Below are positions 1 through 64,000 of a DNA stretch of 64,000 bases, in pieces; the first letter of the stretch is position 1; the number at the start of each line of letters is the position of its first letter. This DNA comes from Candidatus Eiseniibacteriota bacterium. GTDB lineage: Bacteria; Eisenbacteria; RBG-16-71-46; CAIMUX01; VGJL01. The stretch spans positions 576,001-640,000 of the forward strand of contig CAWBWI010000006.1 in assembly GCA_963792585.1 (NCBI GenBank), in the 5' to 3' direction. Both the position numbers and the translations under genes were made by a program. The notes beneath the pieces are model-generated. The model ran no database searches and was not told the origin of the DNA. It saw nothing but the letters and a program-made list of their open reading frames with translations.

Positions 1-265
1 GTGATGACGCCCCCCTTGCACGTCGAGACCTGGAGTTCGCAGGCCAGATCGTTCTTGCCGTTGATCGTCATGGCGCAGGAGCCGCAGATGCCGTGCCGGC
101 ACGAGCGCCGGAACGCGAGGGACCCGTCCTGCCGCCACTTGATCTCGTTCAAGCGCGTCGAGGACCGTCCACGCGGGCTGCACCTCGATCTCGTACTCCT
201 TGAAGGCGCCCGCCTTGGGATCCTCGGGAGTCGCTCCGCCAGATCCGGAAGGTTCGCTTCATCAT
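1..265 (-). CDS. sdhB: Succinate dehydrogenase/fumarate reductase iron-sulfur subunit, N-terminal part (runs off window edge; apparent frameshifts)
   Basis: Minus strand reads [24 protein letters not shown] (2Fe-2S motif); ATG with RBS directly follows the sdhA stop. Confidence 0.85.
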
Positions 266-271
266 CCCCTC

Positions 272-2023
272 CTAGAACTTCCGCTCTTCCGGCTGGAAGC
301 GGTGATGACCACGGGCCGGTACGCGAGGCGGGTGTCCCCCTTGTCGTCCAGCCAGCAGAAGGTGTGCTTGAGCCACTCCTTGTCGTTGCGCCCCGGCGCG
401 TCCTTGCGCCAGTGCGCGCCGCGGCACTCGGGTCGCGCCAGGGCACCGGTCACGATCGGCACGCTGAAGTCGAGCATGTGCCCGAGCTCGAGCGCCTCGA
501 TCAGCTCGGTGTTGCAGTGCAGGTTCGTGTCGGCGACCCGCACGTGGCGATAGCGGTCGCGCAGAGCACGGACCTCGTTGAGCTGCGGTTCGAGGTCGCC
601 GGCGTTGCGAAAGATCCCGCACCGCGCGGACATGCCGGCTTGCAGGATGTCACGGAGGTCCGCGGCGGCGCTCACCGCCCCCTTCCTTCGACAGCAGGCG
701 GGCGATCTCGTCGCGCGAAGGGCCGTCGGGATCGGTCGGGCAGGTCGAGCGGGTCCGCCGGGTGCGCGCGAAGGTCGGCCAGGATCGTGAGTCCGGCCCG
801 CCGGCCATAGACGCTGCACTCGAGCGTCGAGTTCGTGCCCAGCCGATTCGCCCCGTGGACGGAAACGCAGGCGCACTCCCCGGCCGCATAGAGGCCCGGG
901 ACGGGAGTGCCGTTCTCGTCGGCCGCCACGCGCGTGTCGTCGTCGTCGGGATCCCGCCCATCGAGTAGTGCGCGCTCGGCTGAATCGGGATCGGCTCCTT
1001 CGTGCAGTCGAGGCCGCAGAACTTGATCGCAAGCTCGTGGATCTGCGGCAGCACCTCGTGGATCTTCTCTGCGCCGAGATGGGTGAGGTCGAGATTGATA
1101 TAAGGCTGGCCGTTCACACCACGTCCCTCGTCGATCTCGCTCTGCTCGGCGCGGGAGACGACGTCGCGGGGCGCCAGCTCCATCTTGGCCTTGGCGTACT
1201 TGTCCATGAACCTCTCGCCCTTGCCGTTGTAGAGCAGTCCGCCCTCGCCGCGGGCGGCCTCGGAGACGAGGATCCCGTGCGGGTAGATGCCCGTCGGGTG
1301 GAACTGGACGAACTCCATGTCCTCGAGCGGCAGGCCCGCGCGCAGGATCATCGAAAGGCCGTCGCCCGTGTTGGCGTGGGCGTTCGTCGTGATCTTCCAG
1401 GCACGCGCGTAGCCGCCGGTCGCGAGCAGCGTCGCCTTGGCGTGGAAGACGTGGAGCCCGCCCTTCTGGAAGTCCCACGCGACCAAACCCGACGCAGGTG
1501 CCGTTCTTCATGAGCAGCTGCGTTACGTAGAACTCGTTGTAGAAACGGACCCCGTTCTTCACGCACTGCTCGTAGAGCGTGTGCAGCTGCGCGTGCCCGG
1601 TCCGGTCGGCGGCATAGCAACTGCGCGCGACCTCCCCCTTCCCGAAGTCGGCGTAGTGGCCGCCGAAGGGGCGCTGCGCGATCTTCCCATCGGGCGTGCG
1701 CGAGAACGGCACGCCGAGGTGCTCCATCTCGTAGATCGTCGGGATCGCCTCGCGCACGAGGATCTCCTGCGCGTCCTGGTCGCCGAGGTAGTCGCTGCCC
1801 CGGACGGTGTCGTAGAGGTGCCACTCCCAGCTGTCTTCCTGCATGTTGCCGAGCGCGGCCGGCACAGCCGCCCTGGGCCGCGCCGGAGTGGGAGCGGGTC
1901 GGGTAGACCTTCGAGATCACGGCCGTGTCGAAGTGCTGGCTCGTCTTCAGGGCCGCGTAGAGCCCGGCGATGCCGGCCCCGACGACGACCACTTCATGCC
2001 GGTGTCGTTCCGATGGCCATCAT
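272..2023 (-). CDS. sdhA: Succinate dehydrogenase/fumarate reductase flavoprotein subunit, split over several frames by apparent indels
   Basis: Pieces in ORFs 1348-1992, 672-1865, 650-1486, 262-1032, 272-622: [61 protein letters not shown]. Confidence 0.92.
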
Positions 2024-2031
2024 CCCCTCCC

Positions 2032-2425
2032 TCACCGCACCGCGGCCGTGGCCTGGAACGGCAGGATCGTCACCGTGCCAAGGATCGCCAGGAGCACGCC
2101 AAGCGCCAGAACCGCGCAATAGAGGGTCACCCGCAACCACGGCCGGTGGACCCCCTCGTTGAGCACGACCAGGACCCCGCGAAGACCGTGGAAAAGGACG
2201 ATGCCCAGGAAGAGCAGGTCGATCAGCTTCCACCATGGATTCGCGAGGCGCTGGACGACATTCGCGTAGTCGACGTCGAAGGCTCCCCTGAGGGGGTCGC
2301 CGAGGACGTAGTGGGTCACGAGCAGGTGCGCCAGTGACGACGGGAACGAGGAGCAGTCCGGTGATCCTCTGCATGAACCAGCCGAACATCCCGCCGGAGT
2401 TCAGACCGCGATCGCGCGCGCTCAT
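2032..2425 (-). CDS. sdhD: Succinate dehydrogenase hydrophobic membrane anchor (apparent frameshift near 2335)
   Basis: MSARD..WFMQRITG continues in another frame with LFLGIVLFHGLRG; lies between sdhC and sdhA. Confidence 0.8.
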
Positions 2426-2785
2426 CGTCCGCCCCCGATCACGAGCTGCAGGATCGGGTAGGCGCCGAACACGAGTCCCGCGGCGGCGATCCCCGCCATC
2501 CACCAGAAGAGTCTTCTTGTGGGTGCGCGAGCCTCCGCCCCACTCGATGATAAGGATCCGGATCCCGTTCATCGCGTGATAGAGGATGATCCCCAAGAGC
2601 CCGATCTCGAGCAGTTTGAAGATCGGATGGGAAACCACGTGCATCACCTGATTGAATCCCTGCTCACCCTGATGAAGGTGGTGGATCACCCAGATGTGGA
2701 TCGCCAGGTAGACCGTGATCGCGACCCCCGTGATCCGGTTGAGCAACCAGGCCACATACCCGAGATGCCATCGGTAGATCATCAT
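2422..2785 (-). CDS. sdhC: Succinate dehydrogenase cytochrome b556 subunit (apparent frameshift near 2510)
   Basis: WLLNRITG..YLAIH..YHAMNGIRILIIE motifs; first gene of the operon. Confidence 0.85.
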
Positions 2786-2876
2786 CCCCTCCCCTCGTCC
2801 CGCACGCGAACACCGCGTACGGCAAACGGCACCGCGATTCTTGCATCCGACTCCCTGATGCGACAAGGAGCGAATG

Positions 2877-2899
2877 TTTCAGTCATCTAATGACTGAAA
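2877..2899. promoter_or_regulatory. Palindromic operator candidate between divergent sdhC and FG-GAP genes
   Basis: Perfect AT-rich inverted repeat TTTCAGTCAT-CTA-ATGACTGAAA in an intergenic region. Confidence 0.55.
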
Positions 2900-3016
2900 A
2901 CGGTGGTTCTCATACGACGGCTCCGCGGCCCGGATGCTGGACTCCCTATCTTTCGTCAGTTACACTTGTAGGCGCGATAGGAAGTACAGAAAAACGAAAA
3001 CGCCGGAGTGGATCAA

Positions 3017-4825
3017 ATGAGCAAAACTTCTCGACTCTTCCACGCCATATTCTTCCTGGTCCTCCTTGCCCCCCATCCCCACCTCGCGACCGCCGGACCC
3101 ACGATCGAGGTCGGTTTCGCCCCCCACCGGCAGGTCTTGGCGACGGAGACCGTCCCCGACACCAGCCCATTGGATCCATCGAGGACCGATGCCGTGGAGC
3201 TCAGCCGACCCGATCCCAGCCTCCCCTTGAGCACTCAGGCGGCAATGGAGCGCGGATGGCCCGTCCACCTCAGCAACCCGATCGGTTCCCCCGTCTTCTT
3301 CGACCTGGACGGAGACGGGATCTCGGAGGTGATCGCCGGGGACCAAGGGCACGTATACGTCTTCGACGCTGCCGGCAATCTCCGGCCCGGCTGGCCGCGG
3401 ACGACGGCGAATATCGACAACTCGCCGGCGGTCGGTGACATCGACGGCGACGGAGCGCCCGAGATCGTCGTCGGAGCCCGCGGCGCGCCCCCGAAGCTCT
3501 GGGCCTTTCGCGCCGACGGGGTCGTGGAATCCGGCTGGCCCGTGAGCCTGCCCTACCAGACCTGGATGAACTGCAGCAACCCCGTCCTGGCGGACCTGAA
3601 CGCAGACGGAGTCCTCGACGTGGGGATCGCCGTCGAGCGCGGCGTCGCCTTCTACGACGGCCACGGCGTCCCGCTCCCCGGATGGCCTTACCTCTGGACG
3701 ACGTCCCAGAATCTCCAGTGGTCCGGCCCCGCGGTCGCCGACATCGACATGGACGATCGCCCCGAGGTCGTCGTGGGCAACAACTGCCTCTGGTCGGAAT
3801 CGGTTCACGTCATCAGCCACGATGGGAAGGTGATGCCCGGATGGCCCAAGCGGACCGCGCCCGTCTTCTCCTCGCCCGCGCTCGCGGACCTCGACGGCGA
3901 CGGAGACCTCGAGATCGTCATCCAGGACGGCGAGTGGACCTGGGTCGGACACTCGCTCTACGCGTGGCACCATGACGGAACGAACCTCGCCGGATTTCCG
4001 AAGACGATCAGCGAGGACTACGAATCGTCCCGCTCGAATCCTGCGATCGCGGACATCGACGACGACGGCACGCTCGAGATCATAACCGCGACCTCCGATG
4101 GAAACCTGCACGTCCTTCGCCCCGACGGGAGCTACCTGCCCGGCTTCCCGCAAACCATCCCCGGCGACGTGATCTCATCGGCTCAGGTCGTGGACGTGAA
4201 CGGAGATGGGATCGAGGAGGTGTTCCTGACCTACTACCTGGGCGGGAACCAGTACGTGTCAGGATGGCGGTTGAACGGCTCGGTGCTCACCGGATTCCCG
4301 AAACTGCTCCTCACGGCGACCCAGCTCGCGGCTCACGGGTCGACCCATATCGCCGACATCGACGGGGACGGGCGTCTCGAGCTCGCGGCGTGCGGCACCG
4401 ATCTCGATGACGGATCGCTCTGCGTCTTCGAGATCGACGGAAGCGTGTACGACCCGCACACGACGCGGATGGATTGGCCCAAGATCCGGCGCGATCTGCG
4501 GAACACGGGGTTCTTCCCGTGGATCGATCCCGCGGCGGTCGACGAGGGCGAGGTGAGCGGTGGACCGCTCCTGACGGTTGCGCCCAATCCGCTGGGACAG
4601 AACTCACGCGTCCTGTTACGGGACATCTCGGATCCGATCGGCACGCTGCGTGTGATCGATGCCGGCGGCCGCCTCCTGGGAGAACGCGCCGTCGTTTCGC
4701 CCGCGGAGGTTCCGATTCGGTCGATCGTCGACGACCGCCTTCCGCGCGGAGCCTACTGGCTCCACTGGCTGCCGGCAGTCGGGGGTCCGCCGAAATCCGC
4801 GCGGCTCATCGTTGTCGGTGAATAG
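3017..4825 (+). CDS. Secreted FG-GAP/VCBS repeat beta-propeller protein with T9SS-type/FlgD-Ig C-terminal domain
   Basis: Signal peptide; repeated SPAxxDxDGDGxxE / PGWP motifs; C-terminal LTVAPNP...IDAGGR...LPRGAYW. Confidence 0.85.
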   Translation: MSKTSRLFHAIFFLVLLAPHPHLATAGPTIEVGFAPHRQVLATETVPDTSPLDPSRTDAVELSRPDPSLPLSTQAAMERGWPVHLSNPIGSPVFFDLDGDGISEVIAGDQGHVYVFDAAGNLRPGWPRTTANIDNSPAVGDIDGDGAPEIVVGARGAPPKLWAFRADGVVESGWPVSLPYQTWMNCSNPVLADLNADGVLDVGIAVERGVAFYDGHGVPLPGWPYLWTTSQNLQWSGPAVADIDMDDRPEVVVGNNCLWSESVHVISHDGKVMPGWPKRTAPVFSSPALADLDGDGDLEIVIQDGEWTWVGHSLYAWHHDGTNLAGFPKTISEDYESSRSNPAIADIDDDGTLEIITATSDGNLHVLRPDGSYLPGFPQTIPGDVISSAQVVDVNGDGIEEVFLTYYLGGNQYVSGWRLNGSVLTGFPKLLLTATQLAAHGSTHIADIDGDGRLELAACGTDLDDGSLCVFEIDGSVYDPHTTRMDWPKIRRDLRNTGFFPWIDPAAVDEGEVSGGPLLTVAPNPLGQNSRVLLRDISDPIGTLRVIDAGGRLLGERAVVSPAEVPIRSIVDDRLPRGAYWLHWLPAVGGPPKSARLIVVGE

Positions 4826-4956
4826 GGAGTCGCCGGCACGGATTCCCGCTGGATCCGGGTGCCGAAGGTTCGCAAACTCTCGAGAGCGGGCGCATGGGTG
4901 GGCTCGTTCACGCGTTCGGTCCGAAGGGCGTAAGCAGGGGGATTGAGGCTGGGGAC

Positions 4957-6327
4957 TTGATCGATCTCGAGAGCGCACTCGGGCTGGCGGCAGCAGCAGT
5001 CCTGCTTGGCGCGGGAGGCTACTTCCTGGGGCGTCGAACGCGCGCACGCGACCGACGCGACCGCACTCGGTTGACCTCTGCGCGCGAGCAGGGTCTCCAC
5101 ATTCCGGCATCGTTGCACCCGGTCTTCGATCCGGACCTCTGCATCGGCAGTCTGGCCTGCGTGGCCGCCTGTCCGGAAGGCGACGTGATCGGAGTCGTCA
5201 ACGGTGTCGGCACGCTGCTCGTCGGCGCGAACTGCATCGGACACGGTCGCTGCGCGGCGGAGTGTCCGATGCACGCCATCCAGCTCGTCTTCGGCACCAG
5301 CGAGCGCGGAGTCGACATCCCACGGGTGACGCCGCACTTCGAGTCGACGGTGCCGGGCATCTATGTCGCCGGCGAACTGGGCGGAATGGGACTGATCCGC
5401 AACGCCGTGCGCCAAGGGGCGGCGGCAATCCAGCATCTCGCCGAGAGTCTGCCGAAGCATCGCGAGGGTCCGGTGGACGACGTCGTGATCGTGGGGGCCG
5501 GACCGGGAGGTTTCTCGGCCGCGCTCGCCGCGCGCCGCGCCGGTCTGCGCTTCCGTGTCATCGAGCAAAACTCCTTCGGCGGGGCCCTCGCCCACTATCC
5601 GCGGCAGAAGCTCGTGCTCACCGGCCCGATCGAGCTTCCGCTCGGGGGCAAGCTCGACCGGCCCCAAGTGACCAAAGGGGAGCTGGTCCGCTGGTGGAGC
5701 ACGGCCCGCGAGGAGCACGGAATCGAGATCCAAGAGGGGGAGCGGGTAGAGACCATCGATGGCACTGACGGCGCATTCCGCGTCGTCACATCCCGCGCAA
5801 GCTACCCGACACGGAAGGTGGTCCTCGCGATCGGTCGCAGGGGCACGCCCAAGCGCCTCGGCATTCCCGGCGAGGAACTGCCGCTGGTCACGTACAACCT
5901 GATCGAGCCCGAGCAGTACGAGGGGAAGAAGGTCCTGGTCGTCGGCGGCGGCGACAGCGCCATCGAGGCGGCATGCCAGCTCGCGGGGACGGCCGCGGCC
6001 GTCACGCTCTGCTATCGGGGTGAAGTCTTTCACCGCTGCAAACAGGTAAATCGCGTCCGGATCGAAGCGCTCGAGCGGGGCGGCAGTGTGCGGATCCTGC
6101 GCTCGGTCCAGCCGGTCCGGTTCGAGCCCTCCGGAGCCGTACTCGAGCACACCAAGGAGGAGGGACACCCGATCCCCTCGCACCCCGACCTCACACGGAG
6201 TGCGGAAGGCGCCTCACTTCTCGCGATCGACTTCGCGATCATCTGCGCCGGAGGGGAGTTGCCCGCCACCCTCCTCCATCATCTCGGGCTTCAGGTCGAT
6301 TGGCACTATGGAGGGGTCGTTTCGTGA
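4957..6327 (+). CDS. Membrane-anchored ferredoxin-domain plus thioredoxin-reductase-like FAD/NAD(P)-binding oxidoreductase
   Basis: N-terminal TM helix; CIGSLACVAACP and CIGHGRCAAECP; GAGPGG and GGGDSA Rossmann motifs; start codon uncertain. Confidence 0.8.
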   Translation: MIDLESALGLAAAAVLLGAGGYFLGRRTRARDRRDRTRLTSAREQGLHIPASLHPVFDPDLCIGSLACVAACPEGDVIGVVNGVGTLLVGANCIGHGRCAAECPMHAIQLVFGTSERGVDIPRVTPHFESTVPGIYVAGELGGMGLIRNAVRQGAAAIQHLAESLPKHREGPVDDVVIVGAGPGGFSAALAARRAGLRFRVIEQNSFGGALAHYPRQKLVLTGPIELPLGGKLDRPQVTKGELVRWWSTAREEHGIEIQEGERVETIDGTDGAFRVVTSRASYPTRKVVLAIGRRGTPKRLGIPGEELPLVTYNLIEPEQYEGKKVLVVGGGDSAIEAACQLAGTAAAVTLCYRGEVFHRCKQVNRVRIEALERGGSVRILRSVQPVRFEPSGAVLEHTKEEGHPIPSHPDLTRSAEGASLLAIDFAIICAGGELPATLLHHLGLQVDWHYGGVVS

Positions 6328-7277
6328 GGCCGCCGTCATTCTCGGAGGACGGTGGTCTTGCATCCGGGTTCCGCGGCGGCGCGTCCCCCCACCAGGCGGA
6401 GATCGATCGGATCATCGCGCGCAAGCGACGTCTGGGGCTCGCGCTGACCATTCTGGGCGCCATCGTCCTTGCAATCCTGATCCTGCGGGGATGGCGCTAC
6501 TATCTCCTCGCCCCCCCTGCGCGTCTCGACGACCCCCAGAATCGGCTACTGCGACCATCGGGAGGTTGGGGACACGGCGTGGGCATCGCCGCCACCCTCG
6601 TCATGCTGGCCAACTTCCTCTATCCGATGCGCAAGCGAACCCGATGGATGGCGCGGATGGGACCGGTGCCCCTCTGGCTCACGTTCCACGTCTTCGTTGG
6701 GATCATGAGTTCGATCGTGATCCTCTTCCACGCGGCCTTCCGGTTCAACAACCTGATCGCGACCCTCACATACGGCAGCCTCGTGATCGTGGTGACGACC
6801 GGGTTGATCGGGCGCTACATTTACGCCATGGTTCCGGGCGCGGGCGAACGCGACCGCGTGGCGCTGGCGGACCTGCAGCGGTCGTGGGCCGATCTGCATA
6901 TCGAGGTCAGCCGCGAGCTCGGGGAAAGGCGCCGACCACCCTGGCTGGGGGCGCTCCTTGATTCGCCTGCGATGCCCCGCGACGCGTCCGCCGCAGGCGC
7001 GCTACGCGCGGTCCTTGCTTGGCCGATCGTGACGATGCGGGCCCGATCCGGCGCGCGCCGGATCGCCTCGGTATTGTCGCCCGGATCCGCCGTCGCGCTC
7101 CGCGCGGACGTCGAGCGGATGGTGCGGCTCCGCCTGCAGATCGAGTTCTTCGGCGGGATCAAGCGCTTGCTGACCACCTGGCGGTCGGGTCACGCCCTGC
7201 TCGCCGTGTTCCTCGTCCTCGTCATCGTCATTCACGTGGCCGTTAGCATCACATTCGGGTACCGATGGATCTTCTGA
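6324..7277 (+). CDS. Polytopic membrane protein, ferric-reductase-like (putative di-heme b)
   Basis: About 5-6 TM helices; two His pairs 14 residues apart (FHVFVGIMSSIVILFH; GHALLAVFLVLVIVIH); GTGA overlap with upstream stop. Confidence 0.65.
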   Translation: MRPPSFSEDGGLASGFRGGASPHQAEIDRIIARKRRLGLALTILGAIVLAILILRGWRYYLLAPPARLDDPQNRLLRPSGGWGHGVGIAATLVMLANFLYPMRKRTRWMARMGPVPLWLTFHVFVGIMSSIVILFHAAFRFNNLIATLTYGSLVIVVTTGLIGRYIYAMVPGAGERDRVALADLQRSWADLHIEVSRELGERRRPPWLGALLDSPAMPRDASAAGALRAVLAWPIVTMRARSGARRIASVLSPGSAVALRADVERMVRLRLQIEFFGGIKRLLTTWRSGHALLAVFLVLVIVIHVAVSITFGYRWIF

Positions 7278-7288
7278 CGCCAGGAGCG

Positions 7289-9838
7289 ATGCGCCCGGAT
7301 GCGCGACCCTTCTACGGGATCCTCGCTGCGGCGATTCTCTTTTGCCTCGGTCCGTGCGCATCGCGGGCACAGACCGTCTCTCCAGGCCCGCTCTCGAAGG
7401 CGCACGCCGACCTCGAGGGGGTAAGGAACTGCACGCAGTGCCATGAACTTGGCCGCCGCGAGATCTCCGCAGATCGCTGCCTTGCCTGCCACAAGCCGCT
7501 CGGCACGCGGGTGCGCGCCGGCACAGGGTATCACGCGTCGAAGGATGTGGCGGGCACGCCCTGCGAGTCCTGCCACCACGAACATGCGGGCCGGGATCTC
7601 CGCCTCATCCGCTGGGAGCCGCCGCAGTCGGCTTTCGATCACACGAAGACCGGTTACATCCTGGAGGGGGCGCACTCCAGGCTCGCCTGCCGAGACTGTC
7701 ATGATCCTCGTGCCATCCGGGAGAGCGACGTTCGCGCCTGGATCGACCGTCACACGGCCGGCGAGACCTTTCTCGGACTCGATCGAGCTTGTGCTTCCTG
7801 TCATTTCGACGAGCACCGCGGGCAGTTCACCGGGGAGTGCTCGCGCTGCCACTCCTCCACCGCCTGGAAACCCGCCGCGGGATTCGATCACGATCGAACG
7901 CAGTACCCGCTTCGGGGCGCCCATCGTCCCGTAGCGTGCGAGCGGTGCCATCCCGCGCAGAGAGACCCCGCGTACGCCGCGAATGCACTCCCGAGACCGC
8001 GCACCGCGACCTATGCCCGATTCCACGGCGTCGCGCACGCGGAGTGCTCCGACTGCCACAAGGATCCCCACGTGGGGAGGATGGGCGGAGCCTGCGCGAC
8101 CTGCCACGTGACAGACGCCTGGTCTTCGATCGTCAAGTCCTCGAAGACCGGCGGTTTCGATCACGACAAGACACGCTATCCGCTCACCGGCCGCCACCGC
8201 GCGGTGGCCTGCGAGCGGTGTCATCCCGCGGACGCCGGGGGCAAACCCGTTCTGAGCGGCTTCGCCTTCAAGAGCTGCACCGACTGCCACGCCGACGCGC
8301 ACGCGGGGCAGGTGGCCGCCGGGGAGGGCGGGAGCGACTGCGCCCGCTGCCACGATGTCGAAGGATTCGCCCCGGCGCGATTCACATCGGCCGACCATGG
8401 CAAGACGCGCTACCCGCTGACCGGGGCGCACATCGCCGTCCCCTGCGGATCCTGCCATCCCGAGGATTCAACCATCGAGCCCGCCAAGGCGCCGCCGGGA
8501 ATCCGAAGCCGAAAGGCCGACTCCACTCGCCTCGCCTACGCGTCTATCGATCTCGAAGACTGCGCGAGCTGCCACGGCGATCCGCACGCGGGCCAGTTCT
8601 CCGTCGCGGCGGAAGCTCGGCCCGCCCGCATCTGCACTGACTGCCACGTCGTCGCGTCGTTCCACGAACTGCGATTCGACCACGCGAGGGACACGTCGTT
8701 CCCCCTGCGCGGCCGGCACGCGAAGGTCGCTTGCGTGGGCTGTCACGGCCCGCTCGGCGGCGACACGAGTTGGCGGGGACCGGACGTTGCCTGGCTCCCC
8801 AAGCGCCCGCCGGCATCCGGATCGACCGCAGCGTATCGGCTCATCCCAAACGCGTGCGCCGCTTGTCACCTCGACGTGCATCTCGGGCAATTTGACACCG
8901 ACACGAAGTGCGACTGCGCGCGCTGCCACACGGACGACGCGTTCCGCCCGGCCGCTCGCTTCGACCATGCAGGGGCTCGTTTCCAGCTATCCGGCGCGCA
9001 TGCAAAGGTGAAGTGCGAAGCCTGCCACCGAATGGTCGAGGTCCTTCCGGGGCGCAAGACGAGCCTCTACCGACCCCTCCCCACGACCTGCGAGGGATGC
9101 CACGTCGATCCGCACGCAGGGGCCTTCCGGATCGGCACCGCGGCGTGCGTCTCGTGTCATATCGCGACCACATGGACGCAGGTCGTTTTCGACCACAATC
9201 GAACCCGATTCCCGCTGGGCGCATCGCACACGGGCGTCGCGTGCGCGGCGTGCCACACATCGCCGTCGACCCTCCCGTCGATGGCCTGCGCCTCCTGCCA
9301 CGCAGATCCGCACGGGGGTCTGCTCGGCGTAGAGTGCGGGCGATGCCACGCCGGCGCCGACTTCCGCGATGGGGTGGATCTCGCCTTTCACGAGCGCACG
9401 CGCCTGCCCCTTCTGGGGCGGCACGCCGCGATCCCCTGCGCGGGGTGCCATGTGGATCGTGCTGCCGCCGATCCTGCCCGCCTCGATCCGCGCTGCTCCA
9501 GCTGCCACGAGAACGACTACCGGAGGACCGAGACGACCGGGATGTCGCACCAGGCGTGGGGGTTCGGTCGCTCGTGCGAGGACTGTCACGAGACTTTCCG
9601 TTGGGACCAGGTCGGTTTCCGCCAGCACGAGGCCTGTTTCCCGATCCGAACGGGACACCACAACGTCGCCTGCGGGGATTGCCACACGTCGCTGCCAAAG
9701 GAGCCGACGTCGGGATGCAACACGCGAACGGCGTCCTGCACGCGCTGCCATGGCTGCGGGCACCCGTCCGTCTCCGGTTTCGAGTGCAAGGATCGCAAAT
9801 GCTACGAGTGTCACCCAAGCGGCGGAGGCGGCGGATGA
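7289..9838 (+). CDS. Periplasmic multiheme cytochrome c (30 CxxCH, ten tri-heme repeats)
   Basis: Signal peptide; manual count of 30 CxxCH; repeats FDH-x-TxxPLxGxH. Confidence 0.92.
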   Translation: MRPDARPFYGILAAAILFCLGPCASRAQTVSPGPLSKAHADLEGVRNCTQCHELGRREISADRCLACHKPLGTRVRAGTGYHASKDVAGTPCESCHHEHAGRDLRLIRWEPPQSAFDHTKTGYILEGAHSRLACRDCHDPRAIRESDVRAWIDRHTAGETFLGLDRACASCHFDEHRGQFTGECSRCHSSTAWKPAAGFDHDRTQYPLRGAHRPVACERCHPAQRDPAYAANALPRPRTATYARFHGVAHAECSDCHKDPHVGRMGGACATCHVTDAWSSIVKSSKTGGFDHDKTRYPLTGRHRAVACERCHPADAGGKPVLSGFAFKSCTDCHADAHAGQVAAGEGGSDCARCHDVEGFAPARFTSADHGKTRYPLTGAHIAVPCGSCHPEDSTIEPAKAPPGIRSRKADSTRLAYASIDLEDCASCHGDPHAGQFSVAAEARPARICTDCHVVASFHELRFDHARDTSFPLRGRHAKVACVGCHGPLGGDTSWRGPDVAWLPKRPPASGSTAAYRLIPNACAACHLDVHLGQFDTDTKCDCARCHTDDAFRPAARFDHAGARFQLSGAHAKVKCEACHRMVEVLPGRKTSLYRPLPTTCEGCHVDPHAGAFRIGTAACVSCHIATTWTQVVFDHNRTRFPLGASHTGVACAACHTSPSTLPSMACASCHADPHGGLLGVECGRCHAGADFRDGVDLAFHERTRLPLLGRHAAIPCAGCHVDRAAADPARLDPRCSSCHENDYRRTETTGMSHQAWGFGRSCEDCHETFRWDQVGFRQHEACFPIRTGHHNVACGDCHTSLPKEPTSGCNTRTASCTRCHGCGHPSVSGFECKDRKCYECHPSGGGGG

Positions 9839-11517
9839 GAAGCGCCTTCATCGCCACCGCGATCGTCTGCCTCAGCGCCCTGTGGGCCGTCGCCGCGATC
9901 GCATCGCCGCTCGAGGGCCGCGTCGTCGGGCTCGCGGCCGACGCCGTCTACCTGGACCACGGCGGCCGCGACGGCCTGACGGTCGGATCGCTGATCATGA
10001 TCTTCCGGGATTTGGGGGACACGGCGCCACAGACGCTGACCATCTCCCGGATTGCGGATCACTTCGCGGCGGCGGGTCCAGTCCCGTCCGCCGGGGCGAT
10101 CGCGGTGGGCGCCCAATGGAGTCTCGTCGGCGGGATCGACGCCGAATTGGAACTCCATGCGAAGACGCCGGTTCCCCCTGAGCCGCTCCCGGATCCCGAA
10201 CTCCTCGCCGCGCGCTGGAAAGAAGCGCTCGCGGCGCCGCCACCGCTGATCGCATTCCATGGAGAACACCCCGCGCAGGCACGCGCGCCGCGAGGCGTGC
10301 GTATCCACGCGGCCGCGCTCTCCTATCCGACGAACACGAGCGCCTCGGGAAGCTACCAAGGGGGAAGGCTGGACCTGCGCTCGGCGGGAGGGATTTCACG
10401 GCGGACGGGGGTGGCGTATCGGATCGATCTCGATCTGGCGGGATGGGCGCAACGTTCCGACTTCTCGCGCCTGCGTCCCGCCGCCGACCCGTACCTGCTT
10501 GTCCGCGACCTCGCCATGGAGATCGCTCCGCCCGGGGGCGCCGTCCGCGCGACCGCTGGAAGATTTCGCACAGCGCAGTCGTTCGCAGGACCCATGATCG
10601 ACGGATTCGCCGCATCCCTTTCGCGGGAGTCGACGGGCGACGCCGTCGCTTCCCCGCCATCGAGACCGCCCGCAAGTGAGATTGGCGTCTACGGCGGTCT
10701 CCTTCCCGACCCTCTGACCCTCCGACCCGATTCGAAACGCACGGCCCTGGGCGCGTTCGCCTCGACAACGGCGGCCGTCTCCGAAAAAACCACCGGCCGC
10801 CTCGGCGCATCGCTCGAGATGCGCCGATTCAAGGGCGCGTCCTATGAGACGGGACGGTTCCGCCTCAACCTGGACCGCGCGGCGGGGATGGGCATCGAGG
10901 CGGGCGCCGCCGCTTGGCGTGAGTCATCCACCCTGCGCTTCGGCGACGCCCACGCATCGATCCGGGGATCCAAGGCGGCGCGATCCTATTGGCTCCTCTA
11001 CCGGGAGAGCGAGACCGCGTTCGACGCGAAACAGCGCGAAGCGATCCTCGATGTCTTCGGCGCTGAGGCGAATCCCACGCACAGGGCCCGCCGCGCCGAG
11101 GCGGGGCTATCGTGGACGAGATCCGAGAAGACGCGCGTGAGCGCAGTGGCCGGTCACGCGGGAGGCGACGGCGGTCTGAATCGCTGGATCCTCGAGCCGA
11201 CGGTCGAGGTGCGCCGTGAACTGTGGGCGCTTCGCACCTGGCGCTTCGGCTACCGCGGCTCCTTCGGCTGGCAGGAGGGGCACGAGGCCGATCTCGGCGG
11301 TCTCTTCGTCTTCGGAGCGTGGAGGTTCGACCTGCGACTCGGTGGCGGCGTCCTGCACCAGGGCAAGGCGCTGCGAACCACCCCGATCGGTCGTGGCTTC
11401 TTCAACTTGCGCCGTCCGATCGGCGAAAGCGGATCGCTTTCCCTGAACGCCTCCGGCAACGGCACCCTCCACTACGTCGGCGGCGCGGCGCGGCTGGCCT
11501 TCTCGAAGAGGTTCTAA
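9835..11517 (+). CDS. Putative outer-membrane beta-barrel (porin-like) protein
   Basis: Signal peptide MRSAFIATA..; amphipathic beta-strand pattern; terminal Phe (RLAFSKRF); ATGA overlap; sits between two cytochromes. Confidence 0.65.
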   Translation: MRSAFIATAIVCLSALWAVAAIASPLEGRVVGLAADAVYLDHGGRDGLTVGSLIMIFRDLGDTAPQTLTISRIADHFAAAGPVPSAGAIAVGAQWSLVGGIDAELELHAKTPVPPEPLPDPELLAARWKEALAAPPPLIAFHGEHPAQARAPRGVRIHAAALSYPTNTSASGSYQGGRLDLRSAGGISRRTGVAYRIDLDLAGWAQRSDFSRLRPAADPYLLVRDLAMEIAPPGGAVRATAGRFRTAQSFAGPMIDGFAASLSRESTGDAVASPPSRPPASEIGVYGGLLPDPLTLRPDSKRTALGAFASTTAAVSEKTTGRLGASLEMRRFKGASYETGRFRLNLDRAAGMGIEAGAAAWRESSTLRFGDAHASIRGSKAARSYWLLYRESETAFDAKQREAILDVFGAEANPTHRARRAEAGLSWTRSEKTRVSAVAGHAGGDGGLNRWILEPTVEVRRELWALRTWRFGYRGSFGWQEGHEADLGGLFVFGAWRFDLRLGGGVLHQGKALRTTPIGRGFFNLRRPIGESGSLSLNASGNGTLHYVGGAARLAFSKRF

Positions 11518-11519
11518 AG

Positions 11520-12752
11520 GTGGATCGCTTCCTTCGAATCGCACTGCGCGCGCTCCCTGCCGGCATCGTCCTGCTCTGCGCGGGATGCTGGGGCGGGGGC
11601 GATTTTCCGCCCCTCGAGCGCCACGCCATCGCCGCATCGAACCACGGTCCCTATTTCCCGATCGGCGCGACAGACGTGCACCACGGCCTGGACTGCCTGG
11701 CCTGCCACGGGGGAACGGCGAGCTTCCTCGAGTTCACCTGCATCACCTGTCATGACCACGCGCAGGAGGTTACGGATCCCCAGCATCTCGGAATCCAGGA
11801 CTACGCCTACGGTCCGTCGACGTGCTACGGCTGTCACCCCAACGGATCCATCACGGGCGTGGACCATGCGTCGTTCTTTCCCATCACGGAGGAGACGAGG
11901 CACGCCGGCATACGCTGCGTCGCCTGCCATCCGCAGCCGACGGATCGCAAGGTGTTCACCTGTACGGAGTGCCACGATCACCGAGCGGAGATCAGCGATC
12001 CGGGTCATGCCGCCGTGGCCGGTTACGAATACGCCGACTCGGCCTGCTACCGGTGCCATCCCACGGGCGAGGCCATGACCCGCGTCCTACACGAATCGTT
12101 TTTCCCGATTCTCGCCGGCGCCCACGATGCCACCGCGTGCGCCGACTGTCACACCGACCCGAACAGCTTCGGCACCTACGACTGCATCGACTGCCACGAC
12201 CATCGGCAAGAGGTCAGCGACCCGGCACACGCGAACGTCCAGGGGTACAGCTTCGTCAGCACCGAGTGCTTCCGCTGTCATCCTACCGGCGAGTCGCTGA
12301 CACGATCGCAGCACACTCCGTTCTTCCCGATTCTGACCGGGCCTCACAGCACGACCCCCTGTGCGGATTGCCACACGGTATCAGGCGACTTCCGGACATA
12401 CGCATGTATCGAGTGTCACGACCACCGGCAGGAGATCACCGACCCCGCGCACGCTGGAGTCGCGGGTTACAGCTTCGTGAGCGCGGAGTGCCTCCGCTGT
12501 CATCCTACCGGCGAGTCGCTCAGCCGCGAGGAGCACGACCCCTTCTTCCCGATCCTGACAGGCCGGCACGGAGACATCGCCTGCGCGGAGTGCCACACCA
12601 TGACGGGGACATTCCGGGCGTACGAATGCATCGAATGTCACACGCACGAGTGCACTCGATCGAATAGCGAGCACCGCGAAGTCTCGGGTTACTCCTGCGT
12701 GAGCACGGAATGCTACCGTTGCCACCCGCGAGGAACAGAGGACGACTTCTAG
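11520..12752 (+). CDS. Multiheme cytochrome c lipoprotein (15 CxxCH, five tri-heme repeats)
   Basis: GTG start, lipobox-like LLCAGC; manual count of 15 CxxCH; 74-aa (222-bp) tandem repeats. Confidence 0.88.
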   Translation: MDRFLRIALRALPAGIVLLCAGCWGGGDFPPLERHAIAASNHGPYFPIGATDVHHGLDCLACHGGTASFLEFTCITCHDHAQEVTDPQHLGIQDYAYGPSTCYGCHPNGSITGVDHASFFPITEETRHAGIRCVACHPQPTDRKVFTCTECHDHRAEISDPGHAAVAGYEYADSACYRCHPTGEAMTRVLHESFFPILAGAHDATACADCHTDPNSFGTYDCIDCHDHRQEVSDPAHANVQGYSFVSTECFRCHPTGESLTRSQHTPFFPILTGPHSTTPCADCHTVSGDFRTYACIECHDHRQEITDPAHAGVAGYSFVSAECLRCHPTGESLSREEHDPFFPILTGRHGDIACAECHTMTGTFRAYECIECHTHECTRSNSEHREVSGYSCVSTECYRCHPRGTEDDF

Positions 12753-12774
12753 TCGCGGCCCTGAGTCGCGCCCG

Positions 12775-14472
12775 TCAGCGGAGCAGAATCAGCTTCGACC
12801 GTCCCCGGCGCGCACCCTGATCCGCGATCACGTAGTAGATGCCCGCCGCCGCGGGAAGCCCCCCATGGCCCCTCGGGTCCCACGTCATCCCTGCGCGCGC
12901 GGCCACGCGTCGATCCAGCAAGACGCGGCCGCCGGGATCGACGATCCGCAATCGGACGGTTTCCGCGGTCGGCATGTTCCACTGCAACACCACGGAACCG
13001 CCTGCCGGATTGGGACTGATCGAGAGGCCCGGGATCGCCGACACGTCGTCGTCCATGACCGTCGCCGGATCCCGCTGCCCGGGTTCCGCCCAGATTGCCC
13101 ACGCATACGTCGGTCGCGTGTCCTGGCTCACGAGCACGGGATCCCCTGCCGGCATCACCGCGATGATCGGTCGGTCCGACGCAGCTCCGGTCGCGTCGTC
13201 GTCGACCCGCTGCGGAACGCTCCAGGTGAGGCCGCCGTCGGTCGATGCACGGAAGTAGGTGTTCCAATCGGATGCATATCCCGGCCACGCGGCGAGGAGA
13301 TCGTCGGCGATCCCGCCGGACAGCGTCGGGCAGACGCCCGAGCCGGTCGCGGGTTCGCTCAGGGCGACGCTGGCTCCCCAGGTCGCCCCATGATCGGTCG
13401 AGCGACTCACGCGCATCTCACTCGGCCCGACGAAGTCGTCGTTGTACCAGCCGATCGCGATTGCGCCGGTCGAGGTCGTCGCGATCACGCGCTTGGCGGC
13501 CTGCTGGTAGTAGTCGGTGAGGTCGTTGACCCGGACGTTCGGATTCGACCAGGTCACGCCGCCGTCGGTCGACCGGGCGAAGAAGACGTTCGGGTAGCGG
13601 CCCGTCGGCACGTTGCCGCGCCAATCGTTCCATACGCATAGCAGGGCGGGCGGATTCGACGCGTCGTGCGCGTCGACCGCGAGACACGGGTCTCCCGCGA
13701 CCGGCTGGTAGCCGATCCGATCGGAGATGCGCACCTCGTCGTTCCACGTCAACCCGCCGTCGGGCGAGGCGCGGAACCAAACCTGATAGAAGACCCCATC
13801 CCTCCAGTCGGTCCAGGCGACGTAAAGACGCCCGAACCGGTCCGCGGCGAGGCTCGGGTGCATGTACGACCCCGCATCGGTCGAGCCCCCCATCGTGTTG
13901 ATCCGCACCGATGCGCTCCAATCGAAACGTCCCGCGCCCGGATTCCAGATCCCGTGCGCGAAATAGACGTTCCAGTTCCAGCCGCCCGCGCGCACGTCCT
14001 CCCAGACCGCACCGATGCGATCGGGGCCGAGGGTCGCGATGCTCACGAAGCGCGCCATCGCTCCGGCGGGCGCGTCGTCGAGCCGCTGGTCCGCGGACCA
14101 GGCATGCCCGCCGTCGATCGAGTGCGATCCGTAGATGTGGTAGGTGCCGGTGCGGTCGTCCATCCAGGTCGCGTAGAGCTTGCCGTCGGGAAGGGCGACG
14201 ACGTCGGGCCAGAGCCGGTTCGCGGCATCCCCCCCGGAGACCGGGACATTGGGTCCGAAGGTCCAATCGGCGCGGTCGCCCGGCAGCCCCTCCGCCGTCG
14301 CCTCCCCCCACGAGGGTGTGTCCACGCGGAGCGCATGCCGCGTTCCGTTGCGCGTGTCGAGGTAGTAGGCCGAGGCCGGCGCCGCAGCCACGGCGAGCAA
14401 GAACAGGGCGTTTAAGCAGCGACCCGGGGCTTGGGGAAGAAATCCGATGCGCATCGGTGTCTCCTTGTTCAT
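12775..14472 (-). CDS. Secreted BNR/Asp-box (sialidase-like) beta-propeller protein with FlgD-Ig/T9SS-like C-terminal domain
   Basis: Signal peptide; repeated SxDGGxTWS; C-terminal LSISPNP...WD..G..AAGIYY...KLILLR. Confidence 0.85.
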   Translation of the reverse strand: MNKETPMRIGFLPQAPGRCLNALFLLAVAAAPASAYYLDTRNGTRHALRVDTPSWGEATAEGLPGDRADWTFGPNVPVSGGDAANRLWPDVVALPDGKLYATWMDDRTGTYHIYGSHSIDGGHAWSADQRLDDAPAGAMARFVSIATLGPDRIGAVWEDVRAGGWNWNVYFAHGIWNPGAGRFDWSASVRINTMGGSTDAGSYMHPSLAADRFGRLYVAWTDWRDGVFYQVWFRASPDGGLTWNDEVRISDRIGYQPVAGDPCLAVDAHDASNPPALLCVWNDWRGNVPTGRYPNVFFARSTDGGVTWSNPNVRVNDLTDYYQQAAKRVIATTSTGAIAIGWYNDDFVGPSEMRVSRSTDHGATWGASVALSEPATGSGVCPTLSGGIADDLLAAWPGYASDWNTYFRASTDGGLTWSVPQRVDDDATGAASDRPIIAVMPAGDPVLVSQDTRPTYAWAIWAEPGQRDPATVMDDDVSAIPGLSISPNPAGGSVVLQWNMPTAETVRLRIVDPGGRVLLDRRVAARAGMTWDPRGHGGLPAAAGIYYVIADQGARRGRSKLILLR

Positions 14473-14588
14473 ACCGCGGATGTCACGTCACTCGGCCGTT
14501 CACAAAGGGGACCGGTCGATCACCATCCTCCCCCACGGCAAGGCCGGCGAGCGAACCGTCGCCGGCCGAGCATCCGTGGCATGCGGGA

Positions 14589-15326
14589 TCAGATCCGACC
14601 CGGTTTTCTCGCACAGACATACGCGGCCTCTGTGTACTCCGATGTCCTGTATCCACTCGTGCCCATGATCCGGGCATCCACCAGACCGGCAGCTCGAAGA
14701 CCTTCCAGGTAGGACCTACCCGGCACCGCTCCGCTGATTCAGCCTGACCAAGCAAACTGGTCATCGCGGAGGTTTTCGGGCAGATCCTTGATCAGGATCA
14801 GATCCGCCGCCTGGAATCGCCCCTCGGGTCGAAGAACCCGGGCGATCTCCGCGTAGACCGGCTCCTTGCACGCGGCCAGATTCAGGACGCCGTTGGAGAT
14901 GACCAGATCGGCCCATCCGGAATCCACAGGCAGGGCCTCGGCCTGGCCCTCCACGAATGCAACGTTCGGCAGATCGCCGGCCTCGACCCCGGACCTTGCT
15001 ACATCGAGCATCTCGGGGCTCATGTCCACGCCGATCACCCGGCCTGTCGGCCCGACGTAGTGCGCCGCGACCTGGCAGTCGACGCCGCTTCCACAGCCCA
15101 CGTCCACGATGCGCCAACCCGGCTGCGGCTCCCCGAGGGAGAACGGATTGCCGACTCCCACGAAGTGCCGGGTCGCGTCCGGGGAGACGCGATCCATGAA
15201 GTCGGCGCGATAGCCGAGCCGCTCCGCACTCTCCCTACCGACCGGATACTTGAATTGCCCCACGGGTTGAGCGGCGACGGCGGCGTACCGGCGGCGGATG
15301 GCGTCCCGGATCTCATTCTCATTCAT
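14589..15326 (-). CDS. ArsM-like class I SAM methyltransferase, probable selenoprotein (in-frame UGA at 14739-14741; 245 aa)
   Basis: GVGNP, DVGCGSG, DLVISNGVLNL motifs; FAWSG-UGA-ISGAV aligns with the family WxGC(I/V)xGA motif; frame stays open 49 more codons ending CARKPGRI. Confidence 0.82.
14705..14723 (-). promoter_or_regulatory. Bacterial SECIS-like hairpin
   Basis: CCGGGTAG-GTC-CTACCTGG stem-loop starting 15 nt after the UGA; apical AGGUC resembles E. coli fdhF SECIS. Confidence 0.7.
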
Positions 15327-15354
15327 CGAGACCCCGTCTCCTTTGCGTCCGAGC

Positions 15355-15915
15355 CTAGCCCTCGGTCTGTTCCTTGAGACTGTCGAGCGCCGAAGCCCAG
15401 TAGGCCTTCATCTTCTTGGCGGCAGCCGCCGACGGGAGCTTCGCGTGCTGCACGACGACCATGCACTTCCCCGTGCCCTTGGCGGAGAACGCGACATTGA
15501 CATCGCTCTTGCCGTCGACCCACGTGAACCGAAGCGACTTCCCCGCGGTCGATCTGCGTATCGTAAAAGCCGTGTCCGGAAGCCACCGCTTCCTCTTGCG
15601 CGCATCGCTCCAGGCTGCGAAGAGATGCTCGACCGTGCCGGCGGCGGTTCTGCTGACGCTGATCTCGAAGCCGCCCGGCTTCTCGTGCGGCGCACGCAGG
15701 CCGCGCGCCTGCTCGTACGAGACCGCCACCATCTGACGCCACCAACCCCCGACGCCGTGATTCTCCGCCAGCCAGGCGACGATTTCGCGGTGGTTCAGCT
15801 TCGCCGCCCCGGCCTCGTCCAGGGCCGCGTACCACTCCTTCCATGATTTTCCGGTGCTCGCGCGGACCGCGTCGTCGCCGATGCGAAGTCCCGTCGCGTT
15901 CGTCCTTGTGGGCAT
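15355..15915 (-). CDS. Conserved hypothetical protein (DUF4287-like N-terminus plus SRPBCC-like domain)
   Basis: TGKSWKEW..HREIVAWL..HGVGGWWRQ pattern; RBS GGAG. Confidence 0.7.
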   Translation of the reverse strand: MPTRTNATGLRIGDDAVRASTGKSWKEWYAALDEAGAAKLNHREIVAWLAENHGVGGWWRQMVAVSYEQARGLRAPHEKPGGFEISVSRTAAGTVEHLFAAWSDARKRKRWLPDTAFTIRRSTAGKSLRFTWVDGKSDVNVAFSAKGTGKCMVVVQHAKLPSAAAAKKMKAYWASALDSLKEQTEG

Positions 15916-15926
15916 CTCCAAGCCCC

Positions 15927-16856
15927 CTATTTCGGCCGCTTCCTGAGAACCAGGCGGAACGAGTGCACGCCGAGTTCGTCGTCCGACAGGTTTCGGAACT
16001 CGGGCGCCAGACCGCGCCGCGCGCGCGCGATCGCGCGATCGGACAAGCGATGAATCTGCTGGTTGTCGACGACGTCCCAACCAACCTCGCGAAAACACTC
16101 CACGTAGCGGCCGCTTCTCCAGCGGTTCGGGGTGCCGGGGAAACTCAACGCCCCATAGACTCCGCCGCCGTATCGCAGAATGTTCAGCGGATCGGCGTCC
16201 CGCAGCCACGGCGTATGCGTCGCGGCGTCGACATGGTGGAGGGCGATCGCGCCGGGCGCGCACCATCCGCTCAGCGCGACGAGGAGCGGCCTCGGATCGG
16301 CGACGTGCTCGAGGGCCGCGTGCGACAGCCACAGGTCGCGCGACGGCGCCTCCTGTGGAAGACCATCAGCGATTCCCCCCTCCAGGAGGACGTATCGGAG
16401 CGCGCCGCCGGCATCGCCCCGCCGGAACGACTGGTACGCCTCGACCGCGCGCCAGACATCGGGGGCGTCGGCGAGTCTGTGGAGCAGCGCATCGTAAAAC
16501 GTATCCGGCGTCGATCCCAGCAACGGGAAACGGTCGACCGCGACATAGGAAGCAGCGCCGTTCGCGAGGAGGACGAGCCCCGTCCCCAGGTCGGGCCCGG
16601 GTCCGAGTTCGAGCACGTGGCGGCCGCGGAGCCACGGATCCAGGCCCGCGTCCCGGAAGCCGGTCTGCCAGTTCTTGAAGAGCGCGAAAACGTAATCGAC
16701 GCTTCGGTCGACATCCTTCGCGGACCAGGGGCGGGGCCGATCGTAGCGGCGGAACGTGCGGCGAACCTTGTTCGCCGCCATCATCGCCAGGCCCGCGGCG
16801 TGCAGGATCGCGCCCGGCCGCTCCTTCGGTTCGTGGATCTGCGGTTTGCTCGGCAT
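15927..16856 (-). CDS. Class I SAM-dependent methyltransferase
   Basis: VLELGPG motif I; SHAALEHV; start uncertain. Confidence 0.75.
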   Translation of the reverse strand: MPSKPQIHEPKERPGAILHAAGLAMMAANKVRRTFRRYDRPRPWSAKDVDRSVDYVFALFKNWQTGFRDAGLDPWLRGRHVLELGPGPDLGTGLVLLANGAASYVAVDRFPLLGSTPDTFYDALLHRLADAPDVWRAVEAYQSFRRGDAGGALRYVLLEGGIADGLPQEAPSRDLWLSHAALEHVADPRPLLVALSGWCAPGAIALHHVDAATHTPWLRDADPLNILRYGGGVYGALSFPGTPNRWRSGRYVECFREVGWDVVDNQQIHRLSDRAIARARRGLAPEFRNLSDDELGVHSFRLVLRKRPK

Positions 16857-16954
16857 GCGCACCATTATAGCGGTTCTCGGGAGCTCGAGGGTGTCGCCTT
16901 GACGCCGGGATCGCGGATCGGCAAGTCTAGGGGGTCTACCGAAGGGAGGACCCG

Positions 16955-17986
16955 ATGCCACTGGTGCCGATGCGCGCGCTTCTCGACCATGCCGCCGAGC
17001 ATGGATACGGGGTCGCCGCGCTGAATGTCAACAACATGGAGCAGATCCAGTCGATCATGGCCGCCGCGGAGAAGACCGACTCGCCGGTCATCATCCAGGC
17101 CTCCCGCGGGGCCCGCTCCTACTCGCAGGACAACTATCTCCGCCACCTGATGCTCGCGGCCGTCGAGTTGCATCCGCGCATTCCGATCGCGATGCACCAG
17201 GATCACGGCAACAGCCCGGCCACCTGCTTCTCCGCGATCGAGCAGGGATTCACGAGCGTCATGATGGACGGCTCCCTGACCGAGGACGGGAAGACCCCGG
17301 CGACGTACGAGTACAACGTCGACGTGACCCGTCGGGTCGTGGAGCGGGCGCACAAAGCCGGCGTGACCGTAGAGGGTGAGATCGGCACTCTCGGCGGGAT
17401 CGAGGACGGCCATGGAGCCGGCCTGACCGGGGCCGAGGCGATGGCCCATCTGACCGATCCGGCGCAGGCGGAGCGCTTCGTCGCCGACACCGGCGTCGAC
17501 GCCCTCGCCGTCGCGATCGGCACGAGCCACGGCGCCTACAAGTTCAAGAAGAAGCCGACCGGTGAGGTCCTCGTGATGGACATCATCAAGGAGATCCACC
17601 GCCGTCTCCCGAACACGCACATGGTGATGCACGGCTCATCGTCGGTGCCGAAGGAACTGATCGACATCATCAACGAGTACGGCGGCGAGATCCCCGAGAC
17701 CTACGGCGTGCCGATCGAAGAGATTCAACTCGGGATCAAGCACGGCGTGCGCAAGATCAACGTCGACACCGACAACCGTCTCGCCATCACCGGCGCGATC
17801 CGCAAGGTCTTCGCGACGAAGCCCGCGGAGTTCGATCCGCGCAGCTATCTCAAGCCTTCGCGCGAGGCGATGCAGAAGGTTTGCGAAGAGCGGATGATCG
17901 CCTTCGGGCAGGCCGGAAACGCGAGCAAGATCAAGTCGGTCTCGCTCGAAGAGATGGCGCGGCGTTACCTATCGATGGCGGTTTGA
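16955..17986 (+). CDS. fba: Class II fructose-bisphosphate aldolase
   Basis: [36 protein letters not shown]. Confidence 0.96.
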
Positions 17987-18013
17987 GCCGCGCGAGCCGC
18001 GCTCCCGATCCGG

Positions 18014-18043
18014 GGCCGCGGCGCCCGTCCGGGCGCCGCGGCC
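18014..18043. terminator. GC-rich hairpin between convergent genes
   Basis: 13-bp perfect stem GGCCGCGGCGCCC/GGGCGCCGCGGCC; no clear U tract. Confidence 0.45.
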
Positions 18044-18050
18044 TCGACGT

Positions 18051-18239
18051 CTACTTGGTGCGTCCTGCGGTCGTGATATGGAAAGGCAGGTAGGCGGGGC
18101 ACCAGCCGATCAGGGCGGTCACGAGCGGCAGCAGGCCGATCGCCCCCCACCAGGTCTTCAGCACGATTCCAAGGACGATTCCCACAACGCCGAGGACGAT
18201 CCGAATCCAGCGATCCACCGATCCAATGTTCCGTGTCAT
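18051..18239 (-). CDS. DUF2892/YgaP-like small membrane protein
   Basis: NIGSVDRWIR..GLLPLVTALIGWCPAY. Confidence 0.88.
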   Translation of the reverse strand: MTRNIGSVDRWIRIVLGVVGIVLGIVLKTWWGAIGLLPLVTALIGWCPAYLPFHITTAGRTK

Positions 18240-18317
18240 GGCCCTCCCCGCGCGGCCCGAGCCGTCGGCCGCCGTGGACCATCCTACCAGGGGCGTGACT
18301 CTCTCGCCGGAATTCGA

Positions 18318-19046
18318 TCAGCCGGGTCGTCTCAGAATTCGCACATCCGGCTCCGAGATCCGCGACCAGTTCGTGCAGCGGATCCCGTCGACAGGCTCCG
18401 ATGAGGCGACGCGGATTCCGGGTCCCCGGCCTTCCCACAGGGCATGGTAGGCGAGGAGCCCTTGGTCGAGATGACGCCTGGCAATCACGTGGATCGCTTC
18501 GGTCGATGCGAGAAATGAGTGGAGCGAGGTGTAGTCGCGGATCGGCTCGAGGCCTTGGAGGATCGACTTGCGGGGATCGGCCGGATCGTAGACGCCCAAG
18601 ATGTGGTGGAAGAGCTGCTCCGAGTCCATGTCCCCCATGGGATCGAGATCCGGCGGCGGCCGCAGTACGCTCGTATCGTTGATCACGCCGTTGTGGCAGA
18701 AGGCCCACGCCTGGCCATTGCGTTCGACGAGGAACGGGTGGGTGTTCTCCACACGAACGCTCCCCTCGCGTGAGGCGCGGCGCGCATGGAGGATTGCGAG
18801 GCCCGTGTGGACCCCGGTCAACTCGGCGACGCGGGGATCGTCGAGGCACGACCTCTCGCTCCTCGAATGACGGAGACGACCGTCCTCGACCCAGGCCGCG
18901 CCCCAACCGTCCTCGTGCCGGAACGAAGCGCCCAGGGAGCGTTTCTCGTGGGTGTGGGCGCGATTCTCGTTCGATGCCAATCGCCGCAACGCGCCCATCA
19001 GCGCACCGAGTTCGAGATCCCCTACCGCAGCGATCATCCGACACAT
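18318..19046 (-). CDS. Class II glutamine amidotransferase (Ntn, YafJ/EgtC-like)
   Basis: Starts MCRM; HEDGWG, HARRAS, NTHPF, HNG, DSE. Confidence 0.88.
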   Translation of the reverse strand: MCRMIAAVGDLELGALMGALRRLASNENRAHTHEKRSLGASFRHEDGWGAAWVEDGRLRHSRSERSCLDDPRVAELTGVHTGLAILHARRASREGSVRVENTHPFLVERNGQAWAFCHNGVINDTSVLRPPPDLDPMGDMDSEQLFHHILGVYDPADPRKSILQGLEPIRDYTSLHSFLASTEAIHVIARRHLDQGLLAYHALWEGRGPGIRVASSEPVDGIRCTNWSRISEPDVRILRRPG

Positions 19047-19209
19047 GACGGCGCCTCCCGCGGGCGGCATTCCGAGCCCACACCCGAATGCAACCATCAT
19101 ACATGCAGGAAGACGTCCCGCGCGCACCCGGTCTGCGCAGCCTCGGCTCCCGCACCCGTCCTTGTCCGGGGCGACCATCGAGGCTACTCTCGACCTCGGC
19201 ATGGCATCG

Positions 19210-20049
19210 ATGCGGATCTGCTCCCTGGCCAGCGGCAGTTCGGGAAACGCGACCTACATCGCGACCGAACGGACCGCGCTACTCGTCGATTCCGGTCCCC
19301 CCGCGCGCGACGTGATCGCGCGCCTCGCGTCGATCGGCGTCGATCCCGCGCGGCTTGACGGCATCTTGATCACCCACGCCCACTCCGACCACTACCGCTC
19401 GGCCGGTACGCTGAACGCGCGCTTCAGGGTCCCGGTCTTCTGCGACCCATCCACGGCGGATGCCCTGGCGTGGCGCGGTCGCTACTCCTCCTGGAAGAGG
19501 CTCACCGAGACCCGTCCAATCCCCGAACGGATCGGGGACATCGAGGTCGAGGCGCTCGACACGCCGCACGGATTCTCGGAGGAAGGGCGTACGGTCGCCT
19601 ACCTCCTGAACCACCATCGGACCCGTGTCGCGGTCGTCACCGATCTCGGGACCGTCCCCGAGAAGATGCTCCGGCGTCTTCGGGGCGTAAATGCCATCGT
19701 CTTGGAGGCGAACTACGACGAGGCGACGATCCGCCGAAAGCTCGCCGATCCCCACCACGCCGCCGACCACCACTACCTGAGCTGGGTCTTGGGCGACCGA
19801 GGGCACCTCTCCAACCAGCAGTGCGCCGAGACGCTCGCCGGGATCCTGACCGACCGGGATGCGCACGTCTTTCTCGGACACCTGAGCGAGAACCACGAGG
19901 ACCCGCGCCAGGACAACAACGACCACAAGCTCGCGCACGACGTCGTCGCCGCCCTCCTCAAGCGCGAGCGGCTCCCCATGCCGCACATGCATCGGACGTT
20001 CCGCATCGGCCGCAGGCCGAGCGGGCCCAGCGATCTGCTCGACTTCTGA
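19210..20049 (+). CDS. MBL-fold metallo-hydrolase (YycJ/WalJ-like)
   Basis: LASGSSGN, THAHSDH, TDLG, EANYD, GHLSN, HLSE. Confidence 0.88.
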   Translation: MRICSLASGSSGNATYIATERTALLVDSGPPARDVIARLASIGVDPARLDGILITHAHSDHYRSAGTLNARFRVPVFCDPSTADALAWRGRYSSWKRLTETRPIPERIGDIEVEALDTPHGFSEEGRTVAYLLNHHRTRVAVVTDLGTVPEKMLRRLRGVNAIVLEANYDEATIRRKLADPHHAADHHYLSWVLGDRGHLSNQQCAETLAGILTDRDAHVFLGHLSENHEDPRQDNNDHKLAHDVVAALLKRERLPMPHMHRTFRIGRRPSGPSDLLDF

Positions 20050-20056
20050 TACCCGG

Positions 20057-20641
20057 TTAGCGGAAGTGCGCGAGGAAGATCCGCAGCACCTGCGGGTCAA
20101 GCGCGATCGTTGCGAGTACACCTCCGATCGCGCCCCCGAGATGGGCCGCATGCCCGATCCGCCCCATCCGCCGTTTCGCGCCGACAATGGAGATGGCCAC
20201 GTATCCGATAGCAAAGAGGACGGCCGGAATCCCGATCGGAATCAGGAAGATATAGATGGGCGCGAGGGGCCGATAGAGGACGAATCCGAAGATCACGCCG
20301 GTCACCGCCCCGGATGCGCCGACGGCGCGATAGCCCGGATCGCGATGGTACAGGGCAAAGGTGAGGAGGCTGCCCACAAGCAGGGAGATGAAATAGAGGG
20401 CGACGAATCCTCGCGGGCCGAGAATCTGCAACATCGGCGGGCCGAAGAAGTAGAGGCTCAGCATGTTGAAGAATAGATGGCCGATGTCCGCGTGGATGAG
20501 GCCCGAGGTGAGGAGCTGGTGGACCTTGTGATCGCGCGCGATTTCGTACGGGCACTCTCCGAGTGCGCGGATCATCCCGGGAGTCGCCCACGCAACGAAA
20601 CTCGCCAAGCAGGTGATCAGGATGATGCCGAGAACCGCCAC
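20057..20641 (-). CDS. Rhomboid family intramembrane serine protease
   Basis: HLFFNM, GASG, AHLGG motifs; GTG start after GAGGAGG. Confidence 0.9.
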   Translation of the reverse strand: MAVLGIILITCLASFVAWATPGMIRALGECPYEIARDHKVHQLLTSGLIHADIGHLFFNMLSLYFFGPPMLQILGPRGFVALYFISLLVGSLLTFALYHRDPGYRAVGASGAVTGVIFGFVLYRPLAPIYIFLIPIGIPAVLFAIGYVAISIVGAKRRMGRIGHAAHLGGAIGGVLATIALDPQVLRIFLAHFR

Positions 20642-21080
20642 GCGCGCCTCCTCCTCACTGCGTACACCCCGACCCGGCAGAACCGCCTTCGGGCCAGTGT
20701 CCGGCAGCCGACCCCCCGCATGCAAAGCGGATCTTCAGACAGACCCTCTGCGCCTGCCCATGAGGAGCGCGTTCGTACAGCGCACCGTGACTCCCCTAAA
20801 CCGTGGGGGGACGAGTATGATGTCGTAATGGATTGTTGCGCATAACGTAACAGCCTCCCATAGGTCCGGCGGTCCTCCGCAGCCGGGCCCCGCAAGCCGC
20901 AGACGAGAAGACTTCGCGGTCGGCCCCTGCCGTCAAATCGACAATACTACTGTAAACATCTTGAGACACTTTCGGCACTTGAGATATAATTGTCAGGCAG
21001 CGTGCCGAGGCGAATTATTCCGCTCTTGCCCCGCTTGTCTGGGGTCGGCACGATGCAGCCGATAAGAGGAGGACCTCGTT

Positions 21081-21533
21081 ATGAGATGGTCCATGCGTGT
21101 CGTTCTAATCCTGATCGTCGCCACCTTGGTGCCGGCGGTGCCCACGAAAGCCGTGATGGTCCCGCTTGCCGATATCGGGAATGGTCTCGACAGGTCCCTG
21201 CCCCCCACCGCCTGCGACATGGTCAGTGTCCCGTCCGGCTGGAGCAGCTCAACTCCGGTGCCGATCCTCGACACGGAGATCGTGGGAGACGGCCTCCCCG
21301 GCCCGGGCTGGCTGGGATCCGGGACGATCATTCCCGGTCGTGAAGGGCGAAGCTGGCAGGAGCCGCCGCACTCCATGGTGATCGATCATACGCAGCAGCA
21401 ACTCCTGCTCACGCGCAGCATCGTCGCGCAGGGATTGATCACCCCTGTTCCCGAACCGACGTCGCTCATCCTGCTGGGAGTCGGGCTTGCCGGCCTCGGC
21501 GTGGCGCGCCGGCTCAGGAGGAAGTCCGCCTAG
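21081..21533 (+). CDS. PEP-CTERM sorting domain protein
   Basis: Signal peptide; C-terminal VPEPTSLILLGVGLAGLGVARRLRRK. Confidence 0.88.
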   Translation: MRWSMRVVLILIVATLVPAVPTKAVMVPLADIGNGLDRSLPPTACDMVSVPSGWSSSTPVPILDTEIVGDGLPGPGWLGSGTIIPGREGRSWQEPPHSMVIDHTQQQLLLTRSIVAQGLITPVPEPTSLILLGVGLAGLGVARRLRRKSA

Positions 21534-21625
21534 CGATCCGCACGAACCGGCCCTTGCCGGACGCACACGAAGAAGCCGTTCCGGGCGCGACCCGAAACGG
21601 CCTCCCTCAGGGAACCTGCAGGCTC

Positions 21626-23005
21626 TTATCGAATATCCGCCACGCAGAGCCTCATCAGATCGCCGACCTTCTCGAGCTTTTCGAGCGAGAAGACCGCCTG
21701 GCGGATCTTCTCCCGGCGCTCATCGCTGAACGACGGCCCCGCGAGAGCGTCGAACTTGATCGTGAGCTCGTCCTGCGTCATCGGATCGCGCGGATCCCCC
21801 TTCGGGATGTCGATCCTGCGATCGAAGACCTTCCCGTCGGTCGTCTCGATCTCGACGCGACACGGCTGGAGCTTTGGGAAGAGCTTCTCGAACTCCTGGT
21901 TCGCCTTGACCTTGATCTTCTGCAGCTGCGCGCGCAGGCGCGGCTCCATGATCTTCGATTCGTGAAACTGCTCCGGCGTGACCTTGTGGTCAACGATTGC
22001 CGCGGCGATGCAGTAAGGCAGCGAGTGGTCGGCCGCTTCCTTGGTCCGCGGATCGTACTTCGCCGGATCGCTCAGGATGTCCGCCGCACGGGCGATCGTC
22101 TCAATCCGCACTTCCTTCACCTGCTCGGCCTGGAGCTTGTTCTCGCGAAGCAGGTAAAGGGTCGCGGTGATCGGCGTGTGGGTGAGCGCCTCGGTCGGAT
22201 AGGCCTTCATCCCGCAGTCCTTGATCTTGAAACCGTTGCCGAGCCCGCCGATCAGCTTCTCGGTGTCCCACCCCTCGTGGAGGCAGTGGAACATCCCTTC
22301 CTTCCCGTCGAGGACGTTCTCGGGACCGGTGTAGCCGTGCTGCGCCAGCAACGCCGATTCCACGCCCGCGCGGGTCGCCATCGGGTCGACCGTGTTCTTC
22401 ATCATCGAGAGTTTGCCGGCGACCGCGGAGCCGAGGGTCAGGTGGCGGCAGGCCGAGATCCCCAGCGCGTGCTGCATCCGGTCGGGATCGAGGCCAAGCA
22501 TCCGCCCTGCCACGAGCGGGGACGCGAAGGCGGTCAACGTCGCGTGATGCCAGCCGCGTTCACGGATCCCGGGAACGGCGAACTCGCACAACCGCATCTC
22601 GATCTCGTAGGCCAAGACGATCCCGAGGATCAGGTCCCGCCCGGACAGTCCGTCGCGCTCGCACAGGACACTCGCGGCCGGAATGATATCGCTCGGGTGC
22701 GACGGATCGGCCTTCCAGTAGATATCGTTGTAGTCCATCGCGCGGATCATGAGGCTGTTGAGGAACGCCGCCTCCACCGAATGGGTCTTCATCCCCGACC
22801 CGAAGACGGTGCACTCCGGCTTCGCCGCCTTCTCGGCGACATGCTTCTCGACGATTTGCGAGTCGTGAAGCCGCGCGCCGCCGAAGGCGCAGCCGAGCGA
22901 GTCATAGAGGAACGCCTTCGCGTACTCGATCGCGTCGGGCGTCAGGTGGTCATACTGCAACTGCGAGGCCCACTCGGCCAGGGTCCGGCTCAGCATCTGC
23001 GCCAT
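21626..23005 (-). CDS. MmgE/PrpD family protein (2-methylcitrate dehydratase-like)
   Basis: DYND..SHPSD, GWHH, KAYP, ADHSLPY, PKGDPRDPM. Confidence 0.9.
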   Translation of the reverse strand: MAQMLSRTLAEWASQLQYDHLTPDAIEYAKAFLYDSLGCAFGGARLHDSQIVEKHVAEKAAKPECTVFGSGMKTHSVEAAFLNSLMIRAMDYNDIYWKADPSHPSDIIPAASVLCERDGLSGRDLILGIVLAYEIEMRLCEFAVPGIRERGWHHATLTAFASPLVAGRMLGLDPDRMQHALGISACRHLTLGSAVAGKLSMMKNTVDPMATRAGVESALLAQHGYTGPENVLDGKEGMFHCLHEGWDTEKLIGGLGNGFKIKDCGMKAYPTEALTHTPITATLYLLRENKLQAEQVKEVRIETIARAADILSDPAKYDPRTKEAADHSLPYCIAAAIVDHKVTPEQFHESKIMEPRLRAQLQKIKVKANQEFEKLFPKLQPCRVEIETTDGKVFDRRIDIPKGDPRDPMTQDELTIKFDALAGPSFSDERREKIRQAVFSLEKLEKVGDLMRLCVADIR

Positions 23006-23021
23006 CTCGATCCTCCCCTCC

Positions 23022-24965
23022 CTATCCCGCTATCCGGTGCCGTAGCACCGATTCGAAACCGCCCAGGGCCACGAGTTCCTGTGCCACCCCGCGCAGCGGC
23101 GCGAACGTGTAGGTCTTGCCGCCCACGGCGATCGTGCTCGACTCGAAATCGATCCGGGCCTTCCAGTCGGTGCGGATCGTCGGGTCCTTCACGCCCGCAT
23201 AGGCGGTGCGCAGATCGGTCACGAGTCGCGGGCACTCGATCACGATGTAGGCGTTGTTGAATGCATTGCGCTTGTAGGTCTGCGAGTAGGAGCCCGCGAT
23301 CACCATGGGAATGCCACGAAACTTCAGACAGGTCGCCGCCTGCTCGCGCGAGGAGCCGCTCCCGAAGTTCCAGCCCCCGACCATGATGTCGCCTTCCCGC
23401 GCGATCTCCTGGAATTTCGGATCGTAGTTCAACATCGCGACCTTCCCCATCTCGGCCGGGGAAAGGTCGTCCTTGTAGGTGTACTCCTTGCCGTAGATCC
23501 CATCGGTGTTCAGGTTGTCCTTCGGGATCAGGATCAGCGTCCCCTCGATGGACTTCGGGAATCCCTCGCGGATCGTGATCTTCTCGGCCTTCGGCTCGGG
23601 CGGGGTGTGCTCACGGACCGTCCCCTGGAGCTTGACGCTCGACATCGGTTCCGGCGCAGCGATCACGCCGGCCGCGGCCGAGGCGGCGACGACGGCGGGC
23701 GAGGCGAGATAGGCCAGCGAATCGGCAGCCCCCATCCGCCCCTTGAAGTTCCGGTTCGTCGCGGAGATCGCCACCTCGCCGGAGGCGAGGATCCCCTCGC
23801 CGAGGCCGATACATGGGCCGCACCCGGGCGGAAGCGCGATGGCGCCCGCGCCCACGAGCGTCTGCCAGTATCCCAGGCGCTTGGCCTCGGCCTCGATGAA
23901 GGCGGAGGCGGCGGCGATGTAGAGCTTCACGCCGGGTGCGACTTTCTTGCCCTCGATCGCTTGGGCCGCATCGGCGAAGTCCTCGAGGCGCCCGTTGACG
24001 CAGGAGAGGAGATAGGCCTTGTCGATCTTGACGCGCTTCGCCTCGATCTCGGGCAGGGGCGTGATCGTCTTGACCTCGTTCGGCCCGGCCACGTGAGGCA
24101 CCACGCTCGCGAGGTCGAGGGTGAACTCCTTCAGGTAGAAGGCATCCGGATCGGGTTTCGGGTTGTCCCGCTCGAACCGCTCGATGATCTCGGGCGTCAG
24201 CCGCGGCGTCGCATCGCCGCGACGCTTCATCGCCTCCGCGCGCTTGAGCAGATAGGCGCGCGTCGTCGCATCGTACGGTATCAGCCCGACGAGGGCGCCC
24301 CACTCCGTCGTCATGTTCGCGATCGTCGTCCGCTGGTCCATCGTGAGGGAGACGATCCCGTCGCCCGCGAACTCGATCGCGCAGTTCAGGGCCTCGTCCT
24401 TGTTGAAGAATCCGATCAGCGCGATGATGACGTCCTTGCCGGTGACCCCGTGAGCGAGCTTGCCGGTAAGGTTGACCCGCACGACCGGCGGGACTTCCCA
24501 CCAGGTTTCCCCGGTCGACCAGATCGCGGCCGCATCGGTGCGGACGATCGGCGTGCCGAGCGCGCCGACGGCGCCATAGATGTTCGAGTGCGAGTCGCTG
24601 CCCACGACGAACGTTCCTGGCAGGGCGAAGCCCTCTTCGATCATCAGCTGATGTCCGATCCCGCTCTTCGACGGGAAGAAGGCCAGGCCGTGCTCGCGCG
24701 CGAACGCCTCGATCGCCGCATACTTCGCCAGGTTCTCCGGCGTCTCGTTCTGGACGTCGTGATCGAGCGCCACCATCGGCTGCGACGGGTCGAAGACCTT
24801 CGACGCACCAATCGACTTGAACTTCGGGATGACAGCGCCGGTGTTGTCGTGCGTGAGCACGTGCTTCGGCCTGACGGAAACGAAGTCGCCCGCATGCACC
24901 CGGAATCCGGGCGCCAGACCGACCGCGAACCGCTCGGCGATCTTCTCGATTAGATTCTGTCCCAT
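23022..24965 (-). CDS. Single-chain aconitase-family enzyme (fused large plus swivel domains; homoaconitase-like)
   Basis: HDNT, GIGHQ, SDSHSN, SCVN, CGPCIG, TNRNFKGR, NTDGIY, NFGSGSSRE. Confidence 0.88.
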   Translation of the reverse strand: MGQNLIEKIAERFAVGLAPGFRVHAGDFVSVRPKHVLTHDNTGAVIPKFKSIGASKVFDPSQPMVALDHDVQNETPENLAKYAAIEAFAREHGLAFFPSKSGIGHQLMIEEGFALPGTFVVGSDSHSNIYGAVGALGTPIVRTDAAAIWSTGETWWEVPPVVRVNLTGKLAHGVTGKDVIIALIGFFNKDEALNCAIEFAGDGIVSLTMDQRTTIANMTTEWGALVGLIPYDATTRAYLLKRAEAMKRRGDATPRLTPEIIERFERDNPKPDPDAFYLKEFTLDLASVVPHVAGPNEVKTITPLPEIEAKRVKIDKAYLLSCVNGRLEDFADAAQAIEGKKVAPGVKLYIAAASAFIEAEAKRLGYWQTLVGAGAIALPPGCGPCIGLGEGILASGEVAISATNRNFKGRMGAADSLAYLASPAVVAASAAAGVIAAPEPMSSVKLQGTVREHTPPEPKAEKITIREGFPKSIEGTLILIPKDNLNTDGIYGKEYTYKDDLSPAEMGKVAMLNYDPKFQEIAREGDIMVGGWNFGSGSSREQAATCLKFRGIPMVIAGSYSQTYKRNAFNNAYIVIECPRLVTDLRTAYAGVKDPTIRTDWKARIDFESSTIAVGGKTYTFAPLRGVAQELVALGGFESVLRHRIAG

Positions 24966-25090
24966 AGAGTTAGCCTCCTCCACCCTACCCTGTCGACGGG
25001 GGTCTGGCTCTTGACGCGCTCGCCGGCCGGGATTGTGTCAACCCGTGGTCGAAGTCGTCAAGGCGGGGAAACCGAGTCTGTGGGGAATTC

Positions 25091-26245
25091 CTACCCAGGC
25101 AAGGTGACGGTGAAGGTCGTGCCCACCTCGCGGCTGGAACTGAAAGTGACCCACCCGCCGAGGTAACGCTCGGTCAGCAGCTTCACGCTGTAGGCGCCGA
25201 TCCCGCGGCCGCCGCCCTCTTTCGTCGTGAAGGAGCGCTGGAACATCTGGAGCTGAACGTCCTCGGGCATGAACGCCTTGCTGTGGATATGGAAGGTGGG
25301 TGCGCCGAGGTTGACGAAGCTCACGTGGATCGAGTCCCCGCGCGAGGAGGCCTCGATGGCGTTCTTGATCAAGTTGCCGAGAATCCGGCCCAGGAGGATC
25401 TCATCCGTGCGGATCATCGTGGACCCGGAGAATCTGGGCGGCTCGACCATGCCGCCGCGCGCCATGGTCAATCGGCTGTAGAGCAGGCAGAGGCGCGTGA
25501 CCAAGGGCGCGACATCAAACTTCCGGATGTCGGGCTTGAGATCCCCACGTTCCGCGGCGACCAGATCGCGCAGCGCCTCGATCTCATCGATGACCAGGCC
25601 CGCAAGCGTTCGCGCTTGCTCGTTGATGGCGACGGCCTCTTCGCCGCCCACTTCCGACCACAATTCCAGGAGCCCGCGAAGCCCGCCCGCCGTGTTCAGG
25701 AGATCATGACAACAGATCCGCTCGAGAACTTCGCGGCGCCTCTCGTCGGTCGTGTCACGGATCGCAAAGACCGTGAAGGATTCCCCTTGGACGTCGATGG
25801 GCGTGGTGACCACGCGCATGTCCATGGCCATGGCGCCCTGCGGCGACCGGAATGTGATTCTGCATTCCTCGGATTGCGGAGTGGTGACCGTTTGCGATTC
25901 CGTGATCGCCCGGAACGCGCCGCAGCACGTGCAGAACTGGCTCGTTCCGCAGCCATGCGGCTCATCGTCGGCGTGGATGCAGCCAATCGCCTCCCCGGGG
26001 CGCTGGCCGAGGACCTCGTCCCGTTCGCAACCGAGCATCCGCGCCAGCTTGTCGTTGGCGAGAACGATCTGGCGTTGCTCGTTCAGAATCGCCGCCGGCT
26101 CGGGGAAGCAGTCGAGGAGCTTCGCCAGGTTCGCTTCGGATCGGAGGGCAGTGTTCTCGTCCTCGATCTTTCGCATGGAGGCACGTCCTGCGCACGAGAC
26201 GGGGTTGGCTTCCGGCCGATGCATAGTCGTCCTTTCTCGGTTCAC
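25091..26245 (-). CDS. PAS-domain sensor histidine kinase
   Basis: PAS with Cys cluster (GCGTSQFCTCCG); HDLLN H-box; NLIKNAIEA, FTTK, GRGIG; start uncertain. Confidence 0.88.
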   Translation of the reverse strand: MNRERTTMHRPEANPVSCAGRASMRKIEDENTALRSEANLAKLLDCFPEPAAILNEQRQIVLANDKLARMLGCERDEVLGQRPGEAIGCIHADDEPHGCGTSQFCTCCGAFRAITESQTVTTPQSEECRITFRSPQGAMAMDMRVVTTPIDVQGESFTVFAIRDTTDERRREVLERICCHDLLNTAGGLRGLLELWSEVGGEEAVAINEQARTLAGLVIDEIEALRDLVAAERGDLKPDIRKFDVAPLVTRLCLLYSRLTMARGGMVEPPRFSGSTMIRTDEILLGRILGNLIKNAIEASSRGDSIHVSFVNLGAPTFHIHSKAFMPEDVQLQMFQRSFTTKEGGGRGIGAYSVKLLTERYLGGWVTFSSSREVGTTFTVTLPG

Positions 26246-26305
26246 GTTCGGGGGGCCACGTTCGTGTTCGGCCTACTACGTTATCGGCCTTCAGGAGAGG
26301 AGCGA

Positions 26306-27958
26306 TTAGGGGGATCCTGTCGCCGGAGCTTCCCGCCGTTGAATTACGAGGATTTCATCACCGCCGCAGATCGTATTCCGCTCGATGTGATATTCGGCGA
26401 GACGGTCGAACATTCGCCCGCGCAGTAAGGGGATGTGCCACCCGCCGGTGATGGCCAGGTAGTCGGGTCCCGATTCCCGCCAGAATTGCTCGCGAAGCCG
26501 CGCTTCCTCGGGACCGGACCACGGGGCGCGCCCGAGCGCGCGCAAGAGCGGCAGGAGACGGTGGCTATTGAGGCCCACGAGATCGACGACGCGATGACCG
26601 CCGAAATAACGCATCGCACCCGCATCGCTGACGCCCACGCTGGCCCCCGCGGGGATATTCGCGGCGACCCACCGCGCCGCGGACACCTGGAGATCCTCGA
26701 TGTTGCGGCAATTCCACGCGTATACCGCGCGCATGCGCGCATGCCCCGCGAGTGCCGAGAGGGCCGGAAGGAGAAGGACCGCGCAGAGCAGCGCGAGGCC
26801 TGCCCTGCGCGCGGTTCCCCGGCCCGTCGCGACGCGCCGCTCCAACTCCCGGAGCCCGATCGCGAAGACGAGCAGGAGCGGCGCCAGGCCCGGCAGCAGA
26901 TAGCGCGCGAAGTAGAAGTTCCGCACCGATCCCGGCACGTCCGGGGGCCCCACCTCGCCCATGGGCGTCCCCATCGAGAGGGCGTAGAGAAAGAACCATC
27001 CGAAGAGCCCCACGAGCACGAGCGCCGGCTTTCCGGCGCGCGCGCAGCGCCATGTGCCGAGCCCGACGAGGGAGGCCCCGATAACGGCCCCGGGGACGGC
27101 CACGGTCGTGCCGAGGCTTGAGCCGAAGAACGGCTGGCTCGTGAGCAGCGCGCCGATCCTCTGGAATTGCGCCAAGCTGAAGGGACCGAACCAATGCGCC
27201 TTCGCGTAGAAGGTGGCCGGCAGCGGCCGGCCCGTGGCGACGAGACAGTAGAGGATCCACGGCGCGATCACGCCGAGCGCCGGAATGACGAACGCCGCCG
27301 CGCGCCCCGGGAGGGATGCGGATGCTCCCCCCCGCCTCCCATCGATGGCGACCGGCCAGCAGATGGCCCCGATGATCGCCCCCAGCAGGAGGAAGCCCTC
27401 CGGTCTCGCCAGGATCGCGAGTCCCGTCGCAATCCCCGCGCTCCGGAGACGGTCGCGCAACGCGAGGCCGACGGCGGTCAACGTCAAGAGGACGAAGAGG
27501 GGCACCTCGGTCCCCGACATCGCCGCGAAGGCGAAGGATGGCACGAGCGGGAGAGCGGCCGCGAAGACGACGCCCGCGCGCGGCTCCCCGATCTGCCGCG
27601 CGACGCGATAACCCGCGAGGGCGGCGAGAGCGGTCAGCAGAATGCCCAGCACCTTCGAATACGCAATCGGTGGGATCCCGAGAAGATGCGCCGGGGCGAG
27701 CAGCAAAGCCCAGAGCGGGCTCGTCGATCCGGTTTCCTGCTCGCCGGGGTTGTAGGCGAACGGATGCCCCTGCGCGATCGAGCGCGCGTAGACCTGATGG
27801 ATCCACACATCGTCCAGCGGGACGCTACGCCAGGCATAGCCGGGCCCCGCGTCGTCCGCGGCGAGGTAGAGGATCGACACGATGCCCGACAGGGCGAGGG
27901 CGAGGAGCAACACCCGGATCTCCCCGCGGTCCAACCGAATTGCCCGCATCGCGGCCAT
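26306..27958 (-). CDS. Polytopic membrane protein, GT-C glycosyltransferase-like
   Basis: LDDVWIH..YAR, GSTSPLW, SGTE, RPEG, DAGA..DLVGL; many TM helices. Confidence 0.72.
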   Translation of the reverse strand: MAAMRAIRLDRGEIRVLLLALALSGIVSILYLAADDAGPGYAWRSVPLDDVWIHQVYARSIAQGHPFAYNPGEQETGSTSPLWALLLAPAHLLGIPPIAYSKVLGILLTALAALAGYRVARQIGEPRAGVVFAAALPLVPSFAFAAMSGTEVPLFVLLTLTAVGLALRDRLRSAGIATGLAILARPEGFLLLGAIIGAICWPVAIDGRRGGASASLPGRAAAFVIPALGVIAPWILYCLVATGRPLPATFYAKAHWFGPFSLAQFQRIGALLTSQPFFGSSLGTTVAVPGAVIGASLVGLGTWRCARAGKPALVLVGLFGWFFLYALSMGTPMGEVGPPDVPGSVRNFYFARYLLPGLAPLLLVFAIGLRELERRVATGRGTARRAGLALLCAVLLLPALSALAGHARMRAVYAWNCRNIEDLQVSAARWVAANIPAGASVGVSDAGAMRYFGGHRVVDLVGLNSHRLLPLLRALGRAPWSGPEEARLREQFWRESGPDYLAITGGWHIPLLRGRMFDRLAEYHIERNTICGGDEILVIQRREAPATGSP

Positions 27959-28010
27959 CGCGCCCTTCTCCCGCGTCCCGCGCATCGGCCCGAGGCTCCC
28001 CGTCATGTCG

Positions 28011-29672
28011 CTACAAGCCCACCAGAATCTGCGCGAGGATGATCTTCGCAATCAGCGCGACCGGATAGACCGCAGCGTAGGAGATGCTCGGACTCTCGCT
28101 TCCGGTGTGGTTGTTCGCGAAGGCGAGCGCGGCGGGCTGCGTGTGGATCCCCGCCATGATCCCGAACGTCGAGATCATGTCGTAGCCGAACCAGCGGTTT
28201 GCGACCAGAACGATCGTGAAGGTGGAGGCCATCGTGATCGCGGCGCCCGTCAGGAGCAGCGCGGGGCCCTGCGAGAGAAACGTTTGCACGAAGCTGTCCC
28301 CGGCGCGCGTCCCCACCCCCGCGAGGAAGAAGAGGATCCCGAGCTGGCGCAGCGTGAGGCTCGCGTTGGCCGGCATCGTCCAGACGATCGGTCCCGTCCG
28401 CCCCAGGCGCCCGAGGATCAGTCCCACGACGAGGGGGCCGCCCGCGAAGCCGAGCCGTAAGATGTGCCCGCCGAAGAAGGGAATCGGGATCATCCCGACC
28501 GCGACGCCCAGCACGAGCCCGAGGCTGAACGAGAGGAAGTCGGCTTCCGAGATGTCTCTCAGAGGGTTGCCGATCACCGTGGTCACACGATCGAGATCCC
28601 CGCGGTGGGTGACGACGCGGACCTGATCGCCGAGCTCCAGCGTTGCGCCCGGGTGCGGCGTGATGTGCACCCCTCCGCGCCGGATTCGGCTCACGATCAC
28701 CGGATGCCCCACCACGCGGCTCAGTTGATCGACCTCGATCCCGACCACCTTGCGGTTGATCACCACGAGGTCGCGGTACTCGATCTCCGGCGAGGACTGC
28801 TCGACCCGATCCTGCACCGACGGCCCGATCAGAAGCTCGGCCTTCTTCACCGCCCCCCGCGCGCCGACGCCGACCAGCACGTCGCCCTCTTGAAGGACGA
28901 CGTCGGGCTCCACCAGCTCGATCCCCTCCCCCCGCTTCAACCGTGTGAATACCATTCCGGTCAGGTCGGTCAACATCGACTCGTCGAACCGCTTGCCGAT
29001 GATCTGCGGATTCGTCACCCGGACCTCTCGGATCAGCAGATCCTCCGTCTGCAGGCCCGCGGAGCGGGTCGCCCGCTCCTCCTCCTTCGCGAAGTTGACC
29101 CGACGGAGCTTCGAGACGATTTGCATCGTGAGGATCACGCCGATCACGCCGAAGGGGTAGGCGATGGAATAGCCGACGGTCGGTCCGTTCAGGCGCAGCT
29201 TCAGGTCGACGGGATCGAGGGCGGAGTTCGCCAGGGTTCCACGCAGCGCCTCCACAGCCGCCGCCAGCGCCGGCGTATTCGTGAGGCTCCCGCAGAAGAG
29301 CCCCGAGGCGACCGGCGAGCTGATGTGCAGCAGACGCACCGCCAGCAGCGAGCCACCCGCGGCGACGAGGGTGGCGATCCCCGCCAGCACGGTGAGGCGC
29401 AGCCATTGCCTGCGGAACAGGTTGAAGAAGATCGGGCCCGATTGCAGCCCGACGGTGTAGACGAAGAGGATCAGCCCGAGGACATAGATCACCTCGGGGA
29501 TCACGAACGCCTTCGGATCGATCGCCCCGAAGACGAGGCCCACGAAGAGGACTGCGGCGATCCCGAGGGTGAAGCCGCCGACCTTCACATTCCCGAGGAA
29601 ATATCCCAGCCCGACGACGGTGAACAGCAGCGCCGGCGACGACGAGGCCAGCAGATCGAAAAAGCCGCTCAT
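28011..29672 (-). CDS. AspT/YidE/YbjL family antiporter with two TrkA-C domains
   Basis: GSLTNTPAL, YPFG, GIHTQPAAL duplicated membrane domains. Confidence 0.9.
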   Translation of the reverse strand: MSGFFDLLASSSPALLFTVVGLGYFLGNVKVGGFTLGIAAVLFVGLVFGAIDPKAFVIPEVIYVLGLILFVYTVGLQSGPIFFNLFRRQWLRLTVLAGIATLVAAGGSLLAVRLLHISSPVASGLFCGSLTNTPALAAAVEALRGTLANSALDPVDLKLRLNGPTVGYSIAYPFGVIGVILTMQIVSKLRRVNFAKEEERATRSAGLQTEDLLIREVRVTNPQIIGKRFDESMLTDLTGMVFTRLKRGEGIELVEPDVVLQEGDVLVGVGARGAVKKAELLIGPSVQDRVEQSSPEIEYRDLVVINRKVVGIEVDQLSRVVGHPVIVSRIRRGGVHITPHPGATLELGDQVRVVTHRGDLDRVTTVIGNPLRDISEADFLSFSLGLVLGVAVGMIPIPFFGGHILRLGFAGGPLVVGLILGRLGRTGPIVWTMPANASLTLRQLGILFFLAGVGTRAGDSFVQTFLSQGPALLLTGAAITMASTFTIVLVANRWFGYDMISTFGIMAGIHTQPAALAFANNHTGSESPSISYAAVYPVALIAKIILAQILVGL

Positions 29673-29753
29673 GGACCTCCCCTGGTCTCGCGCCCTCACG
29701 GTCCGACGGCAGGATACGGCAAGGTCCGGAGGCATGCCACCGGCGCGAAAAGC

Positions 29754-29780
29754 GTCCCCCCCGGCAGAACCGGGGGGGAC
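29754..29780 (-). terminator. Intrinsic terminator candidate after the tricorn/thioredoxin operon
   Basis: 11-bp perfect stem GTCCCCCCCGG/CCGGGGGGGAC followed by GCTTTT on the minus strand. Confidence 0.55.
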
Positions 29781-29808
29781 GGATCGTCATCGGGAGACCG
29801 GGACCGGA

Positions 29809-30798
29809 CTAACGGGGAGAGGTCGCGGACTTCTTCTGCGGCACCGCGCCACCCTCGAGCTTGATCGCGAGCGTATCGAGGAACGCCCCTCCGACGCCGA
29901 GGGTTCGCGCCTGCCGCGCCGCCTTGGCGAAACAGGGACCGATGACCCCGTATCGATTGGCCGTCATCGCGGCGGAATACTGGAGCCGACCGGCGGAGCG
30001 CTGGGTCTCCAGGATCTTGCAGATCCATGCGGTCCACTCCTGCGTGGTCCCCAGCCGCAGCGCCGCCTTGTACGAGCCGTCCAGGGCCGCGCCCGCGCTC
30101 GAGCAGGTCGGGAAGCGGTCGAGGACGATCTTGTAGTTGTCCATCTGGAGCTTGGGGTCGACCCGGACCAGCTCGTGGTACTTCGCGATCCGCATGAGCG
30201 CCCGCTCCGCCTGGGCCGCGCGGTTCTGGGGATCGCGCTCGAGGATCCGGGCACACATCGCCTTCGCATCGGCTTCCCGCCAGCGGAAGAGGTAGCGTTC
30301 CAGGATCGGTTCCATGAGAGGCAACGAGTCGGGATGGGCCGCGAGGGCCCTCTCCATGTCGGGAAGCGGATCGATGCCGTTCTTCAGTTGACCCGCCTCG
30401 TCGAGGAACTTCGCCTTCGTCTCGTAGCCGACGACGCGGTCGATCTCCGTCCCGTCGGGACGGACGAAAACCACACAGGGAAGACCCGTGATCGGATAAC
30501 GCTTGGTCAGATCCGTTCCCGCCGGGGTCGTGCTGTCGATCTTCAGAGGGATCATGTCGGCGGCGAAGGCGGCCCCGTCGGGCGTATTCCAGAACTCCGT
30601 CTCCATGACGATGCACTGCCCGCAGTGGTTCGCCCGCACGTCGACCATGAGGATCCTCTCCGAGGAGGCGGCCTCGGCCAGCGCCTGATCGAGGGTCGCG
30701 TCGCGCCAGACGACTCCCTGCGCGCCGGTCCGCGCCGCGGGCGCCGCGAGCGCGAGCAAGAGGATCCAAACCCTTGTGATTCGCATTCTCGTCATCAT
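29809..30798 (-). CDS. Exported thioredoxin-fold protein with TPR-like C-terminus
   Basis: Signal peptide MMTRMRITRVWILLL; CGQC, GLP; fusion to tricorn in the ORF track results from a frameshift. Confidence 0.78.
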   Translation of the reverse strand: MMTRMRITRVWILLLALAAPAARTGAQGVVWRDATLDQALAEAASSERILMVDVRANHCGQCIVMETEFWNTPDGAAFAADMIPLKIDSTTPAGTDLTKRYPITGLPCVVFVRPDGTEIDRVVGYETKAKFLDEAGQLKNGIDPLPDMERALAAHPDSLPLMEPILERYLFRWREADAKAMCARILERDPQNRAAQAERALMRIAKYHELVRVDPKLQMDNYKIVLDRFPTCSSAGAALDGSYKAALRLGTTQEWTAWICKILETQRSAGRLQYSAAMTANRYGVIGPCFAKAARQARTLGVGGAFLDTLAIKLEGGAVPQKKSATSPR

Positions 30799-33700
30799 CC
30801 CCTCGGAAGCTTGGGCGGCGTGCGCCTGGGCTTGTCCTTGAAATCGGGAAGCCGCGGGGGATCCTTCTTCAAGATCTTGAGAATCTCCCCGATTCCGCGA
30901 TCGAGCTGCGGATCCTGACCCGCAGCGTGATCCTGAGGCCGGATCTCGACCTCGATGTCCGGATCGGTGCCGTAGTTCTCGACTCCCCAGCCGACATCGT
31001 TGAACCAGAAGGCGAACTCCGGCTGCGTCGTGATCGCGCCGTCGACCAGCGAGTGCCGCGGCCAGATTCCCGACGACCCCACCCCAGGTGCGCTTGCCGA
31101 TCAGCGGACCGAGTCCGTAGAGCTTGAAGCAGTGGCTGAAGATATCGCCGTCGCTGCCCGCGTACTCGTTCGTGAGGGCCACCATCGCGCCCATCGGCGC
31201 GTCGCTCGGGTACGACTCCGGGGGCCCGTACCGGTTCGCGTCGTAGCCCACCCGCTTGCGCAGCAACTTCTGCAGCAGCAATTGCGAGACGTTTCCGCCG
31301 CCGTTCCAGCGAACGTCGATCACGAGGCCCTCGTGGTCGACCTCGCTCGAGAAGTAGCGGTGGAACTCCGAGAAGCCGAGCGGCCCCATGTTGGGAATGT
31401 GGATGTAGCCGACCCGACCGTTGGTCGACTCGTGGACCTTCCGCCGATTCGTCTCGACCCAGTTGCGATAGCGGAGCATGTATTCGGAGGAAAGCGTGCG
31501 CACCACGATCGAGCGCCGGCGATCGGGCGTGGCCTTGCCGCGCTTCGCGGGGACGGCCTTTCCCGAACGGACCGTGAGGCGGACATCCTGGCCGGCCAGG
31601 TTCGTCAACCGCTCGTAGGGCGAGACGTCGCGATCCACCGGCTGCCCGGCGACCTCCAGGATCTCGTCTCCCGGTGCGAGGTTCAGGCCCGGCGCCGCCA
31701 GCGGCGAGTTCGCGCGCTCCCGCCACGAGTCGCCGCGCGGAATGCGCACGATCCGCCAGGTCGCGGTGCGCGGATCGAGCTCGATGTCGGCGCCCAGGAA
31801 CCCCTGATACCAGGTCGGCTCGGGCCGGTAGTCGCCGCCCATCTCGTAGCAATGCGACGTGCCCAGTTCGCCCTGCATCTCCCACATGAGATCGGAGAAC
31901 TCCGCGCGCGTCGCGACGCGCTGGACGAGGGGCAGGTATCGATCGTGCACGCCCGGCCAGTCGATCCCCGCCATGTCCGGCGTCCAGAACTGGTCGCGCT
32001 GCAGCCGCCACGCCTCGCGGAACATCTGCGTCCACTCGTCGCCTGGCACGATTCCGACCCGAACGCGATCCATGTCGAGCCATCCCGACTCGCGGCCCGG
32101 CATATCGCCGTTCTGCTTCTGCTCCACCTTGTAGGTGGACGGGAGGACGCGGACCTTGTTGCCCGAACGGATCGCCAGCACCTTCGTGTCCTGCGAAACG
32201 GTGAATCCGTTGATCTTCTCGTGCACCGTCTCGAGCTTCACCGCCTCGAGATCCCAGGCCTCGAGCCGCGCACGGGCGGCCGGCTCTCCCGCCTCGTACC
32301 AGGTCGCGTCCAAGGTTCCCTCGATCGGCATGGATGAGAAGAAGACGCGACCGCGGGCGCCGAGGACGCCGAGATAGCGACCCTCGGGCACCGGGAACGC
32401 GACGACGCGGTCCTCGATTCCATCGAAGTCGATCTCCACCTTGTACGGCCCCCTTGGGGGCTCCGGCTTCTCTTTTGCGGCGGGATGCAGACCGTTGGTA
32501 CCCGGCGCGCGCGCCGGGCGGGTCGCGCTCGGGAAAGGGGAGACGGTGTCGCGGCGCAGGGGCAGCAGGAACGGCTGGGAACCCTTCGGGAAGCCCAGGT
32601 CGAAGAACAGGGCATCGTGAACCGGATCGAAGATCCGCGTGGAGATGAAGTAGAGGTACTTGCCCTCCGGATCGAATGCCGGCGCCTCGTCGAAGAAATC
32701 GGGGCGCGTGACCGGGGTGACCTTCCCGGTCGTGGCATCGAGGATGTGGATCCGCGAGGCGCGCCGCGCGCACGGGAAGCTGTAGGCGAGCCAGCGTCCG
32801 TCGGGCGACCAGGCCAGCCCCTCGATCCGCCGGAAGGGGCTCTTCTCGACCTGGATCCGCTTGCCGGTCTTGAGGTCGACCAGGATCAGCTCCTGGCGCT
32901 GGTTGGTGAGCGCGAGGCGCTCGGGACCCGTGGGCGCGATCGCGATCTCGAGGGCGCGACCGAAGTCCCCCTGGATGATCTTCCGCTCCCCCGGGCGTTC
33001 CACGGATAGGATCGCGATCGCTTCCTCCCCCGGCGCGTCGGTGACGGCGACGACCCGCTTGCCGTCCGGCATCCACTGCGCGAGACGGAACCGCGCGCCG
33101 TCCGCTCCCGCGAGTTTCGTTGCCGCCCCCTCCCAGTTGTTCATCGCGAAGACCGCGCCCCGGTGCACGCTCGTGATCGCGTGCCCCTTGGGGTGGAGCG
33201 CGAAGCTCTCGAAGGCGCGGGCGCCGCTCACGAACTTTCGGTTTCGCTGGCTGCGTGTGCTGTGGAAAGCGACCGTGACCTTCGCCGCAACGCCGGTCGC
33301 GGGGTCAAAGGTGTAGAGGTCCGCGCCCGCGTGGTACGCGATCCGCCGGCCGTCGGTGTTCGGATAGCGAACGTAGAAGTCCTCGTGGTCGGTGTGGCGG
33401 CGCAGATCCCGTCCGGTCGGCGTGCAGGAGTAGAGGTTGCCGCAGCCCTCGTGGTCGGAGAGGAAGTAGATGCGCGAGCCGATCCACATCGGGCTGGCCA
33501 GATTGCCGCGGAGCTTGACGAGTTGCGTGAACGACCCATCTCCCGTCCGATCGATCCACAGGGTGCCGGCCGTGCCGCCGCGATAGCGCTTCCAGCGGGC
33601 GGGATCCCCCGAGTTGCGCCCGATCACGACCCCTTTGCCCTCGGGCTCGAGGGTGATCGACTTGGCGGGACCGAAGCGCAGCGCATTCGGCGATCCCCCG

Positions 33701-34071
33701 TCGGCGGGGATCGCGTAGAGGTGGCTGTAATTCATGAACGGCTGCCGCCAGTCGCTCGAAAAGAGGACGGCCGTGCCGGCCCTGTTCCATCCCGCGACCT
33801 GGCACATCTGCCCGAGCCAGGTCAGCCTCCGCGGCGCGCCGCCCAGGGAGTCCATCACATAGACCTCGGGCGGCCCGTCGTCGCGACCGGTGAACGCGAT
33901 CTTCGATCCGTCGGGCGAGAAGGAGGGGAACGAGATCGTCCCCGGACTCGCCGTCAATCGACGCGCGACGCCTCCCGCGGCCGGGACGGACCAGAGATCC
34001 TCCTCGCAGACGAAGACGATCGTGTCCCCGTGAATGGTGGGATGGCGGTAGTAACCGGCCTCGCTTGGCAT
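30795..34071 (-). CDS. Tricorn protease (S41 family); one apparent frameshift near 31075
   Basis: WKRYRGG, beta-propellers, PDZ, GYIH, NGGG, AGSDGD, GKRTWGGVVG continues as IWPRHSLVDG..ENYG in the other frame. Confidence 0.92.
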
Positions 34072-34247
34072 GTGTAATCCTCCTTGGTTCACCCCGGGCG
34101 GGCGCCGCGGATCAACGGGATCCCGAATACGCAACGTTTCCGCGGCGCACAGTCGTTGATCCTACTATGGGCGGGGGTTTGGGTTCCAGAGATCGGGGGC
34201 GCCGACGACTGCGATCCCCCGCGCCGCCATCGCCCCGACACGAACGA

Positions 34248-34691
34248 TCATTCCCGTAAGAGCTTACCGATCTTCGCCACCAACTGGTCCCGGAGCGACC
34301 GGAACACTTCGAGACGGACGGCCTCCGGCCCCTCGACGGCCGCGGGGTCCGGGAACCCCCAATCCAGCCGGCGGACGTCCCCCAGGAAGACCGGGCAGAC
34401 CTCCTCCGAGCAGAGCGTGATCACGAGGTCGATCGCATCGTGAGGAATCTGGGATACGGGCTTGGATTGCGCACCCGCGATGTCGATGCCGATCTCGGCG
34501 AGAACCCGGACGGCCAGCGGGTTCACCGCCCGCGGCACGGAGCCGGCCGAGAAGACCCTCACGCCGGACGGAGCCAGGGAACGCGCGATTCCCTCCGCCA
34601 TCTGGCTACGTGCCGAGTTGGCCACGCATAGGAAGAGGATCCCCCGGGGGGGCGACCCAGGGAGTGGCTCGGGCTTGCCCGTCCTGTTCAT
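34248..34691 (-). CDS. arsC: Arsenate reductase (LMW-PTP, thioredoxin-coupled family)
   Basis: LFLCVANSARSQMAEG, ITLC..CP, DP. Confidence 0.88.
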   Translation of the reverse strand: MNRTGKPEPLPGSPPRGILFLCVANSARSQMAEGIARSLAPSGVRVFSAGSVPRAVNPLAVRVLAEIGIDIAGAQSKPVSQIPHDAIDLVITLCSEEVCPVFLGDVRRLDWGFPDPAAVEGPEAVRLEVFRSLRDQLVAKIGKLLRE

Positions 34692-34816
34692 GCGGGGATC
34701 TTACCAGCGACGCGGCCGGACACAAGTCGAGTGCGCTCCGGCGCCCCGGAATCTGTGGTAACGTTCCCAACCGCAGGCGGATTCCGCCGACACCCCGAGA
34801 TGCCAAGGAGGCCGAG

Positions 34817-35317
34817 ATGGTTCACTCGATCGATGAGTTCCTGTCGAGCTGGAAATTCGAATCGGACGCGACCCTGAAGATCCTGGACGTGCTGACCGAC
34901 GCCTCCCTCGCCCAGAAGGTGACGCCCGAAGGGCGGTCCCTCGGCAGGCTGGGCTGGCACGTCACCCTCGCCCCCGGCGAGATGCTCCGCCATGCGGGGA
35001 TGGCCTTCGACGGGCCGCCGGATGATGCGCTCGTCCCGAAGACGGCGCGCGAGATCCACGATACGTACAAGCGGTCGTGCGAGACCCTCGTCGCTGCCCT
35101 GCCCAAGGCGTGGACCGATGCGATGCTCTCCGAGAAGATCCCCATGTACGGTCAAGAGTGGCCCCGCGGCATGGTCCTCTCGGTTCTCATGGTGCATCAG
35201 ACCCACCATCGCGGCCAGATGACGGTCCTGATGCGCCAGGCCGGCCTCCGTGTGCCCGGGATCTACGGACCCGCCAAGGAGGACTGGGCCTCGATGAACA
35301 TGCCGCCCCAGGAGTAG
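34817..35317 (+). CDS. DinB family protein
   Basis: RSLGRLGWH, HQTHHRGQ..PGIYGP; RBS AGGAGG. Confidence 0.9.
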   Translation: MVHSIDEFLSSWKFESDATLKILDVLTDASLAQKVTPEGRSLGRLGWHVTLAPGEMLRHAGMAFDGPPDDALVPKTAREIHDTYKRSCETLVAALPKAWTDAMLSEKIPMYGQEWPRGMVLSVLMVHQTHHRGQMTVLMRQAGLRVPGIYGPAKEDWASMNMPPQE

Positions 35318-35368
35318 GGAAACGCCGGGGGAACGATCCGGATGGAGACTCCACGGAAGGAGGTATCG

Positions 35369-35872
35369 ATGAAGCGCCGCACCACCGCACTCGTGATTCT
35401 CTTCGCGCTGGCAGCGATCCTGATCCTGCTGGCGCAAGCGAACATCCATGCCGGCCCCGCGCCCCAGGCGGACGCGCGGGAAGTCCTCATGAAGGCCGAC
35501 GCGGACTTCGACGCCGCGGTCGCCGCGAAGGGGATCGAAGCGTGGGTCGCCAGTTTCGCGGAGGACGGTTTGATGTTCCGGGCCGGCGAGCCCGTTCGTG
35601 GAAGGGCCGCGATCCGCGAGCTGATGGCCCCCGCGTTCGCGACGCCGGGCTTCTCCCTTCGCTGGCAGCCGGTCGCTGCTGACATCGCCGTTTCGGGTGA
35701 CCTGGGTTATACATACGGAACCTACCAGAACAGCTCCCCGGGAGCGGACGGCAAGCCGGAGGTGCGGACCGGAATGTACGTCACGATCTGGAAGAAGCAG
35801 GCGGACGGATCGTGGAAGGCGGTCGTCGATCTGGGGAGCTCGGCGCCCCCGGCGGAGCCGAAGAAAAACTGA
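35369..35872 (+). CDS. Exported NTF2/SnoaL-like (DUF4440) protein
   Basis: Signal peptide; SGDLGYTYG, GMYVTIWKKQADGSWK. Confidence 0.88.
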   Translation: MKRRTTALVILFALAAILILLAQANIHAGPAPQADAREVLMKADADFDAAVAAKGIEAWVASFAEDGLMFRAGEPVRGRAAIRELMAPAFATPGFSLRWQPVAADIAVSGDLGYTYGTYQNSSPGADGKPEVRTGMYVTIWKKQADGSWKAVVDLGSSAPPAEPKKN

Positions 35873-36077
35873 GGGGCGCGGGTGCTCCGGAGCGCCCGGG
35901 AGTGCTCACGAACCTGGGCGGGCGCCTCCGAACGCCCAGACAGTCGCGGACGATGCCGCATTTCGACACGCGTCCCGGTCAACGCAGGAATTCGACTACC
36001 GCGAATACGGCCGCGGTGCGACGTTCATCCCGATAGTGCAGAAAACCACTCAACCGGCCGCGATCGCGAGGTGCTCC

Positions 36078-36509
36078 ATGGGCGTGAATCCCATTCCCGA
36101 TCGATACCACACCGTTACCCCCTATCTCGTCTGCAACGGACTGCCCAAGCTGCTCGACTTCCTCGCGACCGCTTTTGACGCGGTCGAGGTGGAGCGAGCG
36201 CTGGATGGCGACGGCCGCGTGATGCACGCGGAGGCGAAGATCGGTGACTCGATCATCATGATGGGCGAGGCGAGGGAAGAGTACCCGCCGGTCATGACGT
36301 CCCTCTACCTGTACGTCGCGAACACGGACGCGACCTACAAGCGCGCGCTCGATGCCGGCGCGACCTCGATCATGGAACCGGCCGATCAGTTCTACGGAGA
36401 CCGCAACGCCGGCGTGATCGACCCCTCGGGCAATCGCTGGTGGATCGCCACGCACATCGAGGATGTGTCGCCGGAGGAGTTGGCGCGCAGGGCCAGGGAG
36501 CGGAAGTAG
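36078..36509 (+). CDS. VOC/glyoxalase family (PhnB-like) protein
   Basis: VTPYL, MHAEAKIGDS, FYGDR..DPSGNRW. Confidence 0.9.
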   Translation: MGVNPIPDRYHTVTPYLVCNGLPKLLDFLATAFDAVEVERALDGDGRVMHAEAKIGDSIIMMGEAREEYPPVMTSLYLYVANTDATYKRALDAGATSIMEPADQFYGDRNAGVIDPSGNRWWIATHIEDVSPEELARRARERK

Positions 36510-36549
36510 GCGGAGACTGCGCGGCGGGCGTCACCCGCCGCGCGATCCT

Positions 36550-38610
<2,061 letters not shown>

Positions 38611-38842
38611 CGGGCCTCCTTGGACGGCGGGAACTCCCGCGCCTCCAGTCCAGTGGATGCGAATCGAGCGCACCTACTTAATTGTCGGCGGCCGTCCGCC
38701 TGGCAGTACGCGGCGCGGAACGCGTAATGCTATCACGCTCCGCAGCATCTTCTCGGAAGGAAACGGAAAAAAGGTCTTGGCACGTGCTTATGCAGATCTG
38801 TATATTTCCCCCAAGTTCGTTCACGAAAGGAAGGTCTGCGAC

Positions 38843-38917
38843 GTGAAGATGAGCATCTGCCTCTATAGGACGCTGGCTCGATTCCCTAAGGGAGTCGTTC
38901 CAAGAGCGGGTGCATAG
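38843..38917 (+). CDS. Putative leader peptide (24 aa) of the ABC exporter operon
   Basis: AAGGAAGG RBS then GTG/ATG; MKMSICLYRTLARFPKGVVPRAGA; its 3' end covers the antiterminator arm. Confidence 0.5.
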   Translation: MKMSICLYRTLARFPKGVVPRAGA

Positions 38918-38977
38918 CACGCTGACCTAGAGTCACCCTGCAAACCCGCTCACCAGCCGCGAGCGGGTTCTTCGTTT
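38904..38977 (+). promoter_or_regulatory. Terminator/antiterminator switch (attenuator)
   Basis: ACCCGCTC (38944-38951) can pair with GAGCGGGT at 38904 or at 38961; the second hairpin is followed by CTTCGTTT. Confidence 0.6.
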
Positions 38978-39071
38978 CCAGCCCGAAATCGTTTCCGGAA
39001 GACCACCCACTCGTTGCTGAGCACCGACACCGATACTCGTTCGTACCGGGACTTCGCGAAGGAAGGGTGAG

Positions 39072-40904
39072 ATGACCTCGAAATACCGACTGATCTGGCA
39101 TCTGATGGAAGGCCAGCGTCTCCGATACGCCATCGCCATCGGCGCGCTCGTGCTCGGCTCATGCGTCATGTACTTGGTGCCGCTCGTGCCGCAGGTCGTG
39201 ATCGACGGCATCCTTGTCGACTCCGACGGGAAAGCCTCGGAGATGGTTCGGCGCGCCGTAGAGTTGGGCGGCGGCCGAGAATACCTGCGCGCGCACCTCT
39301 GGATCGCCGCCACCGTGCTCGTGGGACTCACAGCGATCGCCGGCGCCCTCACGTACATCCGCACCCGGTGGTCAGCGATGGCGAGCGAGGGGATCGTCGT
39401 GCGGGTCCGCGACCGGCTCTACGACCAGATCCAGCACCTGCCGTGCGCCCACCACGACAAGGCGGCGACGGGCGATCAGGTCCAGCGCTGCACCTCGGAT
39501 GTCGAGACGTTCCGGCAGTTCCTGGCCAACCAGGTGGTCGAGATCGGCCGGGCCGTCATCATGATGATCGTCCCGATCCCGCTCATGCTCGCGCTCGATC
39601 CTCGGATGACGCTCGTATCGGTTCTCGTGATCCCTCCGATCGTCATCTTCTCGATCGTCTTCTTCCGCAGGGTGCGTTCGGCCTTCAAGCAGGTCGACGA
39701 GGCGGAGGGAAAGATGACGAGCACGCTTCAGGAGAACCTGACCGGCATCCGGGTGGTGCGGGCCTTCGCCCGGCAGGACTATGAGAAGGAGAAGTTCGAG
39801 GCGCGCAACGCCGTCCATCGGGACCTCGACTTCCGGCTCTACAAGCTGATGGCCTGGTACTGGTCGACATCGGACCTGATGTGCATGGGACAGAAGGCGC
39901 TCGTCCTCGCGGCAGGCGGCTACTGGCTCGCGACCGGACAGCTCAAGGTCGGGGCGTTCTACTTCTTCCTGGCCGTGGTGAACATGTTCATCTGGCCGGT
40001 GCGGATGATGGGACGGATCTTGACCGAGCTGGGCAAGGCGACCGTGTCGATCGGCCGCATCGGGGAGATTCTCGAGAAGGAACGCGAGACCGACCCGGTC
40101 AAGACGGAGGTCGGAACCGTCGCCGGGCGACGCGGCGAGGTCGTCTTCGAGCGTGTGCTCTTCCACCATGGCGGGGAGAAGCACATTCTGGACGATATAT
40201 CGTTCCGCATAAGCCCGGGGCAGAGCGTGGCGCTGCTGGGTCCGTCCGGAGCGGGCAAATCGACGATCGTGAACCTGCTCCTGCGCTTCTACGATCCGGA
40301 ATCGGGCGTTATCCGGCTCAACGGCCAGGATATTGGCACCATGGAGCGCAAGGCGGTGCGATCCCAGATCGCCGTCGTGATGCAGGAGCCGTTCCTCTAT
40401 TCGAAGACGCTGCGGGAGAACATCCGCCTCGGACGGCAGAGCGCCCCCGAGGAGGAGATCAAGGAGGCCGCATCCATGGCCTGCGTCCACGCATCGATCC
40501 TCGAGTTCGAGAAGGGCTACGACACGCTCGTCGGCGAGCGCGGCGTGACCCTCTCGGGGGGACAGCGGCAGCGGGTCGCAATCGCGCGCGCGCTTCTCGG
40601 AGAGACGCCGATCCTGATCCTCGACGACGCCCTGAGCGCCGTCGACACGGAGACCGAATCGCTTGTCCTCGAGGCGTTGGCGCGCCGGCGCGGGAAGCAC
40701 ACGACGATCGTGATCGCCCACCGCCTGTCGACCCTGATGAGCGCCGACCGGATCCTCGTGCTCGACCATGGGCGCTTGATCCAGGAAGGGACGCACGCGA
40801 GCCTCCTCGGGGAGGACGGTCTCTACCGGCGCCTCTGGGATATACAGAACGAGGTCGAAACGGATCTCGTGAACGAGATAAGAGCCGCGGGAGTGGCGAG
40901 ATGA
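39072..40904 (+). CDS. ABC exporter, fused permease/ATPase (MdlA-like, heterodimer subunit 1)
   Basis: TM domain; GPSGAGKS, LSGGQRQR, LILDD (degenerate site). Confidence 0.93.
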   Translation: MTSKYRLIWHLMEGQRLRYAIAIGALVLGSCVMYLVPLVPQVVIDGILVDSDGKASEMVRRAVELGGGREYLRAHLWIAATVLVGLTAIAGALTYIRTRWSAMASEGIVVRVRDRLYDQIQHLPCAHHDKAATGDQVQRCTSDVETFRQFLANQVVEIGRAVIMMIVPIPLMLALDPRMTLVSVLVIPPIVIFSIVFFRRVRSAFKQVDEAEGKMTSTLQENLTGIRVVRAFARQDYEKEKFEARNAVHRDLDFRLYKLMAWYWSTSDLMCMGQKALVLAAGGYWLATGQLKVGAFYFFLAVVNMFIWPVRMMGRILTELGKATVSIGRIGEILEKERETDPVKTEVGTVAGRRGEVVFERVLFHHGGEKHILDDISFRISPGQSVALLGPSGAGKSTIVNLLLRFYDPESGVIRLNGQDIGTMERKAVRSQIAVVMQEPFLYSKTLRENIRLGRQSAPEEEIKEAASMACVHASILEFEKGYDTLVGERGVTLSGGQRQRVAIARALLGETPILILDDALSAVDTETESLVLEALARRRGKHTTIVIAHRLSTLMSADRILVLDHGRLIQEGTHASLLGEDGLYRRLWDIQNEVETDLVNEIRAAGVAR

Positions 40905-41055
40905 GCCGGGGCTGCCGGCTCGCCGCCGGAGATGAATTGAACGGCAGGGCCCCCGGCTCGCCGTTGAGACGCGTCGAACTGGCTGCACCTGCAGCGTTGT
41001 GGAGACGCGTCGGGCCGGCAACACTCAACGCGTCATTGAATAGGCAGGTCTGTAT

Positions 41056-42915
41056 ATGAGCGACTTTGAATTCCAAGAAGAGGATTACAAGAAGAGGCTC
41101 GACCCCGGTCTCTGGAAGCGGATCCTGGCGCATGCGCGCCCGTATCGCCGCGCGCTGGCCGGGCTCGCCATCGCCGGCGTGGTCGTCGCGGCAGTGGACG
41201 CGCTGCTTCCGATGGTCACCGGCCTGGTGATCGACGAGGCCGTCCAGAACGGCCCCGGCGCGAAACTCTGGGAGTACTGCCTCCAGTATCTCGCGCTCGT
41301 CACGCTGATGGCCGCGATGGTCTGGTTCTTCATCGTCATGGCCGGACGCGCCGCCACCGGGTTCGCGTACGACCTCCGCAAGGCCGGCTTCGCCCGGCTC
41401 CAGGAGCTGTCGTTCTCGTACTACGATCGGAGACCGGTCGGATGGCTGCTCTCGAGGATCACCTCCGACTGCGATCGGGTCTCGGGCATCATCCCGTGGT
41501 TCCTGCTCGACCTCGTCTGGGGAACGTCTCTGATCATCGGCGTCAGCATCATGATGCTGCGGCTCCATCCGGGGCTCGCCCTGCTGGTGATGGCGACCCT
41601 GCCGCCGCTCGTGATCGTCAGCGTGATCTTCCAGAGGAAGCTCTTGCGCAGCCAGCGTGAGATGCGCAAGACGAACTCGAAGATCACGGCCAGCTTCAAC
41701 GAGGAGATGATGGGGGTGAGGACGACCAAGACGCTCGTCCGCGAGGAGGCGAACCTCGGCGAGTTCCGCGCGCTCTCCGGCGAGATGTACCGGCACTCGA
41801 TGCGCAACGCCATGCAGGCCGCGATCTACCTTCCGATCGTGATCACCATCGGGAGCGTCGGCGTGGGCTTATCGCTGTGGCGGGGTGGCGTGGATATCTC
41901 CGCGGGCGCCCTCGGCGCGGCGATTGGCGGGCTCACGGGCGGGAACGGGGCCCCGATGAGCCTCGGCACCCTCGTCGCCTTCATCCAGTACGCCGCGTTC
42001 TTCTACATGCCCGTCCAGGAGCTGTCCGAGCGGTTCACGCAGCTGCAGGCTGCGCAGGCAGCCGCCGAGCGGATTCAGGGGCTCCTCGACACCGTTCCGG
42101 AGATCCGGGACGGAGCGGATGCCGTGGATCCGGGCGAGGAGACGATCGGACAGATCGAATTCCACAATGTCTCCTTCCAGTACAAGGAAGGACAGACCGT
42201 CCTGAGGGATTTCGACCTGCGGGTCCACTCGGGCGAGACGATCGCCCTGGTCGGACCTACGGGCGGCGGGAAGAGCACGATCGTGAGCCTCATGTGCCGC
42301 TTCTACGAACCGACCGCGGGAGAGGTCCGGATCAACGGCGTCGACTATCGAAAGAGGAGCCTGCAGTGGCTGCAGTCCCAGCTCGGCGTGGTCCTGCAAA
42401 CGCCGCACCTCTTCAGCGGGAGCGTGAAGGAGAACATCCGGTACGGACGCCTCGACGCCACCGATGAGGAGGTGCTGGAGGCCGCCCGGCTCGTCAACGC
42501 CGACGGCTTCATCCAGGAGCTCGAGAACAAGTACGAGACCGACGTGGGCGAGGGCGGCAACCGGCTGTCGACCGGGCAGAAGCAGCTCGTCTCGCTCGCC
42601 CGGGCCGTGCTGGCCGATCCACAGATCTTCGTCATGGACGAGGCGACCTCATCGGTGGATACCGAGACCGAACGGCTCATCCAGGGGGCGATCGAGACCG
42701 TCCTCGAGGGCCGGATCAGTTTCGTCATCGCGCATCGGCTCTCGACGATCCGATCGGCGGACCGGATCCTTGTGATCGAAAAGGGACGAATCGTCGAGGA
42801 AGGGAATCATGAGGAACTGATCCGCCGCCGCGGGCATTACTATGGCCTGTACACGAATCAGTTCGCCCGCGAGGGGCAGGAACGGATCCTCGAGGAGGCA
42901 TCGAAGACGGCATAG
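41056..42915 (+). CDS. ABC exporter, fused permease/ATPase (MdlB-like, heterodimer subunit 2)
   Basis: TM domain; GPTGGGKS, LSTGQKQ, MDEATSSVD. Confidence 0.93.
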   Translation: MSDFEFQEEDYKKRLDPGLWKRILAHARPYRRALAGLAIAGVVVAAVDALLPMVTGLVIDEAVQNGPGAKLWEYCLQYLALVTLMAAMVWFFIVMAGRAATGFAYDLRKAGFARLQELSFSYYDRRPVGWLLSRITSDCDRVSGIIPWFLLDLVWGTSLIIGVSIMMLRLHPGLALLVMATLPPLVIVSVIFQRKLLRSQREMRKTNSKITASFNEEMMGVRTTKTLVREEANLGEFRALSGEMYRHSMRNAMQAAIYLPIVITIGSVGVGLSLWRGGVDISAGALGAAIGGLTGGNGAPMSLGTLVAFIQYAAFFYMPVQELSERFTQLQAAQAAAERIQGLLDTVPEIRDGADAVDPGEETIGQIEFHNVSFQYKEGQTVLRDFDLRVHSGETIALVGPTGGGKSTIVSLMCRFYEPTAGEVRINGVDYRKRSLQWLQSQLGVVLQTPHLFSGSVKENIRYGRLDATDEEVLEAARLVNADGFIQELENKYETDVGEGGNRLSTGQKQLVSLARAVLADPQIFVMDEATSSVDTETERLIQGAIETVLEGRISFVIAHRLSTIRSADRILVIEKGRIVEEGNHEELIRRRGHYYGLYTNQFAREGQERILEEASKTA

Positions 42916-43015
42916 GTCGCCGGCGTGGCGAGCCGCAGCGTCACGACCATCGGACGGCGGAGGGAAACCTCTGCCGTCCGTTCTTTCGGGCACGGCTCTG
43001 GCTCTCAGCTTCCGC

Positions 43016-44026
43016 ATGGAATCGAACCGTCCGCCCGACGACACCAGCGGGGCTCCCGGCGCCCCGAAGCCGAGACTTCTGGATCAGGTCCGCGGGGCGA
43101 TCCGCACCCTTCACTACAGCCGGCGCACGGAGAAGGCGTACATCGGCTGGATCCGCCGCTACATCTTCTTCCACAAGAAACGCCACCCCGCGGAAATGGG
43201 CGAGAAGGAGATCTCGGCCTACCTGACATACCTCGCCACGACCCGCAAGGTAAGCGCCTCGACCCAAACGCAGGCCCTCTCCGCGATCCTGTTCCTCTAC
43301 CGGCGTGTCCTCGAAAAGGATCTCGCGCAGATGAAGGACATCGTGCGGGCGAAGTCCAGTGTCCGGCTCCCCGTCGTGCTCAGCCGCGAGGAGGCCAGGA
43401 TTCTCGTCGGAGAACTGGCCGGAGTCGATCGGCTTCTAGCCATGATTCTCTATGGGACGGGGCTACGCCTGATGGAGTGTATGCGCCTACGGGTCAAGGA
43501 TATCGATTTCGACATGAATCAGATCGTCGTCCGCGCGGGCAAGGGAGGAAAGGACCGCGTCACCCTGCTCCCATCGGTCATAAAGGAGGAACTCCTGGCG
43601 CAGATCTCAAAGGTCGGGCGGCTCCACGCCAAGGATGTCGCCGGCGGCGCGGGTTGGGTGGAACTGCCACTGGCGCTCGACAACAAGTGGCCGACGGCGG
43701 GCCGCGAACTCGGTTGGCAATGGGTCTTCCCCGCGACGCGAACCTACGTCGAACCGCTGACAGGGCACCGGCGGCGACACCACAGGCACGAATCTGTGAT
43801 ACAGAGAGCCGTCAAGGAGGCCGCCCGCCGCGCAAGGATCAAGAAACCTGTGACCTGCCACACGCTTCGTCACTCATTTGCCACACGTCTCCTGGAACTG
43901 GGATACGACCCTCGGACCATCCAAGAACTGCTGGGTCACAGAAGCCTGGAGACAACGATGATCTATACCCACGTCCTGAACCGCGGTCCCCGCGGCGTTC
44001 ACAGCCCCGCGGATGACCTGCTCTGA
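43016..44026 (+). CDS. intI: Integron integrase (tyrosine recombinase)
   Basis: HYSRRTE..Y N-terminus; YGTGLR, GKGGKDR, HTLRHSFAT, LLGH, TMIYTH; IntI-specific insert LPLALDNKWP..WQWVFP..RRHH. Confidence 0.97.
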   Translation: MESNRPPDDTSGAPGAPKPRLLDQVRGAIRTLHYSRRTEKAYIGWIRRYIFFHKKRHPAEMGEKEISAYLTYLATTRKVSASTQTQALSAILFLYRRVLEKDLAQMKDIVRAKSSVRLPVVLSREEARILVGELAGVDRLLAMILYGTGLRLMECMRLRVKDIDFDMNQIVVRAGKGGKDRVTLLPSVIKEELLAQISKVGRLHAKDVAGGAGWVELPLALDNKWPTAGRELGWQWVFPATRTYVEPLTGHRRRHHRHESVIQRAVKEAARRARIKKPVTCHTLRHSFATRLLELGYDPRTIQELLGHRSLETTMIYTHVLNRGPRGVHSPADDLL

Positions 44027-44084
44027 GCGACCCCCCTGGATTCGGCCGGCGGCTCGATGATCGGACAATCGCGCCGGACAAGGC

Positions 44085-44119
44085 TTGATCTCCATGGTGG
44101 TATGATAGATAATCATACC
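44085..44119 (+). promoter_or_regulatory. TA promoter with palindromic operator
   Basis: TTGATC-N17-GATAAT overlapping the perfect inverted repeat GGTATGAT-AGATA-ATCATACC (44099-44119). Confidence 0.65.
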
Positions 44120-44131
44120 GGAGGTCAACGC

Positions 44132-44374
44132 ATGCCGAAGTCGAAGATCGCCATCACATTGGACGGAAACACATTGGCCCGACTCGATTCGCTCGTCGCG
44201 CGCGGGGTCTTCCTGAATCGAAGTCTGGGGATCCAAACCGCCATCGAGGAGAAGCTCGACCGCATCGAAGGAACTCGACTCGCCCGAGAGTGCTCCAAGC
44301 TCGATCCCGTATTCGAACGCTCCCTCGCCGAAGAAGCCCCGCCACCAGATCCGCGCGAATGGCCCGAGTACTGA
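44132..44374 (+). CDS. Ribbon-helix-helix (CopG-like) antitoxin
   Basis: KIAITLD..LD..V....F.NRS; RBS GGAGG; overlaps toxin start. Confidence 0.85.
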   Translation: MPKSKIAITLDGNTLARLDSLVARGVFLNRSLGIQTAIEEKLDRIEGTRLARECSKLDPVFERSLAEEAPPPDPREWPEY

Positions 44375-44697
44375 GAGGCGAAATCCGCTGGGCGGATTCG
44401 AGCCCAACCCGCGGCCCAGAGCAGTCCGGCCTACGGCCAGTCCTTGTCCTGAGCCACGACATCTTCAATGAGCGCTCCGGGACGGTCATCGTGGCCGCCA
44501 TCACCAGCCAACCCCAACGTGCCGGATTCCCCCTGACCCTTGAATTGCCCCCCAGGGGCCTGCCAAAGAAATCCTGGGTCAAGATCAGCCAAATTCGAAC
44601 ACTGGCCGGGGAGCGACTCGGCAAGCGATTGACCCGGGTTCCCCCTGAAGTCGTCGCGCGAGTGATCGAGGGGCTCAACGAGATCCTGGCCGGCTAG
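44359..44697 (+). CDS. mazF: PemK/MazF family endoribonuclease toxin
   Basis: RGEIRWAD..PTRG.EQ.G.RPVLVLS..N, ITS, QIRTL. Confidence 0.9.
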   Translation: MARVLRGEIRWADSSPTRGPEQSGLRPVLVLSHDIFNERSGTVIVAAITSQPQRAGFPLTLELPPRGLPKKSWVKISQIRTLAGERLGKRLTRVPPEVVARVIEGLNEILAG

Positions 44698-44949
44698 CAC
44701 CCAGAACCGCCGGACGGCGTTTCTCCTTTACGACGGGGCTCGATCTTCTTATCCTTAGACCGACGTCAAGAGCTTCTGCGCTCGGGTACGACCTCGCTTA
44801 TCCAGAACGACATACCCTGAGCCACTCCTGGCGGTGGTGGTCGCTATGTGGGTTTCCTTATGGTGGATGCGGTCCCCCACGCCCTCCCCAGGACGCACGT
44901 ACCATCGCACCTTCCGCCGCCTATCTGCCTTCTCTCACGCCGATCCCAA

Positions 44950-44984
44950 TCCCTTACCCGAGATCTGTCCACTAAACGTTAGGC
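44950..44984 (+). other. attI site (core GTTAGGC at 44978-44984; left limit approximate)
   Basis: First GTTRRRY, preceded by CACTAAAC with no attC hairpin; matches GCCTAAC of attC1. Confidence 0.75.
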
Positions 44985-45012
44985 GAGTGTTGCGATCGAA
45001 GGAGTCCATCCA

Positions 45013-45489
45013 ATGACACCACTCATTGCGTTGATTACCAGGGTGTGCGTTCTCGGTGCAGTGGCACTGACCCTCCACAATCCATGGTTTGAGGCAGAGC
45101 TCAGCGGCGCAGACGTCGTTCCGGCCACCGAGTCGCACGGATCAGCCTTCGTGGCTTGGTACTGGACGGAAGAGTCCGAGGTCAGCGACGTCTACATCTC
45201 ATACGGGAACCTCTCAGGCACCGTTACCGGGGCTTACGTGGCGAAGGGGACTGACTCTGAGAATGGGCCTGTCGCACGTACTCTCGCATCGAGTTACTTT
45301 TCTAGCCCCCTTTCCATGACAGTCGAGGCCCTCGCTTCTGACCGCGCTCTCTTGGAGGCGGACTCTGTATACGTGGTCATCACAACCACCGCGTACCCAA
45401 ACGGGGAACTCCGCGGTCGCTTCGTCGAGTCCCACGCCCCCGCAACGCGCGAGGCAACGTGGGGTTCAGTACGTGCCAGCTTCAGATAG
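45013..45489 (+). CDS. Cassette 1: secreted CHRD-domain protein with TWG C-terminal motif
   Basis: AELSGADVVP..YVVITT..YPNGELRG; ends TWGSVRASFR. Confidence 0.8.
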   Translation: MTPLIALITRVCVLGAVALTLHNPWFEAELSGADVVPATESHGSAFVAWYWTEESEVSDVYISYGNLSGTVTGAYVAKGTDSENGPVARTLASSYFSSPLSMTVEALASDRALLEADSVYVVITTTAYPNGELRGRFVESHAPATREATWGSVRASFR

Positions 45490-45504
45490 GCCCACAACCT
45501 TGTC

Positions 45505-45635
45505 GCCTAACAGACGCATTCACCTGACGCGCTGGCCCGTCACGGCCCTGGCAGACAAGCATAGAAGGCAAGACCATCTCCTCGGGCTGCCAGGGCCGCG
45601 CCGGCCTCAGCCCGCAGGTGATGCGAACGTTAGAC
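45505..45635 (+). repeat. attC1 (type A)
   Basis: GCCTAAC..CATTCACCTG..CAGGTGATG..GTTAGAC. Confidence 0.92.
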
Positions 45636-45678
45636 ACGGTCTGACCAGACCGTGTGGTTCATCGCCTCTGGAGGGCTT

Positions 45679-46191
45679 ATGAGTGTGCGTGCAAGAAGTG
45701 CTACCTACTTGGTCTTCTTGGCTACGACGTTACTCGCGCCTGGCGTGGCATTTCCGCAGAGGGCCTGTGTATACACCAGCTTCGCCCTGCCGGACAGTGT
45801 TGTCCCTCCGCTGCAAGGCCAGGGTTGGGCGCACATGTTGTTGCTTGATGATCGCGATGACTGCGACTCGGCCGATTCAGTTTGGCTTAGCGTGAATTAT
45901 GGAAGCCTCGAAAGCAATGTCAACGGCGCTAGCATTCACCGTGGTGCTGTGGGCCAGAATGGCGACGAGATTCTCTCCCTATTCACCGAACTGTTCGAGA
46001 CCAACACCCATGTCAGGAAGTATCTTGATCCAGCTGTCTGTCGGGAGATCCTCAATCCAGAGGGTGCATTCTACTTCATCGTGACGACAGTTGATCACCC
46101 TGATGGTGCAGTTCGCGGACAGGTGTGGGTAGATCGCCAGTCCCCCGTATCCCGTTCCACTTGGGGTCGCATAAAATGCTCCTACAGGTAG
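45679..46191 (+). CDS. Cassette 2: secreted CHRD-domain protein with TWG motif
   Basis: VVPP, ASIHRG..GQNG, FYFIVTT.DHPDGAVRGQ; ends TWGRIKCSYR. Confidence 0.8.
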   Translation: MSVRARSATYLVFLATTLLAPGVAFPQRACVYTSFALPDSVVPPLQGQGWAHMLLLDDRDDCDSADSVWLSVNYGSLESNVNGASIHRGAVGQNGDEILSLFTELFETNTHVRKYLDPAVCREILNPEGAFYFIVTTVDHPDGAVRGQVWVDRQSPVSRSTWGRIKCSYR

Positions 46192-46198
46192 GAACCGT

Positions 46199-46329
46199 GT
46201 CTAACAGCCGCATTCACCTGACGCGCTGGGCCGTCACGGCCCTGGCAGAGACGCATAGAAGCTCGAACTATTACCGAGCGCTGCCAGGGCCGCGCCGGCC
46301 ACAGCCCGCAGGTGATGCGAACGTTAGAA
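46199..46329 (+). repeat. attC2 (type A)
   Basis: GTCTAAC..GTTAGAA. Confidence 0.92.
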
Positions 46330-46668
46330 GGTCTTTCACCAACTCCGAAGAATTCGCGATGTTCTCGGAAGCTCCTACCTGTCGTCAGCATGGAGGTCGG
46401 TGTCGAGCCTTCTCGCGCTGTGATCACACGCCAGATGACTTCGGCTCCCGCATCGCTGTGCCCTTTCCAACTAGGCCAGGGACTTCAAGAGCCGGCGGCG
46501 GCATGCCTGAGTTCTCCGAAGTGCCCTCAGATTCCACAACGGCTCATCCACTCGAGTCCCAGAAGCGTGGAAGAATCGGTTGTGCACGCGGGTTCGCCGG
46601 TGCAATCGCCGCCACCGGTCGCCATCACACGAAACCGGGTGGCCATCATTCAGCGAGTGAGGAAGCCG
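46330..46668. other. Cassette 3: gene-less cassette family 1, copy 1
   Basis: No credible RBS or gene; homologous to cassettes 5 and 23. Confidence 0.65.
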
Positions 46669-46803
46669 TTCTAACAGCCGCGTTCACCTGCCGCGCTTGC
46701 CCTGACACGGCTCTGGCGATGTCGCCAAGAACCCAAGAAACTGTCACCCGTGCTCGCCAGAGCCGCGCCAGGTCTGCGCCCGCAGGTGACGCGAACGTTA
46801 GGT
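46669..46803 (+). repeat. attC3 (type C, 135 bp)
   Basis: TTCTAAC..CGTTCACCTG..CAGGTGACG..GTTAGGT. Confidence 0.9.
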
Positions 46804-46808
46804 GTCTC

Positions 46809-47252
46809 TTGCGTCGGCCGTTATCACTCGCTGTCAGATCCCAGTTGGCACTCTTCCTTGAGGTCATGTGCCTCACGGCCGTCGGGTGCTCATCCAGCAC
46901 AGTGGTTCAGCGAAGTGCACTCCCGACTCTCGCAGGCGATGCGTCCGGAACGAGTCATGCTCGCCTTGGCAAGAACGTCACCTTGCTTCTTGACGACCAT
47001 ACCAAGCTCAAGGGGAAGCTGATCCGAGTCTCCTGCCGCCCGGAGACCACCTTGGTCGTGGAAACAGACAACGCTTCGTCAGTTGACCCGTTCGCCGGGC
47101 GTCCCGATACCGTATCCGTCCCGCTGAGGGACGTCCGACGCATCATGACGCGCTCCACACCTGGCGGTGCTGTTATCGCGGCAGGGTTCTTTGTGGGAAT
47201 CGTGATTGTGGCGGTGGCCGTTGAGCCCAAGCTCTCGTTCCACCCAGATTGA
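46809..47252 (+). CDS. Cassette 4: putative lipoprotein with C-terminal hydrophobic segment
   Basis: Lipobox-like AVGC; near-identical to cassette 11; start uncertain. Confidence 0.65.
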   Translation: MRRPLSLAVRSQLALFLEVMCLTAVGCSSSTVVQRSALPTLAGDASGTSHARLGKNVTLLLDDHTKLKGKLIRVSCRPETTLVVETDNASSVDPFAGRPDTVSVPLRDVRRIMTRSTPGGAVIAAGFFVGIVIVAVAVEPKLSFHPD

Positions 47253-47277
47253 GGTCTGCAATGCTTTGTGGTTCGAC

Positions 47278-47408
47278 ACCTAACAGCCGCATTCACCTGA
47301 CGCGCTGGGCCGTCACGGCCCTGGCAGAGAAGCATAGAAGGCAAGATCATCGCCCCGGGCTGCCAGGGCCGCGCCGGCCACAGCTCGCAGGTGATGCGAA
47401 CGTTAGAA
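47278..47408 (+). repeat. attC4 (type A)
   Basis: ACCTAAC..GTTAGAA. Confidence 0.92.
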
Positions 47409-47748
47409 GGTCTTTCACCAACGCCGAAGAATTTCGCAATGTTCTCAGATGCTCCTGCCTGTCGTCAGCATTTCGGCCGGTGTCGAGCCTTCTCGCGCTG
47501 CAATCACACCGCCGATGACTTCGGCTGCTGCATCGCTGTGCCCTATCCAACTAGCCCGGGAACTTCAAAAGCCGGCGGCGGCATGCCTGAGCTCTCTGAA
47601 GCGCCCTCAGCATCCATCACGCCACAATTATTCGAGCTCCAGATGCATAGAGCTGCCAATCTTGCAGACGGATCCAATAGTGGAATTGCCGCCACCGGTT
47701 GCCATCCCACTGACTTGGGTGGCCATCATTCACCGCGAGAGGAAGCCA
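47409..47748. other. Cassette 5: gene-less cassette family 1, copy 2
   Basis: Homolog of cassette 3 with one extra base near 47433. Confidence 0.65.
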
Positions 47749-47883
47749 TTCTAACAGCCGCGTTCACCTGCCGCGCTTGCCCTGACACGGCTCTGGCGGT
47801 GTCGCCAGGAACCCAGGAATCTGTCACCCGTGCTCGCCAGAGCCGCGCCAGGCCCGCGCCCGCAGGTGACGCGAACGTTATGT
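47749..47883 (+). repeat. attC5 (type C)
   Basis: TTCTAAC..GTTATGT. Confidence 0.9.
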
Positions 47884-47926
47884 TGCGGTTGCGGCCAACG
47901 AGGCCTCCCATGGCGAGAACACTTTC

Positions 47927-48316
47927 ATGAGCAATCGCGTCCCTGGCATGCTCGTCTTGCTACTCACCTGCTTTGGGTGTGGCGACTCGCATGATCCCCG
48001 CCTCATTGTGGAAACCTCGATCACCATCAGCGGCACCGTCGTGGATAACTCTGATCAGTCACCTGCGGAGAGCGTCCTGGTTGTTCATGAGTTCTTCCAC
48101 AGCACCGACTCTTCTTGGACACCTTTCAACTCCTGCCTAACCAACGCGAACGGTTTCTACATCACCGGTGAGCCACAAACTGGTCGTCCATCTGGTCGGT
48201 TCTTGTTTCAGAAGCCTAGATACGAGCCCCTGATCCTCGGCGCCGAGGAGGCTCGTCAGGATAACAGCGGCTCCTTTGTCCTCGACGCGACCATTCAGCC
48301 AATCAGAGGAAATTGA
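47927..48316 (+). CDS. Cassette 6: lipoprotein, carboxypeptidase-regulatory-like beta-sandwich
   Basis: Lipobox-like CFGC; ISGTVVD, TNANGFY, FQKPRY. Confidence 0.7.
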   Translation: MSNRVPGMLVLLLTCFGCGDSHDPRLIVETSITISGTVVDNSDQSPAESVLVVHEFFHSTDSSWTPFNSCLTNANGFYITGEPQTGRPSGRFLFQKPRYEPLILGAEEARQDNSGSFVLDATIQPIRGN

Positions 48317-48376
48317 CATGGGCCGTCACTCATTCGCCAATATCGGAGACCGATCGCCCACTGCTGAGGCCCGCGA

Positions 48377-48507
48377 ACATAACAACCGCATTCACCTGAC
48401 GCGCTGGCCCGTCACGGCCCTGGCAGAGAAGCATGGAAGCCAAGACCACCGCCTTGGGCTGCCAGGGCCGCGCCGGCCCCAGCCCGCAGGTGATGCGAAC
48501 GTTAGAC
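48377..48507 (+). repeat. attC6 (type A)
   Basis: ACATAAC..GTTAGAC. Confidence 0.92.
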
Positions 48508-48527
48508 GAGTATTACGCCGCAGAGCT

Positions 48528-49070
48528 ATGGCGTCCGTGTGGTCTGTCGGGACCCTCCTGATGGTCACTTCCTTTGCGATCGCCGCCGGCGAGAAGCCCA
48601 ATGCCGGGTACGGCTGTCGCCTAAGCGCCGATACTTCCCTCGTTGTAGGCTCTTCTTCACGCCGACTCGCGAAATTGGCCCAGTGTCCACCGCCCGTCTA
48701 CCCGGACAGCGCCAGGACCAACTGTATCTGTGGTCGCGTCCTTGCCCGTTGCAGCGTCCGCAGGTACGAGCCCATCCCGATTCGACGCTCCCCACCTCTG
48801 TTAGGTGATGGGGCCACCCGCCATGTCGAGATCATCACTGCTGAACCTCCAGGCATCTTCGAAGCCGCGGTCCGCCATGCACTCTCTCGCGCCCGCTTCT
48901 ACCTGCCGTCAGCTGCAGTAGGTGACACATCCGATGCAACGGCTTTGGTATCCGTTACGTTCGCACTCGATGCCAATGCTCGTTGGCGCGACTGCAAGTG
49001 CCTTCCCGATCACTACGCAGGGGCCACAGACAGCGTCATCGTCTCCGCTGCCATGTTGGTGATCCAGTGA
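48528..49070 (+). CDS. Cassette 7: exported TonB C-terminal-like domain protein
   Basis: Signal peptide; PPVYPDSA..G.V, VEII.AEPPGIFEAAV. Confidence 0.7.
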   Translation: MASVWSVGTLLMVTSFAIAAGEKPNAGYGCRLSADTSLVVGSSSRRLAKLAQCPPPVYPDSARTNCICGRVLARCSVRRYEPIPIRRSPPLLGDGATRHVEIITAEPPGIFEAAVRHALSRARFYLPSAAVGDTSDATALVSVTFALDANARWRDCKCLPDHYAGATDSVIVSAAMLVIQ

Positions 49071-49077
49071 TGAGATC

Positions 49078-49208
49078 GTCTAACAGCCGCATTCACCTGA
49101 CGCGCTGGGCCGTCACGACCCTGGCAGAATTGCATAGAGGACCAATCTACCACCTCGGGCTGCCAGGGCCATGCCGGCCTCAGCCCGCAGGTGATGCGAA
49201 CGTTAGGC
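49078..49208 (+). repeat. attC7 (type A)
   Basis: GTCTAAC..GTTAGGC. Confidence 0.92.
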
Positions 49209-49223
49209 ACATGGGAGGCTGAG

Positions 49224-49802
49224 ATGTCCAAGTGCATGAGGGTGTTGCTTGCCTGTGCTCTTGCGATTGCTGTCCAGGCGGTAGCAGATCCAATCGACCA
49301 GTGTGGCCGCATCATTCCGAGCTGGGATTGCAGCATCTTCTACCCTCTCCAGGGCGGAGGCGCGAGGTACTCGATTGACGCGTCTTCGGTCCCGGACTCC
49401 TCATCGCGAATTGTTTGGCGGGTTGTTGGCGACGTGGTTTCCTGCGACCACGCCTGCAACGACGCTTCAGTCACCGATTGCATCATCAACAGCCATGTTT
49501 CCCCATGTCCATCGACTGACCTCGGATGCGGGGTACTTTCCAGACTCTATTATCCCGACATTGGGTATCTCTGCTTCTTCTGGACATCGCCCGTCTACGG
49601 TTCACTCCTAACACCCTCCCACGGCTTCGTAGCAGGGGACACGATCCACGTCGTAGGCATCGTTGACTACAGGGGTGTAACAGGTCCCTGTGACACTGCC
49701 GAAGGGTACTTGTGGAACGAAGTGCTCACTACTTGTTCAGACTCTGTTTCATCGGCCGAGGAAACGACCTGGGGAAGACTGAAGTTTCTCTTCCGGAGGT
49801 AA
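49224..49802 (+). CDS. Cassette 8: secreted Cys-rich two-repeat protein with TWG motif
   Basis: Signal peptide; DLGCG, HGFVAGDTIHVVG shared with cassette 10 family; ends TWGRLKFLFRR. Confidence 0.78.
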   Translation: MSKCMRVLLACALAIAVQAVADPIDQCGRIIPSWDCSIFYPLQGGGARYSIDASSVPDSSSRIVWRVVGDVVSCDHACNDASVTDCIINSHVSPCPSTDLGCGVLSRLYYPDIGYLCFFWTSPVYGSLLTPSHGFVAGDTIHVVGIVDYRGVTGPCDTAEGYLWNEVLTTCSDSVSSAEETTWGRLKFLFRR

Positions 49803-49810
49803 GGGCAGGT

Positions 49811-49941
49811 GCCTAACAGCCGCATTCACCTGACGCGCTGGGCCGTCACGGCCCTGGCAGAGACGCATAGAAGCCAAGACCATCGCCTCGGGCTGCCAGG
49901 GCCGCGCCGGCCTCAGCCCGCAGGTGATGCGAACGTTAGAC
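49811..49941 (+). repeat. attC8 (type A)
   Basis: GCCTAAC..GTTAGAC. Confidence 0.92.
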
Positions 49942-49945
49942 TGAT

Positions 49946-50344
49946 ATGAAACGACTTGATCACCGGCGGAGCAGGATTCTCATCATCGTACTTTGCCTCG
50001 TTATAGTGGCTGGGAGCGTTGATGGCGGCTTGTATCTGTCGTCGAAGCGCCCAGCGTCATCTCCGTCATCCACTTCGTTCGTGCGCCTGACAGCTCAATC
50101 CGCGATCCATCCTCTTATGGGATTCGCACTGCCGTTCATGTGCGTCGCGCGACAGGGTGGACTGGGTGGCTTCCTTGGAATCCTGGCGGTCCTGACGACG
50201 GCTCTTGTGGTTCTTGCAGCTCGCCACTTCCTGATTCGGGGGACCTGGAAAGCGCTCGGCGGGGTTCTCACCGCTGGGCTCTTCTCATATTGGTTGAGCA
50301 CACGATTGCTCTATGGAGTTCTCTATGGACCCGCTTGGTACTGA
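49946..50344 (+). CDS. Cassette 9: hypothetical membrane protein
   Basis: 132 aa, 3-4 hydrophobic helices, fills most of the cassette. Confidence 0.65.
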   Translation: MKRLDHRRSRILIIVLCLVIVAGSVDGGLYLSSKRPASSPSSTSFVRLTAQSAIHPLMGFALPFMCVARQGGLGGFLGILAVLTTALVVLAARHFLIRGTWKALGGVLTAGLFSYWLSTRLLYGVLYGPAWY

Positions 50345-50506
50345 GGCTCTGGCCTCCCTCGCGCTTGTTCGCGAGCGTGCGGTTGGTGCCATGGCGCTCC
50401 CGCACTCGAATACCAGGCTCATCCCAGAACCGCCCGTCCAGAATCGCGTCCGATCGTTCTCTCGCCTTGGAGTTGACCAGACTATTCCGAACCACTTGAG
50501 GCGCCA

Positions 50507-50637
50507 GTCTAACAGCCGCATTCACCTGACGCGCTGGGCCGTCACGGCCCTGGCAGAGAAGCATAGAAGGCAAGACCATCACCCGTGGCTGCCAGGGCCG
50601 CGCCGGCCACAGCCCGCAGGTGATGCGAACGTTAGGC
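50507..50637 (+). repeat. attC9 (type A)
   Basis: GTCTAAC..GTTAGGC. Confidence 0.92.
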
Positions 50638-50666
50638 CTCGTGTTGGCGTTCGAGCCTGCGTTGTC

Positions 50667-51221
50667 GTGCTCTTTCTCATCGTGTCGGCAATTGGGTGGT
50701 CGTTCGCTGATGCTCAGGATCCCCGCGACGCTTTCGACGGCTGCGGCGAGCTCGTCGACTGGAGCGGCTGCAGGTACCTCTACTCATACGACCAAGATGT
50801 CAATCTCCTTCTTGCTGACTTCGGTGGCTATGTCGCTGGAGATACAGTTCACGTCGTCGGCACAGCGAGCATCACTTTCGAGTCCTGCGCGGGAAGCCCC
50901 TTCTACTGGCGCCTCACCCCCAGTTCCATCACTCGGTGTCTTCCGTCCGACCTCGGGTGCGGAGTAATCGTTGGCAGCTTGGCCGCCGGGTGCTCGTACT
51001 GGTCCTCTGAAGCATATGGAAAACTCGACCTGCTTGACCGCCACGGGTTCGCGCCCGGTGACACGGTTCACGTGAGCGGGGTTGTGTGCTGGTGCGGGGG
51101 CCAGACATGTCATCCGTTTGGGGATGGTGAGATACGCAGTGAGAGGCTCAGAGCGTGTAGTGACTCACTTAGCGCAGTCGTACCCCTTACGTGGGGAAGG
51201 GTGCGAATGTTGTTCCGTTAG
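50667..51221 (+). CDS. Cassette 10: secreted Cys-rich two-repeat protein with TWG motif (copy 1)
   Basis: Repeats GCG..C..GDTVHV.G; ends TWGRVRMLFR; GTG here is ATG in cassette 21; start uncertain. Confidence 0.75.
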   Translation: MLFLIVSAIGWSFADAQDPRDAFDGCGELVDWSGCRYLYSYDQDVNLLLADFGGYVAGDTVHVVGTASITFESCAGSPFYWRLTPSSITRCLPSDLGCGVIVGSLAAGCSYWSSEAYGKLDLLDRHGFAPGDTVHVSGVVCWCGGQTCHPFGDGEIRSERLRACSDSLSAVVPLTWGRVRMLFR

Positions 51222-51230
51222 GAGGACGAT

Positions 51231-51361
51231 GCCTAACAGCCGCATGCACCTGACGCGCTGGGCCGTCACGGCCCTGGCAGAGAAGCATAGAAGGCAAGAT
51301 CATCGCTCCGGGCTGCCAGGGCCGCGCCGGCCTCAGCTCGCAGGTGATGCGAACGTTAGGT
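51231..51361 (+). repeat. attC10 (type A)
   Basis: GCCTAAC..GTTAGGT. Confidence 0.92.
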
Positions 51362-51366
51362 GTCTC

Positions 51367-51810
51367 TTGCGTCGACCGTTATTACTCGCTGTCAGATCCC
51401 TGTTGGTACGCTTCCTTGAGGTCATGTGCCTCACGGCCGTCGGGTGCTCATCCAGCACAGTGGTCCAGCGAAGTGCACTCCCGACTCTCGCAGGCGATGC
51501 GTCCGGAACGAGTCATGGTCGCCTTGGCAAGAACGTCACCTTGCTTCTTGACGACCATACCAAGCTCAAGGGGAAGCTGATCCGAGTCTCCTGCCAGCCG
51601 GAGACCACCTTGGTCGTGGAAACAGACAACGCTTCGTCAGTTGACCCGTTCGCCGGGCGTCCAGATACCGTATCCGTCCCGCTGAGGGAGGTCCGACGCA
51701 TCATGACGCGCTCCACACCTGGGGGTGCTGTTATCGCGGCAGGGTTCTTCGTGGGAATCGTGATTGTGGCGGTGGCCGCTGAGCCCAAGCTCTCGTTCCA
51801 CCCAGATTGA
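51367..51810 (+). CDS. Cassette 11: putative lipoprotein, copy of cassette 4
   Basis: Same length and nearly the same sequence as 46809-47252. Confidence 0.65.
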   Translation: MRRPLLLAVRSLLVRFLEVMCLTAVGCSSSTVVQRSALPTLAGDASGTSHGRLGKNVTLLLDDHTKLKGKLIRVSCQPETTLVVETDNASSVDPFAGRPDTVSVPLREVRRIMTRSTPGGAVIAAGFFVGIVIVAVAAEPKLSFHPD

Positions 51811-51835
51811 GGTCTGCAATGCTTTGTGGTTCGAC

Positions 51836-51966
51836 ACCTAACAGACGCATTCACCTGACGCGCTGGACCGTCACGGCCCTGGCAGAGAAGCGTAGAACGC
51901 AAGACCATCAGCCGGGGCTGCCAGGGCCGCGCCGGCCTCAGCTCGCAGGTGATGCGAACGTTAGGA
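51836..51966 (+). repeat. attC11 (type A)
   Basis: ACCTAAC..GTTAGGA. Confidence 0.92.
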
Positions 51967-52412
51967 GGCACGACAGCTTGAGTAGCAATTTGCTCGAGGA
52001 CGTTTGAAGGGCCGATCCTGTGGGCCTTCGCTCTTGCGGAAGGGTCGGATGCCATCCATCCAGCCGAATCGTTGACTACGCTGAATCCACTGCGGCCGGA
52101 TGGTGCTCCTCCTCCTCCAATGAAAAACCTGCTCTTTGACCCCGACTCAGACGCCTCCAAGCCCTTGTGGCCCAAGCGAATCCACTTCAAACGAAGCCCA
52201 CTTTCAATTTGGTCGTGCCTGGACTCGGTGGTAGGCTTGATGCGCACAGCGGATGCGGAAGATTGAAACGACGGGGAATCGCTGGTGCAGGAATCCGGGG
52301 GCCGCGCGATGAGCAAGGTGCCCATTATCTCTTCCTCGACCTCATCCTCTCCATCCACGAGTGGATCCACACCTTCGTACTTGCCAATCAAGAAGGGCGT
52401 TCAAGGCGTTCC
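51967..52412. other. Cassette 12: gene-less cassette family 2, copy 1
   Basis: Only short non-descript forward ORFs; near-identical to cassette 15. Confidence 0.55.
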
Positions 52413-52543
52413 TCCTAACAGCCGCATTCACCTGACGCGCTGGGCCGTCACGGCCCTGGCAGAGAAGCATAGAAAGCAAGACCATCGCCCCGGGCTGCCA
52501 GGGCCGCGCCAGCCACAGCCCGCAGGTGATGCGAACGTTATGT
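52413..52543 (+). repeat. attC12 (type A)
   Basis: TCCTAAC..GTTATGT. Confidence 0.92.
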
Positions 52544-52565
52544 TGAGAGTGAGGGGTGGTGCGCG

Positions 52566-53243
52566 ATGAGAATAGGGGTGCTCGCCTGCCTGAGCATCAC
52601 TCTTCTTCTCCCTGCGCGGGCGCAAGGGACCATTGAGGCGCAGCCGAAGCCGTTTCGTGGCGGATTCCAAATTGGGCTCAATGCCGCTCGCTTTGAGTTC
52701 CCCCATCCCGAGTACTTGCCACTTCCCCTCGACCACTACAAGTCCAGCAACTCATTTCGGGCGGGGTTAGTGGGAAATCTGTCGTTCGGAAGAGCCCCTT
52801 ATCTAGAATCCAGCATCCTCCTGAGTGTCAAAGGGATGAAGGCTGAAGACGTCGGTGGTATGGTCGGCGGCATAGGCGGGGAACAACAAGAGATTCGATA
52901 CGAACGTCACCGGCTCTACTACCTCTCACTGCCAATCACCGCGGGCTTCATCCTACCTACGGGGACTATTCGTCCCAGAATCTTCGCTGGCCCCGAGTTC
53001 AGCTACCTTCTGGCGGCCCGTTCCTCCACGAACCTGGGATCCGGCGACGTAAAATCGTTCTACCCGTCATCGGACTTCGGCCTAGTCGCGGGAGTCGGCG
53101 GTCTCGCGCATCTCGCGAACCAGACCATATCGCTCGATCTCGCATACACCTGGGGACTTACTGATCTCAACAACGGGGGCAACAGCGACGTTCATCACAT
53201 CTACAACCGAACGCTTTCCCTCACGATGGGGATCTGGCTATGA
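52566..53243 (+). CDS. Cassette 13: outer-membrane beta-barrel protein (PorT/porin-family-like)
   Basis: Signal peptide; G..GLN, KG, YLSLP, AGPEFSYLL, DFGL..G.G, Y.WGLTD, NR.LSL. Confidence 0.82.
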   Translation: MRIGVLACLSITLLLPARAQGTIEAQPKPFRGGFQIGLNAARFEFPHPEYLPLPLDHYKSSNSFRAGLVGNLSFGRAPYLESSILLSVKGMKAEDVGGMVGGIGGEQQEIRYERHRLYYLSLPITAGFILPTGTIRPRIFAGPEFSYLLAARSSTNLGSGDVKSFYPSSDFGLVAGVGGLAHLANQTISLDLAYTWGLTDLNNGGNSDVHHIYNRTLSLTMGIWL

Positions 53244-53259
53244 GCCTCTGCGTGCTCCA

Positions 53260-53390
53260 ACATAACAGCCGCATTCACCTGACGCGCTGGGCCGTCACGG
53301 CCCTGGCAGAGAAGCATAGAGGGCAAGACCATCACCCGGGGCTGCCAGGTCCGCGCCGGCCACAGCCCGCAGGTGATGCGAACGTTAGGC
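53260..53390 (+). repeat. attC13 (type A)
   Basis: ACATAAC..GTTAGGC. Confidence 0.92.
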
Positions 53391-53419
53391 CTCGTGTTGG
53401 CGTTCGAGCCTGCGTTGTC

Positions 53420-53974
53420 GTGCTCTTTCTCATCGTGTCGGCAATTGGGTGGTCGTTCGCTGATGCTCAGGATCCCCGCGACGCTTTCGACGGCTGCGGC
53501 GAGCTCGTCGACTGGAGCGGCTGCAGGTACCTCTACTCATACGACCAAGATGTCAATCTCCTTCTTGCTGACTTCGGTGGCTATGTCGCTGGAGATACAG
53601 TTCACGTCGTCGGCACAGCGAGCATCACCTTCGAGTCCTGCGCGGGAAGCCCCTTCTACTGGCGCCTCACCCCCAGCTCCATCACTCGGTGTCTTCCGTC
53701 CGACCTCGGGTGCGGAGTAATCGTTGGCAGCTTGGCCGCCGGGTGCTCGTACTGGTCCTCTGAAGCATATGGAAAACTCGACCTGCTTGACCGCCACGGG
53801 TTCGCGCCCGGTGACACGGTTCACGTGAGCGGGGTTGTGTGCTGGTGCGGGGGCCAGACATGTCATCCGTTTGGGGATGGTGAGATACGCGGTGAGAGGC
53901 TCAGAGCGTGTAGTGACTCGCTTAGCGCAGTCGTACCCCTTACGTGGGGACGGGTGCGAATGTTGTTCCGTTAG
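53420..53974 (+). CDS. Cassette 14: copy 2 of the cassette 10 protein
   Basis: About 5 nt differences from cassette 10. Confidence 0.75.
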   Translation: MLFLIVSAIGWSFADAQDPRDAFDGCGELVDWSGCRYLYSYDQDVNLLLADFGGYVAGDTVHVVGTASITFESCAGSPFYWRLTPSSITRCLPSDLGCGVIVGSLAAGCSYWSSEAYGKLDLLDRHGFAPGDTVHVSGVVCWCGGQTCHPFGDGEIRGERLRACSDSLSAVVPLTWGRVRMLFR

Positions 53975-53983
53975 GAGGACGAT

Positions 53984-54114
53984 GCCTAACTGCCGCATTC
54001 ACCTGACGCGCTGGGCCGTCACGGCTCTGGCAGAGAAGCATAGAAGGCAAGACCATCACCCGGGGCTGCCAGGGCCGCGCCGGCCTCAGCCCGCAGGTGA
54101 TGCGAACGTTAGGA
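53984..54114 (+). repeat. attC14 (type A)
   Basis: GCCTAAC..GTTAGGA. Confidence 0.92.
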
Positions 54115-54560
54115 GGCACGACAGCTTGAGTAGCAATTTGCTCGAGGACGTTTGAAGGGCCGATCCTGTGGGCCTTCGCTCTTGCGGAAGGGTCGGATGC
54201 CATCCATCCAGCCGAATCGTTGACTACGCTGAATCCACTGCGGCCGGATGGTGCTCCTCCCCCTCCAATGAAAAACCTGCTCTTTGACCCCGACTCAGAC
54301 GCCTCCAAGCCCTTGTGGCCCAAGCGAATCCACTTCAAACGAAGCCCACTTTCAATTTGGTCGTGCCTGGACTCGGTGGTAGGCTTGATGCGCACAGCGG
54401 ATGCGGAAGATTGAAACGACGGGGAATCGCTGGTGCAGGAATCCGGGGGCCGCGCGATGAGCAAGGTGCCCATTATCTCTTCCTCGACCTCATCCTCTCC
54501 ATCCACGAGTGGATCCACACCTTCGTACTTGCCAATCAAGAAGGGCGTTCAAGGCGTTCC
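54115..54560. other. Cassette 15: gene-less cassette family 2, copy 2
   Basis: Near-identical to cassette 12. Confidence 0.55.
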
Positions 54561-54691
54561 TCCTAACAGCCGCATTCACCTGACGCGCTGGGCCGTCACG
54601 GCCCTGGCAGAGAAGCATAGAAAGCAAGACCATCGCCCCGGGCTGCCAGGGCCGCGCCAGCCACAGCCCGCAGGTGATGCGAACGTTGGGC
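54561..54691 (+). repeat. attC15 (type A)
   Basis: TCCTAAC..GTTGGGC. Confidence 0.92.
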
Positions 54692-54764
54692 ATACTGGTT
54701 GCAGCTCTTCCTCACGACGTAAGAACTGGCAACCGTCATGGCCACATGCTGAAGGAGAGGAGCG

Positions 54765-55442
54765 ATGAGCGGTCTTCGGACCCTAGTAGCAACGACCTTC
54801 CCAGCGATTCTCTTGCTTCTGGTCGCAGCCAATCGCTCTATAGCTGATCCCCCACCCGGTGACACCTGTGCGTTCCCGATCTCCGTACCGGCCGGATACT
54901 ACTGGGCGTACTCCGGCGATCTCGCGCTGTTTGCAAACGACTATGATCCTGGTGTTCCAGGTCCAAGCTGCACCGGACTTCCCGCACCTGGGAAGGATGC
55001 TGTCTTCGCCATCGAGATGCACTGCGGCGAGTGGCTCAACGTCTTCCTGGAACCGACCAGATTCGACGGCGCTCTGTATATCGTCACGGACTGCGCCGAC
55101 CCTTCAGGCACTTGCGTATCAGGCTCGGACGAGGAGGGCTCGGGCGCGTCTGAGAACGCGGGGATGGAAGTATTCACAAGTCAGACCTACTACGTCATCG
55201 TCGACGCCCGCGATGCTGGCGCCAGCGGTATGTTTGACATCTCTTTCGACATCGGCTTCTGGGATATCCCGCCCGGCGCGTGCTGTTTTCCGGACGGGCA
55301 TTGCGAGATTATCCACGTTGATTTCTGCTCAGAGGCTGGGGGTATCACACAGGGGCCGTGTGTCCCATGCGATCCCAATCCATGTGATCCTACGCCGGTG
55401 CTAGAGCAGACCTGGGGAGCAATAAGGGCGCGGTACCGGTGA
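54765..55442 (+). CDS. Cassette 16: secreted PPC-like domain plus Cys-rich (GACC) module with TWG motif
   Basis: Signal peptide; GDTC..P, D..LY, TYYVIVD, GACCFPDG.C..CDPNPC; ends TWGAIRARYR. Confidence 0.8.
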   Translation: MSGLRTLVATTFPAILLLLVAANRSIADPPPGDTCAFPISVPAGYYWAYSGDLALFANDYDPGVPGPSCTGLPAPGKDAVFAIEMHCGEWLNVFLEPTRFDGALYIVTDCADPSGTCVSGSDEEGSGASENAGMEVFTSQTYYVIVDARDAGASGMFDISFDIGFWDIPPGACCFPDGHCEIIHVDFCSEAGGITQGPCVPCDPNPCDPTPVLEQTWGAIRARYR

Positions 55443-55458
55443 GCGGAGAAGCCAGAAT

Positions 55459-55589
55459 GCCCAACAGCCGCATTCACCTGGCGCGCTGGGCCGTCACGGC
55501 CCTGGCAGAGGAGCATAGAAGGCAAGACTATCGCCCCGGGCTGCCAGGGCCGCGCCGGCCTCAGCCCGCAGGTGATGCGAACGTTAGGC
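55459..55589 (+). repeat. attC16 (type A)
   Basis: GCCCAAC..GTTAGGC. Confidence 0.92.
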
Positions 55590-55692
55590 CCACTCTGGAA
55601 GCCGATGTGACTGCCTTGCGGAGCATCCAGATAGCCGGGCCTGGGTCGACTAACTCAGGGGACGCATTCCCAGGAGTCCTTGATCTCCCGGG

Positions 55693-56715
55693 ATGAACGG
55701 AGGCACGCCCATGGGCCGGAGGACTCTGCTGACTCTGGTAGCACTCTCACTGGGGTATGCGATGCCCCCCGATGTCTCGCATTCGCAGCTTCTGGAAAGC
55801 GCTCTCTCGACAACAGCAAGGCCGTTTCAGGGGGAACTCGATTGCGCGAGCGCTCCGCACTTCTGCGAGGGATCCACGGACTTTCTGGAACTTGGAACCT
55901 ACGAGTTCGACGTCCAGCTGGGCGATATGAGTATTCAAGAGGCCCGCTTCAGCCTTAACTGGCCGGGGGACTGGCGCTTGGTCGAGTGGTCGAACTGCTC
56001 CTCGGCACGGGTCGACGGAGACTTGACCACCCCAGGGGGTGGGATCCACATGACTTTCGCTGATTGCGCACCACGAGGCGATACCGTCCTTCGGATCGTA
56101 CTCGAGTGCACCAGCCCAGGTCGATTCGCTTTGGGGGATCACCCAAGCGAAGGTCCAGCGGCCGCTCTCATCTGCCAAGGACCCGATTCGGGTTGGTACA
56201 CGGAGCCGAACTGGTGGCCTCACGTGGAGGTTGGCGACTACTGTGGAAGGGCCCCCGAGATCCCATGTGACGTTTGCGACCCGGGCGGTCTTGTCGGCTA
56301 CTTCGAACCCAACCAGACGAGCTTCGACCTTGAGATTGGTCAATCCACAGTCGACACATTGGACGTCCACGCCACAGCTGAGTGTTTCACTCTGCCTGAG
56401 TGCGGAGGGGGCAGTGTCCCTTGTGGATACTATAGCGGGCTCGATACCGACGTTGCCTGGATCCTCCTCCAACCCGTAGGAGGTGATCAGCGAAGGATGC
56501 AGCGCACAGTAACCGCGGCGGGCCTGGAGCCCGGAATCTACATGGCTCGCATCTGGATCGTGTCGGTCGGATGCTGCGGGTCATCGAATTGCGAAGAGGT
56601 CTCGCTCACCGTCCGACAGCCCCCCCGTGTCGAGGGCACCACCTGGGGGCTATTACGATGGAAGTTCAGGGTCCCCCCCTCCGTGGCGCAACCCGACTCA
56701 TCCACCGCCCGATGA
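55693..56715 (+). CDS. Cassette 17: secreted Cys-rich protein, BACON-like domain, sub-terminal TWG motif
   Basis: Signal peptide (alternative start 55711); TDVAWI..GLEPGIY; TTWGLLRWKFR followed by 14 residues. Confidence 0.75.
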   Translation: MNGGTPMGRRTLLTLVALSLGYAMPPDVSHSQLLESALSTTARPFQGELDCASAPHFCEGSTDFLELGTYEFDVQLGDMSIQEARFSLNWPGDWRLVEWSNCSSARVDGDLTTPGGGIHMTFADCAPRGDTVLRIVLECTSPGRFALGDHPSEGPAAALICQGPDSGWYTEPNWWPHVEVGDYCGRAPEIPCDVCDPGGLVGYFEPNQTSFDLEIGQSTVDTLDVHATAECFTLPECGGGSVPCGYYSGLDTDVAWILLQPVGGDQRRMQRTVTAAGLEPGIYMARIWIVSVGCCGSSNCEEVSLTVRQPPRVEGTTWGLLRWKFRVPPSVAQPDSSTAR

Positions 56716-56779
56716 GTTTCGTATCGAATGACCAGCTGACAGGCCCCCGAGGCCCAAGATGAACAAGAGGAGATGAGGT

Positions 56780-56910
56780 GCCTAACTACCGCATTCACCT
56801 GACGCGCTGGGCCGTCACGGCCCTGGCGAGGAAGCCAATGAAGATGAATCACCGCCTGCTGCCGCCAGGTCCGCGCCGGACCTCGCCCGCAGGTGACGCG
56901 AACGTTCTGC
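56780..56910 (+). repeat. attC17 (A/B hybrid)
   Basis: GCCTAAC..GTTCTGC; left arm type A, right arm type B. Confidence 0.88.
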
Positions 56911-56932
56911 GGATTGTGGGTCGCCGTGCCTC

Positions 56933-57346
56933 TTACAGCGTGGGAGGACTACGCCTGAGGAGAAGCCAGAGGCCTCTCGGGTCCACGATCCGAACGGGTG
57001 ACTTGGATGCCACCGCGAGCAGGTCGGCATCGCCCGTCACGAGCACATCTACCTGTGCCGCATTTGCACTGGCGAGTACCCATCGATCGTCGGGATCCCT
57101 AACCACGATCTCGGATTGGACCTTCGGTCGAGGCACGACTTCATGCTCCCTCAGGTACTCCTCGATGCTGTCGACCATGGCGGCGGGTAGCTTGAGTTTC
57201 GAGCGAAGCACCTTCCGAAGCTCTCGTAGCACGACCTCACCGAGAACCAATTCGTGCTCGGCAAGGACATGCCGAAGCACGTCGGCACACAGCCCTCGTG
57301 TGGCAAATGCGCTGACGAGAACGTTCGTGTCGAGGAAGATCCTCAC
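56933..57346 (-). CDS. Cassette 18: PIN-domain (VapC-like) toxin
   Basis: IFLDTNVLVSA, RDPDD, LVTGD.DLL. Confidence 0.92.
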   Translation of the reverse strand: MRIFLDTNVLVSAFATRGLCADVLRHVLAEHELVLGEVVLRELRKVLRSKLKLPAAMVDSIEEYLREHEVVPRPKVQSEIVVRDPDDRWVLASANAAQVDVLVTGDADLLAVASKSPVRIVDPRGLWLLLRRSPPTL

Positions 57347-57561
57347 GAGACCTCTCGGGTTATGTCCTCGTCTGTCAGATACCCCCGTGCCTCTGCAAAC
57401 GGGAGTACTTGCCTCCGGAGTTGCTCGAATCGAAGCAACTTCAGCTGGCGTTGAAGCGCTTCCCGAACGATCTCACTCCGCGTCCGGCCCGTCTGTTCTG
57501 CAAGCCGGTCAAGGAGTTGGCTTAGGCTGGGATCCAGCCGGATGGTGATGGAGTCGCTCAT
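57343..57561 (-). CDS. Cassette 18: ribbon-helix-helix antitoxin
   Basis: ITIRLD..L...LD.LA...GRTRSEIVREAL; GTGA overlap with toxin. Confidence 0.88.
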   Translation of the reverse strand: MSDSITIRLDPSLSQLLDRLAEQTGRTRSEIVREALQRQLKLLRFEQLRRQVLPFAEARGYLTDEDITREVS

Positions 57562-57597
57562 GTATGACAGTGTAAGACACCACCCGAGACCTGTCAA
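57562..57597 (-). promoter_or_regulatory. Sigma70-type promoter of the TA cassette
   Basis: TTGACA-N17-TACACT, 7 nt before the antitoxin ATG; GTCTTAC/GTCATAC repeats overlap the -10. Confidence 0.8.
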
Positions 57598-57603
57598 TAG
57601 CCC

Positions 57604-57734
57604 GCAGAACTGCCGCATTCACCTGACGCGCTGGGCCGTCACGGCCCTGGCAGGAAACCATAGAAGGCAAGATCATCGCCCCGGGCCGCCAGGGCCGCGC
57701 CGGCCTCAGCCCGCAGGTGATGCGAACGTAATCT
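57604..57734 (+). repeat. attC18 (type A) with non-canonical core GTAATCT
   Basis: GCAGAAC..GTAATCT. Confidence 0.85.
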
Positions 57735-57759
57735 CTTCCCTAGAAGGTCCTCCTTGGAG

Positions 57760-58290
57760 ATGAGTCGATTTCCCCAGAATCTTGGTTCACCCAATGGGCT
57801 CGCCCTTCTGTTGGTGGCTGTCCTTATGCTTGCCTGTGGTGGTGATCACCACGAGAGCGTCTTCAGCCCGGTGCGCGAGCTTCACGGCCAATGCTTCGGG
57901 GGTACTGACTGCTCAATGTCGTCGGTTCGCGCTTGCCTTGATCTCGACACCGGCAATCTGCCAAGCATGAATCAGGGCAGGTCAGCGATCCTTCTCCGAG
58001 GTCGGGCTCCTCATCGAACTGACTGGCGCGACTTCATCCCGCTAGATTTTGATGGGATGCTTCCAGCTGAAGTAGACCCTGGCGCGAAGTTCCAATCCGG
58101 CTGGAAGGTGAGCGTTCGTGGCGCCAGGATCGAGTACTGCCAGACGTGTTATACCAACTCGGGGCTAGCTGAACTCATCAGCCTCCGCGCCCCTCTTGAC
58201 TCACTTCGCTTCATTTACGATCCGGCCGATACAGTACGTCTATTCGTCGAAGTGTTCCAAACGGCTCCGCTGACTGAATTGGAGAGATAA
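57760..58290 (+). CDS. Cassette 19: putative lipoprotein
   Basis: Lipobox MLAC; stop codon lies inside attC19. Confidence 0.7.
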   Translation: MSRFPQNLGSPNGLALLLVAVLMLACGGDHHESVFSPVRELHGQCFGGTDCSMSSVRACLDLDTGNLPSMNQGRSAILLRGRAPHRTDWRDFIPLDFDGMLPAEVDPGAKFQSGWKVSVRGARIEYCQTCYTNSGLAELISLRAPLDSLRFIYDPADTVRLFVEVFQTAPLTELER

Positions 58291-58415
58291 CAGCCGCGTT
58301 CACCTGCCGGGCGGGTCCGTCACGGCCCTGGCGAGGAGGCCAATGAAGATGAATCACCACCCGATGCCGCCAGGTCCGCGCCGGACCTCGCCCGCAGGTG
58401 ACGCGAACGTTAGCT
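58285..58415 (+). repeat. attC19 (type B)
   Basis: AGATAAC..GTTAGCT. Confidence 0.9.
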
Positions 58416-58465
58416 TTTCATCGTCAAGCCCTGCAGCCTTACAAACGACCCCGCGACTATCGCCT

Positions 58466-59668
58466 ATGCTTCTCTCGTCCGCACTGGTCATCGGGTTCTT
58501 CGCCGCCTTGTCGTATCTCCTCCAGGCGCGGGTCCCCTTCATCTCCAGCCGCCTCGATGTTTGGCTCGGAACCGATATCGGACGATTCACCTCAATCTGG
58601 ATGCTGGGCGGCCACGCTCGATTCCATCTACATCCACTTCCGTTCGCAATCTACTACCTCTTCGGCGCCATCGTCCGCCTCTTCGGCCTATCCCCGCTCG
58701 ATCTGCCACTACCCATCTTGGCCCTTCCCGTAATTGCAATCGTTACGGCGTGTTTGCAGGTCGGAAGTACCCAGATCGGATCGGCGTACTTGCCACATCG
58801 CCCAATCATGGCTCGAACCCTCGTCGTCGTCGCCTTACTCATTGGTCCTGCCCTTGCATTCCTGCCGGTTCCGGAGAGTCATATGATGGGTGGCGCGTTT
58901 CTGTTTTTCGAAGGGGCCCTTGTCCTGCGGGTCTTGCGATCCGGTATCGATCCGCTCGACAATGGCCGTTCTCGCCACTACATGAGGGCAGCCACTGTTG
59001 TCGCCCTACTAAGTGCCACCTGCACCATCACGAACATCGTGCCCGCGCTTCTGCTCTTGATGCCGGCCGTCGCGGCCGCCGGTCACGTCCGCATCCGAGG
59101 CGGGCGATTCGGTATCGCATTCCTGGGCGTCGCCATTCTCGCGATCTTGCTGTTGATCCGAACTCCTGTCTTGGTGCTTCTGAAACACGAAAGCGGCGCA
59201 ATGACGGTCATCAGCGTGGCGTCCATAGCACGGAGCTTTCTGGGGCTCACCATCCAACAGTTTGGCATTCCGGACTTGCGGACTTACACTGCCGACCATC
59301 TCCGACCCGACCTTGTTCGGATCCTTCCCGTCCGAAGTGCATCCGTCATTTCGGTGCTGGGTTTCTTAGCCTGGATTGCAGCACTCTGCCAGTGGTGGCA
59401 CGTCCGCACTCGTGGCACCGCCGACCGGGCGTTCCTGGTCTGGGCCGGGCTCGCGCTTGGTTCGTTGCTTCTCCTCCACTCCGTCTACGCAAGCCGCGAA
59501 GCTTACCTGTTCTCGGCGCATGCGTGGCCGATCTTCGTTCTTTCGACCCAGATGTTCCTTCTCGACGGGCTCGGGCAAGCTCGGCCGATTCGAATGCTCT
59601 TGCCATGCCTCGTAGTGGTCATGTCCGTCGTTCAGTCCCTTCTCGTCATGACCAGGGTGTTTGCTTAG
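58466..59668 (+). CDS. Cassette 20: polytopic membrane protein (possibly GT-C-like)
   Basis: About 10 hydrophobic helices; HPL, VPESH, EAYLFSAH; start uncertain. Confidence 0.65.
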   Translation: MLLSSALVIGFFAALSYLLQARVPFISSRLDVWLGTDIGRFTSIWMLGGHARFHLHPLPFAIYYLFGAIVRLFGLSPLDLPLPILALPVIAIVTACLQVGSTQIGSAYLPHRPIMARTLVVVALLIGPALAFLPVPESHMMGGAFLFFEGALVLRVLRSGIDPLDNGRSRHYMRAATVVALLSATCTITNIVPALLLLMPAVAAAGHVRIRGGRFGIAFLGVAILAILLLIRTPVLVLLKHESGAMTVISVASIARSFLGLTIQQFGIPDLRTYTADHLRPDLVRILPVRSASVISVLGFLAWIAALCQWWHVRTRGTADRAFLVWAGLALGSLLLLHSVYASREAYLFSAHAWPIFVLSTQMFLLDGLGQARPIRMLLPCLVVVMSVVQSLLVMTRVFA

Positions 59669-59712
59669 ATTGAGGAGTGGGCCAATGACAGCAGGGAGCA
59701 TCAGAGGATGAA

Positions 59713-59843
59713 AGCTAACAGCCGCGTTCACCTGTCGGGCGGCTCCGTCACGGCCCTGGCGAGGAAGCGAATGAAGATGAATCACCACTTGGTGCCGCCA
59801 GGTCCGCGCCGGACCTCGCCCACAGGTGATGCGAACGTTAGGC
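59713..59843 (+). repeat. attC20 (type B)
   Basis: AGCTAAC..GTTAGGC. Confidence 0.9.
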
Positions 59844-59872
59844 TTCGTGTTGGCGTTCGAGCCTCCGTTGTC

Positions 59873-60427
59873 ATGCTCTTTCTAGTCGTCTCGGCAATTG
59901 GGTGGTCGTTCGCTGATGCTCAGGATCCTCGCGATGCATTCGACGGCTGCGGCGAGCTCGTCGAATGGAACGGCTGCAGGTACTTCTACTCATACGACCA
60001 ATTTCCGAATCTCCTTCTTGATAATTTCGGTGGCTATGTCGCTGGAGATACAGTTCATGTCGTCGGCACGGCGAGCATCGCTTTCGAGTCCTGCGCGGGA
60101 ATCCCCTTCTACTGGCGCCTCGCCCCCAGTTCCATCACTCGGTGTCTCCCGTCCGACCTCGGCTGCGGAGTCATCGTTGGCAGCTTGGACGGAGGGTGCA
60201 CCTACTGGTCATCTACAGAACATGGGAAACTCGACTTGCTTGACCGCCACGGGTTCGCGCCCGGTGACACTGTTCACGTGAGCGGGATTGTATGCTGGTG
60301 TGGGGGCCAGACATGTCATCCATTTGGGGATGGGCAGATATTCAGTGAGAGGCTGAGAGCGTGTAGTGACTCACTTAACGCAGTCGTATCCCTGACGTGG
60401 GGAAGGGTGCGAATGTTGTTCCGTTAG
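59873..60427 (+). CDS. Cassette 21: diverged copy 3 of the cassette 10 protein
   Basis: Same length, multiple substitutions, Cys residues and TWGRVRMLFR retained. Confidence 0.78.
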   Translation: MLFLVVSAIGWSFADAQDPRDAFDGCGELVEWNGCRYFYSYDQFPNLLLDNFGGYVAGDTVHVVGTASIAFESCAGIPFYWRLAPSSITRCLPSDLGCGVIVGSLDGGCTYWSSTEHGKLDLLDRHGFAPGDTVHVSGIVCWCGGQTCHPFGDGQIFSERLRACSDSLNAVVSLTWGRVRMLFR

Positions 60428-60436
60428 GAGGACGAT

Positions 60437-60567
60437 GCCTAACAACCGCATTCACCTGACGCGCTGGGCCGTCACGGCCCTGGCAGAGAAGCATAGAAGG
60501 CTCGACCATCATCCCGGGTTGCCAGGGCCGCGCCGGCCTCAGCTCGCAGGTGATGCGAACGTTAGAC
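60437..60567 (+). repeat. attC21 (type A)
   Basis: GCCTAAC..GTTAGAC. Confidence 0.92.
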
Positions 60568-60587
60568 GTCTCTTGAGGGAGGAGCAC

Positions 60588-61097
60588 ATGTCTCGCGGTC
60601 GTCCCAGCAGGTTCGCCCAGTGCGTCACGCTCTTGATCTTGGTCATCATCCCATCGCTTGCCCTCTCGGCTAGCTGGCATGCGTTCATGGTCGGAGACAA
60701 GGTTGTTCCGCCGGTTGACACTTCGTCTGCTGGCGAAGCCGGCGCCACGTTCGCCCCCGACGACACGTGTGGTGACAGTCTCTATGTCTTCGCATCTTTC
60801 TTTCTTCAGGAAGGGGTCCCGGTGGCATGGGAGTTCCACCTTGGTAGTCCCGAGGAGAATACGCCCAGCATGGCACGAACGACCAGCTTCGTGCGGGACG
60901 AGTATGGCGTTTACCAATGTTCCATGCGGGTACCTTTCGATGGGTCATCGACTAAGTGTGACAGTCTCGATCAGGGACTCACGTATGGCATCCTCACGAC
61001 GTCGAGCCATCCTGATGGCGAGATCAGGGGTTACTTTGAGCGCGTGAGCCCTGTGTCTCAAGTGACCTGGGGCAGCATCCGACGGAACTTCCGATGA
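60588..61097 (+). CDS. Cassette 22: secreted CHRD-domain protein with TWG motif
   Basis: RBS GGAGG; VVPPVDTS.AG.A.A, FHLG, HPDGEIRG; ends TWGSIRRNFR. Confidence 0.8.
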   Translation: MSRGRPSRFAQCVTLLILVIIPSLALSASWHAFMVGDKVVPPVDTSSAGEAGATFAPDDTCGDSLYVFASFFLQEGVPVAWEFHLGSPEENTPSMARTTSFVRDEYGVYQCSMRVPFDGSSTKCDSLDQGLTYGILTTSSHPDGEIRGYFERVSPVSQVTWGSIRRNFR

Positions 61098-61107
61098 CTG
61101 CCCTCAC

Positions 61108-61238
61108 GTCTAACAGCCGCGTTCACCTGCCGGGCGGCTCCGTCACGGCCCTGGCGAGGAAGCCAATGAAGATGAATCACCGCGCCGTGCCGCCAGGTCC
61201 GCGCCGGACCTCGCCCGCAGGTGACGCGAACGTTAGAA
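61108..61238 (+). repeat. attC22 (type B)
   Basis: GTCTAAC..GTTAGAA. Confidence 0.9.
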
Positions 61239-61577
61239 GGTCTTTCACCAACGCCGAAGAATTCGCGATGTTCTCAGACGCTCCTGCCTGTCGTCAGCAT
61301 GTCGGCCGGTGTCGAGCCTCCTCGCGCTGCAATCACACCGCCGATGACTTCGGCTGCCGCATCCCAGTGCCCTTTCCAACTAGCCAGGGCATTTCAAAAG
61401 CCGGCGGCGGCATGCCTGAGCTCTCTGAAGCGCCCTCAGCATCCATCACGCCACGTCCAATCGAGCTTCAGATGCATAGAGCTGCCGATCATGCAGACGG
61501 ATCCAATAGTGGAATTGCCGCCACCGGTCGCCATCACACGAAACTGGGTGGCCATCATTCACCGGGTGAGGAAGCCG
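61239..61577. other. Cassette 23: gene-less cassette family 1, copy 3
   Basis: Homolog of cassettes 3 and 5. Confidence 0.65.
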
Positions 61578-61712
61578 TTCTAACAGCCGCGTTCACCTGC
61601 CGCGCTTGCCCTGACACGGCTCTGGCGGTGTCGCCAAGAACCCAACAATCAGCCACCCGTGATCGCCAGAGCCGCGCCAGGTCTGCGCCCGCAGGTGACG
61701 CGAACGTTAGAT
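61578..61712 (+). repeat. attC23 (type C)
   Basis: TTCTAAC..GTTAGAT. Confidence 0.9.
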
Positions 61713-61727
61713 GCTGGACGGCCTAGC

Positions 61728-62540
61728 ATGAATCATCAAGTCCCAACGTCAGGGTACCTTGGGAAGGAAGGTAGTGACTGGTCCGCCCGAATGCAGCAGC
61801 AGCATTCGCAGCTGTTCGATGTTTGCACGGCCATGAATACTGCAGCTCACTCCGTCGTCCGTGAGTTGCAGCCGCGCCCTTTCGCGCCTCAGGAATCCAT
61901 CGCAGTCGGTCTGTACCTGCGATGCCTCGACCACTTTCAGAGCGTCGTACTGTTGCGCCGTCAAGGCATGCGAGCACCGGCAAAGGCAGCTCTGCGATGC
62001 TTACTAGAGTGCTTGTTCACAATGCGCGCGATTGTTCGTGACAAGAGTACCTTCACGCATTACGTGCGCAGCGATGACCTTCGCAGGCGCAAGCTCCTCG
62101 ACAAATGTCGTCGTACCGTTTCCACGATCTTCTCCGGTCTTCGCGGACCCGAGGCCGCGACACTACGCGATGAACTCCAAGAGGCCATTCGCACGGAAAA
62201 CATCAGGGAACTCACGGTCGCCCAGCTTGCGGAGAAGGCTGATCTACTGGACATGTACCTTGTCGTGTACAGCGTCCTCTGCAGTTCGGTTCATTCCACT
62301 TCCCGGGATCTTGTGGAGACAATCGCTTTCGACCAGACGAACGGGGTCATCGTCCTCAATACGGGTCCGTCTATGCAGGACGCGTACCTCGACCTCTGCA
62401 CTGCATGCCAGTCGATGGCCCTCGCTCTCGGGGAACTAGGGACGCTCCTAGCTCTGGACGTATCTGACACGGTCAAGTCTCACATGACGGCCGCGAGCGA
62501 TATGCTTGCCCGACACTCCGGAGCAGCCAATGGCATCTAA
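61728..62540 (+). CDS. Cassette 24: cytoplasmic helical protein, DUF5677-like
   Basis: LRCLLE, LAEKA.L..MY..VYS.LCS.VHS pattern; stop inside attC24. Confidence 0.7.
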   Translation: MNHQVPTSGYLGKEGSDWSARMQQQHSQLFDVCTAMNTAAHSVVRELQPRPFAPQESIAVGLYLRCLDHFQSVVLLRRQGMRAPAKAALRCLLECLFTMRAIVRDKSTFTHYVRSDDLRRRKLLDKCRRTVSTIFSGLRGPEAATLRDELQEAIRTENIRELTVAQLAEKADLLDMYLVVYSVLCSSVHSTSRDLVETIAFDQTNGVIVLNTGPSMQDAYLDLCTACQSMALALGELGTLLALDVSDTVKSHMTAASDMLARHSGAANGI

Positions 62541-62665
62541 CAGCCGCGTTCACCTGCCGGGCGGCTCCGTCACGGCCCTGGCGAGGAAGCCAATGAAGAT
62601 GAATCACCACCTGGTGTCGCCAGGTCCGCGCCGGACCTCGCCCACAGGTGACGCGAACGTTATGC
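62535..62665 (+). repeat. attC24 (type B)
   Basis: ATCTAAC..GTTATGC. Confidence 0.9.
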
Positions 62666-62681
62666 CCAGGAGGATGCCCCG

Positions 62682-63071
62682 ATGTCGGTGATCCGCCGCC
62701 TTCCCCTAACGATCCTCATCGCGCTCGTCGGGCTCGTTCCTGCTTGTATCACTGACGATCAACCGCCTCCGGTGGGTGACATTTTCCGAAGCGTCCGGGG
62801 CACCGTGACCGATGTCAGCACGAGTCTCCCTCTATCCGGCGTCACCTGCTTCTGGTCTGACTCATTGCCCTACTACGAGACTTCCGTAACTGACTCCACG
62901 GGGGCTTACAGTGTTCGCGGCTCTGGATCACCTGTTGGCCTTCCAGCAATAGGCCATCTGACTTTCGCGAAGATTGGCTATGACACCTTGACTACTCCTG
63001 CGGCGGCGCTCTTCCCAGACTTGGACACCCAACGATGCACCTACGATGTCAGGATGGTTCGACACCCATGA
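62682..63071 (+). CDS. Cassette 25: lipoprotein, carboxypeptidase-regulatory-like domain
   Basis: Lipobox-like VPAC; VRGTVTD..T..PLSGV, TDSTGAY, FAKIGY. Confidence 0.75.
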   Translation: MSVIRRLPLTILIALVGLVPACITDDQPPPVGDIFRSVRGTVTDVSTSLPLSGVTCFWSDSLPYYETSVTDSTGAYSVRGSGSPVGLPAIGHLTFAKIGYDTLTTPAAALFPDLDTQRCTYDVRMVRHP

Positions 63072-63135
63072 GCCAGATCGAGGAAATAGTTGCGTGCTTC
63101 CGCGGTGACCTCATCGATGGGATTGTCTGGTCCGG

Positions 63136-63266
63136 GCATAACAGCCGCATTCACCTGACGCGCTGGGCCGTCACGGCCCTGGCAGAAGAGCATAGAAGGC
63201 AAGACCATCACCAGAGGCTGCCAGGGCCGCGCCGGCCTCAGCCCGCAGGTGATGCGAACGTTATGT
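63136..63266 (+). repeat. attC25 (type A)
   Basis: GCATAAC..GTTATGT. Confidence 0.92.
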
Positions 63267-63282
63267 TGTTGTGGAGCACTTC

Positions 63283-63978
63283 ATGAGAACCACTTGCGTG
63301 CGAACCTTCATCACGCTCATCGTCTTGGCTCTCTCCATTGTGCCCTTGGACAGCGCCGATGCTTCGGCACGCAGGCTGCGCCCGTCTGCAACCTTGGGTC
63401 TGGTCAGCAGCGGCTTTGCCCCGAACGACGGGGCATTCCACGACTTTCAGCGATCCACGCACTTCACTGCCGGACTGATTCTCGCCCGACATCAGTCACC
63501 CAACTCAGCAATTGAAATGGGTCTCATTCTTGAGCGGCGGGGAACCTCCTGGCGCTCGACCTTTGCCCCCGATGGCGAGTATCGCGAAGCTAAAGGGTTC
63601 ACTCGAAACCTCGATCTCGCGTATCTGGCAGTCCCTCTGCGAATCAGGGCGGGTCTAGCTTCGGGCCGTATTCTACCGTCGCTCCACGCTGGCATGGAGT
63701 TCGGTTGCCTCATGTGGGCTCGCCAGACCACCACCGATCTCCAAAGCGGCATCCGATACGCCGCAGACAACGCCGTTCGCGATGAACTTAGGTCGTGGGA
63801 GGTTGCTGGCTCCATCGGGGGTAGGCTTGCCACCCGGTGGTCGACCCGACTGATCTTCATTGATCTAACGTATGTCCACGGACTCACCTCAGTGGACGAC
63901 GGGGCATTCAAGATCGAAGGTGACATTCCGAGCATTGCGAATCGCGGCATCAGAATGTCCTTGGGCAGCTCGATATGA
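63283..63978 (+). CDS. Cassette 26: outer-membrane beta-barrel protein (same family as cassette 13)
   Basis: Signal peptide; RG, YLAVP, AG.EFG, DLTY.HGLT, NR.IRMSLG. Confidence 0.78.
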   Translation: MRTTCVRTFITLIVLALSIVPLDSADASARRLRPSATLGLVSSGFAPNDGAFHDFQRSTHFTAGLILARHQSPNSAIEMGLILERRGTSWRSTFAPDGEYREAKGFTRNLDLAYLAVPLRIRAGLASGRILPSLHAGMEFGCLMWARQTTTDLQSGIRYAADNAVRDELRSWEVAGSIGGRLATRWSTRLIFIDLTYVHGLTSVDDGAFKIEGDIPSIANRGIRMSLGSSI

Positions 63979-63991
63979 CTTTTGTGCTGCA

Positions 63992-64000
63992 ACATAACAG
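63992..64000 (+). repeat. attC26, start only (truncated by window edge)
   Basis: ACATAAC-AG, complementary to cassette 26 start GTTATGT. Confidence 0.75.

Follow-up and report, generated by a model that had tools for sequence, protein, structure and literature searches.

Phase-locked start codons lead into a common attC reading frame along a chromosomal integron of a Candidatus Eiseniibacteriota bacterium

A chromosomal integron with 41 attC sites

The stretch of DNA analysed here (the window) is 64,000 nt of a Candidatus Eiseniibacteriota bacterium (GCA_963792585.1, contig CAWBWI010000006.1, positions 576,001-640,000, forward). It holds a genuine chromosomal integron with an integrase, IntI, whose catalytic R/HxxR/H/Y motifs were all present in a motif check, and 41 attC sites, 26 of which start within the window while a further 15 follow attC26 outside it. 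At all 41, RYYYAAC/GTTRRRY cores enclose an imperfect hairpin, as in sedentary chromosomal integrons. The hairpin has 32 consensus pairs, 14 of them with two-sided changes (23 sequences), and a stability of about -80 kcal/mol. Cassette ends are complementary, with the first 9 positions matching in 86-100% (28 cassettes) and agreement beyond that at chance level. Sedentary integrons of the Vibrio VCR type likewise combine IntI with long arrays of near-identical attC sites of ~120-130 nt, and toxin-antitoxin, gene-less and duplicated cassettes are shared with them; here, in contrast, intI is co-oriented with the array, a toxin-antitoxin pair lies between intI and attI, and the cargo is mostly secreted proteins. 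The features ahead of the array are:

43016-44026 (+), integron integrase IntI (TIGR02249, 432 bits against a cut-off of 265), same orientation as the array
44132-44697 (+), toxin-antitoxin pair in the intI-attI interval: antitoxin-like ORF 44132-44374 (no Pfam match) and PemK/MazF-like toxin (PF02452, 1e-29; likely start 44359)
44834-45016 (+), attI-spanning ORF, start GTG 44834 or ATG 44846, stop inside the ATGA of gene 1
44969-44986 (+), predicted attI crossover, GTT at 44978, complementary over 9 bp to the distal end of cassette 1

The attI-spanning ORF reads AAC GTT in the frame that the attC sites below also use, a single event with a 1-in-3 phase. A consensus promoter scan gave no match between the toxin-antitoxin pair and attI and 7 overall against 5.4 expected, which is chance level, as were promoter and terminator matches over the locus. 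Rfam returned no family within 40000-64000, the ESM Atlas no usable match for gene 10, and gene-less cassettes 3, 5 and 23 showed synonymous excess in none of six frames. Contigs from other runs carry the same cassette ends beside different neighbours, for example attC3 followed by the start of cassette 30; the search for further arrays of the species yielded one metagenome contig, and none among viral contigs.

An open attC frame and its entry starts

The initial annotation described type A and B sites as 120 stop-free nt from AAC to GTT, translating as NSRIHLTRW...GDANV. This is correct (A to G; 123 nt inclusive), and a single frame is open end to end in 33 of 33 such sites. Frame counts below are given as 0/-1/-2, frame 0 being this open frame; for openness itself they are 33/1/0 of 33. 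Type C sites (3 of the 26 in the window) are 127 nt long, with the AAC frame closed and the GTT-exit frame open. Site by site, the starts leading into attC (entry) and the fate of the frame leaving GTT (exit) are:

45509-45631 (+), attC1, type A: entry TTG 45500 without SD (weak); exit ATGA 45679
46203-46325 (+), attC2, type A: entry GTG 46197 with SD; frame continues through gene-less cassette 3
46673-46799 (+), attC3, type C, 127 nt: GTT frame open over the full 477-nt cassette, fuses into gene 4
47282-47404 (+), attC4, type A: entry ATG 47261; gene-less cassette next
47753-47879 (+), attC5, type C: exit ATGA 47927
48381-48503 (+), attC6, type A: entry ATG 48318, 1 nt past the gene stop, 21 open codons; fuses into gene 7
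49082-49204 (+), attC7, type A: entry TGATG 49070; stop 1 nt ahead of ATG 49224
49815-49937 (+), attC8, type A: entry GTG 49809 with SD; exit ATGA 49946, gene without SD
50511-50633 (+), attC9, type A: open from ATG 50313/50325; fuses into gene 10
50631-51221 (+), gene 10 (copies: 14 at 53384, 21 at 59837): signal-peptide-like stretch from GTT, no SD; first canonical start is codon 13, within the hydrophobic core
51235-51357 (+), attC10, type A: AGGAGG and ATG 51229; fuses into gene 11
51840-51962 (+), attC11, type A: entry ATG 51819; next cassette reverse
52417-52539 (+), attC12, type A: open from ATG 52309; exit ATGA 52566
53264-53386 (+), attC13, type A: entry ATGA 53240; fuses into gene 14
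53988-54110 (+), attC14, type A: AGGAGG and ATG 53982; next cassette reverse
54565-54687 (+), attC15, type A: open from ATG 54457; exit ATGA 54765 past 27 open codons
55463-55585 (+), attC16, type A: entry GTGA 55439 and ATG 55457; exit ATGA 55693 (alternative SD-led start 55711)
56784-56906 (+), attC17, type B loop: entry GTG 56778, SD-led; followed by a reverse-oriented PIN/RHH toxin-antitoxin cassette
57608-57730 (+), attC18, type A, degenerate cores: open from ATG 57542; exit ATGA 57760
58289-58411 (+), attC19, type B: no upstream start; internal GAGGAG and ATG 58343; fuses into gene 20
59717-59839 (+), attC20, type B: entry ATG 59708; fuses into gene 21
60441-60563 (+), attC21, type A: AGGAGG and ATG 60435; fuses into gene 22 (own SD and ATG 60588)
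61112-61234 (+), attC22, type B: entry ATGA 61094; continues through gene-less cassette 23
61582-61708 (+), attC23, type C: stop 1 nt ahead of ATG 61728, gene without SD
62539-62661 (+), attC24, type B: entry ATG 62530 among the final codons of the gene; 10-nt overlap of the stop with ATG 62682
63140-63262 (+), attC25, type A: entry ATGA 63068, 24 open codons; exit ATGA 63283
63975-64000 (+), attC26, start only: entry ATGA 63975, AAC at 63996; site continues past the window

The open frame alone is weak evidence, since the sites are almost identical copies, 43% of shuffled versions lack stops and the peptide shows no constraint. We rejected it as a sign of selection, with 43-45% of shuffled sites stop-free and 0 stops among 79 variants (P = 0.20). 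Stops at the same attC positions numbered 2 against 4.3 expected of 40 (P = 0.14). A functional bridge peptide was likewise rejected, synonymous variants being at chance in both comparisons (20 of 79, with 26% expected, and 8 of 37). DUF1010 and DUF3265 are translations of attC/VCR; neither matched in Pfam when six attC translations and two fusions were searched with E up to 1.

The start codons upstream of the sites are a different matter. All 17 entry coordinates of the initial annotation are ATG, GTG or TTG codons, 58343 is an ATG internal to the type B site attC19 with its GAGGAG, and an in-frame start lies within 8 codons upstream at 17 of 26 sites, versus 5 and 5 in the other frames. This bias exceeds chance outside the window as well: the same criterion gave 9/2/2 of 10 distal cassettes (P = 0.002) and, restricted to ATG, 10/2/0 at the 15 outlying sites (P = 5e-4). 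We further defined a coupled entry as an ATG no more than 12 nt from the upstream gene stop and open to R'', with gene stops assigned by hand, in three cassette sets (window, n = 17; distal array, n = 10 for entry; outlying sites, n = 15). Coupled ATGs fell 9/0/0 of 17 in the window, 10/0/0 of 10 in the distal array (P = 2e-5) and 8/0/0 of 15 at the outlying sites (P = 1.5e-4), or 27 in the open frame and none in the other two across 42 cassettes of this genome; the criterion was chosen after the array 3' ends were known, which leaves the outlying set as the one blind test of coupled entry. For the input half of the "plug standard" that had been proposed, these counts go further than the original claim.

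The lock holds without positions -6 and -9, which are shaped by the recombination stem (14/0/0 of 27), and with one cassette per protein family under the least favourable choice (13/0/0 of 20). No bias was seen in a bottom-strand mirror control (4/4/3 of 28) or a far control (4/2/7 of 28), and stem composition and codon usage both fail as sources of the bias. An SD-like motif precedes 13 of 21 entry starts compared with 17 of 176 internal ATGs, some SD-ATG spacings of merely 3-4 nt counting against a bridge reading. An ATG lies near the stop in 20 of 27 cassettes versus 22 of 89 non-cassette genes sharing the C-terminal motif, and the stop-to-AAC spacers are unrelated between cassettes in sequence and length. 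A phase-locked start into the open attC frame is thus strongly supported.

Arrival at the next gene and comparison with other arrays

The initial annotation also held that the frame leaving GTT couples to every forward gene. The 9 ATGA overlaps, 3 near stops and 8 fusions that it listed are present, but the fusions represent 5 distinct cases, the 20 forward genes only 17 distinct cassettes, and the ATGA at 55693 has a better, SD-led and non-overlapping start at 55711. Within the window coupling is complete (17/3/10 of 17, P = 4e-5), under a three-way criterion fitted there and passed by a random frame in 59% of cases; the held-out cassettes fail it. Neither the distal array (9/7/8 of 13, P = 0.37; continuous distance statistic, P = 0.45) nor the outlying sites (9/4/9 of 15, P = 0.24) went beyond a trend, and the pooled hold-outs gave 16/10/16 of 28 at the original limit (P = 0.25) and 20/12/16 of 28 when it was relaxed to 14 nt (P = 0.047), a test with little power because leaders are short. 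ATGA exits by frame were 9/0/1 in the window and 2/1/3 in the distal array; RTGA exits, which require no start call, were 10/0/2 in the window and 5/1/1 of 15 at outlying sites (P = 0.045). Some start codon opens into the GTT frame at all 26 window sites, type C included.

Tight coupling was found for 10 of 10 genes lacking an SD versus 10 of 20 bearing one (post hoc, Fisher P = 0.011). Two cassette families (10/14/21 and 30) have no canonical start ahead of the signal peptide's hydrophobic core, a 68% identical homologue retains the full core but no Met there, and the database proteins P0001 and P0002 already contain attC peptide. Exit onto the next gene seems only partly standardised: clear near the array front, unconfirmed further out.

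Repeated on other integrons, the phase bias did not prove general. Among 118 other-array cassettes (145 calls by our own attC finder, less near-duplicates and 5 loci whose orientation was unsure), whose automatic gene starts are noisier than the window's, exits were flat (31/29/30 of 67), and the entry bias (56/34/24 of 118) was mirrored on the bottom strand (50/24/27 of 118) and faded past -9 (3/0/3 of 37); we rejected a general integron rule on these grounds. Relatives with a homologous attC family showed no bias in ATG entry (10/8/7 of 73), coupled ATGs (2/5/5 of 29) or exit (22/17/20 of 47), an argument against the bridge reading, since arrays elsewhere tolerate long hairpins in the absence of bridges.

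Proposed bridge ORFs across attC and competing readings

We think, with somewhat more confidence than doubt, that selection has led cassettes of this lineage to begin a bridge ORF spanning attC, one that would keep ribosomes on the hairpin and feed the next gene. Ribosomes finishing the upstream gene would re-initiate at the entry start and translate some 45-65 throw-away codons through the ~ -80 kcal/mol hairpin, melting it, avoiding a long untranslated gap and protecting the polycistronic mRNA; the peptide itself would have no function. Translation, like the ribosome relay built on it, we infer from sequence. Every recombination event cuts at G/TT, so the frame would persist however the cassettes are reordered. 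Cassettes that themselves carry a good SD could tolerate a nearby stop at any position, while those lacking one would rely on the bridge through an ATGA overlap or an in-frame signal-peptide fusion, from which signal peptide cleavage would remove the bridge-derived extension. A bolder version is possible, if doubtful: a codon-phase interface standard in which all cassette ends launch one attC frame, so that cassettes may shed SD and start, secreted attC-peptide fusions are trimmed by signal peptidase, the array becomes a reorderable translational chain, and the phase fingerprints cassette assembly.

Precedents exist in attC short ORFs and in ORF-11/ORF-18; what differs here is one frame across the array and a phase-locked entry. 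In class 1 integrons, an ORF translated through the attC hairpin has been proposed to lift the block that the hairpin imposes, permitting termination-reinitiation at the following cassette (Jacquier et al. 2009, PMID 19486293, as described in PMC8876359 and PMC8191803). Here too a start lies near the upstream stop and the ORF runs through attC. Jacquier-type short ORFs are described for individual class 1 cassettes and mutants, whereas here the frame is common to nearly all of 41 chromosomal sites, entry is phase-locked (27 of 27) and the bridge continues into some genes as a fusion. ORF-11, ORF-17 and ORF-18 of attI1 have their own SD and ATG, cross the crossover point and take their stop from the following cassette, ORF-18 also extending into the cassette leader; within the ORF-11 family the peptide sequence is unimportant and TIR-deficient cassettes are aided (PMC8876359). 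The bridge peptide, with synonymous shares at chance, appears equally dispensable. The attI1 ORFs act at the first position only, whereas the device here repeats at every attC; and where ORF-11 usually stops at a TAG in positions 3-5 of GTTRRRY, the bridges read GTT as Val, first stopping at +6 to +111 or fusing. By analogy the bridge would work like ORF-11/ORF-18 yet be distinct from ORF-11. Longer untranslated stretches reduce downstream cassette expression and mRNA, but when attC was deleted from 10 class 1 cassettes, only a minority showed a change in downstream expression, which counts against bridges (PMC11511950). The literature covered, mostly main texts in non-subscription journals (Jacquier et al. 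2009 may hold an in-silico survey), contained no array-wide attC frame and no report of a frame standard in sedentary chromosomal arrays.

Could every forward cassette both launch and precisely catch the ribosome, making the whole array one chain in any order? The window favours such a two-sided standard, with 17 of 17 exits (P = 4e-5), ATGA 9/0/1, RTGA 10/0/2 and a start open into the GTT frame at all 26 sites including type C, and the hold-outs, older and partly decayed cassettes, lean alike (20/12/16 of 28 at 14 nt; outlying RTGA 5/1/1). We nevertheless regard it as unlikely: distal exits (9/7/8 of 13, ATGA 2/1/3, distance P = 0.45) and the pooled set (P = 0.25) do not follow, and reverse and gene-less cassettes break the chain.

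It seems comparably improbable that the phase is an imprint of cassette genesis, in which donor transcripts were cut a few codons into the next operon gene, for instance through mRNA cleavage in phase with ribosomes followed by reverse transcription, leaving ATGs that are real but relics in fixed codon phase to attC. The 3' ends do resemble a stop, an SD and the first codons of another gene, with unrelated spacers, and the bias is lineage-specific. Yet a microhomology junction in coding DNA predicts ~53:47 for frames 0:-2 (199 versus 179 TAAC contexts) and not 27:0 (P = 3e-8), only 22 of 89 comparable non-cassette genes have a nearby ATG, the ATGs are kept at outlying sites differing from the consensus at 12-35 of 123 positions, and start-less genes and the window's ATGA exits are left unexplained.

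Chance combined with recombination-site composition (R'' fixes G at -4, ends are complementary over ~9 bp, GC-rich frames are often open, copies are non-independent) accounts for the open frame itself and for the weak, mirrored bias of other integrons fading past -9, but is very improbable as a full account and largely refuted for entry, because this genome's ATGs lie at -6 to -72, stand at 14/0/0 without the stem positions, have no mirror and recur in two further sets.

The 27:0 phase lock bears on array expression far from Pc and on how cassettes are made. A single ATG or loop base can be changed without altering the recombination hairpin, so a sharp and cheap test is available. If the bridges are translated, attC would connect reading frames as well as serve recombination, the effect of a cassette's position would vary with the 3' end of its upstream neighbour, and gene callers would mis-assign N-termini in such arrays; synthetic integrons could then borrow the device for even expression after shuffling.

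Array layout and the open frame through attC

The array of G000, the Candidatus Eiseniibacteriota genome under study, contains 41 attC sites, the first 26 in the window, with ~23 kb of array lying past the window end. Its head is arranged as follows:

43016-44026, same strand as the array: integron integrase (TIGR02249, 432 bits)
Between intI and attI, within 43016-44986: MazF-like TA pair
44978: candidate attI

A sigma-70-like site (44085-44113) lies upstream of the MazF-like TA pair, and a TTTACG-17-TATCCT element near 44727, spotted by eye, may be Pc. Elsewhere in the genome there are 18 more attC-like matches, mostly decayed, of which 13 still span exactly 123 nt while carrying 12-35 substitutions. 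Decayed clusters are found on contig C1 (~1934600-1941700 and 1880000-1881500, minus strand; 267200-269300, plus strand) and on contig C3 at 1030023 (plus strand), and the search results held no integrase near them. Across the phylum, 63 of 206 genomes have an integron integrase above the cut-off, and within the class 44 of 151 have the attC family of this array. On the metagenome contig L121:1-543, the reverse-oriented cassette 12, with a type A attC, is accompanied by a second cassette and the beginning of an apparently different integrase, an arrangement hinting at transfer between integrons.

For sites 1-37, the distance from AAC to GTT inclusive is 123 nt in 33, 127 nt in three (type C, a single cassette family) and 122 nt in one. 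The stop-free frame across attC described in the initial annotation is present in all 33 sites of 123 nt, which are open end-to-end in the AAC frame; the +1 frame is open in one of them, the -1 frame in none. Alone, this is weak evidence, because the sites make up two near-identical types, shuffling gives a stop-free frame in 43-45% of cases, and synonymous variants in the attC frame occur at the chance rate (20/79; 8/37). For 40 type A sites taken together, which are non-independent copies, the test for stop avoidance gave 2 observed vs. 4.3 (P = 0.14) or 8.2 (P = 0.005) expected, by the null chosen.

At type C sites the AAC frame is closed and the frame leaving GTT is open, passing through the entire 477-nt cassette in two of three copies. 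The three copies (46323-46799, 47402-47879 and 61232-61708), which have diverged, lack a gene and carry a 127-nt attC type specific to this cassette; two overlapping forward frames in them are open for ~116 codons. No synonymous bias was seen in these two frames, and the cassette may be a non-coding RNA or serve purely as a pass-through spacer. Errors of long-read assembly may account for three single-base frame breaks, one in cassette 5 at window 47430-47440 and the others past the window end at array site 34 and in cassette 29; in that case the frame would be more uniform still.

Start codons at cassette 3' ends

Phase was assessed by rotation: each cassette was scored three times, in the AAC frame (0) and in the frames at -1 and -2 from it (counts are in this order), with the three frames exchangeable under the null. 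As hold-outs we used 15 distal and 18 outlying attC sites that had not been seen in the initial annotation. The in-frame start within eight codons upstream, reported at 17 of 26 window sites, was recovered (17/5/5), and it persisted after duplicates were collapsed (14/3/4 of 20, P = 3e-4) and in the distal hold-out (9/2/2 of 10 cassettes, P = 0.002). The controls gave 4/4/3 for the bottom-strand mirror and 4/2/7 for codons 9-16 (of 28).

We then defined a coupled ATG more sharply, as one lying ≤12 nt from the stop of the upstream gene with an open path to R''. Twenty-seven array cassettes were scored, leaving out eight duplicates, three reverse or gene-less and three multi-gene or degenerate cassettes, and the counts were 9/0/0 of 17 in the window and 10/0/0 of 10 in the distal array. 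This criterion was set after the array had been seen, and the blind set is the outlying sites only; there, after the removal of 3 of 18 sites whose left arm was poor or whose upstream ORF was short, the count was 8/0/0 of 15. The cassette ends are complementary over 9 bp, with a potential bias at positions -6 and -9; without these positions 14/0/0 of 27 remain, and keeping a single representative of each protein family gives at worst 13/0/0 of 20. An ATG is found near the stop in 20/27 cassettes, vs. 22/89 non-cassette genes with the same C-terminal motif (see below) and 1366/4161 long ORFs. A Shine-Dalgarno-like (SD) motif precedes 13/21 entry starts vs. 17/176 internal ATGs. Long spacers conform as well: in cassettes 6, 25 and 33 the ATG sits at the stop, and 21-24 open codons lead to AAC.

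Proposed hand-over to the next gene, and cassette cargo

The frame leaving GTT had been proposed to couple to every forward gene, by an ATGA stop/start overlap, a stop ≤10 nt from the start or an in-frame fusion. This stood in the window, at 17/3/10 of 17 distinct forward cassettes (P = 4e-5), under a criterion that was fitted there and that a random frame satisfies in 59% of cases, and it failed in both hold-outs. ATGA endings in the window numbered 9/0/1 (P = 4e-4), or 7-8 in frame 0 with other start calls. The distal array gave 9/7/8 of 13 (P = 0.37; ATGA 2/1/3; continuous statistic P = 0.45) and the outlying sites 9/4/9 of 15 (P = 0.24). Pooled hold-outs with one automatic caller and the 10-nt limit gave 16/10/16 of 28 (P = 0.25); at 14 nt they gave 20/12/16 (P = 0.047) or 19/11/16 (P = 0.066), and with the start-call-free RTGA 7/3/3 (P = 0.10). 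Given these distal, outlying and pooled results, exit coupling in the hold-outs is a trend rather than a replication.

Post hoc, tight coupling was seen in 10/10 SD-less vs. 10/20 SD-bearing genes, a comparison in which "fusion" overlaps in part with "no clear start" as an observation. The SD-less cassettes include 9, 10, 24 and 30. Gene starts in the array 5' leaders cluster 22-23 nt past the G of GTT (8/30 cassettes). In cassettes 10, 14, 21 and 30 a positively charged and then hydrophobic stretch starts at GTT itself, and the first canonical start comes at codon 13 in the family 10/14/21 (GTG, replaced by ATG in copy 21; SD absent) and at codon 22 in cassette 30. Family 10 may use the codon-13 start together with a short signal peptide. 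Three of 335 candidates matched, two of them in the window itself; the third, a homologue with 68% identity, has the complete hydrophobic core and lacks a Met at this position. Assembly errors do not explain the 5' ends of cassettes 14 and 30, as both recur in contigs of other runs, where the same cassettes have different neighbours.

Many cassette proteins (genes 1, 2, 8, 10, 14, 16, 21 and 22, window 45013-61097) end in [ST]WGx[ILV][KR]xx[FY]R, as do 103 ORFs genome-wide. This terminus looks like a C-terminal sorting signal; it matched no NCBIfam model, and a literature search for it yielded nothing relevant. Four cassette proteins are secreted CHRD-domain proteins (45013-46191, 60588-61097 and cassette 27 beyond the window), three by Pfam match and the fourth by tblastn, and cassettes 8, 10, 14, 21, 30, 31 and 34 encode members of a cysteine-rich, secreted protein family that corresponds to no known one.

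Other integrons and the possible origin of the phase lock

When the phase test was repeated on other integrons, neither an entry nor an exit lock was found. Among homologous attC sites from 22 related genomes (73 of 86 passing the quality filter), 35/73 have a span divisible by three (P = 0.007, with kin not independent), ATG entry is 10/8/7 of 73 and exit 22/17/20 of 47. The 118 cassettes taken from other arrays have a start bias (56/34/24) that the bottom strand mirrors (50/24/27), and their exits favour no frame (31/29/30 of 67). Coupled ATGs number 2/5/5 of 29 elsewhere in the phylum. For other phyla the count is 8/0/3 of 37, and removing the stem positions leaves 3/0/3. As relatives, other arrays and other phyla have no comparable bias, the phase lock is a property of G000 alone among the sampled genomes and not a general integron rule. 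Our literature searches found no report of an array-wide phase lock across attC sites.

As RNA, the attC hairpins have predicted energies of -68 to -80 kcal/mol, and the frame at attI is the same as at the attC sites. In the proposed relay, ribosomes would re-initiate at the entry ATG, translate a bridge ORF through the attC hairpin, and be handed over to the next gene via an overlap, a nearby stop or a fusion. Passages of published work describe attC short ORFs that relieve the hairpin through termination-reinitiation (PMC8876359, citing Jacquier 2009; PMC8191803), and attI1 ORF-11 and ORF-18 that serve TIR-deficient cassettes, the peptide being dispensable (PMC8876359). Sections of PMC11511950 report that longer untranslated segments lead to less downstream mRNA and protein, and that attC deletion mattered in a minority of 10 cassettes; DUF1010 is handled solely as an uncharacterised cassette gene in the relevant part of PMC11616780. 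By analogy, the attC and attI1 ORF data make bridge translation plausible.

The main rival is that the phase lock is an imprint of cassette genesis, which may itself have been ribosome-phased. A simple microhomology version of that imprint is excluded, since it predicts 199:179 for frames 0 vs. -2, where coupled ATGs occur in frame 0 only. The relay principle is already known for single cassettes and attI1. The observation in the G000 array behind the proposed relay is real, its entry half being stronger than first stated and its exit half weaker.
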